IMG/VR virus record: IMGVR_UViG_3300031918_000005
Span: 1-64,000 of that record
From: a virus
Strand: one strand, 5' to 3'
DNA length: 64,000 bases
Each line of letters begins with the position of its first letter. The first letter of the stretch is position 1. The notes under the pieces were generated by a model. That model saw only the letters and a list, made by a program, of their open reading frames with translations, searched no databases and had not been told where the DNA came from. Position numbers and translations under genes: made by a program. Positions 1 through 64,000 of this stretch are shown here, in pieces.

Positions 1-2
1 AC

Positions 3-3000
3 AAGGAAGATATATCAAATAAAGTCACAACTATAACAGAAGATAATAAAGATTCAGAAGTACTATACACATCAGTTAAATCTGTTGATGAAAGAATAAC
101 TGAAAGAATAACAACAAAAGCTGATTTGATAAGTGGTATAATTCCTTCATCACAATTACCATCTTATGTTGATGACATAGTCGAAGGAACGTATGTTAAT
201 GCAACAACATTTATTGGCGAATTGGGTATATTAACCTTAGAATCTGGTAAGATTTATGTAGACATAACTAATATGTCAGTAAATCATCAATACACACAAT
301 ACAGATGGTCAGGTACTGCTTTATCACCTGTAACAAATACAATAGGATTCGCTACACAGGCTGAAGCTGAAACTGCTAGCACTACTGAAAATACCAAAAT
401 AGCAACATTGCTAAGGGTAAGCCAAGCATTTAAGTACTGGATAACAAATCTAAATATTACAACACTGACTACTAATGCTAAAACTATAATAGGGTCTATC
501 AATGAATTATTTTCTGCTTTGACTACACATATAAATAAAAAGGACAACCCCCATGATACAACGTTGGCGCAAGTAACTAATCTACCAATAACTATAGAAC
601 AAGGTGGTACTGGAAGTACCACGAAGACATGGGAAGACAAAATCAAAACAACTACTATAATTTATGTAGACTCAAATCGTGAAGATTCTTATACGGAGGA
701 TGGCACAATTAACCGTCCATATAAGAAATTGTCTACTGCAATAACCGCAAATGATAGTTCTCCAGTTACAATTATACTTGCAACTGGAACTTATACTGAA
801 ATATCAGTAATCTCTTTTCCTGATTACCCAATACATATAATAGGGAATGGTTCTACAATTTCAATGGATGGCTATTCATTGGATATTCAAAACGGAACAT
901 CCTCATTATATAACTTAGTTATAAATGGAAATCTGAATTATATGTATTTTGAAATTGGTAGTAGGCATCTGCTTGTTAATACTACAGTCACAGGAATTCT
1001 AACAACAGTATCAATCGTAGATGCTGTTAATAGTAAATTTAATAACAGCCATGTCAATATAATGGATAATGGTCAATTATTTTTACACGAATGCACCGCA
1101 ACATCGTATTTTATTCAAACAGGGTCTGGACTTCTTGACATTAGAGGTTCTGATATTGAAGTGGATTACGCCAGTTACGCAGTTTTATCAACTGGAGGCT
1201 GTTTAAAAGTTCAATCATCCACGATTATTAATACAAATTCTACTGGTGGATGTATAAGCTGCAATAACGGATCCAACACTTCCACCCCAAATAATATAGT
1301 TGATAACGTGTTAACAACCTTAGGCACAGGATATGGGCTATTGTCTGGAACCGCTGTAACCGTTTACTCTAAAAATAATATCAGCACAACAAATCATATA
1401 AGTGGAACCGCCTTAGTTGCAGTGAATACAGACCTGATTGGAATCAACACAATTATGCAATTAGGAGATGATGCAGCAGGTGACGTATACTACAGGGGGC
1501 TTGCCGGACAATTATCGAGATTGCCAATCGGAGATACTGGACAGTCGTTAAAAGTATCCTCTTCCGGATTACCGGAATATCAAACGGATAGTTCGGAGGC
1601 GAATGCAAAATTGGCAATGTTTAATCCTGCTACTGTTGTAGATGTTATGAACCTACAAGCAGGAGAAAAACAACGTATCCCACAAATATTTATAACTAAG
1701 ACAGGTCGAATTTTTTCTATATGCAGTTCAAATTCGTCCGAAGTTACAAATCATGGGTCGAAATTGATTAGCAAATATTCTGACAATGCAGGTAGAACTT
1801 GGAGTGCAAGACGAATTCTAATAACTCCAACGGAAACAGGAGAAACAGAAGCTCTTACTACTAATGCAGGAATTGTAAATGCATCTTTTTTAAGCCTTGA
1901 TGTAATTAATGCCACAGGTGAGATAGTTGGAGAAAAAATAGTAATATTTTACACGATAATAAATGATGACCGTGATTGGGAAGTTGTTACTTACACTAAT
2001 TATCTTTATGACTTTGGTTATATAATGTCAGAAGATGATGGCGAAACTTGGAGTTCTTTTACTTCAATAAAAAGTTTCTTCACTAATAATGAAACATTTG
2101 GTTCGTCAGTTGTATGTGTTTTTACAGGATTAAGTTCGGGTATAAAAATGAAAAACGGAGCGTATGTTATACCATTTCAAGTAAAACTATCAAACTCGAA
2201 TGAGACCCCTGAGTCAGGGGCTCCTTACAGCATTCAGTCATTATTGATGAGTACAAGTAACTTTTCCACATTTATTATCAGCGAATTAGTCCCTGCTTAC
2301 ACCAGTGAATGTGGAGTGTATGAGTGGAAGGAAGGTTATATAACTATAAATTGTAGAGGATATATGTCAGCAAGACGTGTATTTGAAATAAAAATTTACA
2401 AGGATGCTAATGGAGATTGGCATAGTGGTAGTTGGGCAGAACATGTTGGGGATAAAAAATTAATAGAGCCAACTGCTTGTAATGCAGCGGTATGTGTTTG
2501 CAACACAACAGATTCTCCTATAGTTCTTTTTGCAAATTGTAATACAGATTCGGCAACCCGAAAGAATATAACTTTAAAGGCTTCTAATAATAATGTAGAT
2601 TTTTCAGAGATAATTTCAAATCTTGAAAATTATTCAGCTCCATACGGCACCGCTTATTTAGGCTACCCATCGCTTTATTATAGAAATGGTGCGTTGGTAT
2701 GCACTATTGAAGTCCGTAATTTGGACAATAGTACAAGTATAAATTTCTTCAATCTAACGAGCCTACTGCCATTTTGCTACAGCATTCCTGCAAAGGAATA
2801 TCCGTGCATGTGTTTTTACGCTATGTCAACATCCGAAGAATCTGTAGAATTACTCCAAACTGATGGTAACAGATTACCAGATATTACCTCTCCTTATGCT
2901 ATTGCCTTAAACTGTATTTGTAAAGGAGATGCTATGGGTTCAATGGTCGTTGTCTCTATATTAGATCCAGATGGATCGAATATTTCAGTTGGATATATGA

Positions 3001-3167
3001 ATAGTAATGGTGATTTAGGAAACTTCCAACGTGACCTTACTGATTTAGGAAGCTCTGCTGGATTTTGGGTTGATTATTCAGAGCTTCCTATTAAAATCAT
3101 GCTCAAAGGAGTTAATGGAGAAACATTAAGGGCTAAAGCCCAAATAATAGATATAACAACTTTCTAA
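3..3167 (+). CDS. Tail fibre/tailspike with beta-helix-like middle region and C-terminal GH33 sialidase (BNR) domain; 5'-truncated by window edge
   Basis: The frame is open from position 3. Tail-fibre motifs: PSSQLPSYVDD, YRWSGT, TLTTNAKTIIGSINEL, HINKKDNPH, QGGTGST, GDVYYRG..RLPIG. Sialidase RIP motif (KQRIPQI) and Asp-boxes SDNAGRTW and SEDDGETW. Confidence 0.8.
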   Translation, partial: KEDISNKVTTITEDNKDSEVLYTSVKSVDERITERITTKADLISGIIPSSQLPSYVDDIVEGTYVNATTFIGELGILTLESGKIYVDITNMSVNHQYTQYRWSGTALSPVTNTIGFATQAEAETASTTENTKIATLLRVSQAFKYWITNLNITTLTTNAKTIIGSINELFSALTTHINKKDNPHDTTLAQVTNLPITIEQGGTGSTTKTWEDKIKTTTIIYVDSNREDSYTEDGTINRPYKKLSTAITANDSSPVTIILATGTYTEISVISFPDYPIHIIGNGSTISMDGYSLDIQNGTSSLYNLVINGNLNYMYFEIGSRHLLVNTTVTGILTTVSIVDAVNSKFNNSHVNIMDNGQLFLHECTATSYFIQTGSGLLDIRGSDIEVDYASYAVLSTGGCLKVQSSTIINTNSTGGCISCNNGSNTSTPNNIVDNVLTTLGTGYGLLSGTAVTVYSKNNISTTNHISGTALVAVNTDLIGINTIMQLGDDAAGDVYYRGLAGQLSRLPIGDTGQSLKVSSSGLPEYQTDSSEANAKLAMFNPATVVDVMNLQAGEKQRIPQIFITKTGRIFSICSSNSSEVTNHGSKLISKYSDNAGRTWSARRILITPTETGETEALTTNAGIVNASFLSLDVINATGEIVGEKIVIFYTIINDDRDWEVVTYTNYLYDFGYIMSEDDGETWSSFTSIKSFFTNNETFGSSVVCVFTGLSSGIKMKNGAYVIPFQVKLSNSNETPESGAPYSIQSLLMSTSNFSTFIISELVPAYTSECGVYEWKEGYITINCRGYMSARRVFEIKIYKDANGDWHSGSWAEHVGDKKLIEPTACNAAVCVCNTTDSPIVLFANCNTDSATRKNITLKASNNNVDFSEIISNLENYSAPYGTAYLGYPSLYYRNGALVCTIEVRNLDNSTSINFFNLTSLLPFCYSIPAKEYPCMCFYAMSTSEESVELLQTDGNRLPDITSPYAIALNCICKGDAMGSMVVVSILDPDGSNISVGYMNSNGDLGNFQRDLTDLGSSAGFWVDYSELPIKIMLKGVNGETLRAKAQIIDITTF

Positions 3168-3171
3168 AAAA

Positions 3172-3314
3172 ATGAAAGATGCAATACTCAAATACCAAAC
3201 CCTGGATAATCCAATTAATCAGGATGATACTTTGACATTTGAACAACAAATAATTGGCTGGCTAATTATGGTGCTACTCCAGGAAACTGGATTTTAGAAA
3301 CTATCACTGTTTAA
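3172..3314 (+). pseudogene. Small ORF after the tail fibre, apparently split by a 1-nt deletion
   Basis: MKDAILKYQTLDNPINQDDTLTFEQ continues more naturally as NNWLANYGATPGNWILETITV* in the -1 frame, ending just before the terminator. Confidence 0.35.
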
Positions 3315-3333
3315 ATTTAAATCTCTTATCTAT

Positions 3334-3364
3334 AAAAGGGTATAACATTATATTATACCCTTTT
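3334..3364 (+). terminator. Intrinsic terminator
   Basis: AAAAGGGTATAA-loop-TTATACCCTTTT followed by a T-rich tract, after the tail fibre locus. Confidence 0.75.
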
Positions 3365-3392
3365 GTTTTGTTTTATAATATTAAAAAATAAA

Positions 3393-3422
3393 TTGATTAC
3401 ACAATTTATTTTTTAATATAAA
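3393..3422 (+). promoter_or_regulatory. Candidate sigma70-like promoter TTGATT-N18-TATAAA
   Basis: The same architecture recurs at 4689, 12853, 23660 and 47083. Confidence 0.5.
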
Positions 3423-3452
3423 GTGCTAAACATCATTTTATAATATAAAAAT

Positions 3453-4421
3453 ATGACAAATCAAAACACATCTGAAGATGAGGCAAAAAATATCTTGCTT
3501 GGTGACGAAAAAACCACTGAAGATTTACAAAGTTTTAAATCTGGCGCAAAGGCAAAAGTTTTGGAAGATCTACAAACAGCACATGTCCCAATAAAAATTT
3601 CAGAATTACCTAGTAAAGGATTTTTCTATAATAAAAATATAGAAATCGGTGTACGCTCTTTAACCACGCCCGAAATAAAACTTTTTTCATCAATGGATGA
3701 AGAAAATTTCTTTGAAGTCGGTAAGGCATTTGCTAATGTATTGAATTCAGGATTACTCATATCTGAAGGTAGCAACAAACTTTCTTATCGTGATTTATCG
3801 GAATATGATAAGATATATTTAATTCTTATTGTTCGTGATCGAACTAAAAAATTCGATCAAAGAGAAAGCAATCTAACATCAAAATCAAAATGTCCGCATT
3901 GTAATGATGAAAACAACATTACAATAGAAAAACACACCCTTGGTTATTATAATATTTCTGATAAACTCATGAAATATTATAACGACAAAGAAAGATGTTT
4001 TATTTTTGATTCGGAAAAATTTGAATCATCTCTTAAGATATATATTCCAACCATGGGTACTACTGAAATTATTACAGAGTACATGAAAAAGAAAGAGATT
4101 GAAAAACAAGCTGGTGATGGCGGATATTATAACTCAACATATCTTAATATTGCGATGTATTCCACCCAAAATTGGAACTTACTTGGAAATGATGAACAAT
4201 TGGAAAGAACAACTGAAAACATTAAAAACAACTGGACTATAGATAAATATAATTTAGCTATCGAAGTGTGTGAAATGTTAAAAGTTGGGATAAAACCAAC
4301 AATCAAATATAATTGCAAGGGGTGTAGCAGGGAGGTATCTGCACCTATTCGATTTCAAGGATGGAGATATGCTTTCTCTTCTAACAATATCGTTGGAGAA
4401 TTTTTCAAAGATTCAGAATAG
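3453..4421 (+). CDS. T4 gp26-like baseplate hub assembly protein
   Basis: ELPSKGFFY motif, DKIYLILIVR, two CxxC pairs (CPHC, CKGC); followed by a gp51-like ORF. Confidence 0.65.
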   Translation: MTNQNTSEDEAKNILLGDEKTTEDLQSFKSGAKAKVLEDLQTAHVPIKISELPSKGFFYNKNIEIGVRSLTTPEIKLFSSMDEENFFEVGKAFANVLNSGLLISEGSNKLSYRDLSEYDKIYLILIVRDRTKKFDQRESNLTSKSKCPHCNDENNITIEKHTLGYYNISDKLMKYYNDKERCFIFDSEKFESSLKIYIPTMGTTEIITEYMKKKEIEKQAGDGGYYNSTYLNIAMYSTQNWNLLGNDEQLERTTENIKNNWTIDKYNLAIEVCEMLKVGIKPTIKYNCKGCSREVSAPIRFQGWRYAFSSNNIVGEFFKDSE

Positions 4422-4641
4422 CTTATTGATTAACAATGTATTATCTTATCATGACATTACATTACTTCCGTTTTCAGAATTGCTTGATGTATTCAAGGAA
4501 TGGCAAGAAAGGGAGAAATTGAAAGCTGAACAAGCGGAAAAAGATAGACAAGAACAAGAATCACAACAGGCAAATCAAGAAGGCAAATTTCAATCATTCA
4601 TGCCTAAAGGTATTGATTCTTTCGGTAAAGAAATTAATTAG
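4369..4641 (+). CDS. T4 gp51-like baseplate hub assembly catalyst / tail chaperone
   Basis: ISLENF..IQ..L...SY.DI..LPF.E pattern with a charged coiled-coil tail; overlaps the end of the gp26-like gene. Confidence 0.5.
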   Translation: MLSLLTISLENFSKIQNSLLINNVLSYHDITLLPFSELLDVFKEWQEREKLKAEQAEKDRQEQESQQANQEGKFQSFMPKGIDSFGKEIN

Positions 4642-4645
4642 CACT

Positions 4646-4688
4646 ATACAAATGTCGGGATTTCAAATTGAAATCCCGACATTTGTAT
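4646..4688. terminator. Perfect 20-bp inverted repeat (terminator or processing hairpin)
   Basis: ATACAAATGTCGGGATTTCA-AAT-TGAAATCCCGACATTTGTAT. Confidence 0.75.
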
Positions 4689-4718
4689 TTGATTATCTAA
4701 TAACAGCAATAATATAAA
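4689..4718 (+). promoter_or_regulatory. Candidate sigma70-like promoter TTGATT-N18-TATAAA
   Basis: Lies immediately after the hairpin and at the start of the accessory gene array. Confidence 0.5.
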
Positions 4719-4735
4719 ATATAAAACTTATAGCT

Positions 4736-5062
4736 ATGATTACAAATAACACTTTTTTGGATTGCTTGATTTCTGATATTGTGTGGAGAATAATGAAGCA
4801 TCATGATGATATCATATTTTGCGATTCAACTCCGAATATGATTAAAATATTTAATGATTGTATTATCGTTCTTAAATTCAAAAGACATATCCAAAAGGAA
4901 AGCTTTTCATTACTTTTTGATTCTGTTCTTTCTCATGGACTCTACAAATCGGAATTAAAAGCATATATTGAAGAAAAATACTGTGTTGAAATACCACAAA
5001 CGGTATTTAATGCTGAATTGATACAATCTGTAAATAATATTAAAAATCATTTAATATATTAA
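4736..5062 (+). CDS. Hypothetical protein
   Basis: ORF following a promoter, tightly packed with the next gene. Confidence 0.6.
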   Translation: MITNNTFLDCLISDIVWRIMKHHDDIIFCDSTPNMIKIFNDCIIVLKFKRHIQKESFSLLFDSVLSHGLYKSELKAYIEEKYCVEIPQTVFNAELIQSVNNIKNHLIY

Positions 5063-5064
5063 TT

Positions 5065-5847
5065 ATGGAATATAAATTAAATCATGAACTTCATAAAGGA
5101 AAAGATAAATCAGAAATTGACGCTTCATTTCCAAAAGATGATAATTTCCAAACATTAAAAAATGAGATTAATATGTTTAATTTATCAAAACAAACTGGAT
5201 TGATTAAAAATATTAAATCTTCTCATAATACAAATCAAAAATTGCTTGAAAATGGTGTTACAATTTATAGTAAAGGCAATTATAACCTAAATGATGTAAG
5301 TACTATTGATGTTTCCATATCTACAATTGCTACAAATTTATCCAAACTTTGTAGATATTCAGGTAATACATCAAAATTTTACTCCGTTGCTGAACATTCT
5401 ACTGCAATGAGTAAGGCACTTTTATTAAATTATGGCGATGTTAAACTTGCTATGGCTGGCTTACTTCATGATGGTTCTGAAGCATTTATAAATGATATTC
5501 TTTATACAGTAAAACAACAACTTGGTAAAGATTCTCCTTATATCATTATCGAAAAAGAAATCGAAAAGCACATCTATAAATTTTATGGTATCGAACAGTA
5601 TTTGGATAATCCTATTGTTAAGCATATTGATGTTCAGATTTGTAATATAGAACTTGAAATGTATTTATCAAATAAATTTGTAGGATATTCTAAATTCTTT
5701 AATTATAAGCCCGATTTTATTGAAAAACTTCCTGAAGATGCTGAAAAAGAATTTCTTACACAATTTTTTTTCTTAAAGTATTTGCTCGAAACATATGAAA
5801 ATAAAGAATGTTTGTGTGAGGTTGGAAGTCATAAACCGAAAGCTTAA
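5065..5847 (+). CDS. HD-domain phosphohydrolase (YfbR/YfdR-like 5'-deoxynucleotidase)
   Basis: LSKLCRYSG..YSVAEHS...LLHDGSEA..D motifs. Confidence 0.85.
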   Translation: MEYKLNHELHKGKDKSEIDASFPKDDNFQTLKNEINMFNLSKQTGLIKNIKSSHNTNQKLLENGVTIYSKGNYNLNDVSTIDVSISTIATNLSKLCRYSGNTSKFYSVAEHSTAMSKALLLNYGDVKLAMAGLLHDGSEAFINDILYTVKQQLGKDSPYIIIEKEIEKHIYKFYGIEQYLDNPIVKHIDVQICNIELEMYLSNKFVGYSKFFNYKPDFIEKLPEDAEKEFLTQFFFLKYLLETYENKECLCEVGSHKPKA

Positions 5848-5857
5848 TATGCCATTC

Positions 5858-5945
5858 TGTCATGTCATTAATATGTCAGTTTGTCAGTTTTAATATATCT
5901 ATAATTTGAACTGACATATTAATAACAAATTGGCACGATTTTTGT
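5858..5945 (+). promoter_or_regulatory. sigma54-type promoter copy 1 with upstream TGTCA cluster
   Basis: TTGGCACGATTTTTGT at 5930-5945; GAACTGACATA at 5908; TGTCA at 5858, 5863, 5874 and 5882. Confidence 0.7.
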
Positions 5946-5978
5946 AAATAATTTAGAAATAATTCTAAAATTACAATT

Positions 5979-6449
5979 ATGAAAAAAATTATCTTATTCT
6001 TAGTATTGTTACAAGTTTGTAACTTACAAGCACAACAAATGCATTTAGTTGTGAAATCTAATGGTACACAGTATGCAACACAGTTATCAAATGTTAGAAA
6101 AATTTCTTTCATTGGTGGTACTGTTACCGTTGTTAAAAAAGTTGGAACTCAAGAAACTTATTCACCAGTAAGTCTTGATAAGATGTTCTTTGAATTAAGA
6201 ACCGTAACATCGGTTACTACACCAACTAACATTGATTTTGTGATGTATCCTAATCCAGCTACTGATATTGTTTCAATACAATCAGTTCCTGAAAACACAC
6301 AAATTGATGTCTATAATATCAATGGTGTGAAAATGATATCATGTAAATCAACAGTTGATATAACTCAAATCAACATAAGCTCTCTTGGTTATGGGGTTTA
6401 TTTGGTTAAAATAGGAAATTATAAAACATTAAAATTACAAAAATCTTAA
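5979..6449 (+). CDS. Secreted protein with T9SS type A C-terminal sorting domain
   Basis: Sec signal peptide (MKKIILFLVLLQVCNLQA|Q); CTD motifs YPNPA.D, VYNING, INISSL..GVYLVK, K.LKL. Confidence 0.85.
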   Translation: MKKIILFLVLLQVCNLQAQQMHLVVKSNGTQYATQLSNVRKISFIGGTVTVVKKVGTQETYSPVSLDKMFFELRTVTSVTTPTNIDFVMYPNPATDIVSIQSVPENTQIDVYNINGVKMISCKSTVDITQINISSLGYGVYLVKIGNYKTLKLQKS

Positions 6450-6453
6450 AGCC

Positions 6454-7290
6454 ATGAAAAAGCTAATATTTTTAATCACATTATTAACTATAAGTATTTT
6501 ATCTTTCTCACAAGATAGCTTATATGTTTACAGAACTGGTGGTCGTATCGAAGCTAAAAGTGTAGCTTCTGTAGATAGTATCAAATTCAACCTAGCTAAA
6601 GACAGTTTACTTTTTTACAAACTTGGAGTAGCAACAGCTATGGAATTTGGATTTGTTGATAGTATTTCATTTATCAGAGTGAATACTGTTCAATCCACTG
6701 TTAAGGATAAAGGTGTTGTAATCAATGGTGTGTGTTGGGCAACTCGTAATGTTGCTTCTACTGGTACATTTGTTACAAATCCACAAGACTATGGTTATTT
6801 CTATATGTGGAACAAAAAAACTGGTATATCACAAACAAGTTCAACAGCAACTAATAGTATGTGGACTGGTGGGTACTCACCAGTAAATTACAATACAGAT
6901 ACTTGGACTGCAGCAAATGACCCTTCACCCACTGGTTGGCGTGCTCCTACAAAAGCAGAATTGAATAGCTTATGTTCTGGTACTAAAGTATCATATGAAT
7001 GGACTACACTTAATGGTGTATATGGTGCAAAGTTCACAGATAAAACAACACTTCAATCAATGTTTCTTCCAGCAGTTGGATATAAAGATGGAACATCAAT
7101 TTGTTTGCAAGGCTCTAGTGGTTATTATTGGTCGGGTAATGCAGGTACTGTCGAAGGAGATTGGAGTATAGGTGGAAATACAAGTACAAATGGAGGAACT
7201 AGGTTATGGTTTAAAAGTGGAATATCAACATATTCCATAGATGGTGATATGAGATATTATGCATTCAGTATCAGACCAGTTATACGATAA
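6454..7290 (+). CDS. Secreted FISUMP (Fibrobacter succinogenes major paralogous; C-type-lectin-like fold) domain protein
   Basis: Signal peptide ending FS|Q; INGVCWATRNV, YG.FY.W, DPSPTGWRAPT..E, FLPAVG, YYWS, FSIRPV. Confidence 0.85.
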   Translation: MKKLIFLITLLTISILSFSQDSLYVYRTGGRIEAKSVASVDSIKFNLAKDSLLFYKLGVATAMEFGFVDSISFIRVNTVQSTVKDKGVVINGVCWATRNVASTGTFVTNPQDYGYFYMWNKKTGISQTSSTATNSMWTGGYSPVNYNTDTWTAANDPSPTGWRAPTKAELNSLCSGTKVSYEWTTLNGVYGAKFTDKTTLQSMFLPAVGYKDGTSICLQGSSGYYWSGNAGTVEGDWSIGGNTSTNGGTRLWFKSGISTYSIDGDMRYYAFSIRPVIR

Positions 7291-7318
7291 AATTTATTAA
7301 AAAGACAAGATAATTTAT

Positions 7319-7732
7319 ATGGAGAATTTGGTAGGAAGTAAAGAAAGTGATAAATTTATTCAAAAAGAGTTTGAAAAGGCTAAAATACCATTTGAAAAAG
7401 TTGATAATCCAAGTGGTGAATGCCAATATACTTTGGTTGGAAAATTGAATGGTTGGATTTTTACAAGAGCTTGGTATTATTGGTGTGCTTCTACAGAAGG
7501 TGAAGGTATTCCTTTGGAAACTGCTTTGGAAATGCACAATAAAAAATATCCTGATGAAATGTTTGATCATTATCATGAATATAGAATTTATGGCAATTCT
7601 ATAAGAGTTGAAGGTCATTGCGGATGTCCTTCTCCTGATGAATATTGTAAAGGACAAAGTTCTGTAACATTATATCACATAGATACACAAGAAGGGCTTA
7701 ATGAATTTGTACGTGTAATTAAAAAATTATGA
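7319..7732 (+). CDS. Hypothetical phage protein
   Basis: ORF in the co-directional array (GWIFTRAWYYW). Confidence 0.65.
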   Translation: MENLVGSKESDKFIQKEFEKAKIPFEKVDNPSGECQYTLVGKLNGWIFTRAWYYWCASTEGEGIPLETALEMHNKKYPDEMFDHYHEYRIYGNSIRVEGHCGCPSPDEYCKGQSSVTLYHIDTQEGLNEFVRVIKKL

Positions 7733-7739
7733 TATTTAA

Positions 7740-8108
7740 ATGAATATCAATCAAGAAGAATTTAGAAAGATACTTGATATAACTGCTAGAAAAAATAAAA
7801 CATCGTTTACATCAAATGATGTCGATACAATAATCAAAGCACTAAATCAAATCAAACCCGATGAGTATATTTATGAATTTCTATATTGTAATTGTATTCA
7901 TGAAAGTGCTTATGCTACTGTTAGTTTACATCACACACAAAAAGGTGCTGAAATGGCTTTGGAATTTCATAAAAATGAAAGATTTAAGGAATGGGAAGAT
8001 TTTAATAAAAAATGTTTAGAATCAGATCCAGAATTCTATTCCAAGTTTCCAAATAAATTTGCAGAATATGAAGGGTGGTATATTCAACAGACAAAAATCT
8101 TGGAGTGA
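7740..8108 (+). CDS. Hypothetical protein
   Basis: ORF in array. Confidence 0.6.
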   Translation: MNINQEEFRKILDITARKNKTSFTSNDVDTIIKALNQIKPDEYIYEFLYCNCIHESAYATVSLHHTQKGAEMALEFHKNERFKEWEDFNKKCLESDPEFYSKFPNKFAEYEGWYIQQTKILE

Positions 8109-8209
8109 ATTTTTATAAATGTAAACCTTTCAATACCACGAAATATATCAGAATGCAAGGAAGATATATCGTCTGCAGTCGTGTAATACTTTAAAAAACA
8201 GATAACATC

Positions 8210-8533
8210 ATGAAAATGGATATTAAAAAAGTCGGTAATTTCTTAAAAAATTTGGAAGAAAGTGAATATCAATATATGCTCCATAGCATCAATATGAGAA
8301 ATTCATTACAAAGACTTATTAGAGATTTCAATCTTACAAAAGAAGATGTTTGTAAAAAATTCGAAATCAAACCAGCCCAATATAATGACTTCGTTAAAGG
8401 TAATAGAAATTATACCATAAGTGATATGGCAATACTCAATGCATATTACATGGAACTTGAAGCTGAAAAATTAAAAGAAACAGCACCTTTCCAAATAGCT
8501 GGCGATATCAAGGCTGAAGATAAAAAATCATAG
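8210..8533 (+). CDS. Putative XRE-type HTH protein
   Basis: LTKEDVCKKFEIKPAQYNDFVKGNRNYTISDMAIL resembles an HTH. Confidence 0.55.
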   Translation: MKMDIKKVGNFLKNLEESEYQYMLHSINMRNSLQRLIRDFNLTKEDVCKKFEIKPAQYNDFVKGNRNYTISDMAILNAYYMELEAEKLKETAPFQIAGDIKAEDKKS

Positions 8534-8836
8534 ATGTACAGAATGAACAGATTCAATCACAAATTGCTTCTTTTAATTTACAAAAATTGTTCAATTAGAT
8601 TAAAAAGAAGCACATCTGCTGAACATGAATATATATTCAAAAAAGATGATGAAATTTATTTGGAAATTCTTATATCGGATGATGGTAAAGAATGGCGTTA
8701 TGTTAATACAAATCAACCATCATTAAGCAGAATATTCACAACAACAGTGCCTATAACATCTTTGGAAGATTTTGAAAACGATTTGAAAAGAATGTGTATA
8801 GAAATACCCGAAAAGATTGAAGCACTCAAAAAATAA
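8534..8836 (+). CDS. Hypothetical protein
   Basis: ORF in array. Confidence 0.55.
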   Translation: MYRMNRFNHKLLLLIYKNCSIRLKRSTSAEHEYIFKKDDEIYLEILISDDGKEWRYVNTNQPSLSRIFTTTVPITSLEDFENDLKRMCIEIPEKIEALKK

Positions 8837-8889
8837 AAAAACACAAGGAAAATACCTCTCGTTAATTCTCGTAATACTTTTGAAAATAT

Positions 8890-9087
8890 ATGACCTTAAA
8901 TGATAATTCAATTTTACCTATAGGAACTCATAAAGGTAAAACACTTGATAAAGTTCCCGACCACTGGTTTGTATGGTTTTGGGGTGAAAACAAAACTGCA
9001 TATCTTGCTGGTGAACTCAAAGGTAATAATCTTGATATTATGGATTATATTAACGATAATCTTGATGTTTTAAAAATAAAATTATAA
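8890..9087 (+). CDS. Small DUF3820 / exonuclease X C-terminal-like protein
   Basis: LPIGTHKGKTLDKVP..W..W matches the (M/L)PFGKHKG...VP..YL.W pattern. Confidence 0.6.
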   Translation: MTLNDNSILPIGTHKGKTLDKVPDHWFVWFWGENKTAYLAGELKGNNLDIMDYINDNLDVLKIKL

Positions 9088-9089
9088 TT

Positions 9090-9449
9090 ATGGTTAATAA
9101 AGATGCTGATATGGTAAGTAAAGCAAATAGAGTTCCTAAGGCAAATGTTGATAACCCCATATTTGGACTTGAAAAAGTTCCCGACAAAATGATTATAAAA
9201 CAACTTCGTGTTGAACTTGGTCAAGCTAATACTTTCATACAAGAGCAAGCTGTAACAATTGTTGATTTGAAATCACAACTTCATTCAGTATCTCAAATAT
9301 CAGAACCTGATGTTTTTTATGATGTTGACAAACTTGTTGGTGTTCCAAATGATGTCCGTTATAATAAGCTCAAACTTAATATGGGGAATCAGATTAAGGC
9401 ACTTGAAAAGAAATGTAAAAAATTAGAAGAACGATATCTTAAATCATAA
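9090..9449 (+). CDS. Hypothetical coiled-coil protein
   Basis: ORF in array. Confidence 0.55.
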   Translation: MVNKDADMVSKANRVPKANVDNPIFGLEKVPDKMIIKQLRVELGQANTFIQEQAVTIVDLKSQLHSVSQISEPDVFYDVDKLVGVPNDVRYNKLKLNMGNQIKALEKKCKKLEERYLKS

Positions 9450-9465
9450 CTTAAAGACAAACAAA

Positions 9466-9710
9466 ATGAACAGAGAAGAAATCTTAGCTAAAGTCATCAC
9501 TATCATGTCTAACATTTGGGCACTCCTGAAGATGAAATCAATGAAACATCCGATATCCATAACGATTTTGGTGCTGATTCAATTGATGAAATTGAAATTA
9601 TCATGAAAGCCGAAAAAGAATTTGGTATTTCGATACCTGATGAAGCAGTTGAAAATATAAAAACTGTAAAAGAAGCTGTTGATTATTTGGAAGAAAGATT
9701 AATTGCATAA
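9466..9710 (+). pseudogene. acpP: Acyl carrier protein, frameshifted in this sequence
   Basis: DFGADSID phosphopantetheine site and EKEFGISIPDE..ENIKTV. The natural N-terminus MNREEILAKVITIMS (ATG 9466) lies in another frame, and one base near 9511 is missing. Confidence 0.8.
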
Positions 9711-9919
9711 TGAAAGGTAATTGCATAATATGTGGCACTGAAACCGAAATTAAAATGTGCTGTTCTGGTCGTGATTGTGGATGTATGGGTCAACCAACTG
9801 AACCACCAGTGTGTTCTGATAAATGTGAAGATGAATTATATCAAAATTGGGAGAAATATTTCCCAACAAATCCACAACAAATATTAACACCACTTGATTT
9901 AGAACCATCACGGATATAG
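9710..9919 (+). CDS. Small Cys-rich protein
   Basis: CxxC...CCSGRDCGCMG...VCSDKC. Confidence 0.6.
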   Translation: MKGNCIICGTETEIKMCCSGRDCGCMGQPTEPPVCSDKCEDELYQNWEKYFPTNPQQILTPLDLEPSRI

Positions 9920-10029
9920 TCCTTGTGTTTTTCCTTCAATTTTAACATTTTTAGACTTATTTTAACACCATGAAAACACTCAAAATTCAAAGAAAATAAT
10001 GGACAATTTAACCACTTAATTTGTAATTT

Positions 10030-10695
10030 ATGGAAACTATAATTTGTAATGTTCATATTGCTCCAACCGATAAAAGAGAAATAGGTCTTTATTTAGACAC
10101 ACTTACAAATCGACTTTACTATTTGGTTGATCCTTTGGAAATAATACAAGATTTTTATAAACCTTGTATTATTTATATAACTTCCAATGAAGAAATAAAG
10201 AAAGGTGATTGGTTTGTTAAAAATGAAGCGGATTGGGTTACATCTGTTTATAAATGCACAAATAAATTGAATGAAATATTAAGTTTACAAAGTGATGGAA
10301 TAACAGTATATACAAAAAATAAATGCGCTTTTAAAATAATAGCCTCAACAGACGCTTTATTAACTCAAGAATTACCAAATCTTTCTAAATTGTTTTTGGA
10401 ATCTTTTATCAAACATTATAATAAAGGTATCTATCTCACCAAAGTTAATGTAGAAATAGAGTATTTCCATCGTAGTCAATCCAAATCAGTAGTTGAATGC
10501 GCAATTAAAAATTTTACTAATAAACGAATTAAAGTGTATCCTGATAATACAATCTTTATAATATTTTCTCAAGATGTTATTGAATTTCAATCAAATCCAA
10601 ATCCTCATAATGGACTGTGGAATCCTACAAATCGTTATCGTTTGGATTTACTTAACACTTATGCTAAAAAACTTGTTAATATGAAACCAAAATAG
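10030..10695 (+). CDS. Hypothetical phage protein
   Basis: IYITSNEEIKKGDW...KIIASTD pattern; ORF in array. Confidence 0.6.
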   Translation: METIICNVHIAPTDKREIGLYLDTLTNRLYYLVDPLEIIQDFYKPCIIYITSNEEIKKGDWFVKNEADWVTSVYKCTNKLNEILSLQSDGITVYTKNKCAFKIIASTDALLTQELPNLSKLFLESFIKHYNKGIYLTKVNVEIEYFHRSQSKSVVECAIKNFTNKRIKVYPDNTIFIIFSQDVIEFQSNPNPHNGLWNPTNRYRLDLLNTYAKKLVNMKPK

Positions 10696-10810
10696 GTGTG
10701 AAAATCATGCCGACCACACCGATGCCGATTTTGATTTTGATGAATTCATAAATGAAAATTTATAAGTTATGATTAAACAATATGTACTTTTAAACTTATT
10801 TTAACACCAT

Positions 10811-11116
10811 TTGATTATGACAACTGCTCCTGACAGCACACTTTATTATGCAATATCGGCATTTATATTGTTGATAATATTATATTGGTATTCAATGTAC
10901 AAATTATACAAAACTGCTTCTAAGATACATTCAGAACTTGATGCCATTAAGCTAAGTCTAGAAAATGCTGAAACTATATATGAATTACAAGAAATTAAAA
11001 AACAATTCAGTAAAAAACAATTCAGTAAAAAGGCTAAGCGTAATAAAGTTATTGCAATATTCCTTAGTGTTGTGGTTGGTATTACAGTCTTTATATTAGT
11101 TGGTATATTTTGGTAA
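10811..11116 (+). CDS. Two-TM membrane protein
   Basis: Two hydrophobic segments; contains a 15-bp tandem duplication (KKQFS x2). Confidence 0.55.
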   Translation: MIMTTAPDSTLYYAISAFILLIILYWYSMYKLYKTASKIHSELDAIKLSLENAETIYELQEIKKQFSKKQFSKKAKRNKVIAIFLSVVVGITVFILVGIFW

Positions 11117-11475
11117 TTATGAAATCCTCTAATACACCTAAAAGGAAGACAACATTTAGTAAAAGTTATGTTTCTCATTATAGAGTACCAAAAAGGAATT
11201 ATCCTAAACTCAATCCCAAATCTAGAGCCTATTCACTTCAGTATTATGTAGATGCTTTTATTAATGGTGTATATGATAACACTCTTAATGGAGCACTTAA
11301 TTACTCTTTATGTATAAAATCTTTTGAGGAAAGGTTTACTATATTTCATATCCTCAATGAAAATCAAATTATGATATCCGCCCAACGCAAAAGACTTGGT
11401 AGGGATTCTTTAAGTGGGATAATTATTGATAAGGATTTAAATATTGCATCGCTTTTTGATAATAGACAATTTTAA
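11110..11475 (+). CDS. Hypothetical protein
   Basis: ORF in array. Confidence 0.55.
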   Translation: MVIMKSSNTPKRKTTFSKSYVSHYRVPKRNYPKLNPKSRAYSLQYYVDAFINGVYDNTLNGALNYSLCIKSFEERFTIFHILNENQIMISAQRKRLGRDSLSGIIIDKDLNIASLFDNRQF

Positions 11476-11485
11476 AATTAAAATT

Positions 11486-12103
11486 ATGGCAAAAATAACT
11501 GCTCCCCAAAATGTTAAATTATCTGAAATTGTAATAGGTTCTTATACACTTGATGGAGTGTTGAAGTTTATTCATAATCAGGTCACAACTTGTATAATGG
11601 AAATCTCTCTACAAAATCAATCATCATCCCCCGATTTAACCGACATTGATTCCCCTTTACATGATGTACTCAAGATGATAGAGAATGCTCAAAAAACTGA
11701 TTTGGGTGAAAAGTATATACCATATGAATACCATCAACATGATTTACAATTATCGGCACTTAATACAGACATTGTTGATACTGTAAGAGTAGAACTCAAA
11801 AGACCTCATAATGGATGGATAGAAGTTGTTGGTATACGCCAACCAAATGGAGATATTGCTACTCCATCATTTAAAATTTATCCCAAGGATTCTATACTAA
11901 GAACTATACAATATGTGGATAACATATCTGCTGATTACAATGTTCCTACTTATAGAGTGGTTACAATTTATTATCCAGGTAATAACAAACATAATTTTGG
12001 TAAAACTGAATGTTATGGTGATTTACAAGATTGTATAAAGTTTATTAATAATTATAGGATAGACCCAAAACCATCAACACTTCATAAATCCAAAACCGAA
12101 TAA
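11486..12103 (+). CDS. Hypothetical protein
   Basis: Likely start MAKIT after an A-rich leader. Confidence 0.55.
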   Translation: MAKITAPQNVKLSEIVIGSYTLDGVLKFIHNQVTTCIMEISLQNQSSSPDLTDIDSPLHDVLKMIENAQKTDLGEKYIPYEYHQHDLQLSALNTDIVDTVRVELKRPHNGWIEVVGIRQPNGDIATPSFKIYPKDSILRTIQYVDNISADYNVPTYRVVTIYYPGNNKHNFGKTECYGDLQDCIKFINNYRIDPKPSTLHKSKTE

Positions 12104-12384
12104 TTAACTCTATGGCTAAAAAGAAATCAGAAGAGAATATAATTGAGGATTTGAAAAATAACATAAGTACAGAAATACTTGAAAAATGAAATTGATAAAA
12201 TTATTTGTTTATCATATAAATTCAATTGGGATTATTGTTTCGAATGTGATAAAGTTGTACCATATAAAGACCATCAGTGTTTTTACTATGGAAGTACTGC
12301 ATCCATTGGTGACCCATATGATGATGATATATCAGATTTAGAATTGGAAAAGTATGATAATGGACAATTTTAAATCTTTTAGTC

Positions 12385-12732
12385 ATGACAAAAATAACTT
12401 CTCCCCAAATGCCAAATTATCTTTATTATAATGTACTTAATCTTCCCCGACTTTTAAGCATAATTGCACTTGGTTATATACCAAAACATGAAAAACTTGG
12501 ATGTGTATGTCTTACAAGGGATAAATATTGTCTATCATCAAGAGGTATAAAAATCGTACTTGATAGAAATAAATTAAAACATAGGTATAAGATAATACCA
12601 TTTTCATATAAGGGATGGTTACAGATACACAAACCTTATTCAAGATTTAAACCAATGATTGATGAAATGGAAGAAAGATGTTATAATAATATAGATTTGA
12701 AAAGATGCTGTGTAAGAATAGAAATAATATGA
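12385..12732 (+). CDS. Putative ADP-ribosyltransferase-like protein
   Basis: VCLTRD...IVLD..KL...YKI.P...DEMEE resembles the S/T-R strand and ExE catalytic motif of phage ART-like proteins. Confidence 0.35.
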   Translation: MTKITSPQMPNYLYYNVLNLPRLLSIIALGYIPKHEKLGCVCLTRDKYCLSSRGIKIVLDRNKLKHRYKIIPFSYKGWLQIHKPYSRFKPMIDEMEERCYNNIDLKRCCVRIEII

Positions 12733-12852
12733 AAAATATTGTGTAAAACCATTTAAGGAAAAGGGATATGGAAATATACTCAAAAAATAAAATAGTTAAA
12801 GAATGTTAAAAATAATGGGAATGCCTGCCCTGAATTCAAATTGTGATTTTAT

Positions 12853-12883
12853 TTGATTATATTTCCTATCTTTCAATTATAAT
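12853..12883 (+). promoter_or_regulatory. Candidate sigma70-like promoter TTGATT-N19-TATAAT
   Basis: Near copy of 23660-23690. Confidence 0.45.
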
Positions 12884-13120
12884 ACATATTTCATATTAAT
12901 ATGTCAGTTCAGACATTTTTCCACTTTGAATTTGAGTATCAAAACCTCATTTTCTCTATACCAATCCCCCACATAGATACATTGTAGCTTTCTGTACACT
13001 TCTTACCCAACGAAAGCTTCGCCTTTGAACTCATTTGCATATTTCGATGCTCTAACATTGTAAGATAATATAGAATTAAAGGAAAAGCCTCTTTTATTAT
13101 TAATCATAAAAATAAATTAA

Positions 13121-13360
13121 ATGTGTAAAAGAAAAGGACCATTAACAAAAATTACCTACACATGTTCAGGATGTGAATATTGTACGAGTGAAAAATATTA
13201 CTGTCAAGGTGATTCAGGAACTGATGTTTATTGCGAACATATAAGTTTTAAAGAAAAGAAAAGTGTTGGAGACACAAGCTGGGACACTCCCAATTTTTGC
13301 CCTTATAAAAAAGATATGCTTAACGAATTGGTAAATGAGATACAACGATGTGCGGTATAG
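13121..13360 (+). CDS. Small Cys-rich protein
   Basis: CxxCxxC...C.H...TP.FCP. Confidence 0.55.
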   Translation: MCKRKGPLTKITYTCSGCEYCTSEKYYCQGDSGTDVYCEHISFKEKKSVGDTSWDTPNFCPYKKDMLNELVNEIQRCAV

Positions 13361-13381
13361 CATCGTGCGGTATTTCCGACT

Positions 13382-13440
13382 GCAAAAGGCTGTACAGTAT
13401 TCATTTCGGAATACAACGCTCCAAGCGATTTTAAATGTAG
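13382..13440 (+). pseudogene. Relic C-terminal fragment of a phage DNA adenine methyltransferase
   Basis: Translates to AKGCTVFISEYNAPSDFKC, like the (H)TVF(I/V)SEY.AP.DF.C tail of phage Dam-type MTases; no start codon and no catalytic motifs. Confidence 0.4.
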
Positions 13441-13460
13441 AATAATAAATCAAAGATCTT

Positions 13461-15028
13461 ATGGAAAATACCCAATTAACACCATTATCTAAAAAGGATG
13501 AAGATAAAATATATGGTGCTAACAGAAAAACTGAAATAGGTAAATGTTTTGTATGTTATGAAGGTTCACGCCAACATTTTTATAGACAACATGAAAATCA
13601 TGTATTGTATATTATGATTGCTGATGATGGTGAACTTGCTAATACAATACATGTTGGATTCATGAACAAGAAATCTAGAAAAAATTATCCTGAAATAGAG
13701 CCTAAAGAATTTGAAGCCAATTTGATGAAAGTAAAACAAATACTTAATATATAAAACATGCCAAAGCGTAAGGAAGTATTAAGAATGAAAGATTGCCGAT
13801 CACTTGATGGTTATCGTGAATTTTATCGTGAATTTTTTGACTTAACTGGTGTTACAGTGGAATATGCTAAAGCCAATGGTACTGAACGACCAAGTGAAGA
13901 ACAAATTGGATGGGTTTATAAAGATTTTAATTTTGGACTCACATGTTATGACAGTAGGTATCTTGTTTATGGTATACCTAAAGATATTAAACAGTTGAAA
14001 CTTGATTTGGATGTAGAAGTTAAGCCTATTGTATCATATAAAGAACTTGTGGAATTTACATATGAAAAATTTAGGGATTTTTACAAGAAATCTAAAGGTT
14101 GTAAAAGAAATTATTGTTTAAGTTCTTATTCCGATAAAAATATTAGAAGTCAATTTGAACTAATATCTTTAGATGCTGAAATTTTAATAGAACTTGTAAA
14201 AAATGACCCAATATCTTATAGGAAGGTATCGTATATATTAAATTTCGTTAAAAATGACTTAATAACCAATCATATAAAACAATAATATGGAAAAGATTTA
14301 TCAACTCAAAGATTTTGAATATAATAAGTTAACAGAGCTTGCAGAACTCAATGAAAAATCTATAGAAGAAAGAGCCTTAAAACTATATCAAGAAAAAGGT
14401 ACTTATCAACTGGATATCAAAATAAACTGTGAAAAGTATGATGATTACAATCGTACTTATCACCTTAAAGCATATTCAAAAATTAATGATTGGAATCAGA
14501 AATTTCCTATTTTTGAAGAAGATAAACGAAAAATCATCAAATTTGTCAATGAAAAAGTGATGTCAATGATGGTTAATAGATTTGGCGATGTAGTGAACAA
14601 TGTCAACTTAATCAATAAAAGAGTAGATGATGCAATAACATTGAAAAGGAAGCTATTAATCTTTACAATTACTGGTTGGCTAACAGCTATATCATTTGTT
14701 ATTGTAGCACTTTTAAAATAACACAATGGAACAAATTACTATATCCAATACAATTATCGTTGTGAGAAGAGAAATGTCAGATTACGAATTTCTACTTAAG
14801 CAATTGGAAGAGAAATGTTTACCTATAATCAAAGATAGAGATATTGAAATCAAAATTTGTATATGTAGAAAGACAAACACTCCAAGAATTCTAATAATAT
14901 GTTTTCCTATACCTTTAGACATGGAAGAGATTAAAAAACTCGTGGTATCCAGTCTTAAATGTACAAGATTTTCACTTAAAAAGATTACCGATGATATTAC
15001 CTCAAGCAGTATATTCTTAGATTATTAA
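13461..15028 (+). other. Four tightly packed hypothetical CDS (13461-13754, 13758-14285, 14287-14721 with C-terminal TM, 14726-15028)
   Basis: Consecutive ORFs with 1-4 nt gaps. Confidence 0.6.
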
Positions 15029-15109
15029 TAATAAATGAGATTTGCCAATATAGAAGCTGAAACTATCTAATTATTCAATATTATAAAATATTGAATAATT
15101 ATAAATAAA

Positions 15110-15225
15110 ATTTCTTCGGATTTACCGCCGTTGGTTTTGGTTTGGTCATTGAATAACGACTGTTATAACCGCTCCGAAAGAATAAAATCCCACAAAGGTC
15201 GGTTGTCGATTCCTTTGTGGGATTT
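15110..15225. ncRNA. Candidate structured RNA ending in a 14-bp hairpin
   Basis: GC-enriched intergenic island. TTCTTCGGA...TCCGAAAGAA closing stem, then AAATCCCACAAAGG/CCTTTGTGGGATTT (15185-15225). Confidence 0.4.
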
Positions 15226-15378
15226 GAGTATAAAATTATTAAAAATAAAATTATGGAATATTTTGAAAAAATATTCCAATTATTAATATATAAAGTTGAC
15301 AATACTGTACTATTTTAGATAATAAAATCTATGAAAATATTAATAGTTGAAAAATAGAACAATTAAGAGAACAATATT

Positions 15379-16101
15379 ATGGCTGATATAAACGAATATA
15401 GAAAGCTTGTTGATAAAATTTTTGAATTTCAAGTCAACAAAGATGCTGAATGTATAGTCACAAGACAAATTTTTACATTGGTTTCAAAATTTGTCTTTGA
15501 ATATAGAGGTGGAATAATAGAAATCAAATCTGATTGGCATTACAACAATATACTTTATCTCAAAATGAATATCATGAATGATGATATAGTTAGTGTTGAT
15601 AAATGGTTTTGGGGAGTTATACATCAATATGTCAAATCCAATAAGTATTTCGTTGATTTCGTTGAATTTCTTGTTGTGCATAAATATGAGCCAGCTGTGA
15701 AATTAATTAAAGATAATTCCTAATATATTACTGAAGAAAATATGGGTCATAGAACATTTAATGAAATTTATGATAAACAGGCTGATATATTAGGAATTAA
15801 GCCTAGATTATTTGCACTTATAATCAATCTAAAAGCACAAAATGGTCATTTTGTGTTAAAATCTGATTTTAAAAGTATTTTATTGGAGAATGATTTCCAT
15901 GGTTCACTGGTTAAACGTTTCATAACTGGTTTCACAAAATTACATTTATATCATAGTTATATTGGTCAAATAAGTTATATTGACATAAGTTCACTTCGAT
16001 TGCGTGAAAATGATATGGTAGTTGATATATTATATAATGAAATGTTTGATTTTGGTTACGTTCAACGTAACCAATTGGAATCCTTAAAACCTAAAAAATG
16101 A
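15379..16101 (+). other. Two hypothetical CDS (15379-15723, 15742-16101)
   Basis: ORFs in array. Confidence 0.55.
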
Positions 16102-16157
16102 CAAATATAATAACATTAAAGTCAAAGATTGAACTAATATAAAACTTACAATATGTT

Positions 16158-16247
16158 TGTCATGTCATTGTGACATGACAAAACTGTCATACAATGTTAA
16201 AACTTTTGAACTGACATAATAATAACAAATTTTGGCATGATTTTTGT
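16158..16247 (+). promoter_or_regulatory. sigma54-type promoter copy 2 with TGTCA/TGACA cluster
   Basis: TTGGCATGATTTTTGT at 16232-16247; GAACTGACATA at 16208; pentamers at 16158, 16163, 16171, 16176 and 16185. Confidence 0.7.
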
Positions 16248-16281
16248 AGGAAATTAGTAACAATAATTAAAAAATATAATT

Positions 16282-16578
16282 ATGACAACTACATTAATCG
16301 GGAAAACTATAAAAGGAAACGATATTGAAATAATGATTGAATCAGCTGGAATTATTTCAAATGAATTTGGAATTGATAATAATCTTATACTTTTTGCAAA
16401 ATATAAAGGAGAATTCAAAAAATTAAATATTTATTTTGATAATTATTATTTTGAATTAGAAGGGAGAAAAGTATTTGTCATTTCAGTTCAAGAAGGAAGC
16501 AGATTAATGAAAGAAGCTGAAAAACAAATGGAAACAAATGGAAAATCTGAATTGTTTGAATTAGTTACTAAATATTGA
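16282..16578 (+). CDS. Hypothetical protein (MTTT start) under sigma54-type promoter 2
   Basis: ORF about 35 nt after the promoter. Confidence 0.65.
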   Translation: MTTTLIGKTIKGNDIEIMIESAGIISNEFGIDNNLILFAKYKGEFKKLNIYFDNYYFELEGRKVFVISVQEGSRLMKEAEKQMETNGKSELFELVTKY

Positions 16579-16614
16579 TTTTAAAAAGAATACCTATTCT
16601 TATGAAGAATTTTC

Positions 16615-16654
16615 GAACTGACATAATAATAACAAATTTTGGCACGATTTTTGT
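16615..16654 (+). promoter_or_regulatory. sigma54-type promoter copy 3
   Basis: GAACTGACATAATAATAACAAATTTTGGCACGATTTTTGT; near-identical to copy 2 through to ATGACAACTACA. Confidence 0.7.
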
Positions 16655-16688
16655 AGGAAATTAATAACAATAATTAAAAAATAAAATT

Positions 16689-17027
16689 ATGACAACTACA
16701 ATTATCTTGGAAGGTAAAGAATTGACTTTCAACTGTGAATCTGAAGTAACAAATGGTGTTTTCACAACAAAAACCTCCGCAGACGGCACAATGAGCATCA
16801 ACAATTGCCTTGGTGAAATGTTCCTATGCAAAACTGCCTGGATGTTAGAAAATGGAATGTCTGAATGTTATGACAACATTGGTGAGTACATGATTGATGC
16901 AATTATGGATTTACCATGGAGTACCCAAGGCCATGAAATTGTCAAAAAACATGTACAAGGACATAAGCATTATAAATATATCTTAGGAATCTTCTCTAAT
17001 AAATATCCTCATTGTGAAATGTTTTAA
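16689..17027 (+). CDS. Hypothetical protein (MTTT start) under sigma54-type promoter 3
   Basis: ORF about 35 nt after the promoter. Confidence 0.65.
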   Translation: MTTTIILEGKELTFNCESEVTNGVFTTKTSADGTMSINNCLGEMFLCKTAWMLENGMSECYDNIGEYMIDAIMDLPWSTQGHEIVKKHVQGHKHYKYILGIFSNKYPHCEMF

Positions 17028-17038
17028 AAATAGAAATT

Positions 17039-19708
17039 ATGAACAAAACTTACAAAATTAAGAACATACCGACTGGTAAAAGATTTATCGAAGGTAGTCA
17101 TTCATCTCTGATGTTTGCAACCAATCTAACACAAAAATCTGGAGAACAAAACACTCGTTTATGTGTTTCTGAAAATGGACTTGCTGAATGGATTGATGTA
17201 ACAAGAGAAGTAATATCAGTTGATGATTCAGTTCATAAAGAAATAATTGGAGTATGTAATAAAGCTATTCAGCAAATTCTTGAGGAAAAGAAAATCTTTC
17301 CAACACAAGAAAGTCTTACCAAATCTGCAATTAAAGTTATCAAAAATGGGGTATGTAGACAACCTCAACCAACTGAACCAAATTATGATGATCTCTGCCT
17401 TAAATTCCTAAATCAAATGTATGAAAATTCACCTCACAATACCGTATCTTGGGTAAAATTCAGACCACAACAAGTTGAAGATTTCTTGAGAACTAGAGGA
17501 TTATTTGTCAAAGATATAACAAAGCGTAGAGAAAAATTTATTAAAAAATTGCGAAAAATTGGTGTTGAGAGATATGGATATGAGTTTAGAATCAGTGAAG
17601 ATTCAGTGATTCCAATGATTACTAAAAAAAGATAATTCTTCACTACTTAATAAATTAGAAAATGAGTAATTTTAACGGTAAAACCATAACCAATGAAAGT
17701 ACTATCCCACTACAAGTATTCAAAGATAAGTATCTTAGAGAAATAATAAGCGTTGAAGAATGTAGAAAGGCAAAAGACCTAATTGGTTTATTTCTTAGTT
17801 TGCTTGATGTATTCAATACTTCTCAAAATTACAGTGGATTCAGTAATACTCTCCCATGTATCTGCATCAATGACCGTAAAATACTTGGTTTGTGCTTTTT
17901 CAATAGACATATGATGGCAAGTGCTTATACAACTCGTGCCGAAATGCTATTCATTAAAGACCTTATGGAAAGACATGCCGAAATGCTTGGTATTCGTAAA
18001 GAGGGATACTGGTTTAAAGAGGGTTTACTCGAACCAAGAGTAGAATTTTTAAAATCATTACTTAATAAATTAAAAAATGAATAATAATGAGGAACTGAAA
18101 AAGTTATATATTAGCATAACTGGTAAAAATATAGCTAATGAGAAAGCTGCTAAAGCTGCTGTTAATGAGATAGAATTCAGAAAGAAATCTATGGCTATAG
18201 CAAATGCTGAAAAGGATTATCCTACAGTGATTGCCAACTTCAAAAAGGAAATCCAAAATGGTAAATCCAAAATGGATATCTGTAATAATTGGGCTTGTTA
18301 TAACACATATCATGGCGATATTCATTGGAACAATCATATGTTTAATCTGTTACAATCAGATGGCTTTGATGTCAAATTGATACACCATGATGGATGGGCT
18401 GGTAGCGAAGTTTGTGAGGAACAAGAACCTTTTGACAACATAGAAGTTAGCTTAAAAATGAACTAATAATTTGAACTAAATGAAAACTAATAAAAAAAGA
18501 TTATTATCGGCTAAATCAAAAAAATTAACTGATAAGTTGAATAAGGAAGCAAGGGATAAAGGTGAAGAAATTTATAAATCTTATTTTAAAATAAAATAAA
18601 ATAAATTCATTATGGCTAATATACGTTTAAAAGATTTAGGTGTTTGTTTAAGGGAATTTTTCCAATCAAATCTTACTCCAACTAAAGAAGATGTTATAAA
18701 GTGGGCTGAAGAGCAAGGTATTTGGAGAACTGGCACAGTCAAATGCTTTGTCAGCCAATTAAAAAGTCTTGGGTATATAAACTTTGTAGATGGTAAATAC
18801 AATATTGTTAAACCAATACCATCAAATTATACCACAAAAGATATAACAAAAGAATATAACAAATATAAGTATTTAAAATCATTGGAGGACTAAAAATCAT
18901 GACAAAAGGTCATATAATAAATCATACACTTGTTAATAAGTTAACTGGTATAATTACTGATTTTGAAGTTTGTATTAATCATACTTATACTAATTTGGAA
19001 AAAGATATACCAATTATGGATGCCGAAGATATTACCGAAATGATAGAAATAAGGAGTAAGTTAAAAACACTCACTAAAAAATTAAAAAGTAAACTAAAAA
19101 ATTATTCAGTTGTTCCAATAATTTCTGAAGGTGAATTGATTATTATTGGCGATGGATTCAACCCTGAATTACCAGCATTAATTTTTCCAATTTTTAACAC
19201 TCTTAGGCTTCATTTAGTTGGTAAGATGTGTTATGAACGCTATAGATTTGTAAAGGATTATCAAAATCAGGTATCAACTCAAGGCATGGGATTATCAGGT
19301 GTTGTGAAATCAATAAAAATTCATAGATTTACCAAGCAATTTATTGTAGAATTTGATATAGAATCAGATATTCGTCATTGTCCAGCTGAATATGTAACCA
19401 ATGACATAAATTTAAGAGATTTAATTGTGCCACTTGAACATTAACTATTTTAAATTATGGGAGAACTATTTTATATCCAAAATGAAGGCTATTGCGGTAA
19501 TGCTCTTTATTGGTGGGCGAAAGATTCTAAAGGCTATACCACAGACATTAGACAAGCTGGTAAATTCACTAAGAAAGAAGTTGAAGAAATATGCCAAAGA
19601 CCACAAGACCACGCCTATACTTGTGCTTATATAGATAATCTGTTAATAGCTCAAAAATTAATCATTGATTCTCAATATGTTGATAGCTCAAAAGAGGTCG
19701 TTTTTTAA
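17039..19708 (+). other. Six hypothetical CDS (17039-17635, 17662-18084, 18077-18466, 18612-18893 possible winged-helix, 18899-19444, 19457-19708)
   Basis: Consecutive co-directional ORFs with A-rich leaders. Confidence 0.6.
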
Positions 19709-19789
19709 TTGGTTACAACATAGGTCATAATTATATAGCCGTGAAAAACAAAAGTAATTTTTAATATAAACACAATAACTCGTTATTTT

Positions 19790-20206
19790 ATGAAAAGAAG
19801 AATTATTGAAGGATCAAATAGAATAGTGGAGATATATGATGACATGGTTTATAAGATACCTAAAAACAAAGAAGCTATTTTTAATAACCAATCAGAAGCA
19901 TATATATGGAACAAAACAAAACATCCGTATTTGTGCTCTTGTGAATTAGAAGATGACATATTTTTGGTTATGCAGAAGGTGGAAGACATTTCTTTTGGCA
20001 AAGAAGGCGTAATAATTGATTGGCTGCCTGATGATTTTAAAGATTTGCTTAGAAAACACCCAAAATTAGAATATGGAGAATTAAACGGAATTCCTAAAAT
20101 ATATGATTATGCAGACTGTGAACTTAATTGGGATATGGAAGAACCACAAGATATGTTTATAAACGATTTGATGATGTGTCAATCATTTACTTTAAAAAAC
20201 AATTAA
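19790..20206 (+). CDS. Minimal protein-kinase-like fold protein
   Basis: EGSNRIV (Gly loop), VYKIP (beta3 Lys), N.SE (helix C Glu), LVMQKV (hinge), YG...KIYDYA (DFG-like). Confidence 0.45.
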   Translation: MKRRIIEGSNRIVEIYDDMVYKIPKNKEAIFNNQSEAYIWNKTKHPYLCSCELEDDIFLVMQKVEDISFGKEGVIIDWLPDDFKDLLRKHPKLEYGELNGIPKIYDYADCELNWDMEEPQDMFINDLMMCQSFTLKNN

Positions 20207-20226
20207 TAAAAATTTAATATTGATGT

Positions 20227-20364
20227 ATGAAAAAACCGAAAATTGTAAACACCGTTATTGCGGTCGAGCCTAAGATAACAAATGATATTTGTTATCATTT
20301 GTTGAGAGATAGAGTACTGACACATAGAGGTTACCATTGTGGAAAATGTGGAAAGCGTTTTTAA
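20227..20364 (+). CDS. 45-aa small Cys/His protein missed by the ORF track
   Basis: MKKPKIVNTVIAVEPKITNDICYH...YHCGKCGKRF*; fills the gap before rtcB. Confidence 0.5.
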   Translation: MKKPKIVNTVIAVEPKITNDICYHLLRDRVLTHRGYHCGKCGKRF

Positions 20365-20374
20365 ATTTTATTAT

Positions 20375-21553
20375 ATGAAAACGATTAAAAGAAATAACGG
20401 AAACGACATTAAAATTTATGCAACTACTTTAGAAGATGTTGCATTTGAGCAAATTAAAGAGCTTGGAGAATTTGAGCCTTATCAAGATTCTAAGATTAGA
20501 ATTATGCCTGATTGCCATGCTGGGGCAGGTTGTACCATTGGTACTACAATGGAAATTAAAGACAAGATTACGCCTAATTTAGTTGGTGTTGACATTGGTT
20601 GTGGAATGCTTACCGTAAAGCTAAGAGAAACCGATATTGATTTACAAAAGTTAGATGCTGTTATTAATGAGTTTGTGCCTAATGGTTTTAATACGCATTT
20701 AGAGCAGAAAGCGGAATTTGAGTTTCATAAATTGATTGCTAAAAACCTAAATATTGAACGTGCAAAACTTTCAATTGGCTCATTGGGTGGCGGAAACCAT
20801 TTTATTGAAGTTGGTAAAAATTCCAAAGATGAATTGTTTTTAGTAATTCATTCAGGCTCTCGAAATATTGGTGGACAAGTTGCAAAATATTACCAAGATA
20901 TTGCAATTGCCAATTTAACAGATAATTCAAAAGAGCGTGAAGAGTTGATTGAACGCCTAAAAACAGAAGGTAAGCAAAACGAGATTGGTGAAGAGTTGAA
21001 AAAACTTAAAAAGCCAATTATAAACAAGGATTTGGCTTACCTGACTGGCAATGATTTTAACAATTATATGCACGATATGGAATTGATGCAAAAATTTGCT
21101 GTATTAAATCGTAGAACTGTGGCAAATATTGTATTAGAAAAGGCAGAATTAACCGAAGCCGAAGCGTTTGAAACAATACATAACTATATTGACTTTAAGC
21201 GTATGATTTTGCGAAAAGGTGCTGTTTCTGCTGAAAATGGCGAAACATTGCTTATTCCAATTAATATGCGTGATGGTTCTATTATTGCTAAAGGCAAAGG
21301 AAATGAAGATTGGAACTACTCTGCACCACACGGAGCAGGGCGTTTAATGGGCAGAAATGAAGCGCATAAGAAATTGGACTTTGAAGAATTTAAAGAACAA
21401 ATGAAAGATGTTTATTCGACTTCTGTTTTAACTGAAACATTAGACGAAGCACCAAATGCTTATAAGTCAATGAATGAAATTATAGAAGCGATCGGGGAAA
21501 CTGTTGAGATTTTAGATATTATCAAACCTATTTACAATTTTAAGGCTCATTAA
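20375..21553 (+). CDS. rtcB: RNA-splicing/repair ligase RtcB
   Basis: MPDCHAG.GCTIG, VGVDIGCG, GSLGGGNHFIE, HSGSR, HNY, RKGA, SAPHGAGR, DEAP.AYK, YNFKA. Start moved to MKTIK. Confidence 0.95.
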   Translation: MKTIKRNNGNDIKIYATTLEDVAFEQIKELGEFEPYQDSKIRIMPDCHAGAGCTIGTTMEIKDKITPNLVGVDIGCGMLTVKLRETDIDLQKLDAVINEFVPNGFNTHLEQKAEFEFHKLIAKNLNIERAKLSIGSLGGGNHFIEVGKNSKDELFLVIHSGSRNIGGQVAKYYQDIAIANLTDNSKEREELIERLKTEGKQNEIGEELKKLKKPIINKDLAYLTGNDFNNYMHDMELMQKFAVLNRRTVANIVLEKAELTEAEAFETIHNYIDFKRMILRKGAVSAENGETLLIPINMRDGSIIAKGKGNEDWNYSAPHGAGRLMGRNEAHKKLDFEEFKEQMKDVYSTSVLTETLDEAPNAYKSMNEIIEAIGETVEILDIIKPIYNFKAH

Positions 21554-21867
21554 TGATTATACATCATGTTCACACAACAAATATTAAAATGTATACAATA
21601 AACCTAAAATTAGAAATAAAGGTAAAAATAGAAGATTTTGATACCGAAGATAAAATTGCTTCAGTAAATTATCCAAATGAAGGAAACTTCATAACCATTA
21701 GAAAAGGTCTAAACGCTGTTGAACTTTCCAATGCTATTTATCATGAGGTTGGTCATCTTATGGATTGGTACTTATCAAATGAAAACCAATCTAGTAATGT
21801 GGATATAAGAGAGAATAATGCCGAAATAATTGGTGAATCAATAAGATTTCGTGAATCATCAAAATAA
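21553..21867 (+). CDS. HExxH zinc metallopeptidase-like protein (ImmA/IrrE-like)
   Basis: AIYHEVGH...E.NA. Confidence 0.55.
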   Translation: MIIHHVHTTNIKMYTINLKLEIKVKIEDFDTEDKIASVNYPNEGNFITIRKGLNAVELSNAIYHEVGHLMDWYLSNENQSSNVDIRENNAEIIGESIRFRESSK

Positions 21868-21875
21868 ATTATATT

Positions 21876-22820
21876 ATGAATGTAATAATTGGAAACAGAA
21901 TATTTGCTGGTATACAAGTTTTTATTCAAAATATTGTTATACCATTAAACGGCAATAAAGAGGATTTATCATATTTTCAGAAATGGTACGATTCATCATT
22001 TGATTTAATTGGTAGGATGGCCAAAAAAGCTGATGTTGCTAGAGATTTTCCTTTCACAGAAGGCTATGATAAAGGTATCTTACGATGCTGTTTTCCTGAA
22101 ATCAATGAGCAAAATGATTGTGTTATATTAAGATATGACTTTAAAGAATATCTTAATGTTGGAGAACACATTTTAATAACAGAAGCTGATAAAGACAGAG
22201 CACTTGAAACGCTTAAGAAATATAAGGAACAATGTTCCCACATTATAAGAGATTGTGTTGAAAATGACTGTCCTACTCAAAGTTTCAAGGAAGGTGCTCC
22301 AAATGGTCAATGTGATGGTGATGGCCATTATATGTGTCGGAAATGTGAAGTCTTTAATCCTGAAAGCAAAGAATATATATCGGGTATTAATCACGAAATT
22401 CCACCAAGAAAATGTGCTGCTCAATATGGTAATGGTGATCATTGTCCCGAAGTCGGTAAACATAAATTGGTAGGTAGTGAAGATTATTTATGTGATGAAT
22501 GCTTTGAAAATTATCTAAATTCATACAATAAAAAGGTAATTTTCATTGAAGGTGCTGAACAAGTGCTTGAATTGATTCGTAATAATGTTTCAGGTTTAGC
22601 ATCACTTATGGGTTCATTCGGAAAAGGTGCTTTTACATCAACTAATGGCATAAGTATACTTATACCAGATGCTCTATTTAACACAGAACTTAAAGATAAG
22701 TTGACAAAATTGCTCAATACCTCAAAAGTTGAGGATAATGATTGGGGTGGGTGGCATTTCAGTGACACAGTTTGGGGAGATATCGACTTATTCTCTACCA
22801 CTAATGAATTTAATTATTAA
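21876..22820 (+). CDS. Mosaic hypothetical protein with Cys-rich modules
   Basis: Shares an ~45-aa module with 26318-26824. Confidence 0.6.
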   Translation: MNVIIGNRIFAGIQVFIQNIVIPLNGNKEDLSYFQKWYDSSFDLIGRMAKKADVARDFPFTEGYDKGILRCCFPEINEQNDCVILRYDFKEYLNVGEHILITEADKDRALETLKKYKEQCSHIIRDCVENDCPTQSFKEGAPNGQCDGDGHYMCRKCEVFNPESKEYISGINHEIPPRKCAAQYGNGDHCPEVGKHKLVGSEDYLCDECFENYLNSYNKKVIFIEGAEQVLELIRNNVSGLASLMGSFGKGAFTSTNGISILIPDALFNTELKDKLTKLLNTSKVEDNDWGGWHFSDTVWGDIDLFSTTNEFNY

Positions 22821-22825
22821 TTAAG

Positions 22826-23646
22826 ATGGAAAAACCGTATATAATAGAAAATTTAGAAAATTATCGTAAAGATGGAAATCATCAAAAATGTATTATTGAT
22901 TTACCATTTGATATAACTAAGGGATTAGATGGTTTCTCTTATTACGATAAGAAAGGTAAAATCCACCAATACAATATGTTTAAAAGTGGAAGAATTGATG
23001 ATAGATGGATAATATTTATAAAACCTGAAGCACCTGAATCTTTGAAAAAATTGTTTGATGTAAAAATGAGTAAGGATTTGGAAAGACTCATAAGATACGC
23101 AGTTGGATTGTATAAGAAAAGTCTTGACATGGAACAATCCAAATTGAGATATAAATTTAGATATTACTTATGAATTAATAATAACTTAAAATAAAAACAT
23201 TATGATAATCGCAATTAATCCAAAAACTGTACACAATTCAAATGTGAAACTCACTGGTGATATTAATGAAGATAATAAAAACTTCTTTCCTGAAGTTGCT
23301 AAAGCTTTTGAAGCTGGAAAATTATTCATCACAGATAATGATAAAGGTATTTATAAGATAGATTCCGCAACATCTGTTACACAATTTGGTGAAGTTACAG
23401 AATGGTAAACTTATGTTAGATACCAGTGTGCTACTTGCTAAAGTTGGAACTGAAATCCAGCACGAAAATAAAACTTATATTATTAGTGATTTACTTATTA
23501 TAGCTGATGACTTAATTTGGAACGAACCAAGCAGAAAGGTCGATAAATGTATATCTGTTTTAGGTGATTACATTGTTATTGAAATGGATAATGGTATGAG
23601 AGCTTCATTTTGGAAAAAGAGATATCAGAAACTTATCAAGAAATGA
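22826..23646 (+). other. Three hypothetical CDS (22826-23173, 23202-23408, ~23413-23646)
   Basis: ORFs in array. Confidence 0.55.
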
Positions 23647-23659
23647 TAGGAATATGAAA

Positions 23660-23690
23660 TTGATTATATTATCCTATTATCAATTATAAA
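23660..23690 (+). promoter_or_regulatory. Candidate sigma70-like promoter TTGATT-N19-TATAAA
   Basis: Upstream of the AP2/HNH gene. Confidence 0.5.
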
Positions 23691-23720
23691 GATATAGAAA
23701 TAATTTAAAAAATAGAAATT

Positions 23721-24746
23721 ATGCCTATCAAAAATTCATCAGCTACTGGATATAGAGGTGTACTAAAAACATCAGCAGGAAGATACTCCGCATACATGAG
23801 TAACAGAACTACTAGAAAAACTGAATATTTGGGTGTTTTTAATACACCTGAAGAAGCAAGTGAAGCATATAATAAAAGAGCTAAAGAAATAATCAACGAA
23901 GCACCAAAAATTGAAAATCTACCTAATGAACAATGGGTAGATATTGTTGGATATGAAGGTCTTTTTCAAATATCAAATTTTGGAAGAGTTAAGAATATTA
24001 AATATCTTTATGAAGATGGTAGAGAAAAATTATCTAAATTCAGCAAAAAAAATAAGTTTGGAAAAATCTATCTTGCAGTTAGTTTAGAAAAAGATGGTAA
24101 AGACCTTAAATTTATGGTTCAAAGGTTGGTTTTTGTTGGTTTTATTGACAAATATTTACATCCTCAAGCAAAAATACTTCATATTGATGGTAATACTTCA
24201 AATAATAAAGTATCCAATCTTCAAATTGCTACAACAAGAATGGCTGTTCAAAACAGAAAAAATAAATCTGGTGCTACTGGTGTGGAAAAAACACCAGTAG
24301 GTAGATATTTTGCAAGAATTAAAAATAGCATAACTAAAAAGAGAGAAACTTTGGGTACATTTGATACACTTGAAGAAGCAAGTGAAATTTATCAGAAAAG
24401 AGCTAAAGAGCTACAAGAAGAATATGATGCTATATATAGTTATGGTTATAAATCACTTAATAATGGAACTGGCTTTACTGGTGTTTATGAAGCGGAAAAA
24501 GGTAGATTTCAAGCCATAATGTATAATAGCATACTTAAAAAAATGGAATGTTTGGGAACATTTGATACATCTGAAGAAGCAAGTGAAGTATTTCAAAAAA
24601 GAAAGGCTGAATTTGTTGAAAGTAAAAAAATTGAAATGACTGTTGAATGTTTATATTGTGGAAGACTTTTTGCTAAAGAAACTAATCATAAATGTCATAA
24701 TCCTAAAACATATAGAACTAAAAACTTCATGTGGAAAAATTTATGA
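23721..24746 (+). CDS. AP2-NUMOD4-HNH-AP2-AP2 homing-endonuclease-like protein
   Basis: EQWVDIVGYEGLFQISNFGRV (NUMOD4), HIDGNTSNNKVSNL (HNH), three G..GV...GR..A....LG.F.T.EEA..Y/F AP2 repeats. Confidence 0.85.
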   Translation: MPIKNSSATGYRGVLKTSAGRYSAYMSNRTTRKTEYLGVFNTPEEASEAYNKRAKEIINEAPKIENLPNEQWVDIVGYEGLFQISNFGRVKNIKYLYEDGREKLSKFSKKNKFGKIYLAVSLEKDGKDLKFMVQRLVFVGFIDKYLHPQAKILHIDGNTSNNKVSNLQIATTRMAVQNRKNKSGATGVEKTPVGRYFARIKNSITKKRETLGTFDTLEEASEIYQKRAKELQEEYDAIYSYGYKSLNNGTGFTGVYEAEKGRFQAIMYNSILKKMECLGTFDTSEEASEVFQKRKAEFVESKKIEMTVECLYCGRLFAKETNHKCHNPKTYRTKNFMWKNL

Positions 24747-24817
24747 CATTATGACATGACAGAACTGACAAATATGTCAGTTGACATATTAATAATGAAT
24801 TTTGGCACGATTTTTGT
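24744..24817 (+). promoter_or_regulatory. sigma54-type promoter copy 4 with TGACA cluster
   Basis: TTGGCACGATTTTTGT at 24802-24817; TGACA at 24744, 24752, 24757, 24766 and 24782; TGTCA at 24775. Confidence 0.7.
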
Positions 24818-25005
24818 AGGAAAATAATCGAATTCTTTGAAATGATGGATTGAATAGAGGGTACAAGTAAGACTGACTGGACTGCAATGAAAGTAGGCAT
24901 ACAAGTAATAGAGTGATAAGGGGAAGATAAGTAATTATTCTTTGGTATACAGTAAGACCTTGCAACTAACGAAAGATTCATTTAATAATTTAAAAAATAG
25001 AAATT

Positions 25006-25788
25006 ATGGGTAAAAACAATTTTAAATCTTTATTAGTTGATAACTTGTTAAATGAACAATGGGTTGATGTTGTTGGATATGAAGGCTTGTATATGGTATC
25101 AAATTTTGGTAGGATTAAAAATATCAAGCGTTTGTGTGTTGATGGTGTTGAAAAATTGGTAAAAATTGGTAAAAATATATATCATGGTGAACCATATTCA
25201 ATTGTTGTAGTTTCAAAAGATGATAAAATTACAAAATGTATAGTTAATAGATTAGTAATTAATGGTTTTGTTTGTAAAGATTTACACCCATGTATAAAAG
25301 TAATTAATATTGATGGTGATTTCACGAACAATATTGTTTCTAATTTACAAATTAATAATTTACAAATTAGAAAAAATAAATTTGGTTTATCTGGAATTAG
25401 TGTTACACGACATGGCAAATATCAAGCTAAAATCAAAAACAGTATAACTAAAATTGTTGAGCATTTGGGTACTTTTGACACTCCTGAAGAGGCAAGTGAT
25501 GCTTATCAAAGAAGAAAACTTGAACTTGATGAACAATATAAATTTAAATATGGTGAACAATATAAATTTAAAAATTGTCATGTTAGTGATACAGGTATAA
25601 CTGGTGTCCATGAAGCTAAAAAGGGTAGATTTTTTGCAAGTATATATAATAATGAAACTAAAAAGATGAAACATTTGGGTACTTTTGATACAGCTCAAGA
25701 AGCACATGTAGCATATCAATTGGAAAGACAAAAATATCTTCATGAAATCATGGTTGGTAAAGATACTAAAATATTACATACAAAATAG
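25006..25788 (+). CDS. NUMOD4-(degenerate HNH)-AP2-AP2 protein, paralogue of 23721
   Basis: NEQWVDVVGYEGLYMVSNFGRI; NIDGDFTNNIVSNL lacks the catalytic His; two AP2 repeats. Confidence 0.8.
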   Translation: MGKNNFKSLLVDNLLNEQWVDVVGYEGLYMVSNFGRIKNIKRLCVDGVEKLVKIGKNIYHGEPYSIVVVSKDDKITKCIVNRLVINGFVCKDLHPCIKVINIDGDFTNNIVSNLQINNLQIRKNKFGLSGISVTRHGKYQAKIKNSITKIVEHLGTFDTPEEASDAYQRRKLELDEQYKFKYGEQYKFKNCHVSDTGITGVHEAKKGRFFASIYNNETKKMKHLGTFDTAQEAHVAYQLERQKYLHEIMVGKDTKILHTK

Positions 25789-25793
25789 AAATT

Positions 25794-27339
25794 ATGGAAA
25801 AAATGAACGATGTAATCAATGAAGACAATTTATTCAAGATTGGATTTAAAAAACATTATGCCAACGAGCCTTTGGGTTTTTACATGCTGGAAACAGAGAA
25901 GAAAAAACTTGAGGATAACTTCATATTCACAGTCGGTTTTGATATGACATTATCGCTTGGTAGTAATAGACATAGTGCCATTAAAAAGCTTCCACATATC
26001 AAAACTATCACACAAATCAAGGAATTATATCACATTTTAATGGATGAAGTATTGGAAGATACGATATATCTGTTTGATGTTAAACGTGAAGATTTCTATG
26101 AATATAGCAGACCAAAAGACCGTACAAGGAAACGACTTGAAGAAATGGCTAGACTTGGTATGTCGGAAATCGGTTCTGTATCATTCGGTATAGAAGGTGT
26201 TATGAGCGGATTCCACATTGAAAGAGTATGGGATTTCGATGAGAAAGATTTCAACGGTTATATTGATTGGGTAAAATCGAAAATTAAGGAACGTTCAGAT
26301 AATAAAAATTAAAAATCGTGAAAATAACTATCAATGATAAAGAATTTTATTGTTATAAAAGTGCTTGCACATCAAATGTAATATTTATAGCATGTAATAC
26401 TCTTAATAATGAGGACATACAATTTTTCAAGAATTGGCAAAGGGAAAGATATGATGGTGCTGATGATGATGGTGATGGAAAAGCAATACTTAAAAAAAAC
26501 CATAAAGATTATCGTAAAGATATTCGTTTTGTAGATGGTAAAAAACATGGTGTATTTAGGTCTTGTTGGATTACAACTGATAATACAATTAACACCATTA
26601 TAATTAGTTTTGATTATAAAAAAATTATTGATTTCAAAGAATTAAAAAGTATATCTTCAATTGCTATTTTCGACCTTGATAACATCACAACTGAAGATAA
26701 GGATAAAGCATTAGAAATCATTAGAAGATATAAAGAGCAATGCTCTCATGTTATCAGGGACTATGTTGAAAATGATTGTTGTCCTTCACAAAGTTTTAAA
26801 GAAGGCAAGCCAAAAGGTCAATAAATGGAAATGTATTAAGTGTGGGTGTATGAAATCTGAACATATAAATCAATAAGTTATGCTTGAAAATAAACTTGAA
26901 AATATCAAACAAGAATATCTAGATATTGATACAGAAATACCTTTAATAATATTTGATAAAGATGATAAAACAAGCGAAATCATAATAAAAACTTGCTTTG
27001 TTTGCAGAGGCTCGGGGAAATTAAGATCGCTGATTTCAGGTGATATCAAAATTTGTCATGTTTGTAAAGGTGCTAAAAAAATAAAAATGTATTCAAATGG
27101 TAAATTAAAAAATAATAATAAACAAATTAAAAATTAAAATTATGGCTCAAAAACAATTACCTCAAATCAAAATCTTCAAAGTTGACGACTATGAAACCGC
27201 CTTAGACCTTGAAATATCTATAAACAGTTATATACTTGAATGTTTTAACAAAGATGGTTGGTATCCATCACAGATTGATACCAATTCTAAGTTTATAACT
27301 GTGATTTCTAATAAGTTGGTGAAAATTGAAAAGGATTAA
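25794..27339 (+). other. Four hypothetical CDS (25794-26312, 26318-26824, 26880-27137 with DnaJ-type CxxCxG zinc motifs, 27142-27339)
   Basis: ORFs in array; CFVCRGSG...CHVCKG in 26880. Confidence 0.6.
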
Positions 27340-27402
27340 TATACTCGATATATAAAATATTGCCAAATTTTGTTTTTCATGTTGATTAATTTTAAATTGC
27401 TT

Positions 27403-27439
27403 AAAAGTCCAATTATCTGCTCAATGATTGGACTTTTTT
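27403..27439 (+). terminator. Intrinsic terminator closing the accessory array
   Basis: AAAAGTCCAAT...ATTGGACTTTTTT. Confidence 0.75.
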
Positions 27440-27443
27440 GTGT

Positions 27444-27493
27444 TAAATAATTAAAAAGTCCAATATTGTAACAAACATTCCTAAATAATTAAA
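27444..27493 (+). promoter_or_regulatory. Two candidate late promoters TAAATAATTAAA (27444, 27482)
   Basis: The exact 12-mer also occurs before the protease, sheath and gp25-like genes. Confidence 0.55.
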
Positions 27494-27499
27494 AGGAAT

Positions 27500-28693
27500 A
27501 TGTATAACAATTTATATAAATGGTATTGTGATAATGCTTATAATACCTACCATTTACAGAATTCAAAAGAATACAAACAAATTTTATCGTTAACACAATT
27601 TTTAGATATTCATTATAATAATTTAAAAATTGGTCAACGAATTTGGCATATAAAAAATAAAAATTTTAATACACGATTATGTGTGATATGTAATAAACCA
27701 TCTAAATTTGTCAGAGGGGAAAGAGGATATCTACCAACATGCGGTTGTGATTACTGTAAAAAAGAATGTATTAAAATAAGTAATGGCAAAATTAAAATCT
27801 TAAAGGAATTAAACAATGTTAATAAAAATGATGTTATGTTATTAACTCATTTTTTACCAAAAGATGTTGGATATACTCAACGAATTTGGCATATAAAAAA
27901 CGAATTTTATGAAATTCCAAAATGTGTTGTATGTGGTGTAATTACAAAATGGGATGTAAAACACAACAGATATATATCGACATGTTCTAAAAAATGTGGA
28001 CATGAGTACAGATACTCTGAAAAAGAAAGATGTAGAAGAGATATAATAAAATTAGAAACAAATATTCAAAAATATGGTGTTTCTAATTATTCCAAAAGTA
28101 AAGAATATAGAGATTGTATTATAAAAGAATTAAACAAAAAATTCTTAATATATGGGTTTTCAAATAAAGGCTATATACCATACGAAATAAAAGAAAAATC
28201 TTATACAATGCATTGTTCAAATTGTGGTAATGATTTTGATATATCAAACAAAACATTATATTATAGATTAAAACATAATATAGGATTGTGTGTTGCATGT
28301 AATCCTATAAATAAATTCTATTCAAATCAAGAAAAACAATTATCTGATTATATAAAATCAATATATAATGGAGAAATTAATGAAAATGTAAGAAAAAAAG
28401 AATTGATATTTCCTTATGAAATTGATATTTATCTTCCCGAATTAAAAATCGCTATAGAATTTAATGGTGATTATTTTCATATGAATCCAAAATTTTATGG
28501 TAAAAACGATTATAACTTTTTAATAAAGAAAACTGCTGAACAAATTTGGGAAAAAGATAAATTGAAATCATTAATGTGTAAAGAAAAACGAATTGAATTT
28601 ATTACAATTTGGGAAAAAGATTGGATTGAAAGACAAACAACAATTAAAAGATATCTAAATAATAAAATTAATACTAATAAAATATTAAAATAA
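27500..28693 (+). CDS. Free-standing Zn-finger + Vsr/DUF559-like (PD-(D/E)xK) homing-endonuclease-like protein
   Basis: Two QRIWHIKN..C..C repeats; PYEIDIYLPELKIAIEFNGDYFH; ITIWEKDW. Confidence 0.75.
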   Translation: MYNNLYKWYCDNAYNTYHLQNSKEYKQILSLTQFLDIHYNNLKIGQRIWHIKNKNFNTRLCVICNKPSKFVRGERGYLPTCGCDYCKKECIKISNGKIKILKELNNVNKNDVMLLTHFLPKDVGYTQRIWHIKNEFYEIPKCVVCGVITKWDVKHNRYISTCSKKCGHEYRYSEKERCRRDIIKLETNIQKYGVSNYSKSKEYRDCIIKELNKKFLIYGFSNKGYIPYEIKEKSYTMHCSNCGNDFDISNKTLYYRLKHNIGLCVACNPINKFYSNQEKQLSDYIKSIYNGEINENVRKKELIFPYEIDIYLPELKIAIEFNGDYFHMNPKFYGKNDYNFLIKKTAEQIWEKDKLKSLMCKEKRIEFITIWEKDWIERQTTIKRYLNNKINTNKILK

Positions 28694-28699
28694 TATATT

Positions 28700-30793
28700 A
28701 TGATATGTCCTCTTCTCTCAATTATTCGTAAAGGAACATTCATTACGATGCCATCTGCATCTGAAGACCTCAACAATGCTTTCATTCCACAGAATGCAAA
28801 TAATGGATTTCAGTTCTCACATTTCGCATTGCTCAACATACCAAATATAAAACCAACTCTTGGTGGAAATGTTCAAAATTCTGTTGATTTCTTGAACATT
28901 GAAGGTCATTTTGTTCAAGGTCTAAACACCCAAAATATAGACCCAAATGCTCAAAACAAGTTAGATTTATCGGAAAGCTTTCAAAATTATGTCTTGAACT
29001 TCGAAGCGAATTTGACTTCTCAAGAAACCTATAACAGAGCAAATTTAAACACTGTATCTGAAAGGATTTTCTTTAAATGGCTAAAGGAAATCGGTGCTTT
29101 AAGATTCCAAGAAGCTACAAATACAAAGAAAGTATCAACGGTGACCGAAAAAAGGTTCTTGGAAGAAGATAATGTTGTTAATCTTTATGAAAGATGCGTT
29201 CAATATGTTGGTGCTGTAGAAATGCAGGGGTCTAACTTCAAACAAAATGAAAATCAATTCAATGAAGTTTATATCAATATACCTTCACAAAATGGTAATA
29301 CTCCTACTGTACTCTTTAAATCACTATCAGATGAAAATTATAATGAAAACACTATAGTTCAAGCCGTTGTTAACCCTGAATTTATTAAAGGAAGAGATGA
29401 AACCGACAACCCAACCAGTGCTGGTCTAACAGTTGAAGCAATTTATGATGTTGATGTAGCAGTTGGTGGTGTTGATTACTTGGTTAATGGTGTAAGCACT
29501 CCTACTTCTTGGTATGGTTCTAAAGCTACAAATACAAATGCTTATATTACGGATTCTGTATTCAATGACCCAACTACCGATACTATAACCAGAACCGATG
29601 GATCGACTACACTAATTTTCAAACGATCTAGACTTGATGGAATATCGATAGATTTTGATATCGAAAATTATCAAGAAGTGGTTGACTACAATGAAGCAAA
29701 TTCAGATCAAATAACAACATTCACACAATTCAACAGTACTACAAGTTCAACAAATTTCAACTTTAATGTGATGTTGCTTTATTATGATGTTTATGATTCT
29801 GTAGATACTACATTAAGAGCAACTAATTTGTTTGGTGTGCTTTTCCTTGATGATATCATTTCAGTTGTTGATAATATTTCTAAAATTAATACTTTACAAA
29901 AAATTAAGCAATCCAATTTTTTGGGTAATACTGGTAATGGTTATGGTCTGAAACTCAACTTTAAATTTGATGTTTCAACAAATTCAGTTGATAAGAAAAT
30001 TGAGGTAAGTGTAAATGACTATAATACAATGTCGATGTCGATGTTTGTTGATGCAATGAATAATATTCAACTCCTATCAAGGAATTATGAAGAAATGCTT
30101 GTTTATAACAAATCACTCATTACCCAAAACGAAGAATACCAAAGACTTCTTAGTGATTCAAATTTGATGAGTACAGTTTCTACCATACTCAACAATCAGA
30201 ACATACTTTTGGTAGATAATGTTAATGAGGAAGAAATTCTTGCATTGATTGAAAAACAACAAACTCAAATCACTAAAATTTTACAAGGTGAAACATCAGT
30301 TGATGTTAACATTCTTTTTGCAGTTAATGGATTTCAAGGTATAACAGCAATTGTTGATGGTCAAAATATATCACTTACCAATAATGCACAAATATATAAC
30401 AATATAATCAAAAAGAACTTTGATTTATCTGCTGGTAATGTATCTGCTGTGGAAAACATTATAACACTCAATCCACTTTCAACACTTGTATACCACGAAA
30501 ATGGGTTCATTGAAAAAGTGGCTCAAGCAAATTTGATTCTAAAAGTTGATGATTCAGCCAATAAATGGAAAAAAGGCCAAACAATGAGAATTGTTTTCAA
30601 TCATGCAATCGATATGCAAAACTTTGCAATTTATATCTATACTGATGAAAATGGATCTGCTTCAGGTTCTAACACACCATATTCCAAACTTATCGGTACA
30701 ATTGATGAATTGGGAACAGAACGTTATCCAGTTTTTGATATCACTTGTGTTGATGTAACAACTTATGATTTTATAATGACTAGAATACAATAA
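28700..30793 (+). CDS. Large virion structural protein (putative baseplate/tail)
   Basis: 697 aa, N/T/S/V-rich, beta-rich; downstream of the late-type motif. Confidence 0.55.
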   Translation: MICPLLSIIRKGTFITMPSASEDLNNAFIPQNANNGFQFSHFALLNIPNIKPTLGGNVQNSVDFLNIEGHFVQGLNTQNIDPNAQNKLDLSESFQNYVLNFEANLTSQETYNRANLNTVSERIFFKWLKEIGALRFQEATNTKKVSTVTEKRFLEEDNVVNLYERCVQYVGAVEMQGSNFKQNENQFNEVYINIPSQNGNTPTVLFKSLSDENYNENTIVQAVVNPEFIKGRDETDNPTSAGLTVEAIYDVDVAVGGVDYLVNGVSTPTSWYGSKATNTNAYITDSVFNDPTTDTITRTDGSTTLIFKRSRLDGISIDFDIENYQEVVDYNEANSDQITTFTQFNSTTSSTNFNFNVMLLYYDVYDSVDTTLRATNLFGVLFLDDIISVVDNISKINTLQKIKQSNFLGNTGNGYGLKLNFKFDVSTNSVDKKIEVSVNDYNTMSMSMFVDAMNNIQLLSRNYEEMLVYNKSLITQNEEYQRLLSDSNLMSTVSTILNNQNILLVDNVNEEEILALIEKQQTQITKILQGETSVDVNILFAVNGFQGITAIVDGQNISLTNNAQIYNNIIKKNFDLSAGNVSAVENIITLNPLSTLVYHENGFIEKVAQANLILKVDDSANKWKKGQTMRIVFNHAIDMQNFAIYIYTDENGSASGSNTPYSKLIGTIDELGTERYPVFDITCVDVTTYDFIMTRIQ

Positions 30794-30806
30794 AATAGCA
30801 AATAAT

Positions 30807-31040
30807 ATGAAAAAGCTAAAAATTTTTGAAAGTCAAGTAAGCGATAAAGATTCGGAATACACTAAAAAAGTAAGAGAGGCTAATAATGCTTATGAAGGTA
30901 TTTTTGCTAACATTGATATAGATTTTAATTATCTCAAAGATAATGATAAAACAATAGCAGAAATAAGAACTTTCTTAAATAACACATATGATGTTAACGA
31001 TGAAAAAATACTTAATTATATAAACGATAAGAAATTATGA
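30807..31040 (+). CDS. Candidate internal head protein 1 (MKKLKIFE|S leader)
   Basis: N-terminal leader shared with the next two ORFs; matches the I/V-x-E processing motif. Confidence 0.6.
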   Translation: MKKLKIFESQVSDKDSEYTKKVREANNAYEGIFANIDIDFNYLKDNDKTIAEIRTFLNNTYDVNDEKILNYINDKKL

Positions 31041-31255
31041 AAAAGTTAAAAGTTTTTGAATCTGCTGAAAAAACCTATAAAAAGGAAGATATTGATAGTA
31101 TTGCTAATATCTTGAATGAAGATAAAAGCAGAAAACTTATTGTTGTTTTTAACGATAAATCAAAAGTTGATGTTGACATTACTGCTAATGAATGGGAGCA
31201 AGCGAAAGGTGATGATAAATTAAAAGACTTAGCAATCGAGAAAATAAATTCTTAA
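31037..31255 (+). CDS. Candidate internal head protein 2 (MKKLKVFE|S leader)
   Basis: As above. Confidence 0.6.
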   Translation: MKKLKVFESAEKTYKKEDIDSIANILNEDKSRKLIVVFNDKSKVDVDITANEWEQAKGDDKLKDLAIEKINS

Positions 31256-31275
31256 TTTGAAAAATGGAAATAAAT

Positions 31276-31521
31276 ATGAAAAAATTTAAAGTTTTTGAAA
31301 CCGAAAAAAATACTTCGTTATACAGATTAAGAAATAACCAAGATGCTCAACGAGAATTATCTGAATTAGATAAACTTTCTAAAGAAGCAAGTGACAAAAT
31401 TGAAAATGGTAAGCTATATAGTGATTTATCAGAAGATGAAAAAGCGCAATTATTAAAAATTCATGATAATAAACAAGCAAAACGTCAAGAAATATTTGCA
31501 AAATACGATACTGAATATTAA
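31276..31521 (+). CDS. Candidate internal head protein 3 (MKKFKVFE|T leader)
   Basis: As above; start moved to the second Met. Confidence 0.6.
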   Translation: MKKFKVFETEKNTSLYRLRNNQDAQRELSELDKLSKEASDKIENGKLYSDLSEDEKAQLLKIHDNKQAKRQEIFAKYDTEY

Positions 31522-31529
31522 CTGTGAAA

Positions 31530-31579
31530 AATATAATAATGCCGAAATATAAAAGAATGTATTTCGGCATTATTATATT
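31530..31579. terminator. 20-bp inverted repeat ending the late unit
   Basis: AATATAATAATGCCGAAATA...TATTTCGGCATTATTATATT. Confidence 0.65.
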
Positions 31580-31591
31580 AAAAATAACCAT

Positions 31592-32116
31592 ATGGGCTAT
31601 ATTACAGAGATTAAAATAACAGTTGATTTAAACAACACGCCAAAATGTAAGAAAGAATTACCACAACAAGAATATATAACTTTGTGTGGTTCTACTAAAT
31701 TCAAAACTGTATTTGAAGAAATTAATAAACAATTAACACTTCAAGGTAATGTTGTTTATTCATTAGCTATATTTTCTCATATAGATGGTGTTGTTTTGAA
31801 TGATGAAGAAATAGAAACTTTACACAGTGTTCATCGATGTAAAATACTAAAGTCTAAATCAATTTTTGTTATCGATGTTGATAATTATATAGGTCAAAAT
31901 ACTGAAAAAGAAATAAAATTTGCAAAAGATAATGGTATGAATATTTATTATTTTTCAGATTATTTTTCAGAATTATTAACATTTGAGAAATGGTATGAAA
32001 AAAATGAAGAAAGTATCAATATTGAACTTGTTGAAAATGGTGCAAGTAGAGAAATGGATTTTGATGTAGAGAAAGAATTTGATAAGCGATATGTAAACTA
32101 TGTGATAAATTTTTGA
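31592..32116 (+). CDS. Nucleoside 2-deoxyribosyltransferase-like (Rossmann) protein
   Basis: ITLCGSTKF...H..KI..S..IFVID...YIG..T..EI.FA. Confidence 0.6.
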   Translation: MGYITEIKITVDLNNTPKCKKELPQQEYITLCGSTKFKTVFEEINKQLTLQGNVVYSLAIFSHIDGVVLNDEEIETLHSVHRCKILKSKSIFVIDVDNYIGQNTEKEIKFAKDNGMNIYYFSDYFSELLTFEKWYEKNEESINIELVENGASREMDFDVEKEFDKRYVNYVINF

Positions 32117-32117
32117 T

Positions 32118-32465
32118 ATGAATGAAGGTATAACTCGTTTAGTTTTCAAAGTTGGTAATCATGTTATCAAAATACCAAATTTTAAACACAGTCATTTACA
32201 TTTTCTCAATGGTTGCTACGCCAATTGGTCGGAACGCAATTATTGTAAAATGTTTAAGGATATACCTGAATTTTTACATAAAGTCGCCCCATCTTTGTGG
32301 TGTTCATGGTTTGGACTTGTACAAATTCAGGCATATTGTAAACCTCTTGATAGAGAAATAACTAGAGAGGAACTTGTATATTTTAAAGATGTTAGAAAGG
32401 GAGAAAGGAAATCAACAAACTTTGGATATTATAATGGTAAAGTTGTTTGTTTTGATTATCCTTGA
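32118..32465 (+). CDS. Minimal protein-kinase-like fold protein
   Basis: GITRLV, VIKIP, ANWSE, E.K..NFGYYNG..VCFDY. Confidence 0.5.
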   Translation: MNEGITRLVFKVGNHVIKIPNFKHSHLHFLNGCYANWSERNYCKMFKDIPEFLHKVAPSLWCSWFGLVQIQAYCKPLDREITREELVYFKDVRKGERKSTNFGYYNGKVVCFDYP

Positions 32466-32547
32466 TATATTACACTACAACATACGATGTATTTTCCTTT
32501 AATTCAAGGTATTAAAACGATTTCTAAATCATTAAAATCAAAAGAAT

Positions 32548-32787
32548 ATGAATAAGAACAATCAAAAAGTCAAAACATTTGAATCAATAAATACTGAAAT
32601 CAATTTATGTGACAGTTGTGAATCATCTTACCCAAAATGTGAAGGCATTATAAAATTTGGTAAAAGTACTGGTGGTGATAATATATGTGGATGTACAGAA
32701 TATTCATCGTTACTTCCAAATGATGAAGTAGAAGTTATAGAATTGCTTTTAGATAATGAAGAATTTGAATCACAGTATCAAGTTTAA
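32548..32787 (+). CDS. Small Cys-rich protein
   Basis: NLCDSC...P.C...FG...DNI..C; also has KVKTFES near the N-terminus. Confidence 0.55.
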   Translation: MNKNNQKVKTFESINTEINLCDSCESSYPKCEGIIKFGKSTGGDNICGCTEYSSLLPNDEVEVIELLLDNEEFESQYQV

Positions 32788-32851
32788 CAATAGCTTCAAT
32801 TTAATATTGTGATTCAAATTCTTACAAATATTAACTTAAAACAAACAATTT

Positions 32852-33535
32852 ATGTCAAAAATTAGAAGAAAAGAAGTACTAGATTCACTACAATGGCTTG
32901 GAGAAAAAAATTTTAATGAATTATTTGCTTTTACAGATGCAGATAATAATTATGGTATTGTTGGTATGCTTAACGGCAGAGGTGATGTTGCTCAAATCAG
33001 AACATCTGAAGGTATACTTGATGTTACTCCTTCAGATTGGATTATTAAAAATGAAGAAGGTAAATTTTCAACTTGTACCGACTTCGTTTTTAAATCAATT
33101 TATGAAAATGTTGGCTTATCAAAATTACTTATAGAACCTCAAGATAGAATGTCTATATTACAGGTAATATCAGCAAACACACAAATGTGTGGTAAACAAA
33201 TGCAAAAAGTTATGGATGATATCCAATCCGATAACAAAGAAACAGACTTACAATTTGCTCAATCACAACTCACAGATCATCAATCAATTTATTCACTTGT
33301 TCAGGCTGTGATTACACTTTCCAATACAACGAGTACGGAAACGATGAATAAAACACTTGATAATCATATAGACAGATTGGAAGAAGAAGTTGAGAAAACT
33401 CAAGATTTAGAATTTCTTAAAAAATTACAATACAACATTGAAGCTTGGAAGAAAACAAAAGCTTTGATTTCTGTGTTGAAATTGGAAATACCTGAAGATT
33501 TTATGGAAGTGTGGAAATCTATTCAGAAAGCTTAA
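32852..33535 (+). CDS. Phage protein with PGDYG-like N-terminal domain and helical C-terminus
   Basis: IRTSEG...DWIIKNEEGKF..C...F...YE. Confidence 0.55.
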   Translation: MSKIRRKEVLDSLQWLGEKNFNELFAFTDADNNYGIVGMLNGRGDVAQIRTSEGILDVTPSDWIIKNEEGKFSTCTDFVFKSIYENVGLSKLLIEPQDRMSILQVISANTQMCGKQMQKVMDDIQSDNKETDLQFAQSQLTDHQSIYSLVQAVITLSNTTSTETMNKTLDNHIDRLEEEVEKTQDLEFLKKLQYNIEAWKKTKALISVLKLEIPEDFMEVWKSIQKA

Positions 33536-34190
33536 CGGTATCAAACCCGATTAAAATAACACCTTTTATAACTCCATCCGCTAAATACTTCTTAAGTGAA
33601 GATTTGGCGGATTTTTCATTTTTATAATGATGTTTTATAGATGCAATTATTTCTGAAAGTTCGGCTTGATTATTTGGCGATTCTTTAAGGAAGGCTATTA
33701 TTTGTTCACATGTATACTTGAACTCTGTGTAACACCCACCGTTTGCTTCTCCACCTTGTGAGAATGTTTTTTGACCTTCAAAAAGCTTGAGTGTTTTCTT
33801 GGGTTTCTTCTCTATTACTTCATGGAAATATAATTCAACCTGAAAATCGGTATATTTATTATTAATGGTGAGTATACCTATATTCAAAGCACGACATATT
33901 GATATTATGAAGTCTTTTTTAATTCTCATTACACATTTTTTCGGAACTGCTATAAATGTATAATGAGAAAAATCTGTGTTTGTGTGAGCTTGATAAAATA
34001 CCTTGAGATTTAGATTGAGTTTAAGCTCACAAGATATTATAAGACCTTCAGTATTTCTTACAACGAGGTCGATTTTTCTTGAGCCTTGAGATTTCACTTC
34101 GTAAAACACCTCGCAGTTTGGGAATAATCGACCAAAATAATCAGTTATAGGTTTGGATAAATCAGTTTCCTTAAGTTTTGTTAGTCCCAT
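33519..34190 (-). CDS. DUF2161-like PD-(D/E)xK nuclease-fold protein
   Basis: ETDL..P...EVK..IDLV...ELKL.LNL...QA...IAVP...GG..T. Confidence 0.7.
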   Translation of the reverse strand: MGLTKLKETDLSKPITDYFGRLFPNCEVFYEVKSQGSRKIDLVVRNTEGLIISCELKLNLNLKVFYQAHTNTDFSHYTFIAVPKKCVMRIKKDFIISICRALNIGILTINNKYTDFQVELYFHEVIEKKPKKTLKLFEGQKTFSQGGEANGGCYTEFKYTCEQIIAFLKESPNNQAELSEIIASIKHHYKNEKSAKSSLKKYLADGVIKGVILIGFDTVKLSE

Positions 34191-34924
34191 TTAAAGTGGT
34201 TTATTTTAAAATAATTATACCCACCTATCACACCGTTTAACACTGATATTATTATACCAACTATGATTATTGATATGTAACTAAGTGGATTATAAGGATT
34301 CATCCTCATAGCATTGTCATAGCCTCTACCAAGTCTTGGTCTTTTATTTTCATTTGAAACGGTTTGGGTTATTTTTAAAAATATGATGATGCTTTGGAAT
34401 ATCTTTTTCATTATTCAAGTAATTGTTGTAATCTTGTTATTATCTTGTTATTATTATAATCTTCAACATATGTTTGTATCGATTCCCATACAATTTGGTC
34501 TTGTAATGTTTTACCATAAATATATATATCATCACCGACAGAATTTACGTATAAATTGATACGTAAATTATTCAATTCCAAAAAACGAAGTACCATTTCC
34601 GACACCTCATTTTCCAAAGATTTGGTTAATGGTGTTCTTTCGAGACATTTTATGTTGTTATAAAAATTCACGAAATTATTTCTAATTTCGTGAATCTCAT
34701 TTCCCATTTCTTCAATCAACATCATCATTTTTTGGTATAAAATTTATTTTAAAGCTTATGATTTGACCATCAATTTGTTTTTCCCATTCAACAGTATTAA
34801 CTCGTGATAATTCAACACCAAAGTGTTCAGGAATCAAATTTATTGGTAGAGGGCAATATTCATTGTTGAAAATGATATGTTTCATTGTTTTTACTGATTT
34901 AACAGTTGCGTGCTTTTTAGCCAT
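34181..34924 (-). other. Three hypothetical CDS (34181-34411 membrane, 34411-34728, 34712-34924)
   Basis: Consecutive minus-strand ORFs. Confidence 0.55.
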
Positions 34925-34927
34925 AAT

Positions 34928-35251
34928 TTATTTTTTATGTGTTAATATTCTTTTTCTACCAATAATTACAAGATAAGATTTTCCTGAAAGTTCCACCAAT
35001 TTCATTCCGAAATTTGGTAGATCGTATGTAATAACGCCATTTTCTTCCCAAAAATTACGAATAATATATCCACATTTTTTGTTGTGTGAATATATTATAA
35101 CAACACTGTCATTGATAATTTTTATTGCGCTGATATATTTAACATCAGCGCAAATTTCCATTTTATCATCAATAATTTTATCAACTACAAATGTTTGTGA
35201 ATTACAAACTAATGATATCGATAGCAACAAAAATAATGATAATTTCTTCAT
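34928..35251 (-). CDS. Small secreted protein
   Basis: Signal peptide MKKLSLFLLLSISLVCNS|Q. Confidence 0.6.
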   Translation of the reverse strand: MKKLSLFLLLSISLVCNSQTFVVDKIIDDKMEICADVKYISAIKIINDSVVIIYSHNKKCGYIIRNFWEENGVITYDLPNFGMKLVELSGKSYLVIIGRKRILTHKK

Positions 35252-35254
35252 AAT

Positions 35255-35518
35255 TTATTGTTTAGCAAGGAATAAACTAATAATTTCTGAATTTTGTTTA
35301 TCTTTCAAATCATGTTTGCCAATGAAGTTTAAGAGATTGTTCATTTGTTCAGATTGTTCATGTTTGGTTTTGTAGCAATGTGTTTTGACTTCGTTTTCCA
35401 TACATCTATTAAACAACATTTGCATATTCATAGCAAATCCTTCGGACATACCATAATTGGTAGTAATTTCTTTAGCAACATCTTTAAACGAAATAGGTTC
35501 TGTAATTTTTTTAGCCAT
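35255..35518 (-). CDS. Hypothetical protein downstream of the clamp loader
   Basis: ORF coupled to 35522. Confidence 0.55.
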   Translation of the reverse strand: MAKKITEPISFKDVAKEITTNYGMSEGFAMNMQMLFNRCMENEVKTHCYKTKHEQSEQMNNLLNFIGKHDLKDKQNSEIISLFLAKQ

Positions 35519-35521
35519 TTT

Positions 35522-36511
35522 TTAGTTATTAAGGAGTTTGATAATTGAAAATATTAAAGCCTTCAGACATATACCACCGTCCACTGACATTTTTTGCCTG
35601 AATGAATAATCGGCAGTTAATATAATGATTTCGGGTATATATTTGAGATATTTATCTCTGTCTTTTTCCATGAGATACCCAACGAATTTTTCATCCATTG
35701 ATGTGATGATTTCATCGGCAATAACTGAATATTGTTGTGTAATAATTTTGTGGATTTCTTCAGGCGAGGTTGTTTTTCCCTCAAGTATCAAGTTAAACAC
35801 ATCAACAAATCTCATATCAAAAGATTGTAAAGATTGAGCTGACAAGGACTTAATTCCTGATTTACTAAGCGACTGCAAATAAATCAAAGTTTGTCTAAAG
35901 TCAGGAAAGAATTTGTTGTGAATTCGTTCCAAGTCTTCAGGAACGAATTCTATACCCACTTTGTTAACGATTGCTTTAAATCTAGATATATATCCAGCTT
36001 TACAAATCATTTCTTCTTCAGCATTTAAATGATTGAAGTTGATTTTTTCACAACGGCTTTTTATTGGTTCAGGAACTTTATGGAAGTGATTGGTTGTGAA
36101 AATGAAAGTCACCTTATCTTGGTAAATATCCATAAATCCTTTCAAACCTTCCCAAAATGTATCGGATACAACTTGCCCGACCTCATCAAGTATAATAACC
36201 TTTTTGTTGAAGATTATTTCATCTTCTGTAACAATTTGATTAACATTTACAAATTCATCAATAACCTCTCTAAGGTAGTCAATACGAGCGGATATTGCAG
36301 CATTGACATATAAATGTCGATAATTTTTAGCCAACATTTTAGCAAGGGATGATTTGCCACAACCTTGAGTTCCATAAAAAAGGTAATTACCTGATAATTC
36401 AACAAGCTCATCACCTTGAGTGATGAATGCATCTTTTATCCTCTGTGGTAGAACAAAATTTTGAATCTTATTAGGCTCAAATCTGTCGATAAATAGTTGA
36501 TTTTCTGACAT
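35522..36511 (-). CDS. Sliding-clamp loader AAA+ subunit (T4 gp44 / RFC small-like)
   Basis: Walker A GTQGCGKSS, Walker B IILDE, SRC motif (IKSRC), FPDFR. Confidence 0.9.
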   Translation of the reverse strand: MSENQLFIDRFEPNKIQNFVLPQRIKDAFITQGDELVELSGNYLFYGTQGCGKSSLAKMLAKNYRHLYVNAAISARIDYLREVIDEFVNVNQIVTEDEIIFNKKVIILDEVGQVVSDTFWEGLKGFMDIYQDKVTFIFTTNHFHKVPEPIKSRCEKINFNHLNAEEEMICKAGYISRFKAIVNKVGIEFVPEDLERIHNKFFPDFRQTLIYLQSLSKSGIKSLSAQSLQSFDMRFVDVFNLILEGKTTSPEEIHKIITQQYSVIADEIITSMDEKFVGYLMEKDRDKYLKYIPEIIILTADYSFRQKMSVDGGICLKALIFSIIKLLNN

Positions 36512-36630
36512 ATATTATTTTTTAATGTAAAATTTTATCCAAATATTGGTTTTGCAGATAGAATTTGTATTTGACTTTTATCAATATTTCTAAGTTTTTT
36601 AATAATCGTGTTTTATTTTATATATAATGA

Positions 36631-37092
36631 TTATGAGAATAATCTCATTTTCGTTTTATATAAAATAAAAATATAAATCAAAGCAAACAAAACCAATATC
36701 AAATTGCTTCCTATTGGAGTATCTTGACCTTTCTTGAAAGCTTTTAAATTGAAATCATACTCCATTTCTGAATTTGTAACATAACCATTTGAATTATCAT
36801 CAGAATAACCCCAAACCAAATAATTATTTATATCACTATTGAATAATGTGTAGGTATTACCGTTGGACACAACTAAATCGCCAGCATAGAAATTATTGTA
36901 ATTATAAACCTCATCATTTATGTTTATAAATCCAAGTATTTTATCACCATTGATATTGTAAGTATCATAAGATAAACTGTTTATATTATAAGTGGAACCA
37001 AGCATTATATTGTTCGATTCTTGAGAATATGATTCTTGAGAATAATTATCATATTGTGGTTGGTATGTGCTTATTGATGCCATTGTGACCAT
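36631..37092 (-). CDS. N/Y-rich protein with C-terminal TPIG-hydrophobic-basic anchor (PID-CTERM-like)
   Basis: DTPIGSNLILVLFALIYIFILYKTKMR. Confidence 0.45.
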   Translation of the reverse strand: MVTMASISTYQPQYDNYSQESYSQESNNIMLGSTYNINSLSYDTYNINGDKILGFININDEVYNYNNFYAGDLVVSNGNTYTLFNSDINNYLVWGYSDDNSNGYVTNSEMEYDFNLKAFKKGQDTPIGSNLILVLFALIYIFILYKTKMRLFS

Positions 37093-37113
37093 ATTTAAAA
37101 ATGTAATAATTTA

Positions 37114-37458
37114 TTAAAATAAACTTAGTTCACCGCTTTTGGAAATTATAAACTCTTTGAGATAATCGCCGTGACATGTTTTTGGTTTACAATAACACGC
37201 AAGATTGATTTCTTGACCTGATTTATACAATTTTATAAGTTTATCAACTCGTTCTCTCAATAATATATCAGTTTGATATCTTTTGTTGAAATATACTTTA
37301 TATTTTTCAATTGCCTCATGTCTTGTAGCACAAGCAAATTCCACACGCACACCATTTTTATGTGAATACGGATTACCAAATACTTTACCTCTACCAATAT
37401 AAACTAAATTCACCAAATCTTTTGGCATTGTATGTATATTAACAACATTTATAGACAT
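37114..37458 (-). CDS. DUF4326 domain protein
   Basis: VYIGRG..FGNPY...NLACYCKPKTCHGD.L. Confidence 0.85.
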   Translation of the reverse strand: MSINVVNIHTMPKDLVNLVYIGRGKVFGNPYSHKNGVRVEFACATRHEAIEKYKVYFNKRYQTDILLRERVDKLIKLYKSGQEINLACYCKPKTCHGDYLKEFIISKSGELSLF

Positions 37459-37460
37459 GC

Positions 37461-38348
37461 TTACTTACCTCTAACTTTTGGATACTCATACACTTTATTT
37501 TTTGATTCAAATATTTTTCTAAGGTTTTTTGTTTCACATTTTGTATGCCCTAAAACATAAGCATATTTGTGTTTACTCCCAACTTTTCTTTTTTCACATG
37601 ATAATTGATATTGCTTTGCCAATGTTCGCACCGTCAATTCAACCCCATCAGGCATTAAATGAAAATTCATTTTATCACCTTTTGACCATAAATCATTCCA
37701 TAATATACCATTAGATTTAGCAATTCTTTTATATACACTTCTACTTCTGAAGTATCTATCAGAAACCCATCTACCATTTTCAAGTTTGAATTGACAAGAT
37801 GTACCTGAATTTTTACCAACATAATAGAAATTACACGCCTGATATATAGTACCAAGTTCTTTTGCTTCTGTATCTGAATAAGCTGTGAATAATCTGAATC
37901 TAGTATTATTAACCATCCAATTTATAGAAAATGATATTAATTTACTAGCCAAATTTTTTGGTGACCATGATATACAAGCACCTCTGCTTATGAGCCTTTC
38001 CAATTTTTTAGTATCTTCACCAAGCATTTTACTAAAAGCATTAGGCATGTCCATTATAACAACACCAGCAAGTATACCATTATATCTAGCAGTGAAAAAA
38101 TGTGTTGGTCGGAAAGACATTCTACCAAGCCATTCATGCTTTTCAATAAACGCTTTTATTTCTTTTATTGAAATCTTTTTCTCCTCAAATTGAAATGTAA
38201 AATCCGATATTTTTAAATCCGATACTTGATATTTTGTTAATCCAGCTTCTTTTAAATCATTTTCATGATTATTAGTCCTTATAACATATTGCCAACAGTT
38301 ATCTTCATTATAAGATAACGAAGATAACCTTTCATTTATATCACTCAT
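37461..38348 (-). CDS. Mom-like (GNAT-fold) DNA adenine modification protein
   Basis: FIEKHEWLG; LISRGAC.SWSPKNLAS.LIS; AYSD....LGTIYQACNFYYVG; KHKY.Y. Confidence 0.7.
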   Translation of the reverse strand: MSDINERLSSLSYNEDNCWQYVIRTNNHENDLKEAGLTKYQVSDLKISDFTFQFEEKKISIKEIKAFIEKHEWLGRMSFRPTHFFTARYNGILAGVVIMDMPNAFSKMLGEDTKKLERLISRGACISWSPKNLASKLISFSINWMVNNTRFRLFTAYSDTEAKELGTIYQACNFYYVGKNSGTSCQFKLENGRWVSDRYFRSRSVYKRIAKSNGILWNDLWSKGDKMNFHLMPDGVELTVRTLAKQYQLSCEKRKVGSKHKYAYVLGHTKCETKNLRKIFESKNKVYEYPKVRGK

Positions 38349-38919
38349 TATTTTTATGCTTATAATAACTTACTGGATTACAGTTTGTACAGATTTCAGA
38401 TCTTTTCTTTCTTTTATTGTATAAATTTGTTGTGAATTGTTCGTCACATTTAGGACAATAATATTTATGCCTACCATTACCACAGTATTCTATATACTTA
38501 TATCCTCTTTCAACATATCCATCATCTACAAGCATTTGTTTCCTCAATACCTCGATTTTGTTTTTATATTCTGATGAAGATGTGTAATTTTTGGTAAGGT
38601 ACTTTGAATATGTTGAGATTTGTTGAGATATCTGTACCATTTCATTTTTCATTGGATTATCAACCTTAAACTTTTTGAGTGAAATAGATTTGAAATCAGT
38701 TTTATATTGATCTGATTTGAAATAAATATATTGACATTCTTTTGAGCAATATATCTGATACTTTCCATTTTTCCATTTTAGTACATTACCACATATCGGA
38801 CATTTTGATATACTGTAATTGTTCGTTGATTTATGATATGCTATTTGTTTATGCGTAAGCGTTCCATAACATAAAAATAAATCATTAAGTTTTACATCAA
38901 TATCACTTACTTCCGCCAT
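38341..38919 (-). CDS. Truncated member of the Zn-finger endonuclease family (no nuclease domain)
   Basis: QIAYH..KCPICG..YCSKEC, KKFKVDNPM repeat, CPKC...CTNCNP, then stop. Probable start MAEVS. Confidence 0.6.
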   Translation of the reverse strand: MAEVSDIDVKLNDLFLCYGTLTHKQIAYHKSTNNYSISKCPICGNVLKWKNGKYQIYCSKECQYIYFKSDQYKTDFKSISLKKFKVDNPMKNEMVQISQQISTYSKYLTKNYTSSSEYKNKIEVLRKQMLVDDGYVERGYKYIEYCGNGRHKYYCPKCDEQFTTNLYNKRKKRSEICTNCNPVSYYKHKNNE

Positions 38920-39136
38920 AATTTTGCTTGATTTCTTCACAAATGTTATTAACAACTATATTAATTGTATCAAGGTCTATACAATTAGAATGCTCTTTTA
39001 CCAAAATCCCACCATGATATCTATAAAGTGATTTTGCTTCGGCATCTGCAACAAGTGTTATTCCATAACCAAAATCAAATATTATTTTTTCAATTTGATT
39101 ATTCTCTCCATTTTTAACAACTTCTGATTTCCACAT
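38903..39136 (-). CDS. Hypothetical protein
   Basis: First gene of the minus-strand unit. Confidence 0.55.
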   Translation of the reverse strand: MWKSEVVKNGENNQIEKIIFDFGYGITLVADAEAKSLYRYHGGILVKEHSNCIDLDTINIVVNNICEEIKQNYGGSK

Positions 39137-39286
39137 AATAAATTTGGTTTAGTTATTATTTAATTATTTATATATTTGATAAATAATTATTTTCATTTTC
39201 AAATTTGATATCTATATGTGGAAACTTCATTTTTCAGGTATATTCAGGTGTTAATAATTTAATTATATATTAAATGGACATAATAA

Positions 39287-39298
39287 TAAATAATTAAA
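39287..39298 (+). promoter_or_regulatory. Candidate late promoter TAAATAATTAAA
   Basis: 18 nt upstream of the prohead protease start. Confidence 0.55.
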
Positions 39299-39316
39299 TT
39301 AACATTACTTTTAATT

Positions 39317-41803
39317 ATGATTGATATAACTCAAAATATAATGATTTTTGAAAGCTTCAAAACACCAATGAAGCGTATCAATGAAGATGTTGAAAATAAG
39401 AAGAACGAATATATTTTTGAAGGTATTTGCGCAGATTTTTCTGATATAAACCGTAATGGTAGAACCTATGACAAAGAAGAATATTTGTCTTTTGTTAATG
39501 GTTCTCTTGCAGACCAAATAGCTCAAATGTCACTTGCTGGAAGTCTTGATCATCCTGAAGATGATGAAGATGAAGATAAGGATATTTTCACTCCAAAAAT
39601 GAAGGAACTTTCTCACGTTATCTTGGCGTTATGGTATGAAGAGGCAACACAACAAGTAAAAATAAAAATAAAATTACTTGATACTCATTTAGGTAAAGAT
39701 GCTAAGGCCTGTGCTGATGCTGGTATGCCTATTTATATTTCTTCAAGAGCTTCAGGTATTATTGACAAAACTGGTCAAGTTCATTTAGACAATATTCATA
39801 CTTATGATATAGTATATAAACCTGGATTTAAACAAGCAAAACTTGTTAGAGTTCTTGAATCCGCTGAAAACAATTCATCTTATGTAAAAATTTTTGAAAA
39901 TACTAGTACTATGACAACTTATTATATAATGTATGATTACAAAAAAGGTAAATATAGTTTTGGAGAAACAAAAGGAAGTTTACCTGAATGGCAAGAATTT
40001 ACAGGAAAAAGTTTTAATGATCAAAATCAAGCATCACTTTATTGTAAAAATGCTGATACATCAACTCCTGATGATTTTACACCAAATCAAGAATTGATTG
40101 ATAAATTTAAATCTCAAAATATCATGGAAAACGTATCAAAGCAAGAATTTGAATCCGCCATTGGTAAAATCAATGAGTCATTGATTTTAATTTCAAAATC
40201 ATTAGGTAGAAAGCCAAATAAATTCGTAATTAACGAATCAAAATTTACTAAAAGACTTAAAAGACTTCGTATCAACGAAGATGAGCAACTTGACAAACAA
40301 GATGTTGTGTCTTTAATCGTTGATGTAACAGATGCTCCTATAGAAGATGTTGCTAAAGCTATTACCGATGAAACAGTTGAGAAAATCAATGCAGTTCTTT
40401 CTGATGAGGATGTGTTTGATAAAGTTGTTGATATAGTTAAAGAAGATATGGATGAACTTGTCGGTGAAGCTGTTGAAAAAACTGAAACTGAAAAAACTGA
40501 TGAAGAATGGAAACAAGAGGCAATTAAATCCCTTGCTAAAACAAGAGGTATTTCTGAAGAAGATGCTACCACGCAAATAACAGATGAATTGATTGAAGCC
40601 TATAAAGAAAGTCAATCAAAATCTGAAAATGAAAATGAAACAGCTGAATCAATCAACGAATCATTAATTAAAAAATTTAACAGAACATTTCGTAAAATTT
40701 ATGAATCTGAAGAAACTCTTGGGGGGATAGTAAATTGGATGCATGAAGCCGATTTGAGAAGATTTAATCAATCACTTAAAAAAGTATGTGATAACGGTGA
40801 AACACTTTATTTTGGTGTACTTGGTGTTGGTGAACTTGAATTAAAGAAAAACACTGAAAGTAATACAATAGATATATCGAAGGAATCAGGTAGTGAAGGT
40901 GGTGAACCTACTTACACATTGGTTGGTTCTATTCCTTGTGACGATGTTATTGCTGTTGGTGAAAGCTTTAAGTCAAAATATATTAAAGAATCTGAAGAAA
41001 TTGGAAACGCTGAAAATTTTGTTGCTACATCTGATGCTCCAGCAGCTGAAAAGGTTTCTATCATTAAAACTTTTAATGATCTTTACGGTGCTGATAATGA
41101 TATTGTTGAAGGTGATGATGAACAAACAGTTGAGGCTTTCTTACAAGAACAAAATCAACTTACAGTTGAAGCAGTTTCTCAAAGAATTGACTTAACAAGC
41201 AAACAATTGTTTGATAAATCAAACCTTATTTCAAAAAGAGTTAATTCTGTTGTTGAATACATGAATGTTGTAGCTACAACCTTTAATGTTGTTAATGACA
41301 AAGTTGAAGCACAAGGAAAACAAATTGAAGCGTTGATACAACAATTACAGTTAGCTCAAACTAGAATCAATTCTGTTACAGAATACTGTAATATAATGGT
41401 TGCTGCTATGAATCAATCAATTGGTACACAAACCGAACAAACAGATACTATCAATGAAGCTAAAAAAGTTATTGAAAAGAGAAAGTCAATCTTTGAAAAT
41501 CTTGATAATAATATAAATAGAATAATTACAAACTCTGCTAATGGAAACGAAAACAAAACAAATAAGAATGGTGTTTTGATAAATGAAGTTCCATCAAAAT
41601 ATAGTAAGATTTTTGAATCTCTCGATGGGAAAATTCAAAATGAAATCAAAGCTTATGTGGTATTCAAAAACCCAAAATCGAATTTAGAACTTGATGCAAT
41701 TTATGAATCTCTAAATTTGGAAAAAGGTTCTAATTCGGCATTAATCTTTGAAAGCACTAATTTTGAATATAGCGATGATTTCATCGCTAATATGTGTGGT
41801 TAA
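39317..41803 (+). CDS. Prohead protease (T4 gp21-like) fused to scaffold/core protein
   Basis: EGI...NRNGR.Y...GSLDHP...SH.I...LLDT..G...ISSRASG...TYDIV..PGF, followed by an acidic coiled-coil with many I-x-E sites; directly precedes the MCP. Confidence 0.85.
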   Translation: MIDITQNIMIFESFKTPMKRINEDVENKKNEYIFEGICADFSDINRNGRTYDKEEYLSFVNGSLADQIAQMSLAGSLDHPEDDEDEDKDIFTPKMKELSHVILALWYEEATQQVKIKIKLLDTHLGKDAKACADAGMPIYISSRASGIIDKTGQVHLDNIHTYDIVYKPGFKQAKLVRVLESAENNSSYVKIFENTSTMTTYYIMYDYKKGKYSFGETKGSLPEWQEFTGKSFNDQNQASLYCKNADTSTPDDFTPNQELIDKFKSQNIMENVSKQEFESAIGKINESLILISKSLGRKPNKFVINESKFTKRLKRLRINEDEQLDKQDVVSLIVDVTDAPIEDVAKAITDETVEKINAVLSDEDVFDKVVDIVKEDMDELVGEAVEKTETEKTDEEWKQEAIKSLAKTRGISEEDATTQITDELIEAYKESQSKSENENETAESINESLIKKFNRTFRKIYESEETLGGIVNWMHEADLRRFNQSLKKVCDNGETLYFGVLGVGELELKKNTESNTIDISKESGSEGGEPTYTLVGSIPCDDVIAVGESFKSKYIKESEEIGNAENFVATSDAPAAEKVSIIKTFNDLYGADNDIVEGDDEQTVEAFLQEQNQLTVEAVSQRIDLTSKQLFDKSNLISKRVNSVVEYMNVVATTFNVVNDKVEAQGKQIEALIQQLQLAQTRINSVTEYCNIMVAAMNQSIGTQTEQTDTINEAKKVIEKRKSIFENLDNNINRIITNSANGNENKTNKNGVLINEVPSKYSKIFESLDGKIQNEIKAYVVFKNPKSNLELDAIYESLNLEKGSNSALIFESTNFEYSDDFIANMCG

Positions 41804-41843
41804 TCAATAAACAAAATTTTTAAACTGTTTAAAACCTACAATT

Positions 41844-43460
41844 ATGAATAATAATGTAAAACAAAAAATCTACGAGCGGTGGACACCAAAATTAGAAAAA
41901 CGCTTCGCTGACAAAGGTGTGAAAATCAATGAAAGCAAGTTAAAAACTATCGCTTTAATGGCGCATACTCGTTCAGTGTTTGAAGCTGCTACTACTGCTA
42001 ATACTCCTGGTAAGGGTATGTTCTCTTTTGGTAATAATCCAGCTGATGCAGGTGATGCTTCAAGAGGCAGTGCCGAAATGTTGCAAAAATTATTCGGTGT
42101 ATTTGTTGATGTATCTGCAGCTACTGCTGGTCTTGATTTGTTGACAACTTTGCCGATGACAAAATCATCTATTATGGTGGTGGTTGCTGAACCAGTTTAT
42201 GCTGGTGGTAAAAAAGATTCTATCACTGACCGCTTACCAGTTTTCCAAGTGAAAACTACTGGTACTGCTACTGCTCCTTATACTGCAGGTGCTACTATCG
42301 TTCTTGGTGACTTAACAGTCAAATTTGTTGGTAAACACTACTATAACGGTAATTATATCTTACAATTAGTATCTGTTGCCTCTGCCTCTGCCTCAAAAAC
42401 TGTTGCTGAAATCATTGATGACTTAGCTACTCCAGTTAACGGTTTAACTTATGATGCAACAACTGTTGATTATGTTAACGGTTTCACAAACTTTGTATCA
42501 GGTTTCACTGGTGCTGGTCATGACAATGATACACCACTTTCTACTTCTCGTAATAATGGTAAAACATTAGCAAGCCCATTATCTCGTGAAGTTGGTGAAA
42601 CTGCAAGTGTTAATAATTATTCTGCAAGAATGTGGAATGAAAACTTCTCTGCTGGTACTTACCATGCAACAGTTGATTTCACTATTGAACAAATCCAAGA
42701 TGCTAAAATGGATCATGATTTTGACATGCTTGAATTTGGTGATACCATTTTACAAGATGCTCTTGCTCAATCTTTGAACAACCATATCTTGAGTTATATT
42801 TTTGCTGCAGGATGGCAACATCATGTAAATGTGAATGCAGTAACAGGTAAATCTTTGAACTGTTACATTGCTCCTTCTTCTGAAACTTCAGGTGGATATT
42901 CCTTCGTTAACTTGAAAGAAGAAACTAAAACAATTGCAGGTACTGCAGGTGTTTTACCAGCTACTGGTGCTATTGCTGAAAACTTATCAACTTTACAACG
43001 CAGAATTGTTTCTCGTATGTATTACACAGCAAGTATCGTTAAAAATCGTGGTCGTAATGGCATCGCTAATACTTCTGTTATGAATGGTACAAATGCAACC
43101 GCAATTCGTGATGTAAAAGGTTATACCATTGCTCCAGTTGAAGGAGAAATTCTTGGTGGTGATAACAATCTTGGTTTGATCGGTAATGTTAATGGAATTA
43201 ACATTTATGAGGATGGTTTGATGGATTTGAGCGATGGTCGTATCTCTGTTTTCAAAAAATCATTAGAAGGTAAACCAGGACTTTTCTTCTGCCCTTATAT
43301 TTTAGCTGAAAAGGTTACAGCAGTTGTTGAAGGTTTGATGTCGCAAAAAAGCTTGTTGAAATCTCGTTACAGCATAGCTGTTGCAGGTTCACAACCTGAA
43401 TCGCAATATATGACTTTCGTTGTTGAAACGAATGTTGATGGTGGTTACGACTTAGTATAA
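41844..43460 (+). CDS. Major capsid protein (T4 gp23-like)
   Basis: Position after the protease; ERW.P.LE N-terminus; T.EQIQD; PGLFFCPYI; KSRY.I; strong codon bias; followed by a terminator. Confidence 0.9.
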   Translation: MNNNVKQKIYERWTPKLEKRFADKGVKINESKLKTIALMAHTRSVFEAATTANTPGKGMFSFGNNPADAGDASRGSAEMLQKLFGVFVDVSAATAGLDLLTTLPMTKSSIMVVVAEPVYAGGKKDSITDRLPVFQVKTTGTATAPYTAGATIVLGDLTVKFVGKHYYNGNYILQLVSVASASASKTVAEIIDDLATPVNGLTYDATTVDYVNGFTNFVSGFTGAGHDNDTPLSTSRNNGKTLASPLSREVGETASVNNYSARMWNENFSAGTYHATVDFTIEQIQDAKMDHDFDMLEFGDTILQDALAQSLNNHILSYIFAAGWQHHVNVNAVTGKSLNCYIAPSSETSGGYSFVNLKEETKTIAGTAGVLPATGAIAENLSTLQRRIVSRMYYTASIVKNRGRNGIANTSVMNGTNATAIRDVKGYTIAPVEGEILGGDNNLGLIGNVNGINIYEDGLMDLSDGRISVFKKSLEGKPGLFFCPYILAEKVTAVVEGLMSQKSLLKSRYSIAVAGSQPESQYMTFVVETNVDGGYDLV

Positions 43461-43477
43461 TCAACAATCCACATATA

Positions 43478-43513
43478 AAAAAAGTCCAACGAAATCAATC
43501 GTTGGACTTTTTT
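43478..43513. terminator. Bidirectional terminator after MCP
   Basis: AAAAAAGTCCAACGA-AATCAA-TCGTTGGACTTTTTT. Confidence 0.85.
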
Positions 43514-43539
43514 GTTATTTCTACACCGATAAAAATATT

Positions 43540-43839
43540 TTAATGTAAGGAACGTATATCGTCTACAGTTGGTGATATATCTTCATCTAATGTATTGAGA
43601 TAAGCTTCAAATTTTTCTATACCTTCACGCAATTTTTTAAATTTTTCTTTTGCTTCTTTTACACCGTTTTTATCCCTCAAAAGATTACCTCTCAAACGGA
43701 TACCAGTATTACAATCATGTATCCTGAATTTATATTCACCATTTGGATACATTTTTACATGATACATTGAACATGCTAAAATCGAATCTTTTATAAGAAA
43801 TTCCTTTTCATTATAGAATAATTCTGTACGTTCAGCCAT
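43540..43839 (-). CDS. Hypothetical protein inserted between capsid and sheath genes
   Basis: Opposite-strand ORF bounded by a terminator and an AT-rich spacer. Confidence 0.6.
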   Translation of the reverse strand: MAERTELFYNEKEFLIKDSILACSMYHVKMYPNGEYKFRIHDCNTGIRLRGNLLRDKNGVKEAKEKFKKLREGIEKFEAYLNTLDEDISPTVDDIRSLH

Positions 43840-43934
43840 ATTTGTTTATATTTTGTTGATTTTTATATATATTATTTTATATTATTTTCATTACTTATAT
43901 ATATGTCAATTCAACATATATCACACAATGTTAG

Positions 43935-43946
43935 TAAATAATTAAA
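43935..43946 (+). promoter_or_regulatory. Candidate late promoter TAAATAATTAAA
   Basis: 30 nt upstream of the sheath start. Confidence 0.55.
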
Positions 43947-43976
43947 TTTTTATTATTAATTAAACATTATTATACC

Positions 43977-46900
43977 ATGGCTAAAACAACGATTACGTTA
44001 AGTGACCTACGTTACAAATATCAGGGTGCTGGTGTTTGGACTATAATTGATGATGATTCGGCAACTCCTCAACCAGTTAATAACAAGCAAATATGTTTGG
44101 TAGCTGGCTCATCAAAAATAGGTCACATAAATAGACCTTTTTATGTTGAAAAAGGCGATATTAAAACTTTTAGAAATATGTTTGGCACAGTCGATAAAAG
44201 TCTTGAAAGAAAAGGATCATTCTTCCATCGTTCGGCAGAAATTGCACTTAAGGAATCTGCTATTCTTGCAATGAACTTAATTCCTTTAACAAACAATATT
44301 GATGATGGAGGTGATCCAACAGCTGATGCCGATACGGCACAATATCAATCTTTCTCCTTGGATTCCAATGCAAACAATTCTACCAAAAAAACAAAATTGT
44401 TAGCTAGTTATTACCAAAAAGAAAGATTTTATATTCCTTCAAAAGATTATTTATTGGCTACAAGAGATATAGCCGATAAATCAAAACTTCTTTCGCTTGT
44501 GAATTTAGGAAACCAAAAAATATCTTTCATAATCAAAAAATATGAAGCAAAAAGATATGATATTCAAGTTCGTGACTGGTATAAAGATGATGAAATCCCA
44601 GCATATTTAAATCCATCGGATTTAATTTCTGATTATTTTATTGAAATTATTGGTATTATTGGTGATTTTTCTTCAAATAAGTATGAATCATTATCTGTTG
44701 ATACAACTTTCAGTACATATTTCACAAAAGATGGTCTTATTGCTAGTCAAATTGAAAACTTCCTTGCTAACCAAGAAGTATCAACAAAATTTAGAGTGAG
44801 TGGCATTGTTATACCCAATTTTGTTGATAAAGATGGAACTAATTTATCTATTGATTCTCAAATCAATTCAGCAGTTCTTAATTTTGGTGTTATTTGTGCG
44901 ATCGATGAAGAACAACTCGACTCGTTTGAATATGGTGATGAAACTGGATATCTAGACCTTGTTGGCCATAGATTAATCAATAGTGATAAGACTTCTATTG
45001 ATATGTTGAGCTATAAGGCATCTTTAACAAATGCTTATACATTTGATACAGTTACAGAAAATGTTGCTAATTTTTTTGACACAGAAAGTTCTTACTTATC
45101 AATTACTTATTTACCTAAAAAGGCCGTCATTACAGTTTTAGCTGGATATGCTGGATTTGAAACTTTAAAAGGAAACTTGGAAGTTGGCCAAGTTATTATG
45201 GGTACAACAACTGCTGCTGGTATCACTGCTGGTATCACAGATGCTTCACAAGAACTTGTAATTAAAAGTGTTGCAAAATTCACAAATCAAGTTATCATAG
45301 AAGTTGGTAATACAAACAAAGATTTAGAAACCTCTATAAGTTATGTTGATATTAATGATGGTGCACTTTATATTTTATCATCACCAATATTCAAATTATA
45401 TTCAGATAATACTTACGCAATCGCTGGAAAAGATTCGGAATTTATGGCTGCATTCAATAATGGTTTCGTCAAAAATGGTGATAGAGTTGTTATTGGTGGT
45501 GTTGAACATTTTATCAATGTAACTAACATTATTGGTTATAACAATTATAGTGGTGTTAACACATTCGGTGAATACAACAGAATTGATGTTTATACAACAG
45601 AAGCTATGACAACTAAAGCTACTGCATTAGTTTTAGCTAACTTATTTGCTGTCGGTGTTGCAAGCTTTGTAGCCACTCAAGAGGTATTATCTTCAAGAGT
45701 TGAAATACTTGAGCAAACAAACCCAAACACTGTTGTTATTTCAAATACATACGCAAGTTCACTTGCAGTTGGGAAATACTTGGTTGGTGGTTCTGATACT
45801 GAAAATCCAATATTATCAAGAATTACTTCAATACGTAATACTATTGTTGGTAGTGGCTTGGTTAATAATGCATTGATTGTTACTTGTGCAGATACAATTA
45901 CAATTACTAACATTCTTGGCAATGATACAGTTGAGGTGTTTAACAAATTTGGTTCTGTTGCTATAAATTTAAGCGTATTTTGCTTGGATGGATTTAGAAT
46001 ACAACAAGCTTCTTTGCCTGATAAAACCAATGCAAGAGTTCAAAAAATTTATAAAACCATTACCGAAACTTCAATTGGTAATGCTCTAGTAGATCCTGAA
46101 TTGGTCAATTTCCGTTACTTCATAGATACATTCAATAATGGTCTTGAAGCAGGTAGTAAATCTTATTTAACAGCATTCTTTAAGCGTAGACAAAAATGTT
46201 TAGGTTTATTGAATACACCATCCATAAGCGAATTTAAAAATTCAACAAATCCAAGATTTACTACATCACCAACTGCTGAAGATCCGCTTCCTGAACTTAA
46301 TGTTGACTTCATAGTTACAGGTGGTAATATTGATGAAAACCCTGATTGGTTATATTCATTACCTAATGAGATTGATGGGGCTAGTTTTGCTGGTTACTTT
46401 TTCCCAAATATCAATGTTCGTGATTCCGATGGTACAACAAATTCTGTTCCACCTGCAGCTTTTGCTTCCAACGCATTTATGCGTAAATTTGGAACTGTCG
46501 ATGAACACAAGCCAGCTGCAGGTATCATAAGAGGTGTTATTTCGGGTGATGGTGTTACTGGAACAGATTACACTATGCTTGTCGATGAATACAGAACACT
46601 TATCGAATTTGGTATTAACCCGATTATTAGCAAAAGTGGTCAACTTGTAATTTACGGAAATGAAACATCTTATAAAAAGTACATTTCTGCTCTTAATAAC
46701 TTAAATGTTAGAGATTCATTAATCACTTTTGAGATTGATACAACAAATCTTATCGAGCCTTATGTATTTGATTTTAACGATGATATTATGCGCTCTACTT
46801 TGTCAACAATACTTCGCAAGTACTATGATACAATGAAAGATACTTATAGAATTCTTGAAAGTTATGAATTGATTTTTGATAGGAGTAATAATCCAGATGC

Positions 46901-47027
46901 TTTCATTGATGCTGGAGCAGCAATTGTTGATACAGTTGTTGTGTTCACTGGTATTGCTAAAAAGTTTATAAATAGAATAACAATTAAAGGAAGAACAGTT
47001 ACTTCTTCTTCTTTTATATCAATTTAA
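43977..47027 (+). CDS. Contractile tail sheath protein
   Basis: GAGVW..D.S; G.SKIG.IN.P; F..MFG; VPPAA..SN; AG..RG.I; GINPI; YGN.T; LNNLNVR; YVFDFN. Confidence 0.9.
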   Translation: MAKTTITLSDLRYKYQGAGVWTIIDDDSATPQPVNNKQICLVAGSSKIGHINRPFYVEKGDIKTFRNMFGTVDKSLERKGSFFHRSAEIALKESAILAMNLIPLTNNIDDGGDPTADADTAQYQSFSLDSNANNSTKKTKLLASYYQKERFYIPSKDYLLATRDIADKSKLLSLVNLGNQKISFIIKKYEAKRYDIQVRDWYKDDEIPAYLNPSDLISDYFIEIIGIIGDFSSNKYESLSVDTTFSTYFTKDGLIASQIENFLANQEVSTKFRVSGIVIPNFVDKDGTNLSIDSQINSAVLNFGVICAIDEEQLDSFEYGDETGYLDLVGHRLINSDKTSIDMLSYKASLTNAYTFDTVTENVANFFDTESSYLSITYLPKKAVITVLAGYAGFETLKGNLEVGQVIMGTTTAAGITAGITDASQELVIKSVAKFTNQVIIEVGNTNKDLETSISYVDINDGALYILSSPIFKLYSDNTYAIAGKDSEFMAAFNNGFVKNGDRVVIGGVEHFINVTNIIGYNNYSGVNTFGEYNRIDVYTTEAMTTKATALVLANLFAVGVASFVATQEVLSSRVEILEQTNPNTVVISNTYASSLAVGKYLVGGSDTENPILSRITSIRNTIVGSGLVNNALIVTCADTITITNILGNDTVEVFNKFGSVAINLSVFCLDGFRIQQASLPDKTNARVQKIYKTITETSIGNALVDPELVNFRYFIDTFNNGLEAGSKSYLTAFFKRRQKCLGLLNTPSISEFKNSTNPRFTTSPTAEDPLPELNVDFIVTGGNIDENPDWLYSLPNEIDGASFAGYFFPNINVRDSDGTTNSVPPAAFASNAFMRKFGTVDEHKPAAGIIRGVISGDGVTGTDYTMLVDEYRTLIEFGINPIISKSGQLVIYGNETSYKKYISALNNLNVRDSLITFEIDTTNLIEPYVFDFNDDIMRSTLSTILRKYYDTMKDTYRILESYELIFDRSNNPDAFIDAGAAIVDTVVVFTGIAKKFINRITIKGRTVTSSSFISI

Positions 47028-47046
47028 TTTATTCTAATATAAAATT

Positions 47047-47081
47047 AAAAAAGCCCATGACTAAAAATCATGGGCTTTTTT
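47047..47081 (+). terminator. Intrinsic terminator after sheath
   Basis: AAAAAAGCCCATGA...TCATGGGCTTTTTT. Confidence 0.85.
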
Positions 47082-47082
47082 A

Positions 47083-47112
47083 TTGATTATTCATATTGTG
47101 CTTTGATATAAA
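47083..47112 (+). promoter_or_regulatory. Candidate sigma70-like promoter TTGATT-N18-TATAAA
   Basis: Immediately after the terminator. Confidence 0.5.
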
Positions 47113-47120
47113 TTAAAAAA

Positions 47121-47276
47121 ATGGCTGAAGCAACAAATCTCAACATTACATTTTGTACAAATATTGAATGTACTTTATCTTGCAAAAGAAAAGATAAACC
47201 AAAAAAACACACCAAAAATGTTGTTTATAAGCTGTTTATGCCAGCAAGTGAGTTTATGTGTAAATTTAGAATTTAA
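47121..47276 (+). CDS. 51-aa Cys-containing protein missed by the ORF track
   Basis: MAEATNLNITFCTNIECTLSCKRK...MCKFRI*, directly after the promoter. Confidence 0.5.
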   Translation: MAEATNLNITFCTNIECTLSCKRKDKPKKHTKNVVYKLFMPASEFMCKFRI

Positions 47277-47286
47277 TATACTTAAT

Positions 47287-47901
47287 ATGAGGAATGATAG
47301 AATAATTTTCTTAAATGAAAATTTAGACCAATTTGATATAAGCACTTGTGAATATATAGGTATTGAAAAAGTTTCATCTATACCAAAGTATAATATAAAT
47401 AACGTAATAATTTTGAAATCTATAGATGATTTTGATACTGTTGAAGTTATGTTCCATTTCGTTGGTAAGACAAATGGAAAAAATTATTACTTCTTGATAA
47501 ATGACTTTGGATTTATGAAATATTCTGTGTATTTTTCTGAAAAATACAATTTACTCCCTATTATTGAAGAATATAATTCTGTGTCATTAAGTCTTCATGC
47601 GTACAATAATGCAATTAAAATTGATATTGATAGAGATGCATTGCATATCCAGCATAAACTTGGAATGTCAATACTTTCACTTGTTGATTTTAAAGATAAA
47701 TTATCAAAATACTATCCTGAAGTATACACATCATTTATCGATGAACTCGAAGATTTTTCCTACAAGATGATTATCAAAAAAGAAGATTTGAAAGATATTG
47801 ATGAAACCATGATGATCAAACTTCAAAAACAATTTAGTACAAAAACACTTGAAAATGGTTTTGTGGAATTTTATAAATTGAAATTCTCTTACGAAAAATA
47901 A
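47287..47901 (+). CDS. Hypothetical protein
   Basis: Start re-assigned to MRNDRII. Confidence 0.55.
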   Translation: MRNDRIIFLNENLDQFDISTCEYIGIEKVSSIPKYNINNVIILKSIDDFDTVEVMFHFVGKTNGKNYYFLINDFGFMKYSVYFSEKYNLLPIIEEYNSVSLSLHAYNNAIKIDIDRDALHIQHKLGMSILSLVDFKDKLSKYYPEVYTSFIDELEDFSYKMIIKKEDLKDIDETMMIKLQKQFSTKTLENGFVEFYKLKFSYEK

Positions 47902-47920
47902 TAATTTAATATTTAATATC

Positions 47921-48274
47921 ATGAAAGCTATTATCATTTCATTTACATTAAAAAATCAGGATTTTGGTAGAATAAAACCAGTAATTGAAAAAATTGCAAA
48001 AGAAAATCCTAATACAATCCTAATACATGGATTTTTACCGAGAAAAGAAGTTATTGAAAAGGGGTTTTCAACAGAAGTCGTTGATGTATTAGAATCAAAT
48101 TTTCCAGTTCAATTGAATATGTATGATAAAGGTGTACTAAGACTTGAAATGGGTTATATAGGTAAAAAACTTGGAGCTGAAGTACATATCATTGGTCAAA
48201 ACATTGATGGTGTATATGAAGAATGCCAACAATACTGTTGGAATAAGTTACCGATAATTCATCATACAATATAA
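47921..48274 (+). CDS. Hypothetical alpha/beta protein (possibly SLOG-like)
   Basis: TILIHG...VHIIG...GV..E. Confidence 0.45.
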   Translation: MKAIIISFTLKNQDFGRIKPVIEKIAKENPNTILIHGFLPRKEVIEKGFSTEVVDVLESNFPVQLNMYDKGVLRLEMGYIGKKLGAEVHIIGQNIDGVYEECQQYCWNKLPIIHHTI

Positions 48275-48349
48275 TACCAAGAACACTTCCCGACTTCACA
48301 TGATATATTTTCCTTTAATTCATACCATTTTGTCGGTGTTGAAATAAAC

Positions 48350-48384
48350 AAGAGGCTCTTCGAAATCAATGAAGAGCCTCTTTT
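48350..48384. terminator. Terminator between convergent genes
   Basis: AAGAGGCTCTTC-GAAATCAAT-GAAGAGCCTCTT. Confidence 0.8.
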
Positions 48385-48401
48385 GTATATGATTTATTTG
48401 T

Positions 48402-49022
48402 TTAATGAATCAACAATGAATTGATGTATTGATAATTGATAATTGACAAAAATCTACCAAGCGGTAATTCTTTAACAGTTTTTGAATCATCATTATTGAA
48501 GATGTAATATTTTGTATCTTTTGTGTTTAAATTTCTTACAATTTTGAAACATATGGTAGGTATCATAGTTTTTCCTATTTTTCCTATAAAATTATATCCA
48601 CCACATATTATCAATAAACTATCGGTTTGTGATAATTTTCTTATACTTGATTCATATTTACTCCAAATCCCTCTATTAAGATTTGGTCTTTGAGGTATTG
48701 TATTGTAAAATTTAAAAGTTGATTTTTCTTTATCACAATCGAATGCAAAATCTTCAGCATTACATAAATGACCTATATCATAACCCGAATGATTGTAATC
48801 GTCATAAGTTGAAGTTTGTAACACCTTATCAGATTCAAAATTCATACCTTTTCTACTACAAACACCACCACCTTTATAAAGCTTGTAAACCACAAACAAT
48901 GGTGTATGTGTTTTGTAGCTGTAATAGCTGGTATAAATTGGAGTTGTTATGATTGTGTCAACACTTTGAGAAAAACAAAGTGTTGACACAAATAAAAATA
49001 TCAATATTGACAATTTTTTCAT
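48402..49022 (-). CDS. Secreted DNA/RNA non-specific endonuclease (NucA/EndoG family)
   Basis: Signal peptide (LCFS|Q); SGYDIGHL..A.DF; TF.FYN..PQ...LNRG.W...E. Confidence 0.85.
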   Translation of the reverse strand: MKKLSILIFLFVSTLCFSQSVDTIITTPIYTSYYSYKTHTPLFVVYKLYKGGGVCSRKGMNFESDKVLQTSTYDDYNHSGYDIGHLCNAEDFAFDCDKEKSTFKFYNTIPQRPNLNRGIWSKYESSIRKLSQTDSLLIICGGYNFIGKIGKTMIPTICFKIVRNLNTKDTKYYIFNNDDSKTVKELPLGRFLSIINYQYINSLLIH

Positions 49023-49024
49023 AA

Positions 49025-49621
49025 TTAAAATTCTTTAATTAAGCAATAAGATACTCGTTTTTGAGCACCAATCAAATTTAAAATTTTATAATATGAACTT
49101 AATACATTACATACCTGACAACCCATACTCCATGTTCCTACAGTTGGTGCTACAAAACTTGATACAGTTTTTGCATCAGAATTATAACTAGCTGTATGAA
49201 AATTAAGTCCTATAACACCAGTGTGTATTTTACCTATTTCTTCAGCAATTTTATCACCATCATTATCACGATAATAATTAACATTACCAACTTGAACAAG
49301 TGCTCTCATCTTTCCTTTATGTAGTCCAGGAGTCCATAAATCATAATACCAATTATCATCAGCCATAACAGCAATACCATCGGTTTGATATTTTTTATAG
49401 TCAATAAGACCAGCAGAACCTGGATTTGTTGTTATTGAGGTAACCGATAAACAATTTTCACCTTCAAATAAATAGACTTTATCACAAAATGTATTTGGTA
49501 TAATAGTTGAAGCACGAACACCTAACAACCACTTTGTTGGTGGTATTCCATTGAATCCTGCAGTCAATTTGACTTTTTCTAATAATTCTTTGTCTGTGTA
49601 ATTTTTAACATTTGTTGCCAT
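49025..49621 (-). CDS. Putative peptidoglycan hydrolase with YkuD/L,D-transpeptidase-like catalytic motif
   Basis: GLNFH...WSMGCQV (His...Cys); adjacent to the gp5-like gene. Confidence 0.55.
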   Translation of the reverse strand: MATNVKNYTDKELLEKVKLTAGFNGIPPTKWLLGVRASTIIPNTFCDKVYLFEGENCLSVTSITTNPGSAGLIDYKKYQTDGIAVMADDNWYYDLWTPGLHKGKMRALVQVGNVNYYRDNDGDKIAEEIGKIHTGVIGLNFHTASYNSDAKTVSSFVAPTVGTWSMGCQVCNVLSSYYKILNLIGAQKRVSYCLIKEF

Positions 49622-49631
49622 AATTTTTAAA

Positions 49632-50444
49632 TTAAGGGGTTGTTGTTACTGTTTTTGAAAGTATTTGTTTTTCTAATTGATTTACAAGTGTTAACGCTGT
49701 AGCATCTATAGGTAATTTAGCATTTATAATAGTTGCTAAACCTTTTAAAAGTATCATCATTGGTTCACCATTCATATTTGCATAAATTGGATTAGCACCA
49801 ATTTTTGTATCATCACCATTAACATGAACAGTTTGAGCATTAACAGTGCAATTATTTTGACATGTTATATCTATACCACCCTTTGATAATATAGTTATTT
49901 GAGAACCTTGCATTTCTATTTCGGAATTGGAATCTTTATTTTTGAAATAAATCCTATCTGCATCATCCGAAATAGAAATCACTGCTCTTTTTAAGTCAAT
50001 GAGAAATCCTGATTTCTTGGTATAATGTATCTGTATATCATGTTCCTCATCTTCATCATACAACAATGAATGTACACCATTTGGATTATCTTTTATCAGC
50101 TTCTTAAGTCCACTTGTTAATGTTTCAGGAGCAAAATATCTTTGGTGGTAAAAATCATTCATGAAAATAACTCTAACCTTTACACCTATTTTTGGAGTAC
50201 TGTATGCTCCACCACCGTTTTTACTACCAAATGAAAGTGGTAAAAGTGGATATGCATAAGGTAAATTTTCAGTCTTTATTTCACCGATTTCTGATGATGT
50301 AAGACCATAAATTTTCAATTTTATTGCGCCATTACCTTCTGAAAGTTTATCTATATCAGCAATTTCAGCAATATATGAGTTATCGATAATATCTTTTATT
50401 TCGGTAAATCTATTCTTTAATATTTTATCTTTGTTACCCGACAT
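49632..50444 (-). CDS. Baseplate central spike (gp5/gpV-like)
   Basis: N-terminal OB-fold pattern (I..ID...G.IK..IYGL...LPYAYP...S.PKIG..V.V.F) followed by beta-repeats. Confidence 0.75.
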   Translation of the reverse strand: MSGNKDKILKNRFTEIKDIIDNSYIAEIADIDKLSEGNGAIKLKIYGLTSSEIGEIKTENLPYAYPLLPLSFGSKNGGGAYSTPKIGVKVRVIFMNDFYHQRYFAPETLTSGLKKLIKDNPNGVHSLLYDEDEEHDIQIHYTKKSGFLIDLKRAVISISDDADRIYFKNKDSNSEIEMQGSQITILSKGGIDITCQNNCTVNAQTVHVNGDDTKIGANPIYANMNGEPMMILLKGLATIINAKLPIDATALTLVNQLEKQILSKTVTTTP

Positions 50445-50456
50445 ATGAGTTTTATT

Positions 50457-52043
50457 TTATTTATTATATTCATAAACATCTATCCCACAATTATAAATTC
50501 TTGGCATCGTGTCATTTTCTCGTTTATATCCTTGATTTAATTTACGAATTGATTGCTTGGAAACACGAATATGGTTTTTTTCATTCAAAAATTGATAATT
50601 AGGTTTATTTCTTCTCACGAATTCAAATCCAAGTCTTTCATAAATTTTGCCTGTGAATAACGAGATATCACAATAAGTAATTATTTTACAAAATTCATTA
50701 TTATTTATATAATGTTTAAATAATTTTTCAGCACCACCAATAATTGTTGTATTAAGTTTTATAGCATAACGTTGTAAAATATTTCCTTTAAACGACATTA
50801 ATGAAACAAGTTCGCTATTATAATAAAGTCCATAACAAATTGATTGTGTCATTATTTTACCATTAATATGATTTTCCTCAAGAAATTTATTTGTATTATC
50901 CAAATTTACTTCTTTAATTTCACATTTTCTTGCAAATATTTTATGATTTAACTGTGGAGAAATGGTTGTTTGTAATATAGATTTAATCATGTTAATTTTG
51001 TAAACCCAATCATCTTCGAAAATATGAATTAAACGAATTCCTTTTTCATTACAAAGTTCTGATTTCATTTTATGATAATTATCTTTTACAATATAATCAC
51101 TATGCCAATAAAGACCATTGTACTCAATAGCCAAATTTAGTTCAGGAATATAAATATCAAGTTCATAAGGAAAAATCAATTCTTTTTTTCTAACATTTTC
51201 TTGTATAAATTTCTTGTATATAGAAGAAATAAAATTAGCAAGCTGCTTTTCTCCATTGGAAAAATATTTTTCCAATGGATTACATTTTGTACATATTTCA
51301 TGATTTGATGTATTTCTTTGATAGTAAACACTTGAATTTATATCAAATTCTCGATTACATTTTGGACATTTTAAAACAAAAAGTCTACTTTCGGGTAATT
51401 TTTTGATAACAGTATAATCATTATTACCATCTTCGTGTAATCTTATTTGAAAATCTTGTATATATTTTTTATGTTTGTTGTTCTTATATTCATCTGTTTG
51501 AGTATAATGATTAGTACCATATTTTTCTAAACATTTTTGTTTTAAGTTTTTTTTATATTCATCTGTTTTAAAATATGAATCAACCCCATATTTATCCAAA
51601 CACATGGATTTTATTCTTTCAGAAAATCCATTTATTTGTGAAATACTTTCAACACCATACTTATCCAAACATGTTTGCTTGTGTTTGGAAATTATATGTT
51701 TGGATTTCATTGCGTTTTCAACCCCATATTTATCCAAACATGTTTGTTTGGATTTTGAAATTACATCATTGGATTTTGAATATATATTTTGGCATATTTT
51801 TGAACAAGTGTTTGAATAATACTTGTTTCTATCAAAATTTGTTGGTTTACCACATATTATACATTTTGATAATTCAAAATTGTTGTTTTTTATATGCCAA
51901 ATTCTTTGTAATAATGATATTTTATTATAATTAGAATCAAGAAAAAAGGTTATTGAAACAATTTCTTGATATTCTTTGTGTTTATAATAAAATTGTTGTG
52001 GTAAGGATTTGTATTGATTGTACCAACTTACTAAATGATTCAT
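50457..52043 (-). CDS. Zn-finger/CLDKYG-repeat + Vsr-like endonuclease + C-terminal GNAT/Mom-like domain
   Basis: QRIWHIKN; four CL(D/E)KYG repeats; PYELDIYIPELNLAIEYNGLYWH; HIFEDDW; FLEENH..G; IIGGAEKLF; IITYCD...G.IYERLGF. Confidence 0.75.
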   Translation of the reverse strand: MNHLVSWYNQYKSLPQQFYYKHKEYQEIVSITFFLDSNYNKISLLQRIWHIKNNNFELSKCIICGKPTNFDRNKYYSNTCSKICQNIYSKSNDVISKSKQTCLDKYGVENAMKSKHIISKHKQTCLDKYGVESISQINGFSERIKSMCLDKYGVDSYFKTDEYKKNLKQKCLEKYGTNHYTQTDEYKNNKHKKYIQDFQIRLHEDGNNDYTVIKKLPESRLFVLKCPKCNREFDINSSVYYQRNTSNHEICTKCNPLEKYFSNGEKQLANFISSIYKKFIQENVRKKELIFPYELDIYIPELNLAIEYNGLYWHSDYIVKDNYHKMKSELCNEKGIRLIHIFEDDWVYKINMIKSILQTTISPQLNHKIFARKCEIKEVNLDNTNKFLEENHINGKIMTQSICYGLYYNSELVSLMSFKGNILQRYAIKLNTTIIGGAEKLFKHYINNNEFCKIITYCDISLFTGKIYERLGFEFVRRNKPNYQFLNEKNHIRVSKQSIRKLNQGYKRENDTMPRIYNCGIDVYEYNK

Positions 52044-52099
52044 ATTTTAGTTTTTTATTATTTAGTAATAAAATATAAATCATTTTCAATCCTAAACAT

Positions 52100-52759
52100 T
52101 TATCCTTTGTAATGTGTATTTTCTGAATCGGTGTTTCTGAATTGTGTATTCAATCCATCATGTCCTACAAATTCAGGGTCAAAACAATCGATTTCTGAAC
52201 TTCTATTGTAAACGAATGCGCAGGTAAATGATTTATATTGAACAGCAACATCATTCTTTTTCCAAATCATTTCAGAAATAGATTCAAACACTATATCTTC
52301 ATAAGTATTTTGGAAAATTATGTTTCCATAATCATCAATCAACCCCATATTTATTTCAGGTAGAAACCAATTTGGGTTGTTGTTATGTCTGTTGTTAAAA
52401 TGTACAAACAATTTTCTCAAAAGGAAATAACCAAAATAATTATTCATTATCTTGAATTCTATTGCTATCCTTTTATCGGTTTTTGCTCTTGCAGAAAGTC
52501 CAGTAGCATATGTTTTTCTTGTACCCTGTTCAAGTCTTGGAGAAGCCAAGCCATTATTTGACTGCTCATTAACACCAATTTTTAATCCATGAAGAGTGGA
52601 ATTGATAATTGTTGAATTAAGATAATCTATCAAACTTGCATACTGAAAATCAAATCTTTCATAATACTTACCAAAAGATGCCTCAATTTCAGGCACTGTT
52701 TTTAGAAATTGACTTGATAAAGCTGTATAAAAATTGTCATATATAGGATTTGAATTCAT
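52100..52759 (-). CDS. Putative tail tube-like / tail completion protein
   Basis: Size, position upstream of the spike gene, and C-terminal F..I.E....F...F.YN pattern. Confidence 0.4.
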   Translation of the reverse strand: MNSNPIYDNFYTALSSQFLKTVPEIEASFGKYYERFDFQYASLIDYLNSTIINSTLHGLKIGVNEQSNNGLASPRLEQGTRKTYATGLSARAKTDKRIAIEFKIMNNYFGYFLLRKLFVHFNNRHNNNPNWFLPEINMGLIDDYGNIIFQNTYEDIVFESISEMIWKKNDVAVQYKSFTCAFVYNRSSEIDCFDPEFVGHDGLNTQFRNTDSENTHYKG

Positions 52760-52790
52760 ATTTTATTTTATTTATATGTGCTAATAAAAA

Positions 52791-52827
52791 AAAATGGCTC
52801 ACGAATAATATTTCCGTAAGCCATTTT
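52791..52827 (-). terminator. Terminator
   Basis: AAAATGGCT...AGCCATTTT with an A-run on the plus strand. Confidence 0.55.
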
Positions 52828-52850
52828 AATATGTATAGTGTTTTATGTGT

Positions 52851-53963
52851 TTATATCTTGATTTCTATGTTTTTGTATTCAAATGTTACTGTGTGCTTAT
52901 TTCCGTTTAAATCAACTTCAAGCTGATTATCTTCGAAGTCTTTTTTATCTTCGAACCAAGTATTCTTTGTTATAACAAAGAATACAATTTGTGAAATTTG
53001 GAAAAGTTTTCCTTTAATTCTTGATTCAATCTCATTATACCTTTCAGAAATTAATGCTTTTCTAGCCGATTTATAAGCTGTTTCATTTTCAATACCTTTC
53101 AAATCGTTTGCTAACAATTCCTCGAAAACAATTCCTGATTGATGTAGTATCGATTCTGATGGAGTTAAATTCTTTCCACCATCCAATTTTTTCTTAACAG
53201 AAGATAATGTTGGGAGATTTGATAATGAAGATATTTTTGTTTTAAGAGCTGATGCTTCATAAGAATCTTCATCACCAGTATCAAGCTCTTCAGTTTGTTG
53301 AACATATCCATGGCTTGATGTTATTCCTATTGATTTTAGCCAATTTTCGATTTCAACACCTTGAGTAAAAGCACCACCACCCGAATTCTCATCAAACAGT
53401 GACTTTGTATATTTTCTCATGGCTTGAAGATGGAAAAGTTCAACTTCCAGTAATGAAAGTCTACCTGCAGTAATCATCAATGGTTCTGATTCAGAAACCA
53501 CTGGAACTGATTTCAAATCAATATTGATTACATTGATTGATTCATAATCCATGTCTTTTGAAAACTTGATATCATTTTCAATCAAAAATTCTAATAATGA
53601 ATCAGATGCAATCACTGGTAAAAAATCAATATTAGGAACTCCATCCCTTATGATTACATAAGCTCTATAAATATAAGTTGAAACCGCCTTCATACCAAAA
53701 TCATTCAATGGTAATTTTGCTGTGCCATCATATCTTACACGAAGAGAAACATTAGCTCTTGACCTATTAAATGTTATATATTCAAAAGAATAACCATTTG
53801 GGTCATATTCAGGGGTGAAATCAACTTTATCAGATTTTTCGACCTCGACCTCTACCTGAATTTTATCGATTCTTTTATATTCAAAGTGTTTGCTTTGTGG
53901 AAGGAATCTAGATTTCTCATCATATGATAAGAAATTGAGTAAATCAATAAGTGACTTTTTCAT
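52851..53963 (-). CDS. Hypothetical protein (resembles the C-terminal region of phage vWA-associated proteins)
   Basis: RANVS.R...GT..LP...R.Y.II.DG..N...LPV. Confidence 0.45.
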   Translation of the reverse strand: MKKSLIDLLNFLSYDEKSRFLPQSKHFEYKRIDKIQVEVEVEKSDKVDFTPEYDPNGYSFEYITFNRSRANVSLRVRYDGTAKLPLNDFGMKAVSTYIYRAYVIIRDGVPNIDFLPVIASDSLLEFLIENDIKFSKDMDYESINVINIDLKSVPVVSESEPLMITAGRLSLLEVELFHLQAMRKYTKSLFDENSGGGAFTQGVEIENWLKSIGITSSHGYVQQTEELDTGDEDSYEASALKTKISSLSNLPTLSSVKKKLDGGKNLTPSESILHQSGIVFEELLANDLKGIENETAYKSARKALISERYNEIESRIKGKLFQISQIVFFVITKNTWFEDKKDFEDNQLEVDLNGNKHTVTFEYKNIEIKI

Positions 53964-53984
53964 ACAATTTTATGTGTTTATAAT

Positions 53985-54016
53985 AAAAATGGCGAAATGT
54001 TGTCATTTCGCCATTT
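53985..54016 (-). terminator. Terminator
   Basis: AAATGGCGAAATG-TTGT-CATTTCGCCATTT. Confidence 0.75.
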
Positions 54017-54042
54017 AAACATTTTGTTTAAGGAATTTTGAT

Positions 54043-54633
54043 TTATGCTTTTACTGGATTTCCATCCATGTCAAGAAGCAAGCCGAAAATTTTTTCTTTT
54101 CTTTTTCCGATTTTTTCAACATGAGTTGTGATGTAACCCTTTCTTTGCAATGTTGAAAAAGCACCAGCATATGATAAATTACCTTCACATACTCTGAAAG
54201 AGAAACCATATCCAATGCTATATTTTGCATCAGAACCATTTGAAGCTTCATTGATACATTTTTTCAAAACTATTTTTTCAAGTTCAGTCAAAGCTTCTTT
54301 TTGTTTTTTTAACCTTTCAAGTTTTTCACTTGCTGAAGATAACATAAGTATGTCTTTACCTTCAGCAATAAGGTCAGAAATTTTTTCCAAAGGCAATTTT
54401 GTTGTTTTGCTATAAATAACATCAATAACTTTTTCAATAGCGATTTTCAAGTTTTCACCTTGCTCGTCTGAATATTCAGGTAATAAATTACCATCAACAC
54501 AAACCATCAAAGGTTTTAACGAATTATTTTTAACTCCTGATTTTTTAACTAAAAATCCAGTTCCATCAAAAAATAAAGCGTAAATATTTTTAAGAGTTGA
54601 TTTCTCTACTGATTTAAATATTAAATTTTTCAT
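54043..54633 (-). CDS. Hypothetical protein with possible C-terminal winged helix
   Basis: AGAFSTLQRKGYI; start at MKNLIF. Confidence 0.55.
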   Translation of the reverse strand: MKNLIFKSVEKSTLKNIYALFFDGTGFLVKKSGVKNNSLKPLMVCVDGNLLPEYSDEQGENLKIAIEKVIDVIYSKTTKLPLEKISDLIAEGKDILMLSSASEKLERLKKQKEALTELEKIVLKKCINEASNGSDAKYSIGYGFSFRVCEGNLSYAGAFSTLQRKGYITTHVEKIGKRKEKIFGLLLDMDGNPVKA

Positions 54634-54708
54634 AATTTCCATTTTTTAAATTTGACAATTGTTTTTATATTTTGAGGTATTTTAATTTTTAATTTATAAT
54701 TTAGTTTA

Positions 54709-54945
54709 TTAACAATTGTCACTAATTTTGACTAATGTAGTTTTATTTTTAATTGCTAAATTTATTCTTCTAATAATCAATTTTGTTGGAATTGAAAATT
54801 CAGGTATATTAAACCCATGTGTCACTACTTGTATTCTTGTGGAATTCTCATTGGTATCAATAATTTTTACTTCATGATGCTCGTTATTAACACCTTCTCC
54901 TACTACCATTATTACAGTTTCACCGATTATTAAATTTGTTTTCAT
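54709..54945 (-). CDS. Small SH3/beta-barrel-like protein under sigma54-type promoter 5
   Basis: Start MKTNL after AAAAATAGAAATT. Confidence 0.55.
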   Translation of the reverse strand: MKTNLIIGETVIMVVGEGVNNEHHEVKIIDTNENSTRIQVVTHGFNIPEFSIPTKLIIRRINLAIKNKTTLVKISDNC

Positions 54946-54981
54946 AATTTCTATTTTTAAATTATTATTTCCCATTTATAT

Positions 54982-55154
54982 ACAAAAATCGTGCCAAAAT
55001 TTATTAGTATTATGTCAATTCAAAAAGTTTTAACAATTTTTAACATAATACATATTGTTGTTAACATTTGTTAACCTCATACATGACAAATTGACATAAT
55101 AATAACAAATTTATGTCATGACAATACTGACATATCAAGCCTATAAAAATGACA
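54982..55154 (-). promoter_or_regulatory. sigma54-type promoter copy 5 with upstream TGACA/TGTCA cluster
   Basis: ACAAAAATCGTGCCAA at 54982-54997; TATGTCAATTC at 55011; pentamers at 55084, 55092, 55114, 55119, 55128 and 55150. Confidence 0.7.
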
Positions 55155-55204
55155 AACATGCATGCGTGGTTGTGAAGAAATTCATGAATTAATTTATTAT
55201 TAAT

Positions 55205-55984
55205 ATGTCAAAGCATAAATATCTAATTGATTGGTATGAAAAATCAAAATTTGCTAATCATGAATTCTTATCTACCAAAGAAGAATTTAAAGAAATAATA
55301 TCTTTGACTTCTTTTCTTGATGGATATTATAAAAATATATCATTTAAACAAAGAATGTGGCATATTAAAAATGATAAATTTGAAATTCCAAAATGCAAAA
55401 TATGTGGAAAACCTTTAGCTTATCATAGTAAAAATGGTTTATATGGTTATTCAACTGTCTGTAATGATATAAATTGTATGTCACCAAATAGAAAAACTTT
55501 CAATATAGAAATTTTAGAAAAATATACAAAGCATGATTATAAATGTTTGTGTGTTTTGTGCAAATCTGAATTTATAATATCTGTTGAAAGTTATAGAACG
55601 AGAAAAAGAAGAAATAAAATAATATGTACAATATGCAATCCTATTGATATTAAAAATAAATTGATATTCCCAATGCTTCTTCGATTCTTAAAATCGAAAT
55701 TTGGTGAAGAAAATGTTGTTATGAATGATAACAAATCAATTATTGTTAACAATAAATTTATAGTTGTTCACTTCATAGACAATATCAATGCAAACCCTAA
55801 ATTATACCAAGAAATTGATATTATAAATGGTCTTACTGCTAAAGAAATTTGGAATAACAACCAAAAATATGCCGATTCCATCAATCCTGATGGTAAATAC
55901 AAAATCATTATTATTTGGGACTTACACTGGATTAATGAAGGAAAAATACTTAGAAAAAATTTGTTGAAGATTATTAACGAATAA
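55205..55984 (+). CDS. Degenerate paralogue of the Zn-finger/Vsr-like endonuclease family
   Basis: QRMWHIKN..PKCKICGK; CTICNP; NPKLY..AKEIW..IIIWD..W, but the D..IE.NG catalytic motif is lost. Confidence 0.65.
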   Translation: MSKHKYLIDWYEKSKFANHEFLSTKEEFKEIISLTSFLDGYYKNISFKQRMWHIKNDKFEIPKCKICGKPLAYHSKNGLYGYSTVCNDINCMSPNRKTFNIEILEKYTKHDYKCLCVLCKSEFIISVESYRTRKRRNKIICTICNPIDIKNKLIFPMLLRFLKSKFGEENVVMNDNKSIIVNNKFIVVHFIDNINANPKLYQEIDIINGLTAKEIWNNNQKYADSINPDGKYKIIIIWDLHWINEGKILRKNLLKIINE

Positions 55985-56204
55985 ATTTCATTTTTCCGAA
56001 AACTGATTCTAAAGCTTTCCTACATTTCGTTATGAACCAAGAAGATTTATTTTTATATCTTGAGAAAAAATAAACATTACCAGCCTTATCTGAATATCCA
56101 AACACTATTGCATTTGCATTAAGTCTATCCAAAGCACCTTTAGCTATTTCTTCATCGGTAAGCTCTGACATTGGCAATTTTCTTATTTCTAAAATGGTTC
56201 TCAT
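55974..56204 (-). CDS. Hypothetical protein
   Basis: Coupled to primase. Confidence 0.5.
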   Translation of the reverse strand: MRTILEIRKLPMSELTDEEIAKGALDRLNANAIVFGYSDKAGNVYFFSRYKNKSSWFITKCRKALESVFGKMKFIR

Positions 56205-57403
56205 AAGAATATTGAATCCATTTCGTTGTTGGTGAAGTATTTCTGAAGCCCATCAAATCTTATTTGAGGGAATTTTTTAACAATATCATTTATATCTTTA
56301 CACTCGTGTATTCCATAGAAACCTTTTGTTTCCATTTCTTCAAAGTATTCTTTCCACTTAAATACCATATAACCTTTAGCAAGTAAATCATACGCCTTTT
56401 TTCTTCCAGCAATGTCATTATCTGTTATATATAGACATTGCTTATTCTCAACAGTGTTACCAACGCCTAATGATGCAATTGAATTCGGTAAAAAATAAGC
56501 ATCAATAGCACCTTCAAGGCAATATATTGGTTGTGAATAATCAACGAACATCAAACGCCAAGTCATTGATTGTTTATCGAATTTTTGGTTAAGTTCTTCA
56601 GATTGTGGAACTTTGAAAATCTTATCCCAAATGTCAGACCAATTATAACTATCAAATCTTCTTCTTGGGTTTGCCTTAGGTGAGCAATGTCTTATTTGGA
56701 ATCCAAGTATATTATGTCTGTCCGATGCTAAATTAAGAATATAAAGGTCATCATAATAATCGTTATATAGAAATTCCGCAGTTGACTGATTTTTAGTTGT
56801 TATGATTTTTCTATTAACCAAGTAATCAAATCCTCTAGCTGAACGACCTATTTCGGAAAGTCTTAATATCTTTATCAATTCTTCTCTTGGGAATGCGTAT
56901 TTATCGATTTCAGGTAATTGTATATAATTGTATATGTCTTGCAAATCACTTTTCGACATACCATTAATTTGTACATTTTGTAAAATATCACCTACATTAT
57001 CTTTGTATGTCTTAATGAGTTGTTCAAACTTTGTATTGATGTAATAAATCTCTTCTTCAGAGAATTCATCTTGCATATTGAAAAACTGTATAAAAGAACC
57101 CAAAGACATGAATCCATTACCACCCGAATGGTCGTTATAACATTTGAATGAAAAAGTGTTTAGGTATATATGACCTCTTTTTGTTGATGCAGAATTGTGT
57201 GAATCACCACATATAGGACAAGCAAAGTTGTATCCTTTACTGTTTGGAACTAATTTTGATTTGTGATATCCTTGGCCGAATTTTTTGTTAAGGATTTTTT
57301 GTAACACAATTCCCATCTTTTTATTGAAAGATTCCTTATCAAAGGAAAAATCCAAATCTACATCTTGTAAATTGAATATATTACCAAAATCTTCTTTACC
57401 CAT
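56201..57403 (-). CDS. DNA primase (T4 gp61-like)
   Basis: FACPICGDS..KRG..FKCYN Zn finger; LEGAIDA; TOPRIM DND; KDIND. Confidence 0.9.
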   Translation of the reverse strand: MGKEDFGNIFNLQDVDLDFSFDKESFNKKMGIVLQKILNKKFGQGYHKSKLVPNSKGYNFACPICGDSHNSASTKRGHIYLNTFSFKCYNDHSGGNGFMSLGSFIQFFNMQDEFSEEEIYYINTKFEQLIKTYKDNVGDILQNVQINGMSKSDLQDIYNYIQLPEIDKYAFPREELIKILRLSEIGRSARGFDYLVNRKIITTKNQSTAEFLYNDYYDDLYILNLASDRHNILGFQIRHCSPKANPRRRFDSYNWSDIWDKIFKVPQSEELNQKFDKQSMTWRLMFVDYSQPIYCLEGAIDAYFLPNSIASLGVGNTVENKQCLYITDNDIAGRKKAYDLLAKGYMVFKWKEYFEEMETKGFYGIHECKDINDIVKKFPQIRFDGLQKYFTNNEMDSIFL

Positions 57404-57422
57404 ATTATAAAAAGTTTCAAAC

Positions 57423-60188
57423 TCAATTCTTATTTGTTATTACAAGGGTTGGTTTTTCCAATTTTTCGACTTCTTCAGGATTGTCATGAAAATAATTAAC
57501 GACTTCTTCCCAATCTTTACGGTCAACAATTACATGTTCTGAATCAACACCAAGTTGTTGCTCTGTTGTTGAATGTCTGTGTAGGTAATTAAATCCTACT
57601 TGTTTTTTTAGTTTTCCCATTATAATTTTTGTTTTATATTAAATTCATCCTCAAAATAAATAAACTCACAATAACTATCATTTATAGAATCCTGAATAAA
57701 TGAATAAACATGCTCTGAACCAAATTTTATAAATCCTGATTTGATTGACTTATTATATAATATTGCTAATATTATACTAAAAAGATTTGTTATCTCATAG
57801 CTTATGACAAAATCAGGCATTTTGTCATAATTAACAATGTGTTCGAATGGTTTAACAACACTTTTTAATGGATCATCATAAAATCTGGAATCCAACAAAA
57901 CAATTCTTGAAGATAAACGAGTTGCGAGCCATAGTATTCTTTCATCGATATTATTGATATTATTGCTATATCTTTCAGGGTGTGTGCTAAATTCACCTGC
58001 AATAATATTCATTATTGTGTTGTAATAAAATTTATACATATCATCTATTACAAATTCTTCTTTTTTCTTCCTTTGAATTATGATTGAATGGATGGTGTTT
58101 TTACCTTCTGAACTTATTTTGAATCCAAAGATAGAATCACGCAATTCATTTTTTATACCAACGCTTTCTTGTAAACACATCTCAACATCTTTATATGTGT
58201 TTATTTGCATTGCTTTGATCGGCTTACGAGATGTATTATTAAACAATTTCTTTTGGTTATAATATTCATAGCCTAAATCATCGATAAATATATTGTCATC
58301 GAAAGAAGTTATAAAGCAATTTTTAACAACATCTTTGATCTTTAATGCCTCAAGATATAATTTATCAACATGTTTGTTCAACACACGGTTTACCAATGTT
58401 ATGTCTTGGTGTTTGTAAGTTATGTTGCCGTTTTTGATTCTAATTTTATAGCCCTTAATTAGCGGTTGAACATATAACGAACCATTAACAATATATTTCC
58501 ATTCTTGTAATGTCAAATCCGTGATGTTGATGTAATTATCAACTTTAATGTTACTTTTGTTCATATTGAATTTTTACTATGTTTTTGATTGGTATTATTT
58601 CATCTTTATAATATAAACCCTCTTGAAGGTCTGTAGTACTTGATTGGTCAAAAAGATTTCTTTGGACTTTTATCACATCGGACTTGGTTAAATAAAGCTC
58701 AACAACACAATAATTTTTACATTTAACCATTGGGTTTGTGATATAAAGAGAACCATATTCTTTCGAGCGTATCCCACTAGTGAATATCCTATTGATATAT
58801 TGTTTAGCTTTTAAAGGTAAAACAAGATAATATTGTTTTATACCTTTATCTTTTGGTAAGTGTAAATCATTCTCAATAATTTTATTCTTACCATCAAAAT
58901 AAAATATAAATTCTCTTCTGCTTTCATCAACCACCAATTGTGATTGGGTTGAGGCTTTCCTTTTGATTGTTGATATCGATAATTTACCACTTTTAAATTG
59001 TTCAAGTAATTCTTCAACTCTTTGATTTGTATTAAAAGAACATTGTATAGTTCTACCATTAATTTTATCAAGTAGAAGCTCAAATAAGTAAATTTGTTTT
59101 TCGGATGATGTGAAAACTCTTCCATCTTTTTTAAGAGTTGCCATATTAAATTGTATTAATTGGTTTCTATTTTATTAGAATAAATTATCAGTATAATCAA
59201 TTAATTTGTAAATTGAGGTTGTTGCCAGTCAATAAATCGCCATTTTTTGTAGCTAATTCATCGAAATACTTCTGCCAATCATTGGTTACACCGATTTTAA
59301 AATCATCAACAAAAGGTATTGGCGAGCAAACTATACCATCAATATAACTGAATTTTCCAAGAACTTCATTTTCTTCAAGTAAAACAAAGGTTTCTCCATT
59401 AAATTTCACAAATACTCCAGCAGTATCTCCATAAAATATTATATCAGAAATATCCAACACAAATGAAACACTTGGTGATTTTGAAATCAATATACCAACA
59501 TTACCAGCAAGTGTTCCACCAATTATATGCTGTTTTATTTCAGGTTGCCATACAAGAATATTTCTTTTTGTCAATTCTATGATTTCACCAATCTTTAAAA
59601 TCTGTTTTATTTTATTTTTCATTATCCAAATATGTATATATCAGTTAAAATTGTTAACATTTTTAAAATTCTGTGCCTTTTAAGATATGACACAGAAGAT
59701 TTGTTTATTACACACACATCAAGTTCATCTTCTCCGTATATCCTTATGAAAATGTTTGTACCCTTGATTGAAAATAAAGTGCCATCATCAGTGCCACAAA
59801 CAAACAAAAATTCTTGATATTTATCAATTTTTCTATAGTTTGTATTTTCTATGAGGTATTTGATTCTTTTGATGTATTCATCTTTATATTTTTCACATTG
59901 TTTGCTTTGATGGCTCGAAGCAGATGTTAAGAACTTTATATACTTCGGCTTGAGAATTTCCAAATTCTCAAGCTCTTCTTCTTTAATTATCAATTTAACA
60001 ACCAAACCATTTTCATCAGAGCAGTATAACCCGAAGCAAAATTCGTTCTCTATTTCTTTGATTTTGAAAGATATATGATAATTTTGATTATACATCAAAA
60101 CTGTGTTATTTTCTTGCTCAAAAAATGGAAGGAGTTGTTCGAAAAGTGATGTGTTTATATTTTGTAATGCCTTTATTATATTTTTCAT
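57423..60188 (-). other. Five hypothetical CDS (57423-57620, 57620-58564, 58551-59144, 59197-59622, 59622-60188)
   Basis: Overlapping or adjacent minus-strand ORFs upstream of primase. Confidence 0.55.
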
Positions 60189-60192
60189 ACCA

Positions 60193-60204
60193 TAAATAAT
60201 TAAA
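60193..60204 (+). promoter_or_regulatory. Candidate late promoter TAAATAATTAAA
   Basis: 25 nt upstream of the lone plus-strand gp25-like gene. Confidence 0.55.
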
Positions 60205-60229
60205 GCTTTGTTAATTAAATTATTATCAA

Positions 60230-60577
60230 ATGATAACTGTTGCTGATTTAGATATTTTGAATGATTCAGAATCTGATTTATCAGACCCTCTACACATTTA
60301 TATTCAAGAGATATTAATGGTACTCAATACGAGCAAGGATGAAATTCTTGGATGCCCAACAATGTCTTTAAATTTAGAAGAACTCGTGTACGATATGAAT
60401 TTAGATGAAAAAGCTATAAAAACCATGGTTACTGACAGGATAAGTCAATACACAAGTTTGTATTATTCTTTTGATACTCAAATAAATATAGCTTTTTCAA
60501 AGGGTACTGACAGAGATATTTGTGTCATAGACCTATCAATAGATTCAGAAACCAATTTCTCACTTATGATTAAATAA
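60230..60577 (+). CDS. Baseplate wedge protein gp25-like
   Basis: QEI..VL.T.K.E.LG.P.M..NLEEL.Y...I...I..Y. Confidence 0.7.
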   Translation: MITVADLDILNDSESDLSDPLHIYIQEILMVLNTSKDEILGCPTMSLNLEELVYDMNLDEKAIKTMVTDRISQYTSLYYSFDTQINIAFSKGTDRDICVIDLSIDSETNFSLMIK

Positions 60578-61277
60578 ATTCTTTGAAATTAACTTGGAAG
60601 TATTTATTAATCCAAAAAGAATCTATTATATCATCAATTGGTGTTAAAACCTCAAAAATTTCCTTACCATTTTTTATTTTTGGAGTTATAAGTTTATCAA
60701 CATTATCTTTAACAAACTTATAAAATTTTGTGTTTTTAGCGGAATCATCATCTGTGTTGATGAATGCTTTCAACATATCGTATTTGTCGAAATTACCTTT
60801 TCCAGCAAGCATTTTAATTTGTGGTCCAGTTACCAAAAATATGTTCTCAACACTGAAGTAATCGGAATTCAAAAGATACAGCTTAAGTGACATTGTATTT
60901 TCTACAAGCTGTATCAATGTATCAGAATTTGCCGAATAAGAATAATTTTCAAATATTAATATATTTTTGTTTGTTTTTAGTATATTTTTACATATAAATT
61001 CTTTAAGCTCTTTATTGTATATCAAACAATTTTGTATGTGTAATTTCTCCCATCCCGATAGACCACAAGCTTGAGATTTAACAGCAAGCATAGGTGAACG
61101 AAGATATTTTTCGATTTCCACAGCACCACCAATCGATTTCAAAGTTCCTTCTACACCATTTTTGTTTTTATATATATTAACAAAAGATAAGAACTTATAT
61201 ATTTTGGTATCACAATTGTATATTGTGATACCAGTACTGTTTAAACTATAGTCTATTGATACACAAACTGTTTCCAT
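60570..61277 (-). CDS. RuvC-like Holliday junction resolvase
   Basis: SIDYSLNSTG; IFENYSY; IK..AGKGN..K..M; PIDDIIDS. Confidence 0.8.
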   Translation of the reverse strand: METVCVSIDYSLNSTGITIYNCDTKIYKFLSFVNIYKNKNGVEGTLKSIGGAVEIEKYLRSPMLAVKSQACGLSGWEKLHIQNCLIYNKELKEFICKNILKTNKNILIFENYSYSANSDTLIQLVENTMSLKLYLLNSDYFSVENIFLVTGPQIKMLAGKGNFDKYDMLKAFINTDDDSAKNTKFYKFVKDNVDKLITPKIKNGKEIFEVLTPIDDIIDSFWINKYFQVNFKEFI

Positions 61278-61280
61278 ATA

Positions 61281-63998
61281 TTATTTTTGATAACTTTTTG
61301 TGAATGTTAAATCAAACGAGAATAAATCCTCAACACTTCTTTGTGCTATATCGATACCAATTTTCTTAGAATATGTGACATTACCAAGATTGCCTATACC
61401 ACCAATATTACCAGCTCCATCATCACCAGCTCCATAGTAATCTGTCATACGAGTTTGGAAAACAATAGGAATTTTAATCAAGGAATTATTCAATGTAAGA
61501 CCTTTGTTATACATTTGAGAACCAACATATAATGAACGATTTAATTGTGGAAATATCTTTAAATAAGCACCACATGTTTCAGCACCTATGAGGTACTTAT
61601 CAAATTCGGTAAACCCATGCTTGTGTGGTAATTGATCGAAATTTGTTACAACACCACTGCCAGTGTCAATTATAGCTTTTACTTTATAGTATTTTTGTTT
61701 ATAGTAATTTTGTTCTCCATATTGTTTTGATGCAAGACCTGTATGATAGAACATCGGATATATAAATTTGTCATTATATTTAAGGTATTTCGTCACAAAT
61801 CTACATGTACCGATAGTCATATCATATATTAAGTCATTACCTTCTTTAGCTGTTCTTATATTTCTATAATCATCAGCTTGGATTGAAATATCCGCATTAT
61901 TACCAAGTACAGGGTGATTTTTATGGATACAAAACGTTGTTGCATCACCACCACCGATTGGTAAAAATGAACCATCCCATTCACCATTCCATATAAAGTC
62001 TTCGCTCCCAACACCACCATCCAATTTTGGAAAATTATAATCATCACCAAGATTTATTACATCAGAAAGTGAATAATCAATATTTCTTTGATATAACAAT
62101 TGACCAAATGTTTGCATACTTGCATATTCAGACAATTCAAGATTTGGATTTGTATCTTTAAATGTTTTATAATCTGTATCTGAAGATTTATAACCACTGA
62201 AAGAAATCGGCGAACCAAAATATTTTCTGTATCTATCATATTCATCGCTGTTTCTTATATAGCCTGTGTATCCTTCAGTTGGAAGGAAGTTTGTGTAATA
62301 TCCTGGAACAAAACTCAACAATTTAGCATCATAATTTGTTTTATTGTTGATAACAAGATAATAAGTATCACTAATTATCTTTCCTTTCTTATCTGTCAAC
62401 TGTTCAACTTGGTCTTTATAATACGGAGCTTGTATTTGTAATGAAGATTCGTTTTCAATTGTGGTTACAATGTTTCCTTCAGAATCTTCAAGATATATAT
62501 CAAGAGTTCCTATTTGTGTTAAATAATTGTTTTTAATATCAGAAATATCATTTTTCATTTCTGCAACAACCTGTTGAACCGACATCCTTTTATTTTCGGG
62601 AGTAAAATACTCCATAGAAATATTTTTTGCAGAGTGATTAAAGTTTTGGTCTGCAGAAACTGTAGAATCTTTCAAGTGATCATACAAACCTATTGATGAC
62701 AATTCTTGATATAATGTTGATGTCAAATTATCTGTTGATACAGTTTGTGTTGTTGAAGTACCACTGCTTATAAGTTCTGTTGGGAAAGTAATTATAACAG
62801 ATTGTGACCAATCCGATGCTATGAGGTATTTTGGATATCCAACTTCAGATATTGAGCGTATGCGTATTTCTACTGTTTCATTTTCAGAAATTGGTATTTC
62901 TACTTCATTTACCGATATTTCATCTGCATTTGACTCAACTATATTTTGCCATTCAGATTTTCCAGTAGTTGAATCATATATTTTAAATCTTTGTGGTAAA
63001 TTGAGCAATTTATTCCAATCTGATGCAGTTGCGTTTACTTTATTACCATCTTTATCTGTATAAGTTGTTGATTGTGTATTTGTTGATGTTTTGTTAACGG
63101 TCAAATAACGATATTCACATTCAAATTTTATTATTCCTTGAGCACCAGTTTTTAATACAGAATCTGTATATACATCATCGGGTATATCAAAAAACCCACG
63201 TATTCTATATTTTGGTGTGAAAACACCACTATTATTTATAGTTGACATCAAATCAGCTACTACTGATGTGTAATTAGCTACTAAATTACTTCTCTTCGTA
63301 TATGCATCATTAATTTGTGATTCTATTTTACTTCGTGATACATCATATGTTTCAGAAAACAGTTGTGCCTTTAAATTAGTTATTGATGTATCTACAGAAG
63401 AAATTTGAGATTTGAGCTTTTCTTTTTCTGAATATTTTTCTGAAATATTACTTTCTAGTTGTTCTTTTTTATGTTTATTTATTATACTTACATTAAAATT
63501 ACCAACTAAAAGTGTTGGTGTATTTGGTGTTTTGGCATCATCAAGACTTATTGTATTGACTTGAGATAGATAATTAAATCCACTTTTTATATCTGTTATA
63601 TTACTTTCAAAATAGTCAGAGAAAGCAGTCTTATCCTTAACCAAAGTATTTGTTGAAACAAACTTTGATTCACCCCAATTTGTTGACACCAATGAATCAT
63701 TGGTGACGAGTTTTACAAACGGAGCAAAAATTTCATTAATATTAATAGGAACTTTGGCATATATATTCTCATCATATACACCAAGTATTGACAATGTTTC
63801 AACTCCAACTTTGATTGGGTCTAAACCTTCAACTCTTTGTACAGCAACTTCAAATGAATCATAGTTAATAAAAGTAACTTTGTAAACAGTTGCCTTGTTA
63901 CCACTAGTGTCATTAACAACAATTTTATCATCAACTTTCAAAGATTGTTGAGTGTTTGTATTGTTTTCTGTATAAGTTGTAACATTAAGTCTGTATAA
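61281..63998 (-). CDS. Large virion structural protein (baseplate/tail), 5'-truncated by window edge
   Basis: The frame stays open to the window end; coiled coil, PKYRIRGFF, FN3-like EIRIRSISEVG..SDWS. Confidence 0.6.
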   Translation of the reverse strand, partial: LYRLNVTTYTENNTNTQQSLKVDDKIVVNDTSGNKATVYKVTFINYDSFEVAVQRVEGLDPIKVGVETLSILGVYDENIYAKVPININEIFAPFVKLVTNDSLVSTNWGESKFVSTNTLVKDKTAFSDYFESNITDIKSGFNYLSQVNTISLDDAKTPNTPTLLVGNFNVSIINKHKKEQLESNISEKYSEKEKLKSQISSVDTSITNLKAQLFSETYDVSRSKIESQINDAYTKRSNLVANYTSVVADLMSTINNSGVFTPKYRIRGFFDIPDDVYTDSVLKTGAQGIIKFECEYRYLTVNKTSTNTQSTTYTDKDGNKVNATASDWNKLLNLPQRFKIYDSTTGKSEWQNIVESNADEISVNEVEIPISENETVEIRIRSISEVGYPKYLIASDWSQSVIITFPTELISSGTSTTQTVSTDNLTSTLYQELSSIGLYDHLKDSTVSADQNFNHSAKNISMEYFTPENKRMSVQQVVAEMKNDISDIKNNYLTQIGTLDIYLEDSEGNIVTTIENESSLQIQAPYYKDQVEQLTDKKGKIISDTYYLVINNKTNYDAKLLSFVPGYYTNFLPTEGYTGYIRNSDEYDRYRKYFGSPISFSGYKSSDTDYKTFKDTNPNLELSEYASMQTFGQLLYQRNIDYSLSDVINLGDDYNFPKLDGGVGSEDFIWNGEWDGSFLPIGGGDATTFCIHKNHPVLGNNADISIQADDYRNIRTAKEGNDLIYDMTIGTCRFVTKYLKYNDKFIYPMFYHTGLASKQYGEQNYYKQKYYKVKAIIDTGSGVVTNFDQLPHKHGFTEFDKYLIGAETCGAYLKIFPQLNRSLYVGSQMYNKGLTLNNSLIKIPIVFQTRMTDYYGAGDDGAGNIGGIGNLGNVTYSKKIGIDIAQRSVEDLFSFDLTFTKSYQK

Positions 63999-64000
63999 CA

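Follow-up and report, generated by a model that had tools for sequence, protein, structure and literature searches.

Eight promoter-like cassettes in the genome of a large Bacteroidota phage, five of which lie in the window (the whole 64,000-nt stretch of DNA analysed), are probably, at a likelihood we put at roughly 0.6, promoters for host sigma-54 RNA polymerase acting with the host's own activator of chaperone genes. Up to four elements make up each cassette. The -24/-12 core reads TGGCAYG-N4-TTTGT and is preceded, at about 21 nt, by a TGACATA half-site; farther upstream, at 49-160 nt, there are a single host-type TGWCA-N3-TGWCA unit and additional half-sites. Where this 13-bp unit is at least 92 nt away, the cassette also contains GTTAAAA repeats at ~10-nt spacing, which would bend the DNA. 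The phage would contribute DNA sites only, with the cell providing the sigma factor and the AAA+ activator, the likely activator being a sensor-less PspF-like protein encoded near groES. If a host activator runs the phage units, their expression would follow proteotoxic stress, tracking and possibly being boosted by the stress caused by the infection itself. Those parts of the original prediction, which had linked phage genes to a host sigma-54/stress circuit, that could be checked in silico are all supported at the sequence level.

Core motif and its placement

Exact matches to TTGGCAYGATTTTTGTA were found five times in the window, compared with 0.09 expected, and five or more were reached in none of 100 shuffles. 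The complete phage genome (167,485 bp) contains eight copies, all of which are intergenic and point at a gene; the three outside the window (79346, 82333 and 84001) are each located on the minus strand. The claim that all five copies in the window are intergenic and directed toward a downstream gene was thus borne out there and genome-wide. The plus-strand positions originally given (5930, 16232, 16639 and 24802) were reproduced, while the fifth, minus-strand copy occupies 54981-54997, one base off the predicted 54982.

All eight copies exhibit the exact sigma-54 -24/-12 spacing and, compared with the consensus TGGCAC-N5-TTGC with GG-N10-GC, deviate at the last base alone (T for C). The GT at -12 had been regarded as the sole mismatch; it was indeed observed, but it falls within the host range, as the base following the G at -12 in host promoters is A, C or T. 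Nevertheless, T at this position is nearly universal in the phage, whereas in host chaperone promoters, where A or C prevails, only 2 of 42 Flavobacteriales and 4 of 24 Bacteroidales sequences have it. The orientation of the cassettes and their distance to the start codon are uniform, with the ATG located 47-53 nt from the core (48-51 nt from the T of TGGCA for the window sites), comparable to a range of about 42-75 nt in host chaperone promoters; the exception is site 4, at 203 nt.

A genome-wide scan with an RpoN weight matrix, as originally proposed, was performed using a matrix derived exclusively from 42 Flavobacteriales groES/grpE cores. Across ~335,000 positions, the eight sites occupied ranks 1 to 8 (17.9-19.6 bits; next best, 16.2). 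This test is circular in part, for TGGCA and the G, because the matrix cores had been picked by regular expression. The predicted RpoN match was borne out against the sigma-54 consensus as well as against the matrix of host chaperone promoters.

TGACA/TGTCA boxes upstream of the cores

The TGACATA box, predicted at about 20 nt upstream of each copy, was shown to begin 19-21 nt before TGGCA at all five window sites. The 160 nt upstream of sites 1 to 5 contain 5, 7, 1, 7 and 7 TGACA/TGTCA pentamers, respectively, whereas 160-nt segments of the genome contain 0.35 on average, confirming that four of the five sites carry a cluster; site 3, as well as site 6 outside the window, is without a cluster of its own. 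Over the 167 kb there are about nine dense pentamer clusters, and in six or seven cases a core follows directly downstream; two further clusters, at 81636-81795 and 128348-128507, were set aside, being loose and inside coding sequence. Furthermore, the 13-bp unit TGWCA-N3-TGWCA occurs eight times in the genome versus 1.07 expected, and six of these copies are positioned 49-113 nt upstream of a core. In a control comprising 116 bacterial sites with the same 17-mer, 0-2 pentamers were found upstream (mean, 0.39). Being strongly enriched and almost confined to the cassettes, the TGWCA clusters and the 13-bp unit represent, judged from their sequence, putative upstream binding sites for a bacterial enhancer-binding protein (bEBP).

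Cassettes in the window and their downstream genes

Site 1 (plus strand) comprises a cluster of four TGTCA boxes (5858-5886) including the 13-bp unit TGTCAGTTTGTCA (5874-5886), a proximal TGACATA half-site (5912-5918; -19 from the T of TGGCA) and the sigma-54-type core TTGGCACGATTTTTGTA (5930-5946), which overlaps a TAAATAA motif. The first genes of the following unit (5979-7290, plus strand) encode a 156-aa protein with a T9SS C-terminal sorting domain and a 278-aa protein with a Fib_succ_major-like (FISUMP-like) domain, the latter scoring under the Pfam cut-off.

At site 2, also on the plus strand, six TGWCA boxes (16099-16189) include the palindromic 13-bp unit TGTCATTGTGACA (16163-16175), followed by TGACATA (16212-16218) and the core TTGGCATGATTTTTGTA (16232-16248); the first gene downstream (16282-16578, plus strand) encodes a 98-aa protein. 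Site 3 (16619-16655, plus strand), with the site 2 cluster ~400 nt upstream of it, consists of TGACATA (16619-16625) and a core (16639-16655) preceding a gene for a 112-aa protein (16689-17027, plus strand). Both proteins start with MTTT and have no assigned function, and similarity between the two genes is limited to promoter, leader and four initial codons; a paralogous relationship between the proteins is unsupported (E 0.34).

The site 4 cluster (24693-24779, plus strand; six TGWCA boxes) contains the 13-bp unit TGACATTATGACA at 24744-24756 and overlaps the end of an HNH endonuclease gene (23721-24746). It is followed by TGACATA (24782-24788) and the core (24802-24818) and, 203 nt past that core, by a gene at 25006-25788 (plus strand). 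The 'AP2 protein' predicted as a target does follow this site, but was identified as a NUMOD4/AP2 protein of the homing-endonuclease type. The intervening leader is unstructured and terminates in the common AAAAATAGAAATT-ATG leader; it was rejected as an RNA gene or intron, as no tRNA, Rfam family or stable fold (z +1.6) was detected within it.

Site 5, on the minus strand, comprises the core (54981-54997), TGACATA (55011-55017) and a distal cluster of six TGWCA boxes (55084-55154) in which the 13-bp unit occupies 55084-55096. The interval separating core and distal boxes contains four GTTAA(A/C) repeats spaced by ~10 nt (55030-55075), which may act as phased A-tracts or as the site of a bending protein. 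The unit downstream (53987-54945, minus strand) encodes proteins of 78 aa (54709-54945) and 199 aa (54043-54642), neither with an assigned function, and ends in a strong hairpin terminator (53987-54016). A decayed second copy of the cassette (55143-55189, minus strand), 190 nt upstream of site 5, has retained TTGACATATTAATAATAAATT, whereas its core has degenerated to AATTCATGAATTTCTTC.

Chaperone or protease genes were not found behind the cassettes, which instead precede genes for T9SS-sorted, FISUMP-like, small unassigned, homing endonuclease and MORN-repeat proteins, with a dNMP kinase and thymidylate synthase encoded farther down. The genes originally named do follow the sites; however, the units probably represent long blocks of early-type genes and not just a few selected accessory genes.

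Resemblance to host chaperone promoters

In Flavobacterium psychrophilum, sigma-54 (SM4) promoters have been mapped before groES/EL, dnaK, grpE-dnaJ, htpG, lon and clpB (Guerin et al. 2021, PMC9723704), and enrichment of sigma-54 chaperone promoters has also been observed across Bacteroidota (PMC12316311). Analysis of 43 Flavobacteriales groES/grpE promoters revealed a 9-fold enrichment of TGWCA boxes, sharply concentrated at -25 and -17 (box starts counted from the T of TGGCA), and the same TGWCA-N3-TGWCA pattern was found in Bacteroidales groES promoters. The original prediction that chaperone genes of Bacteroidota are preceded by leaders combining TGACA/TGTCA with TGGCA proved correct for both orders, with sigma-54 control documented in PMC9723704.

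Phage cassettes and Bacteroidota chaperone promoters, including those of F. psychrophilum, share the TGGCA-N8-TG core with a T-rich spacer, TGWCA boxes including the 13-bp unit, and an A-rich leader that lacks a Shine-Dalgarno sequence and places the start codon at a similar distance. Conversely, the cassettes would drive phage genes without assigned function instead of chaperone genes, and their 13-bp unit has moved from the fixed host position (-25/-17) to between -49 and -113, leaving a lone half-site at -21. They also contain many more boxes (5-14 per promoter, versus about two in the host) as well as GTTAA repeats.

Among 401 Flavobacteriales genomes, the exact 15-mer core yielded five matches, as did the control. 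Being no commoner than the control, it was ruled out as a copied host sequence, and the phage cores are closer to each other than to any flavobacterial promoter sampled. The 17-mer was often encountered in Bacteroidales assemblies, which account for 49 of 80 among the titled matches listed. Homologues of the FISUMP-like protein carry only vague Bacteroidia names.

Supply of sigma factor and activator

A sigma-54 promoter fires only with an AAA+ activator. In the look for a phage RpoN or bEBP that the original prediction had suggested, a six-frame search of the whole phage genome detected no Sigma54_DBD, Sigma54_activat or Sigma70_r2 domain, and PHROG scans of 20 large phage proteins detected no RNA polymerase. 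As the phage encodes no activator, some host activator would have to act, and the TGWCA arrays are the only candidate sites for it; lacking both factors, the phage probably borrows a host stress-response switch. Sigma-54 and bEBPs are both present in Bacteroidota (control genome; PMC9723704). In five of eight Flavobacteriales genomes, a sensor-less candidate activator of 383-419 aa, with AAA+ and HTH_8 domains, is encoded 2-6 kb from groES, and this bEBP may be the protein that binds TGWCA.

Conservation in related and other phages

In related phages with capsid proteins 86, 67, 51 and 45% identical, TGGCAYG and TTTGT are retained at sigma-54 spacing, with variation in the N4 spacer and in the proximal box (TGACATA spacing, 9-23 nt); one copy has TTGC. 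The most distant of these (G446; 45%) exhibits TGACA-N3-TGTCA-N12-TGGCA, the exact host layout, whereas relatives G003 and G005 possess ATGACA direct repeats with a period of ~10 nt, unlike the 8-nt host unit. For the MORN-repeat gene that follows site 8, homologues behind such cassettes were found in three relatives. The core was not found in relatives G409-G411 or in Flavobacterium phage MaF61, the closest isolate, and a DNA-level search for a close phage returned none.

Three other contigs, from uncultured large Bacteroidota phages (G447, G448 and G449), harbour 10, 48 and 19 cores, respectively, often the identical TGGCACGATTTTTGT. These cores are the same as, or nearly the same as, those of the present phage; however, the copies inspected are without TGWCA boxes, in contrast to the host-type enhancer units that accompany the cores in this phage family. 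Neither an RpoN DNA-binding domain nor a GAFTGA activator was found in the three contigs. Weak Sigma54_activat matches in G446, G448 and G449 were not counted as activators because GAFTGA is absent; the G448 ORF concerned has two Walker A motifs.

Alternative explanations

The core could be a genuine sigma-54 promoter with the arrays serving another role, either binding a phage regulator for shut-off or timing, or acting as decoys that, on many replicating genomes, sequester the chaperone activator and dampen the heat-shock response of the host. The size of the arrays, their displacement from the fixed host position, the ~10-nt ATGACA repeats of G003 and G005 and the accompanying GTTAA repeat, for which no host counterpart was seen, are consistent with this explanation. 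We nonetheless consider it unlikely, as six cassettes hold the exact host 13-bp unit, G446 keeps the host layout unchanged, no phage DNA-binding regulator was identified and the arrays are the sole candidate sites for the activator that sigma-54 needs.

Bacteroidota primary-sigma promoters are characterized by TTG at -33 and TAnnTTTG at -7. The resemblance to a -24/-12 core would be coincidental if the cassettes were primary-sigma promoters, TTGACA-type -35 promoters (with TTGACATA serving as a -35-like box in one variant) or promoters for a polymerase redirected by a phage factor. TTTG and AAATTTTG elements, 18 nt apart, are readable in the cassettes of this phage, and a perfect TTGACA is present at sites 4 and 5. 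Moreover, 39 of 90 genes are preceded by a separate promoter-like motif specific to the phage, TAAATAA(T/A), an observation arguing that the phage does redirect transcription, although this motif is absent from the cassette territories save for the overlap at site 1. The sigma-A-like reading, however, is lost at site 1 and in G003, G004 and G005, where TGGCAYG-N4-TTTGT is kept; regions upstream of phage genes show no enrichment of TAnnTTTG (8 versus about 10 expected); and neither a sigma-70-family gene nor, among the large proteins, an RNA polymerase was found. The variable spacing of TGACATA in relatives is a misfit for a -35 element, and its TTGACA-like use, named earlier as an outcome that would overturn the prediction, was rejected on conservation. 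Considering also that host promoters with mapped sigma-54 dependence have core and boxes in common with the phage (PMC9723704), this group of explanations appears distinctly improbable. The cassettes do not resemble a T4-type late promoter, in which an A/T-rich octamer (TATAAATA) is the only element near the start.

Promoter-early stem-loops of T4-type phages are comparable shuffling elements to what the repeats would be if they were mainly portable promoter-leader-start cassettes that shuffle early genes and are conserved by gene conversion instead of by selection on transcription. The common block from the proximal box to the fourth codon before otherwise unrelated proteins (sites 2 and 3), the decayed duplicate near site 5 and the homing endonuclease genes on both sides of site 4 fit such shuffling. 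Yet core and boxes persist in phages with 45-51% capsid identity and different flanks, the boxes match host promoters, and orientation and start-codon distance are uniform, making it highly improbable as the main explanation; shuffling would in any case be an addition to promoter function, not a replacement for it.

The preferred sigma-54 reading can be extended. No full primary-sigma match (TTG, 18-21 nt, TAnnTTTG) was found upstream of any phage gene, and the phage might, though we regard this as a doubtful proposition, have no primary-sigma promoters, running its whole ~32-kb early host-polymerase programme from sigma-54 cassettes. It would then be the chaperone-titration sensor of the host, i.e. 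the sensor-less heat-shock activator, that sets off and adjusts infection; with T at -12 in nearly all copies, the sigma-54 lock would be looser, allowing phage promoters to outcompete host chaperone promoters. The early programme so defined would include small genes, RtcB, the dNMP kinase and thymidylate synthase.

Relation to known systems

The usual view is that phage infection begins either from strong primary-sigma promoters or with polymerases of the phage itself. In the present case, sigma-54 cores are combined with host chaperone-type activator boxes in an entire family of large Bacteroidota phages; if the proposed explanation is true, phage gene expression would be tied to the protein-folding stress signal of the host in a phylum prominent both in the environment and in the gut. 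Strong, compact and portable natural sigma-54 cassettes for Bacteroidota genetics would be a further gain, as would independent support for the phylum's still unnamed heat-shock activator and its binding site.

In the literature, the only published case found of a phage using the enhancer-dependent sigma-54 route is Pseudomonas phage YuA, for which a sigma-54-dependent promoter is described (Ceyssens et al. 2008, as reported in PMC10914365). According to that report, YuA is lytic, has no sigma-54 of its own and relies on that of its host to transcribe some of its genes, as the present phage appears to do; unlike the latter, it infects a proteobacterial host and has one sigma-54 promoter among mainly sigma-70-like and phage-specific ones, and the available part of the report mentions neither a link to a heat-shock activator nor copied host enhancer boxes. 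Thus, a sigma-54 phage promoter and sigma-54 control of chaperones in Bacteroidota are both already published, and the novelty lies in their combination. The predicted mode of transcription control is indeed rarely described, but not unique, given YuA and the contigs with 10-48 cores.

In Escherichia coli, the sensor-less bEBP PspF acts from UAS sites, together with IHF, on the sigma-54 pspA promoter (PMC5095919). The phage cassettes would share with this system the succession of activator sites, DNA bend and -24/-12 core, and the candidate host activator, like PspF, has no sensor domain, with stress control in trans proposed here. The two systems differ in the box sequence, in the bend, proposed here to arise from phased GTTAAAA repeats and not from a known IHF site, and in the regulon, which consists of membrane-stress genes for PspF and would consist of chaperone genes for the candidate activator.

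Gene content and host phylum of the phage

The complete 167,485 bp record (28.6% G+C), of which the window spans the first 64 kb, represents a myovirus, whose prohead protease (39317-41803), major capsid protein (41844-43460) and tail sheath (43977-47027) are encoded in the window, and whose further genes include those for RtcB, a primase, a ribonucleotide reductase, a UvsX-like recombinase, an NAD ligase and several homing endonucleases. The closest isolate by capsid protein was Flavobacterium phage MaF61 (37% identity), followed by remoter matches to phages of Tenacibaculum, Chryseobacterium and Prevotella. On the basis of the hosts of these capsid relatives and of a T9SS sorting domain found on one phage protein, the host of the phage is assigned to the phylum Bacteroidota.

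Four homing-endonuclease-type genes (HNH, NUMOD4/AP2 and two phrog_3339) were located in the window at 23721-25788, 27500-28693 and 50457-52043. At 15492-16456, a stretch listed as small genes and the second promoter cassette, short segments of 88-201 nt are 75-84% identical at the DNA level to genes for the tRNA-splicing ligase RtcB in the Bacillus phages Deep Blue, BvP and Thurquoise; the phage's own RtcB gene is situated at 20339-21553.

A recurrent core with sigma-54 geometry

The original prediction of a recurrent core in the window was borne out, as TTGGCAYGATTTTTGTA occurs there in five intergenic, gene-facing copies compared with 0.09 expected, a number reached by none of the shuffled sequences, and in eight copies in the whole phage genome. 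The T of TGGCA is located at 5931, 16233, 16640 and 24803 on the + strand (sites 1 to 4) and at 54996, 79346, 82333 and 84001 on the - strand (sites 5 to 8). All eight cores are intergenic and aimed at a gene, with a distance of 47-53 nt to the ATG, except for site 4 (203 nt). The conserved block was found to exceed the 17-mer originally described, with TTTTGAAYTGACATA preceding the core and a shared leader, AATAATTTAAAAAATAGAAATT-ATG, following it. The proximal box TGACATA starts 21 nt upstream of TGGCA at six sites, 19 nt upstream at site 1, and both 27 and 22 nt upstream at site 6.

The block common to sites 2 and 3 (16212-16293 and 16619-16700) extends into the first four codons (MTTT) of proteins that are otherwise unrelated (E 0.34), and such portable promoter-leader-start modules recall the promoter-early stem-loops of T4-type phages, by which early genes are shuffled. 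Site 4 lies between two homing-endonuclease-type genes, and an apparent insertion of ~150 nt separates its core from the shared leader. A decayed cassette duplicate, in which the proximal box and spacer are intact and the core is degenerate, was observed at 55143-55189 (-), ~190 nt upstream of site 5.

The geometry of the core is exact (TGGCAYG, four bases, TTG, corresponding to GG-N10-G), its sole departure from the textbook sigma-54 consensus being T for C at -12. Related phages identified by their capsid proteins (86, 67 and 51% identity) carry two to four core copies each, compared with zero to one control matches. In these relatives TGGCAYG and TTTGT are invariant, while the spacer varies (TCTT, CTCT in G004), one copy has TTGC and the proximal box shifts or vanishes, as would be expected if the -24/-12 elements were under selection. 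The same comparison bears on two other readings of the block, namely as a promoter of the Bacteroidota primary sigma factor or as a TTGACA-type promoter, both of which fail on it; TAnnTTTG was not enriched upstream of phage genes. When the genome was scanned with a weight matrix built from host chaperone promoters alone, the phage sites occupied ranks 1 to 8 with 17.9-19.6 bits, the next match scoring 16.2, although the host cores behind this matrix had been picked by a pattern fixing TGGCA and the G. The recurrence of the core is confirmed, and its reading as a sigma-54-type promoter, like the interpretation of the phage system overall, is supported in silico.

The enhancer-like boxes match those of host chaperone promoters

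Chaperone genes of Bacteroidota are known to be under sigma-54 control (PMC9723704, PMC12316311). In a transcription start map of Flavobacterium psychrophilum, the sigma-54 motif SM4 was assigned to groES/EL, lon, dnaK, grpE-dnaJ, htpG, clpB, skp and a gliding operon, and three proteins were reported to contain a sigma-54 interaction domain (PMC9723704); a 2025 survey described chaperone enrichment of this kind across Bacteroidota (PMC12316311). Among 43 promoters taken from groES and grpE upstream regions of sampled Flavobacteriales genomes, the core reads TGGCA-N8-(T/C)G with A, C or T as the next base, and it is mostly situated 42-75 nt upstream of the start codon. TGWCA boxes (TGACA or TGTCA) are ninefold enriched in these promoters (1.70 versus 0.19 per 120 nt) and sharply positioned, with starts at -25 and -17 relative to the T of TGGCA; the resulting layout is TGWCA-N3-TGWCA-N12-TGGCA, and lesser peaks occur near -36, -46 and -57. 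Bacteroidales groES promoters carry boxes at -16/-17 and -24/-25. The TGACA/TGTCA and TGGCA leaders that the original prediction had described for Bacteroidota chaperone genes therefore do exist. The GT at -12, which it had counted as a deviation, does differ from the textbook C but falls within the host range: the -12 G is followed by A in 22 Flavobacteriales promoters, by C in 18 and by T in 2, and in Bacteroidales T follows it in 4 of 24 promoters, so that the phage GT represents a minority host state and not an anomaly.

In the phage genome, where the pentamers average 0.35 per 160 nt, about nine places have windows with at least four, and dense clusters directly 5' of cores (sites 1, 2, 4, 5, 7 and 8; five to seven boxes each) account for six or seven of these places. 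The two remaining clusters, which are loose, fall within coding sequence. The 13 bp unit TGWCA-N3-TGWCA occurs eight times (1.07 expected under a first-order model), and six cassettes contain one of these copies each, 49-113 nt 5' of the core. At 116 bacterial-genome sites with the identical 17-mer, the equivalent 160 nt contained only zero to two pentamers (mean 0.39); the boxes are therefore no by-product of the core. Where the unit lies at least 92 nt upstream (sites 5, 7 and 8, and the relative G001), the gap is filled with GTTAA(A/C) repeats at about -38, -48, -59, -69 and -79, a period of ~10 nt. Where it is closer to the core (sites 1, 2 and 4), these repeats are missing or single.

The position of the unit differs among related phages. 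In G446 (capsid 45% identical), the identical core is present five times, and TGACA-N3-TGTCA-N12 precedes it in four cases, a layout exactly like that of the host chaperone promoters. In G003 and G005 the boxes form arrays with a period of ~10 nt that reach the core, and in the present phage and G001 the unit has moved upstream, behind the GTTAA repeats. The enhancer unit has therefore been placed in three ways within one phage family. Such cores were absent from the capsid relatives G409-G411 and MaF61, and the trait is thus lineage-specific.

Loci carrying the identical sigma-54-type 17-mer with long (GA)n or (CA)n runs directly 3' and a conserved segment 5' were also observed in Prevotellaceae/Bacteroidales assemblies (L082, L084, L089, L091, L092, L097, L105, L107, L115, L121, L130, L139 and L148), and possibly represent phase-variable sigma-54 transcription units.

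Probable source of sigma-54 and proposed mechanism

A search of all frames of the phage for an RpoN or an enhancer-binding AAA+ activator (bEBP), as proposed originally, yielded no RpoN DNA-binding domain and no sigma-54 interaction (AAA+) domain, nor was a sigma-70 region 2 detected. In five of eight Flavobacteriales genomes (L322, L324, L326, L327 and L328), a protein of 383-419 aa is encoded 2-6 kb from groES. It is composed of a sigma-54 interaction domain, which begins at residue 12 and has its GAFTGA at residue 87, together with an AAA lid and, at the C-terminus, HTH_8. Like PspF, it lacks a sensor domain, and it is a candidate for the heat-shock activator of the phylum.

In the mechanism considered most likely, host sigma-54 holoenzyme would bind the core as a closed complex, and the host sensor-less activator would bind the 13 bp unit and adjacent half-sites and then assemble. 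At cassettes with a distal unit, bending of the DNA by the phased GTTAAAA repeats may bring the activator to the polymerase, a role played at classical sigma-54 promoters by IHF or intrinsic bends (PMC5095919), and ATP hydrolysis would then open the promoter. Since host chaperone genes, which are abundant and stress-inducible, depend on this route, copying it would provide strong phage expression that may rise as folding stress builds up during infection. The -12 element and the neighbouring fork junction hold the closed complex (PMC5095919), so one may speculate that the near-universal phage T at -12 changes the tightness of this promoter lock. Alternatively, or in addition to such activation, the large box arrays may act as decoys that titrate the activator off host genes, which is a live explanation.

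Cassette-driven genes and a putative second promoter class

Site 1 precedes genes for a T9SS-sorted protein of 156 aa and a FISUMP-like protein, sites 2 and 3 small proteins without assigned function, and site 4 a NUMOD4/AP2 homing endonuclease adjoining another HNH endonuclease. Site 5 heads a two-gene unit ended by a strong terminator at 53987-54016, site 6 a 639 aa uncharacterised protein followed by dNMP kinase and thymidylate synthase, and site 7 a 135 aa uncharacterised protein. A strict search criterion revealed no terminator in the 8 kb that follow sites 1-3 and 6-8. Site 8 faces a gene (82440-83948, -) for a 502 aa MORN-repeat protein, whose homologues in G003, G004 and G005 (30-34% identity) also lie behind a cassette, making it the one cassette-driven gene kept in this position in three relatives.

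The most enriched intergenic word of the whole phage genome (14-fold) is TAAATAA(T/A), often TAAATAATTAAAA, which is similar to T4-type late promoters. Of the 90 genes with an upstream gap, 39 have this word 17-45 nt ahead of their ATG, structural genes (protease and sheath) among them; examples in the window are at 27404-27500, 39280-39316 and 43930-43976. No sigma factor able to read it was found. The word is absent from 5.98-27.5 kb and 73.7-84.2 kb, exactly the stretches headed by cassettes, and the phage thus seems, from this layout, to have two promoter classes, each with its own territory. Judged by the same layout, the sigma-54 class extends over small-gene and nucleotide-metabolism blocks that look like an early region.

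Sigma-54-type cores in unrelated viral contigs

Part of the transcription of Pseudomonas phage YuA is described as sigma-54-dependent (PMC10914365). No publication was found on the TGWCA unit, its activator or phages bearing the unit. What the present phage adds is the placement of host heat-shock enhancer units at phage genes other than chaperones, the rearrangement of such units among members of a single phage family and the division of a genome between two promoter classes.

Three unrelated large viral contigs carry 10 (G447, 3300028048_000103), 48 (G448, IMGVR_UViG_3300021399_000099) and 19 (G449, 3300028591_000072) sigma-54-type cores in strand-coherent blocks, compared with none in controls. 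Neither an RpoN domain nor a GAFTGA protein was found in these contigs, and the core copies inspected were without TGWCA boxes. Given these many cores, the present phage is a clearly marked example of a broader pattern that is unpublished. In G448, two of the cores are located directly 3' of a tRNA-like sequence.
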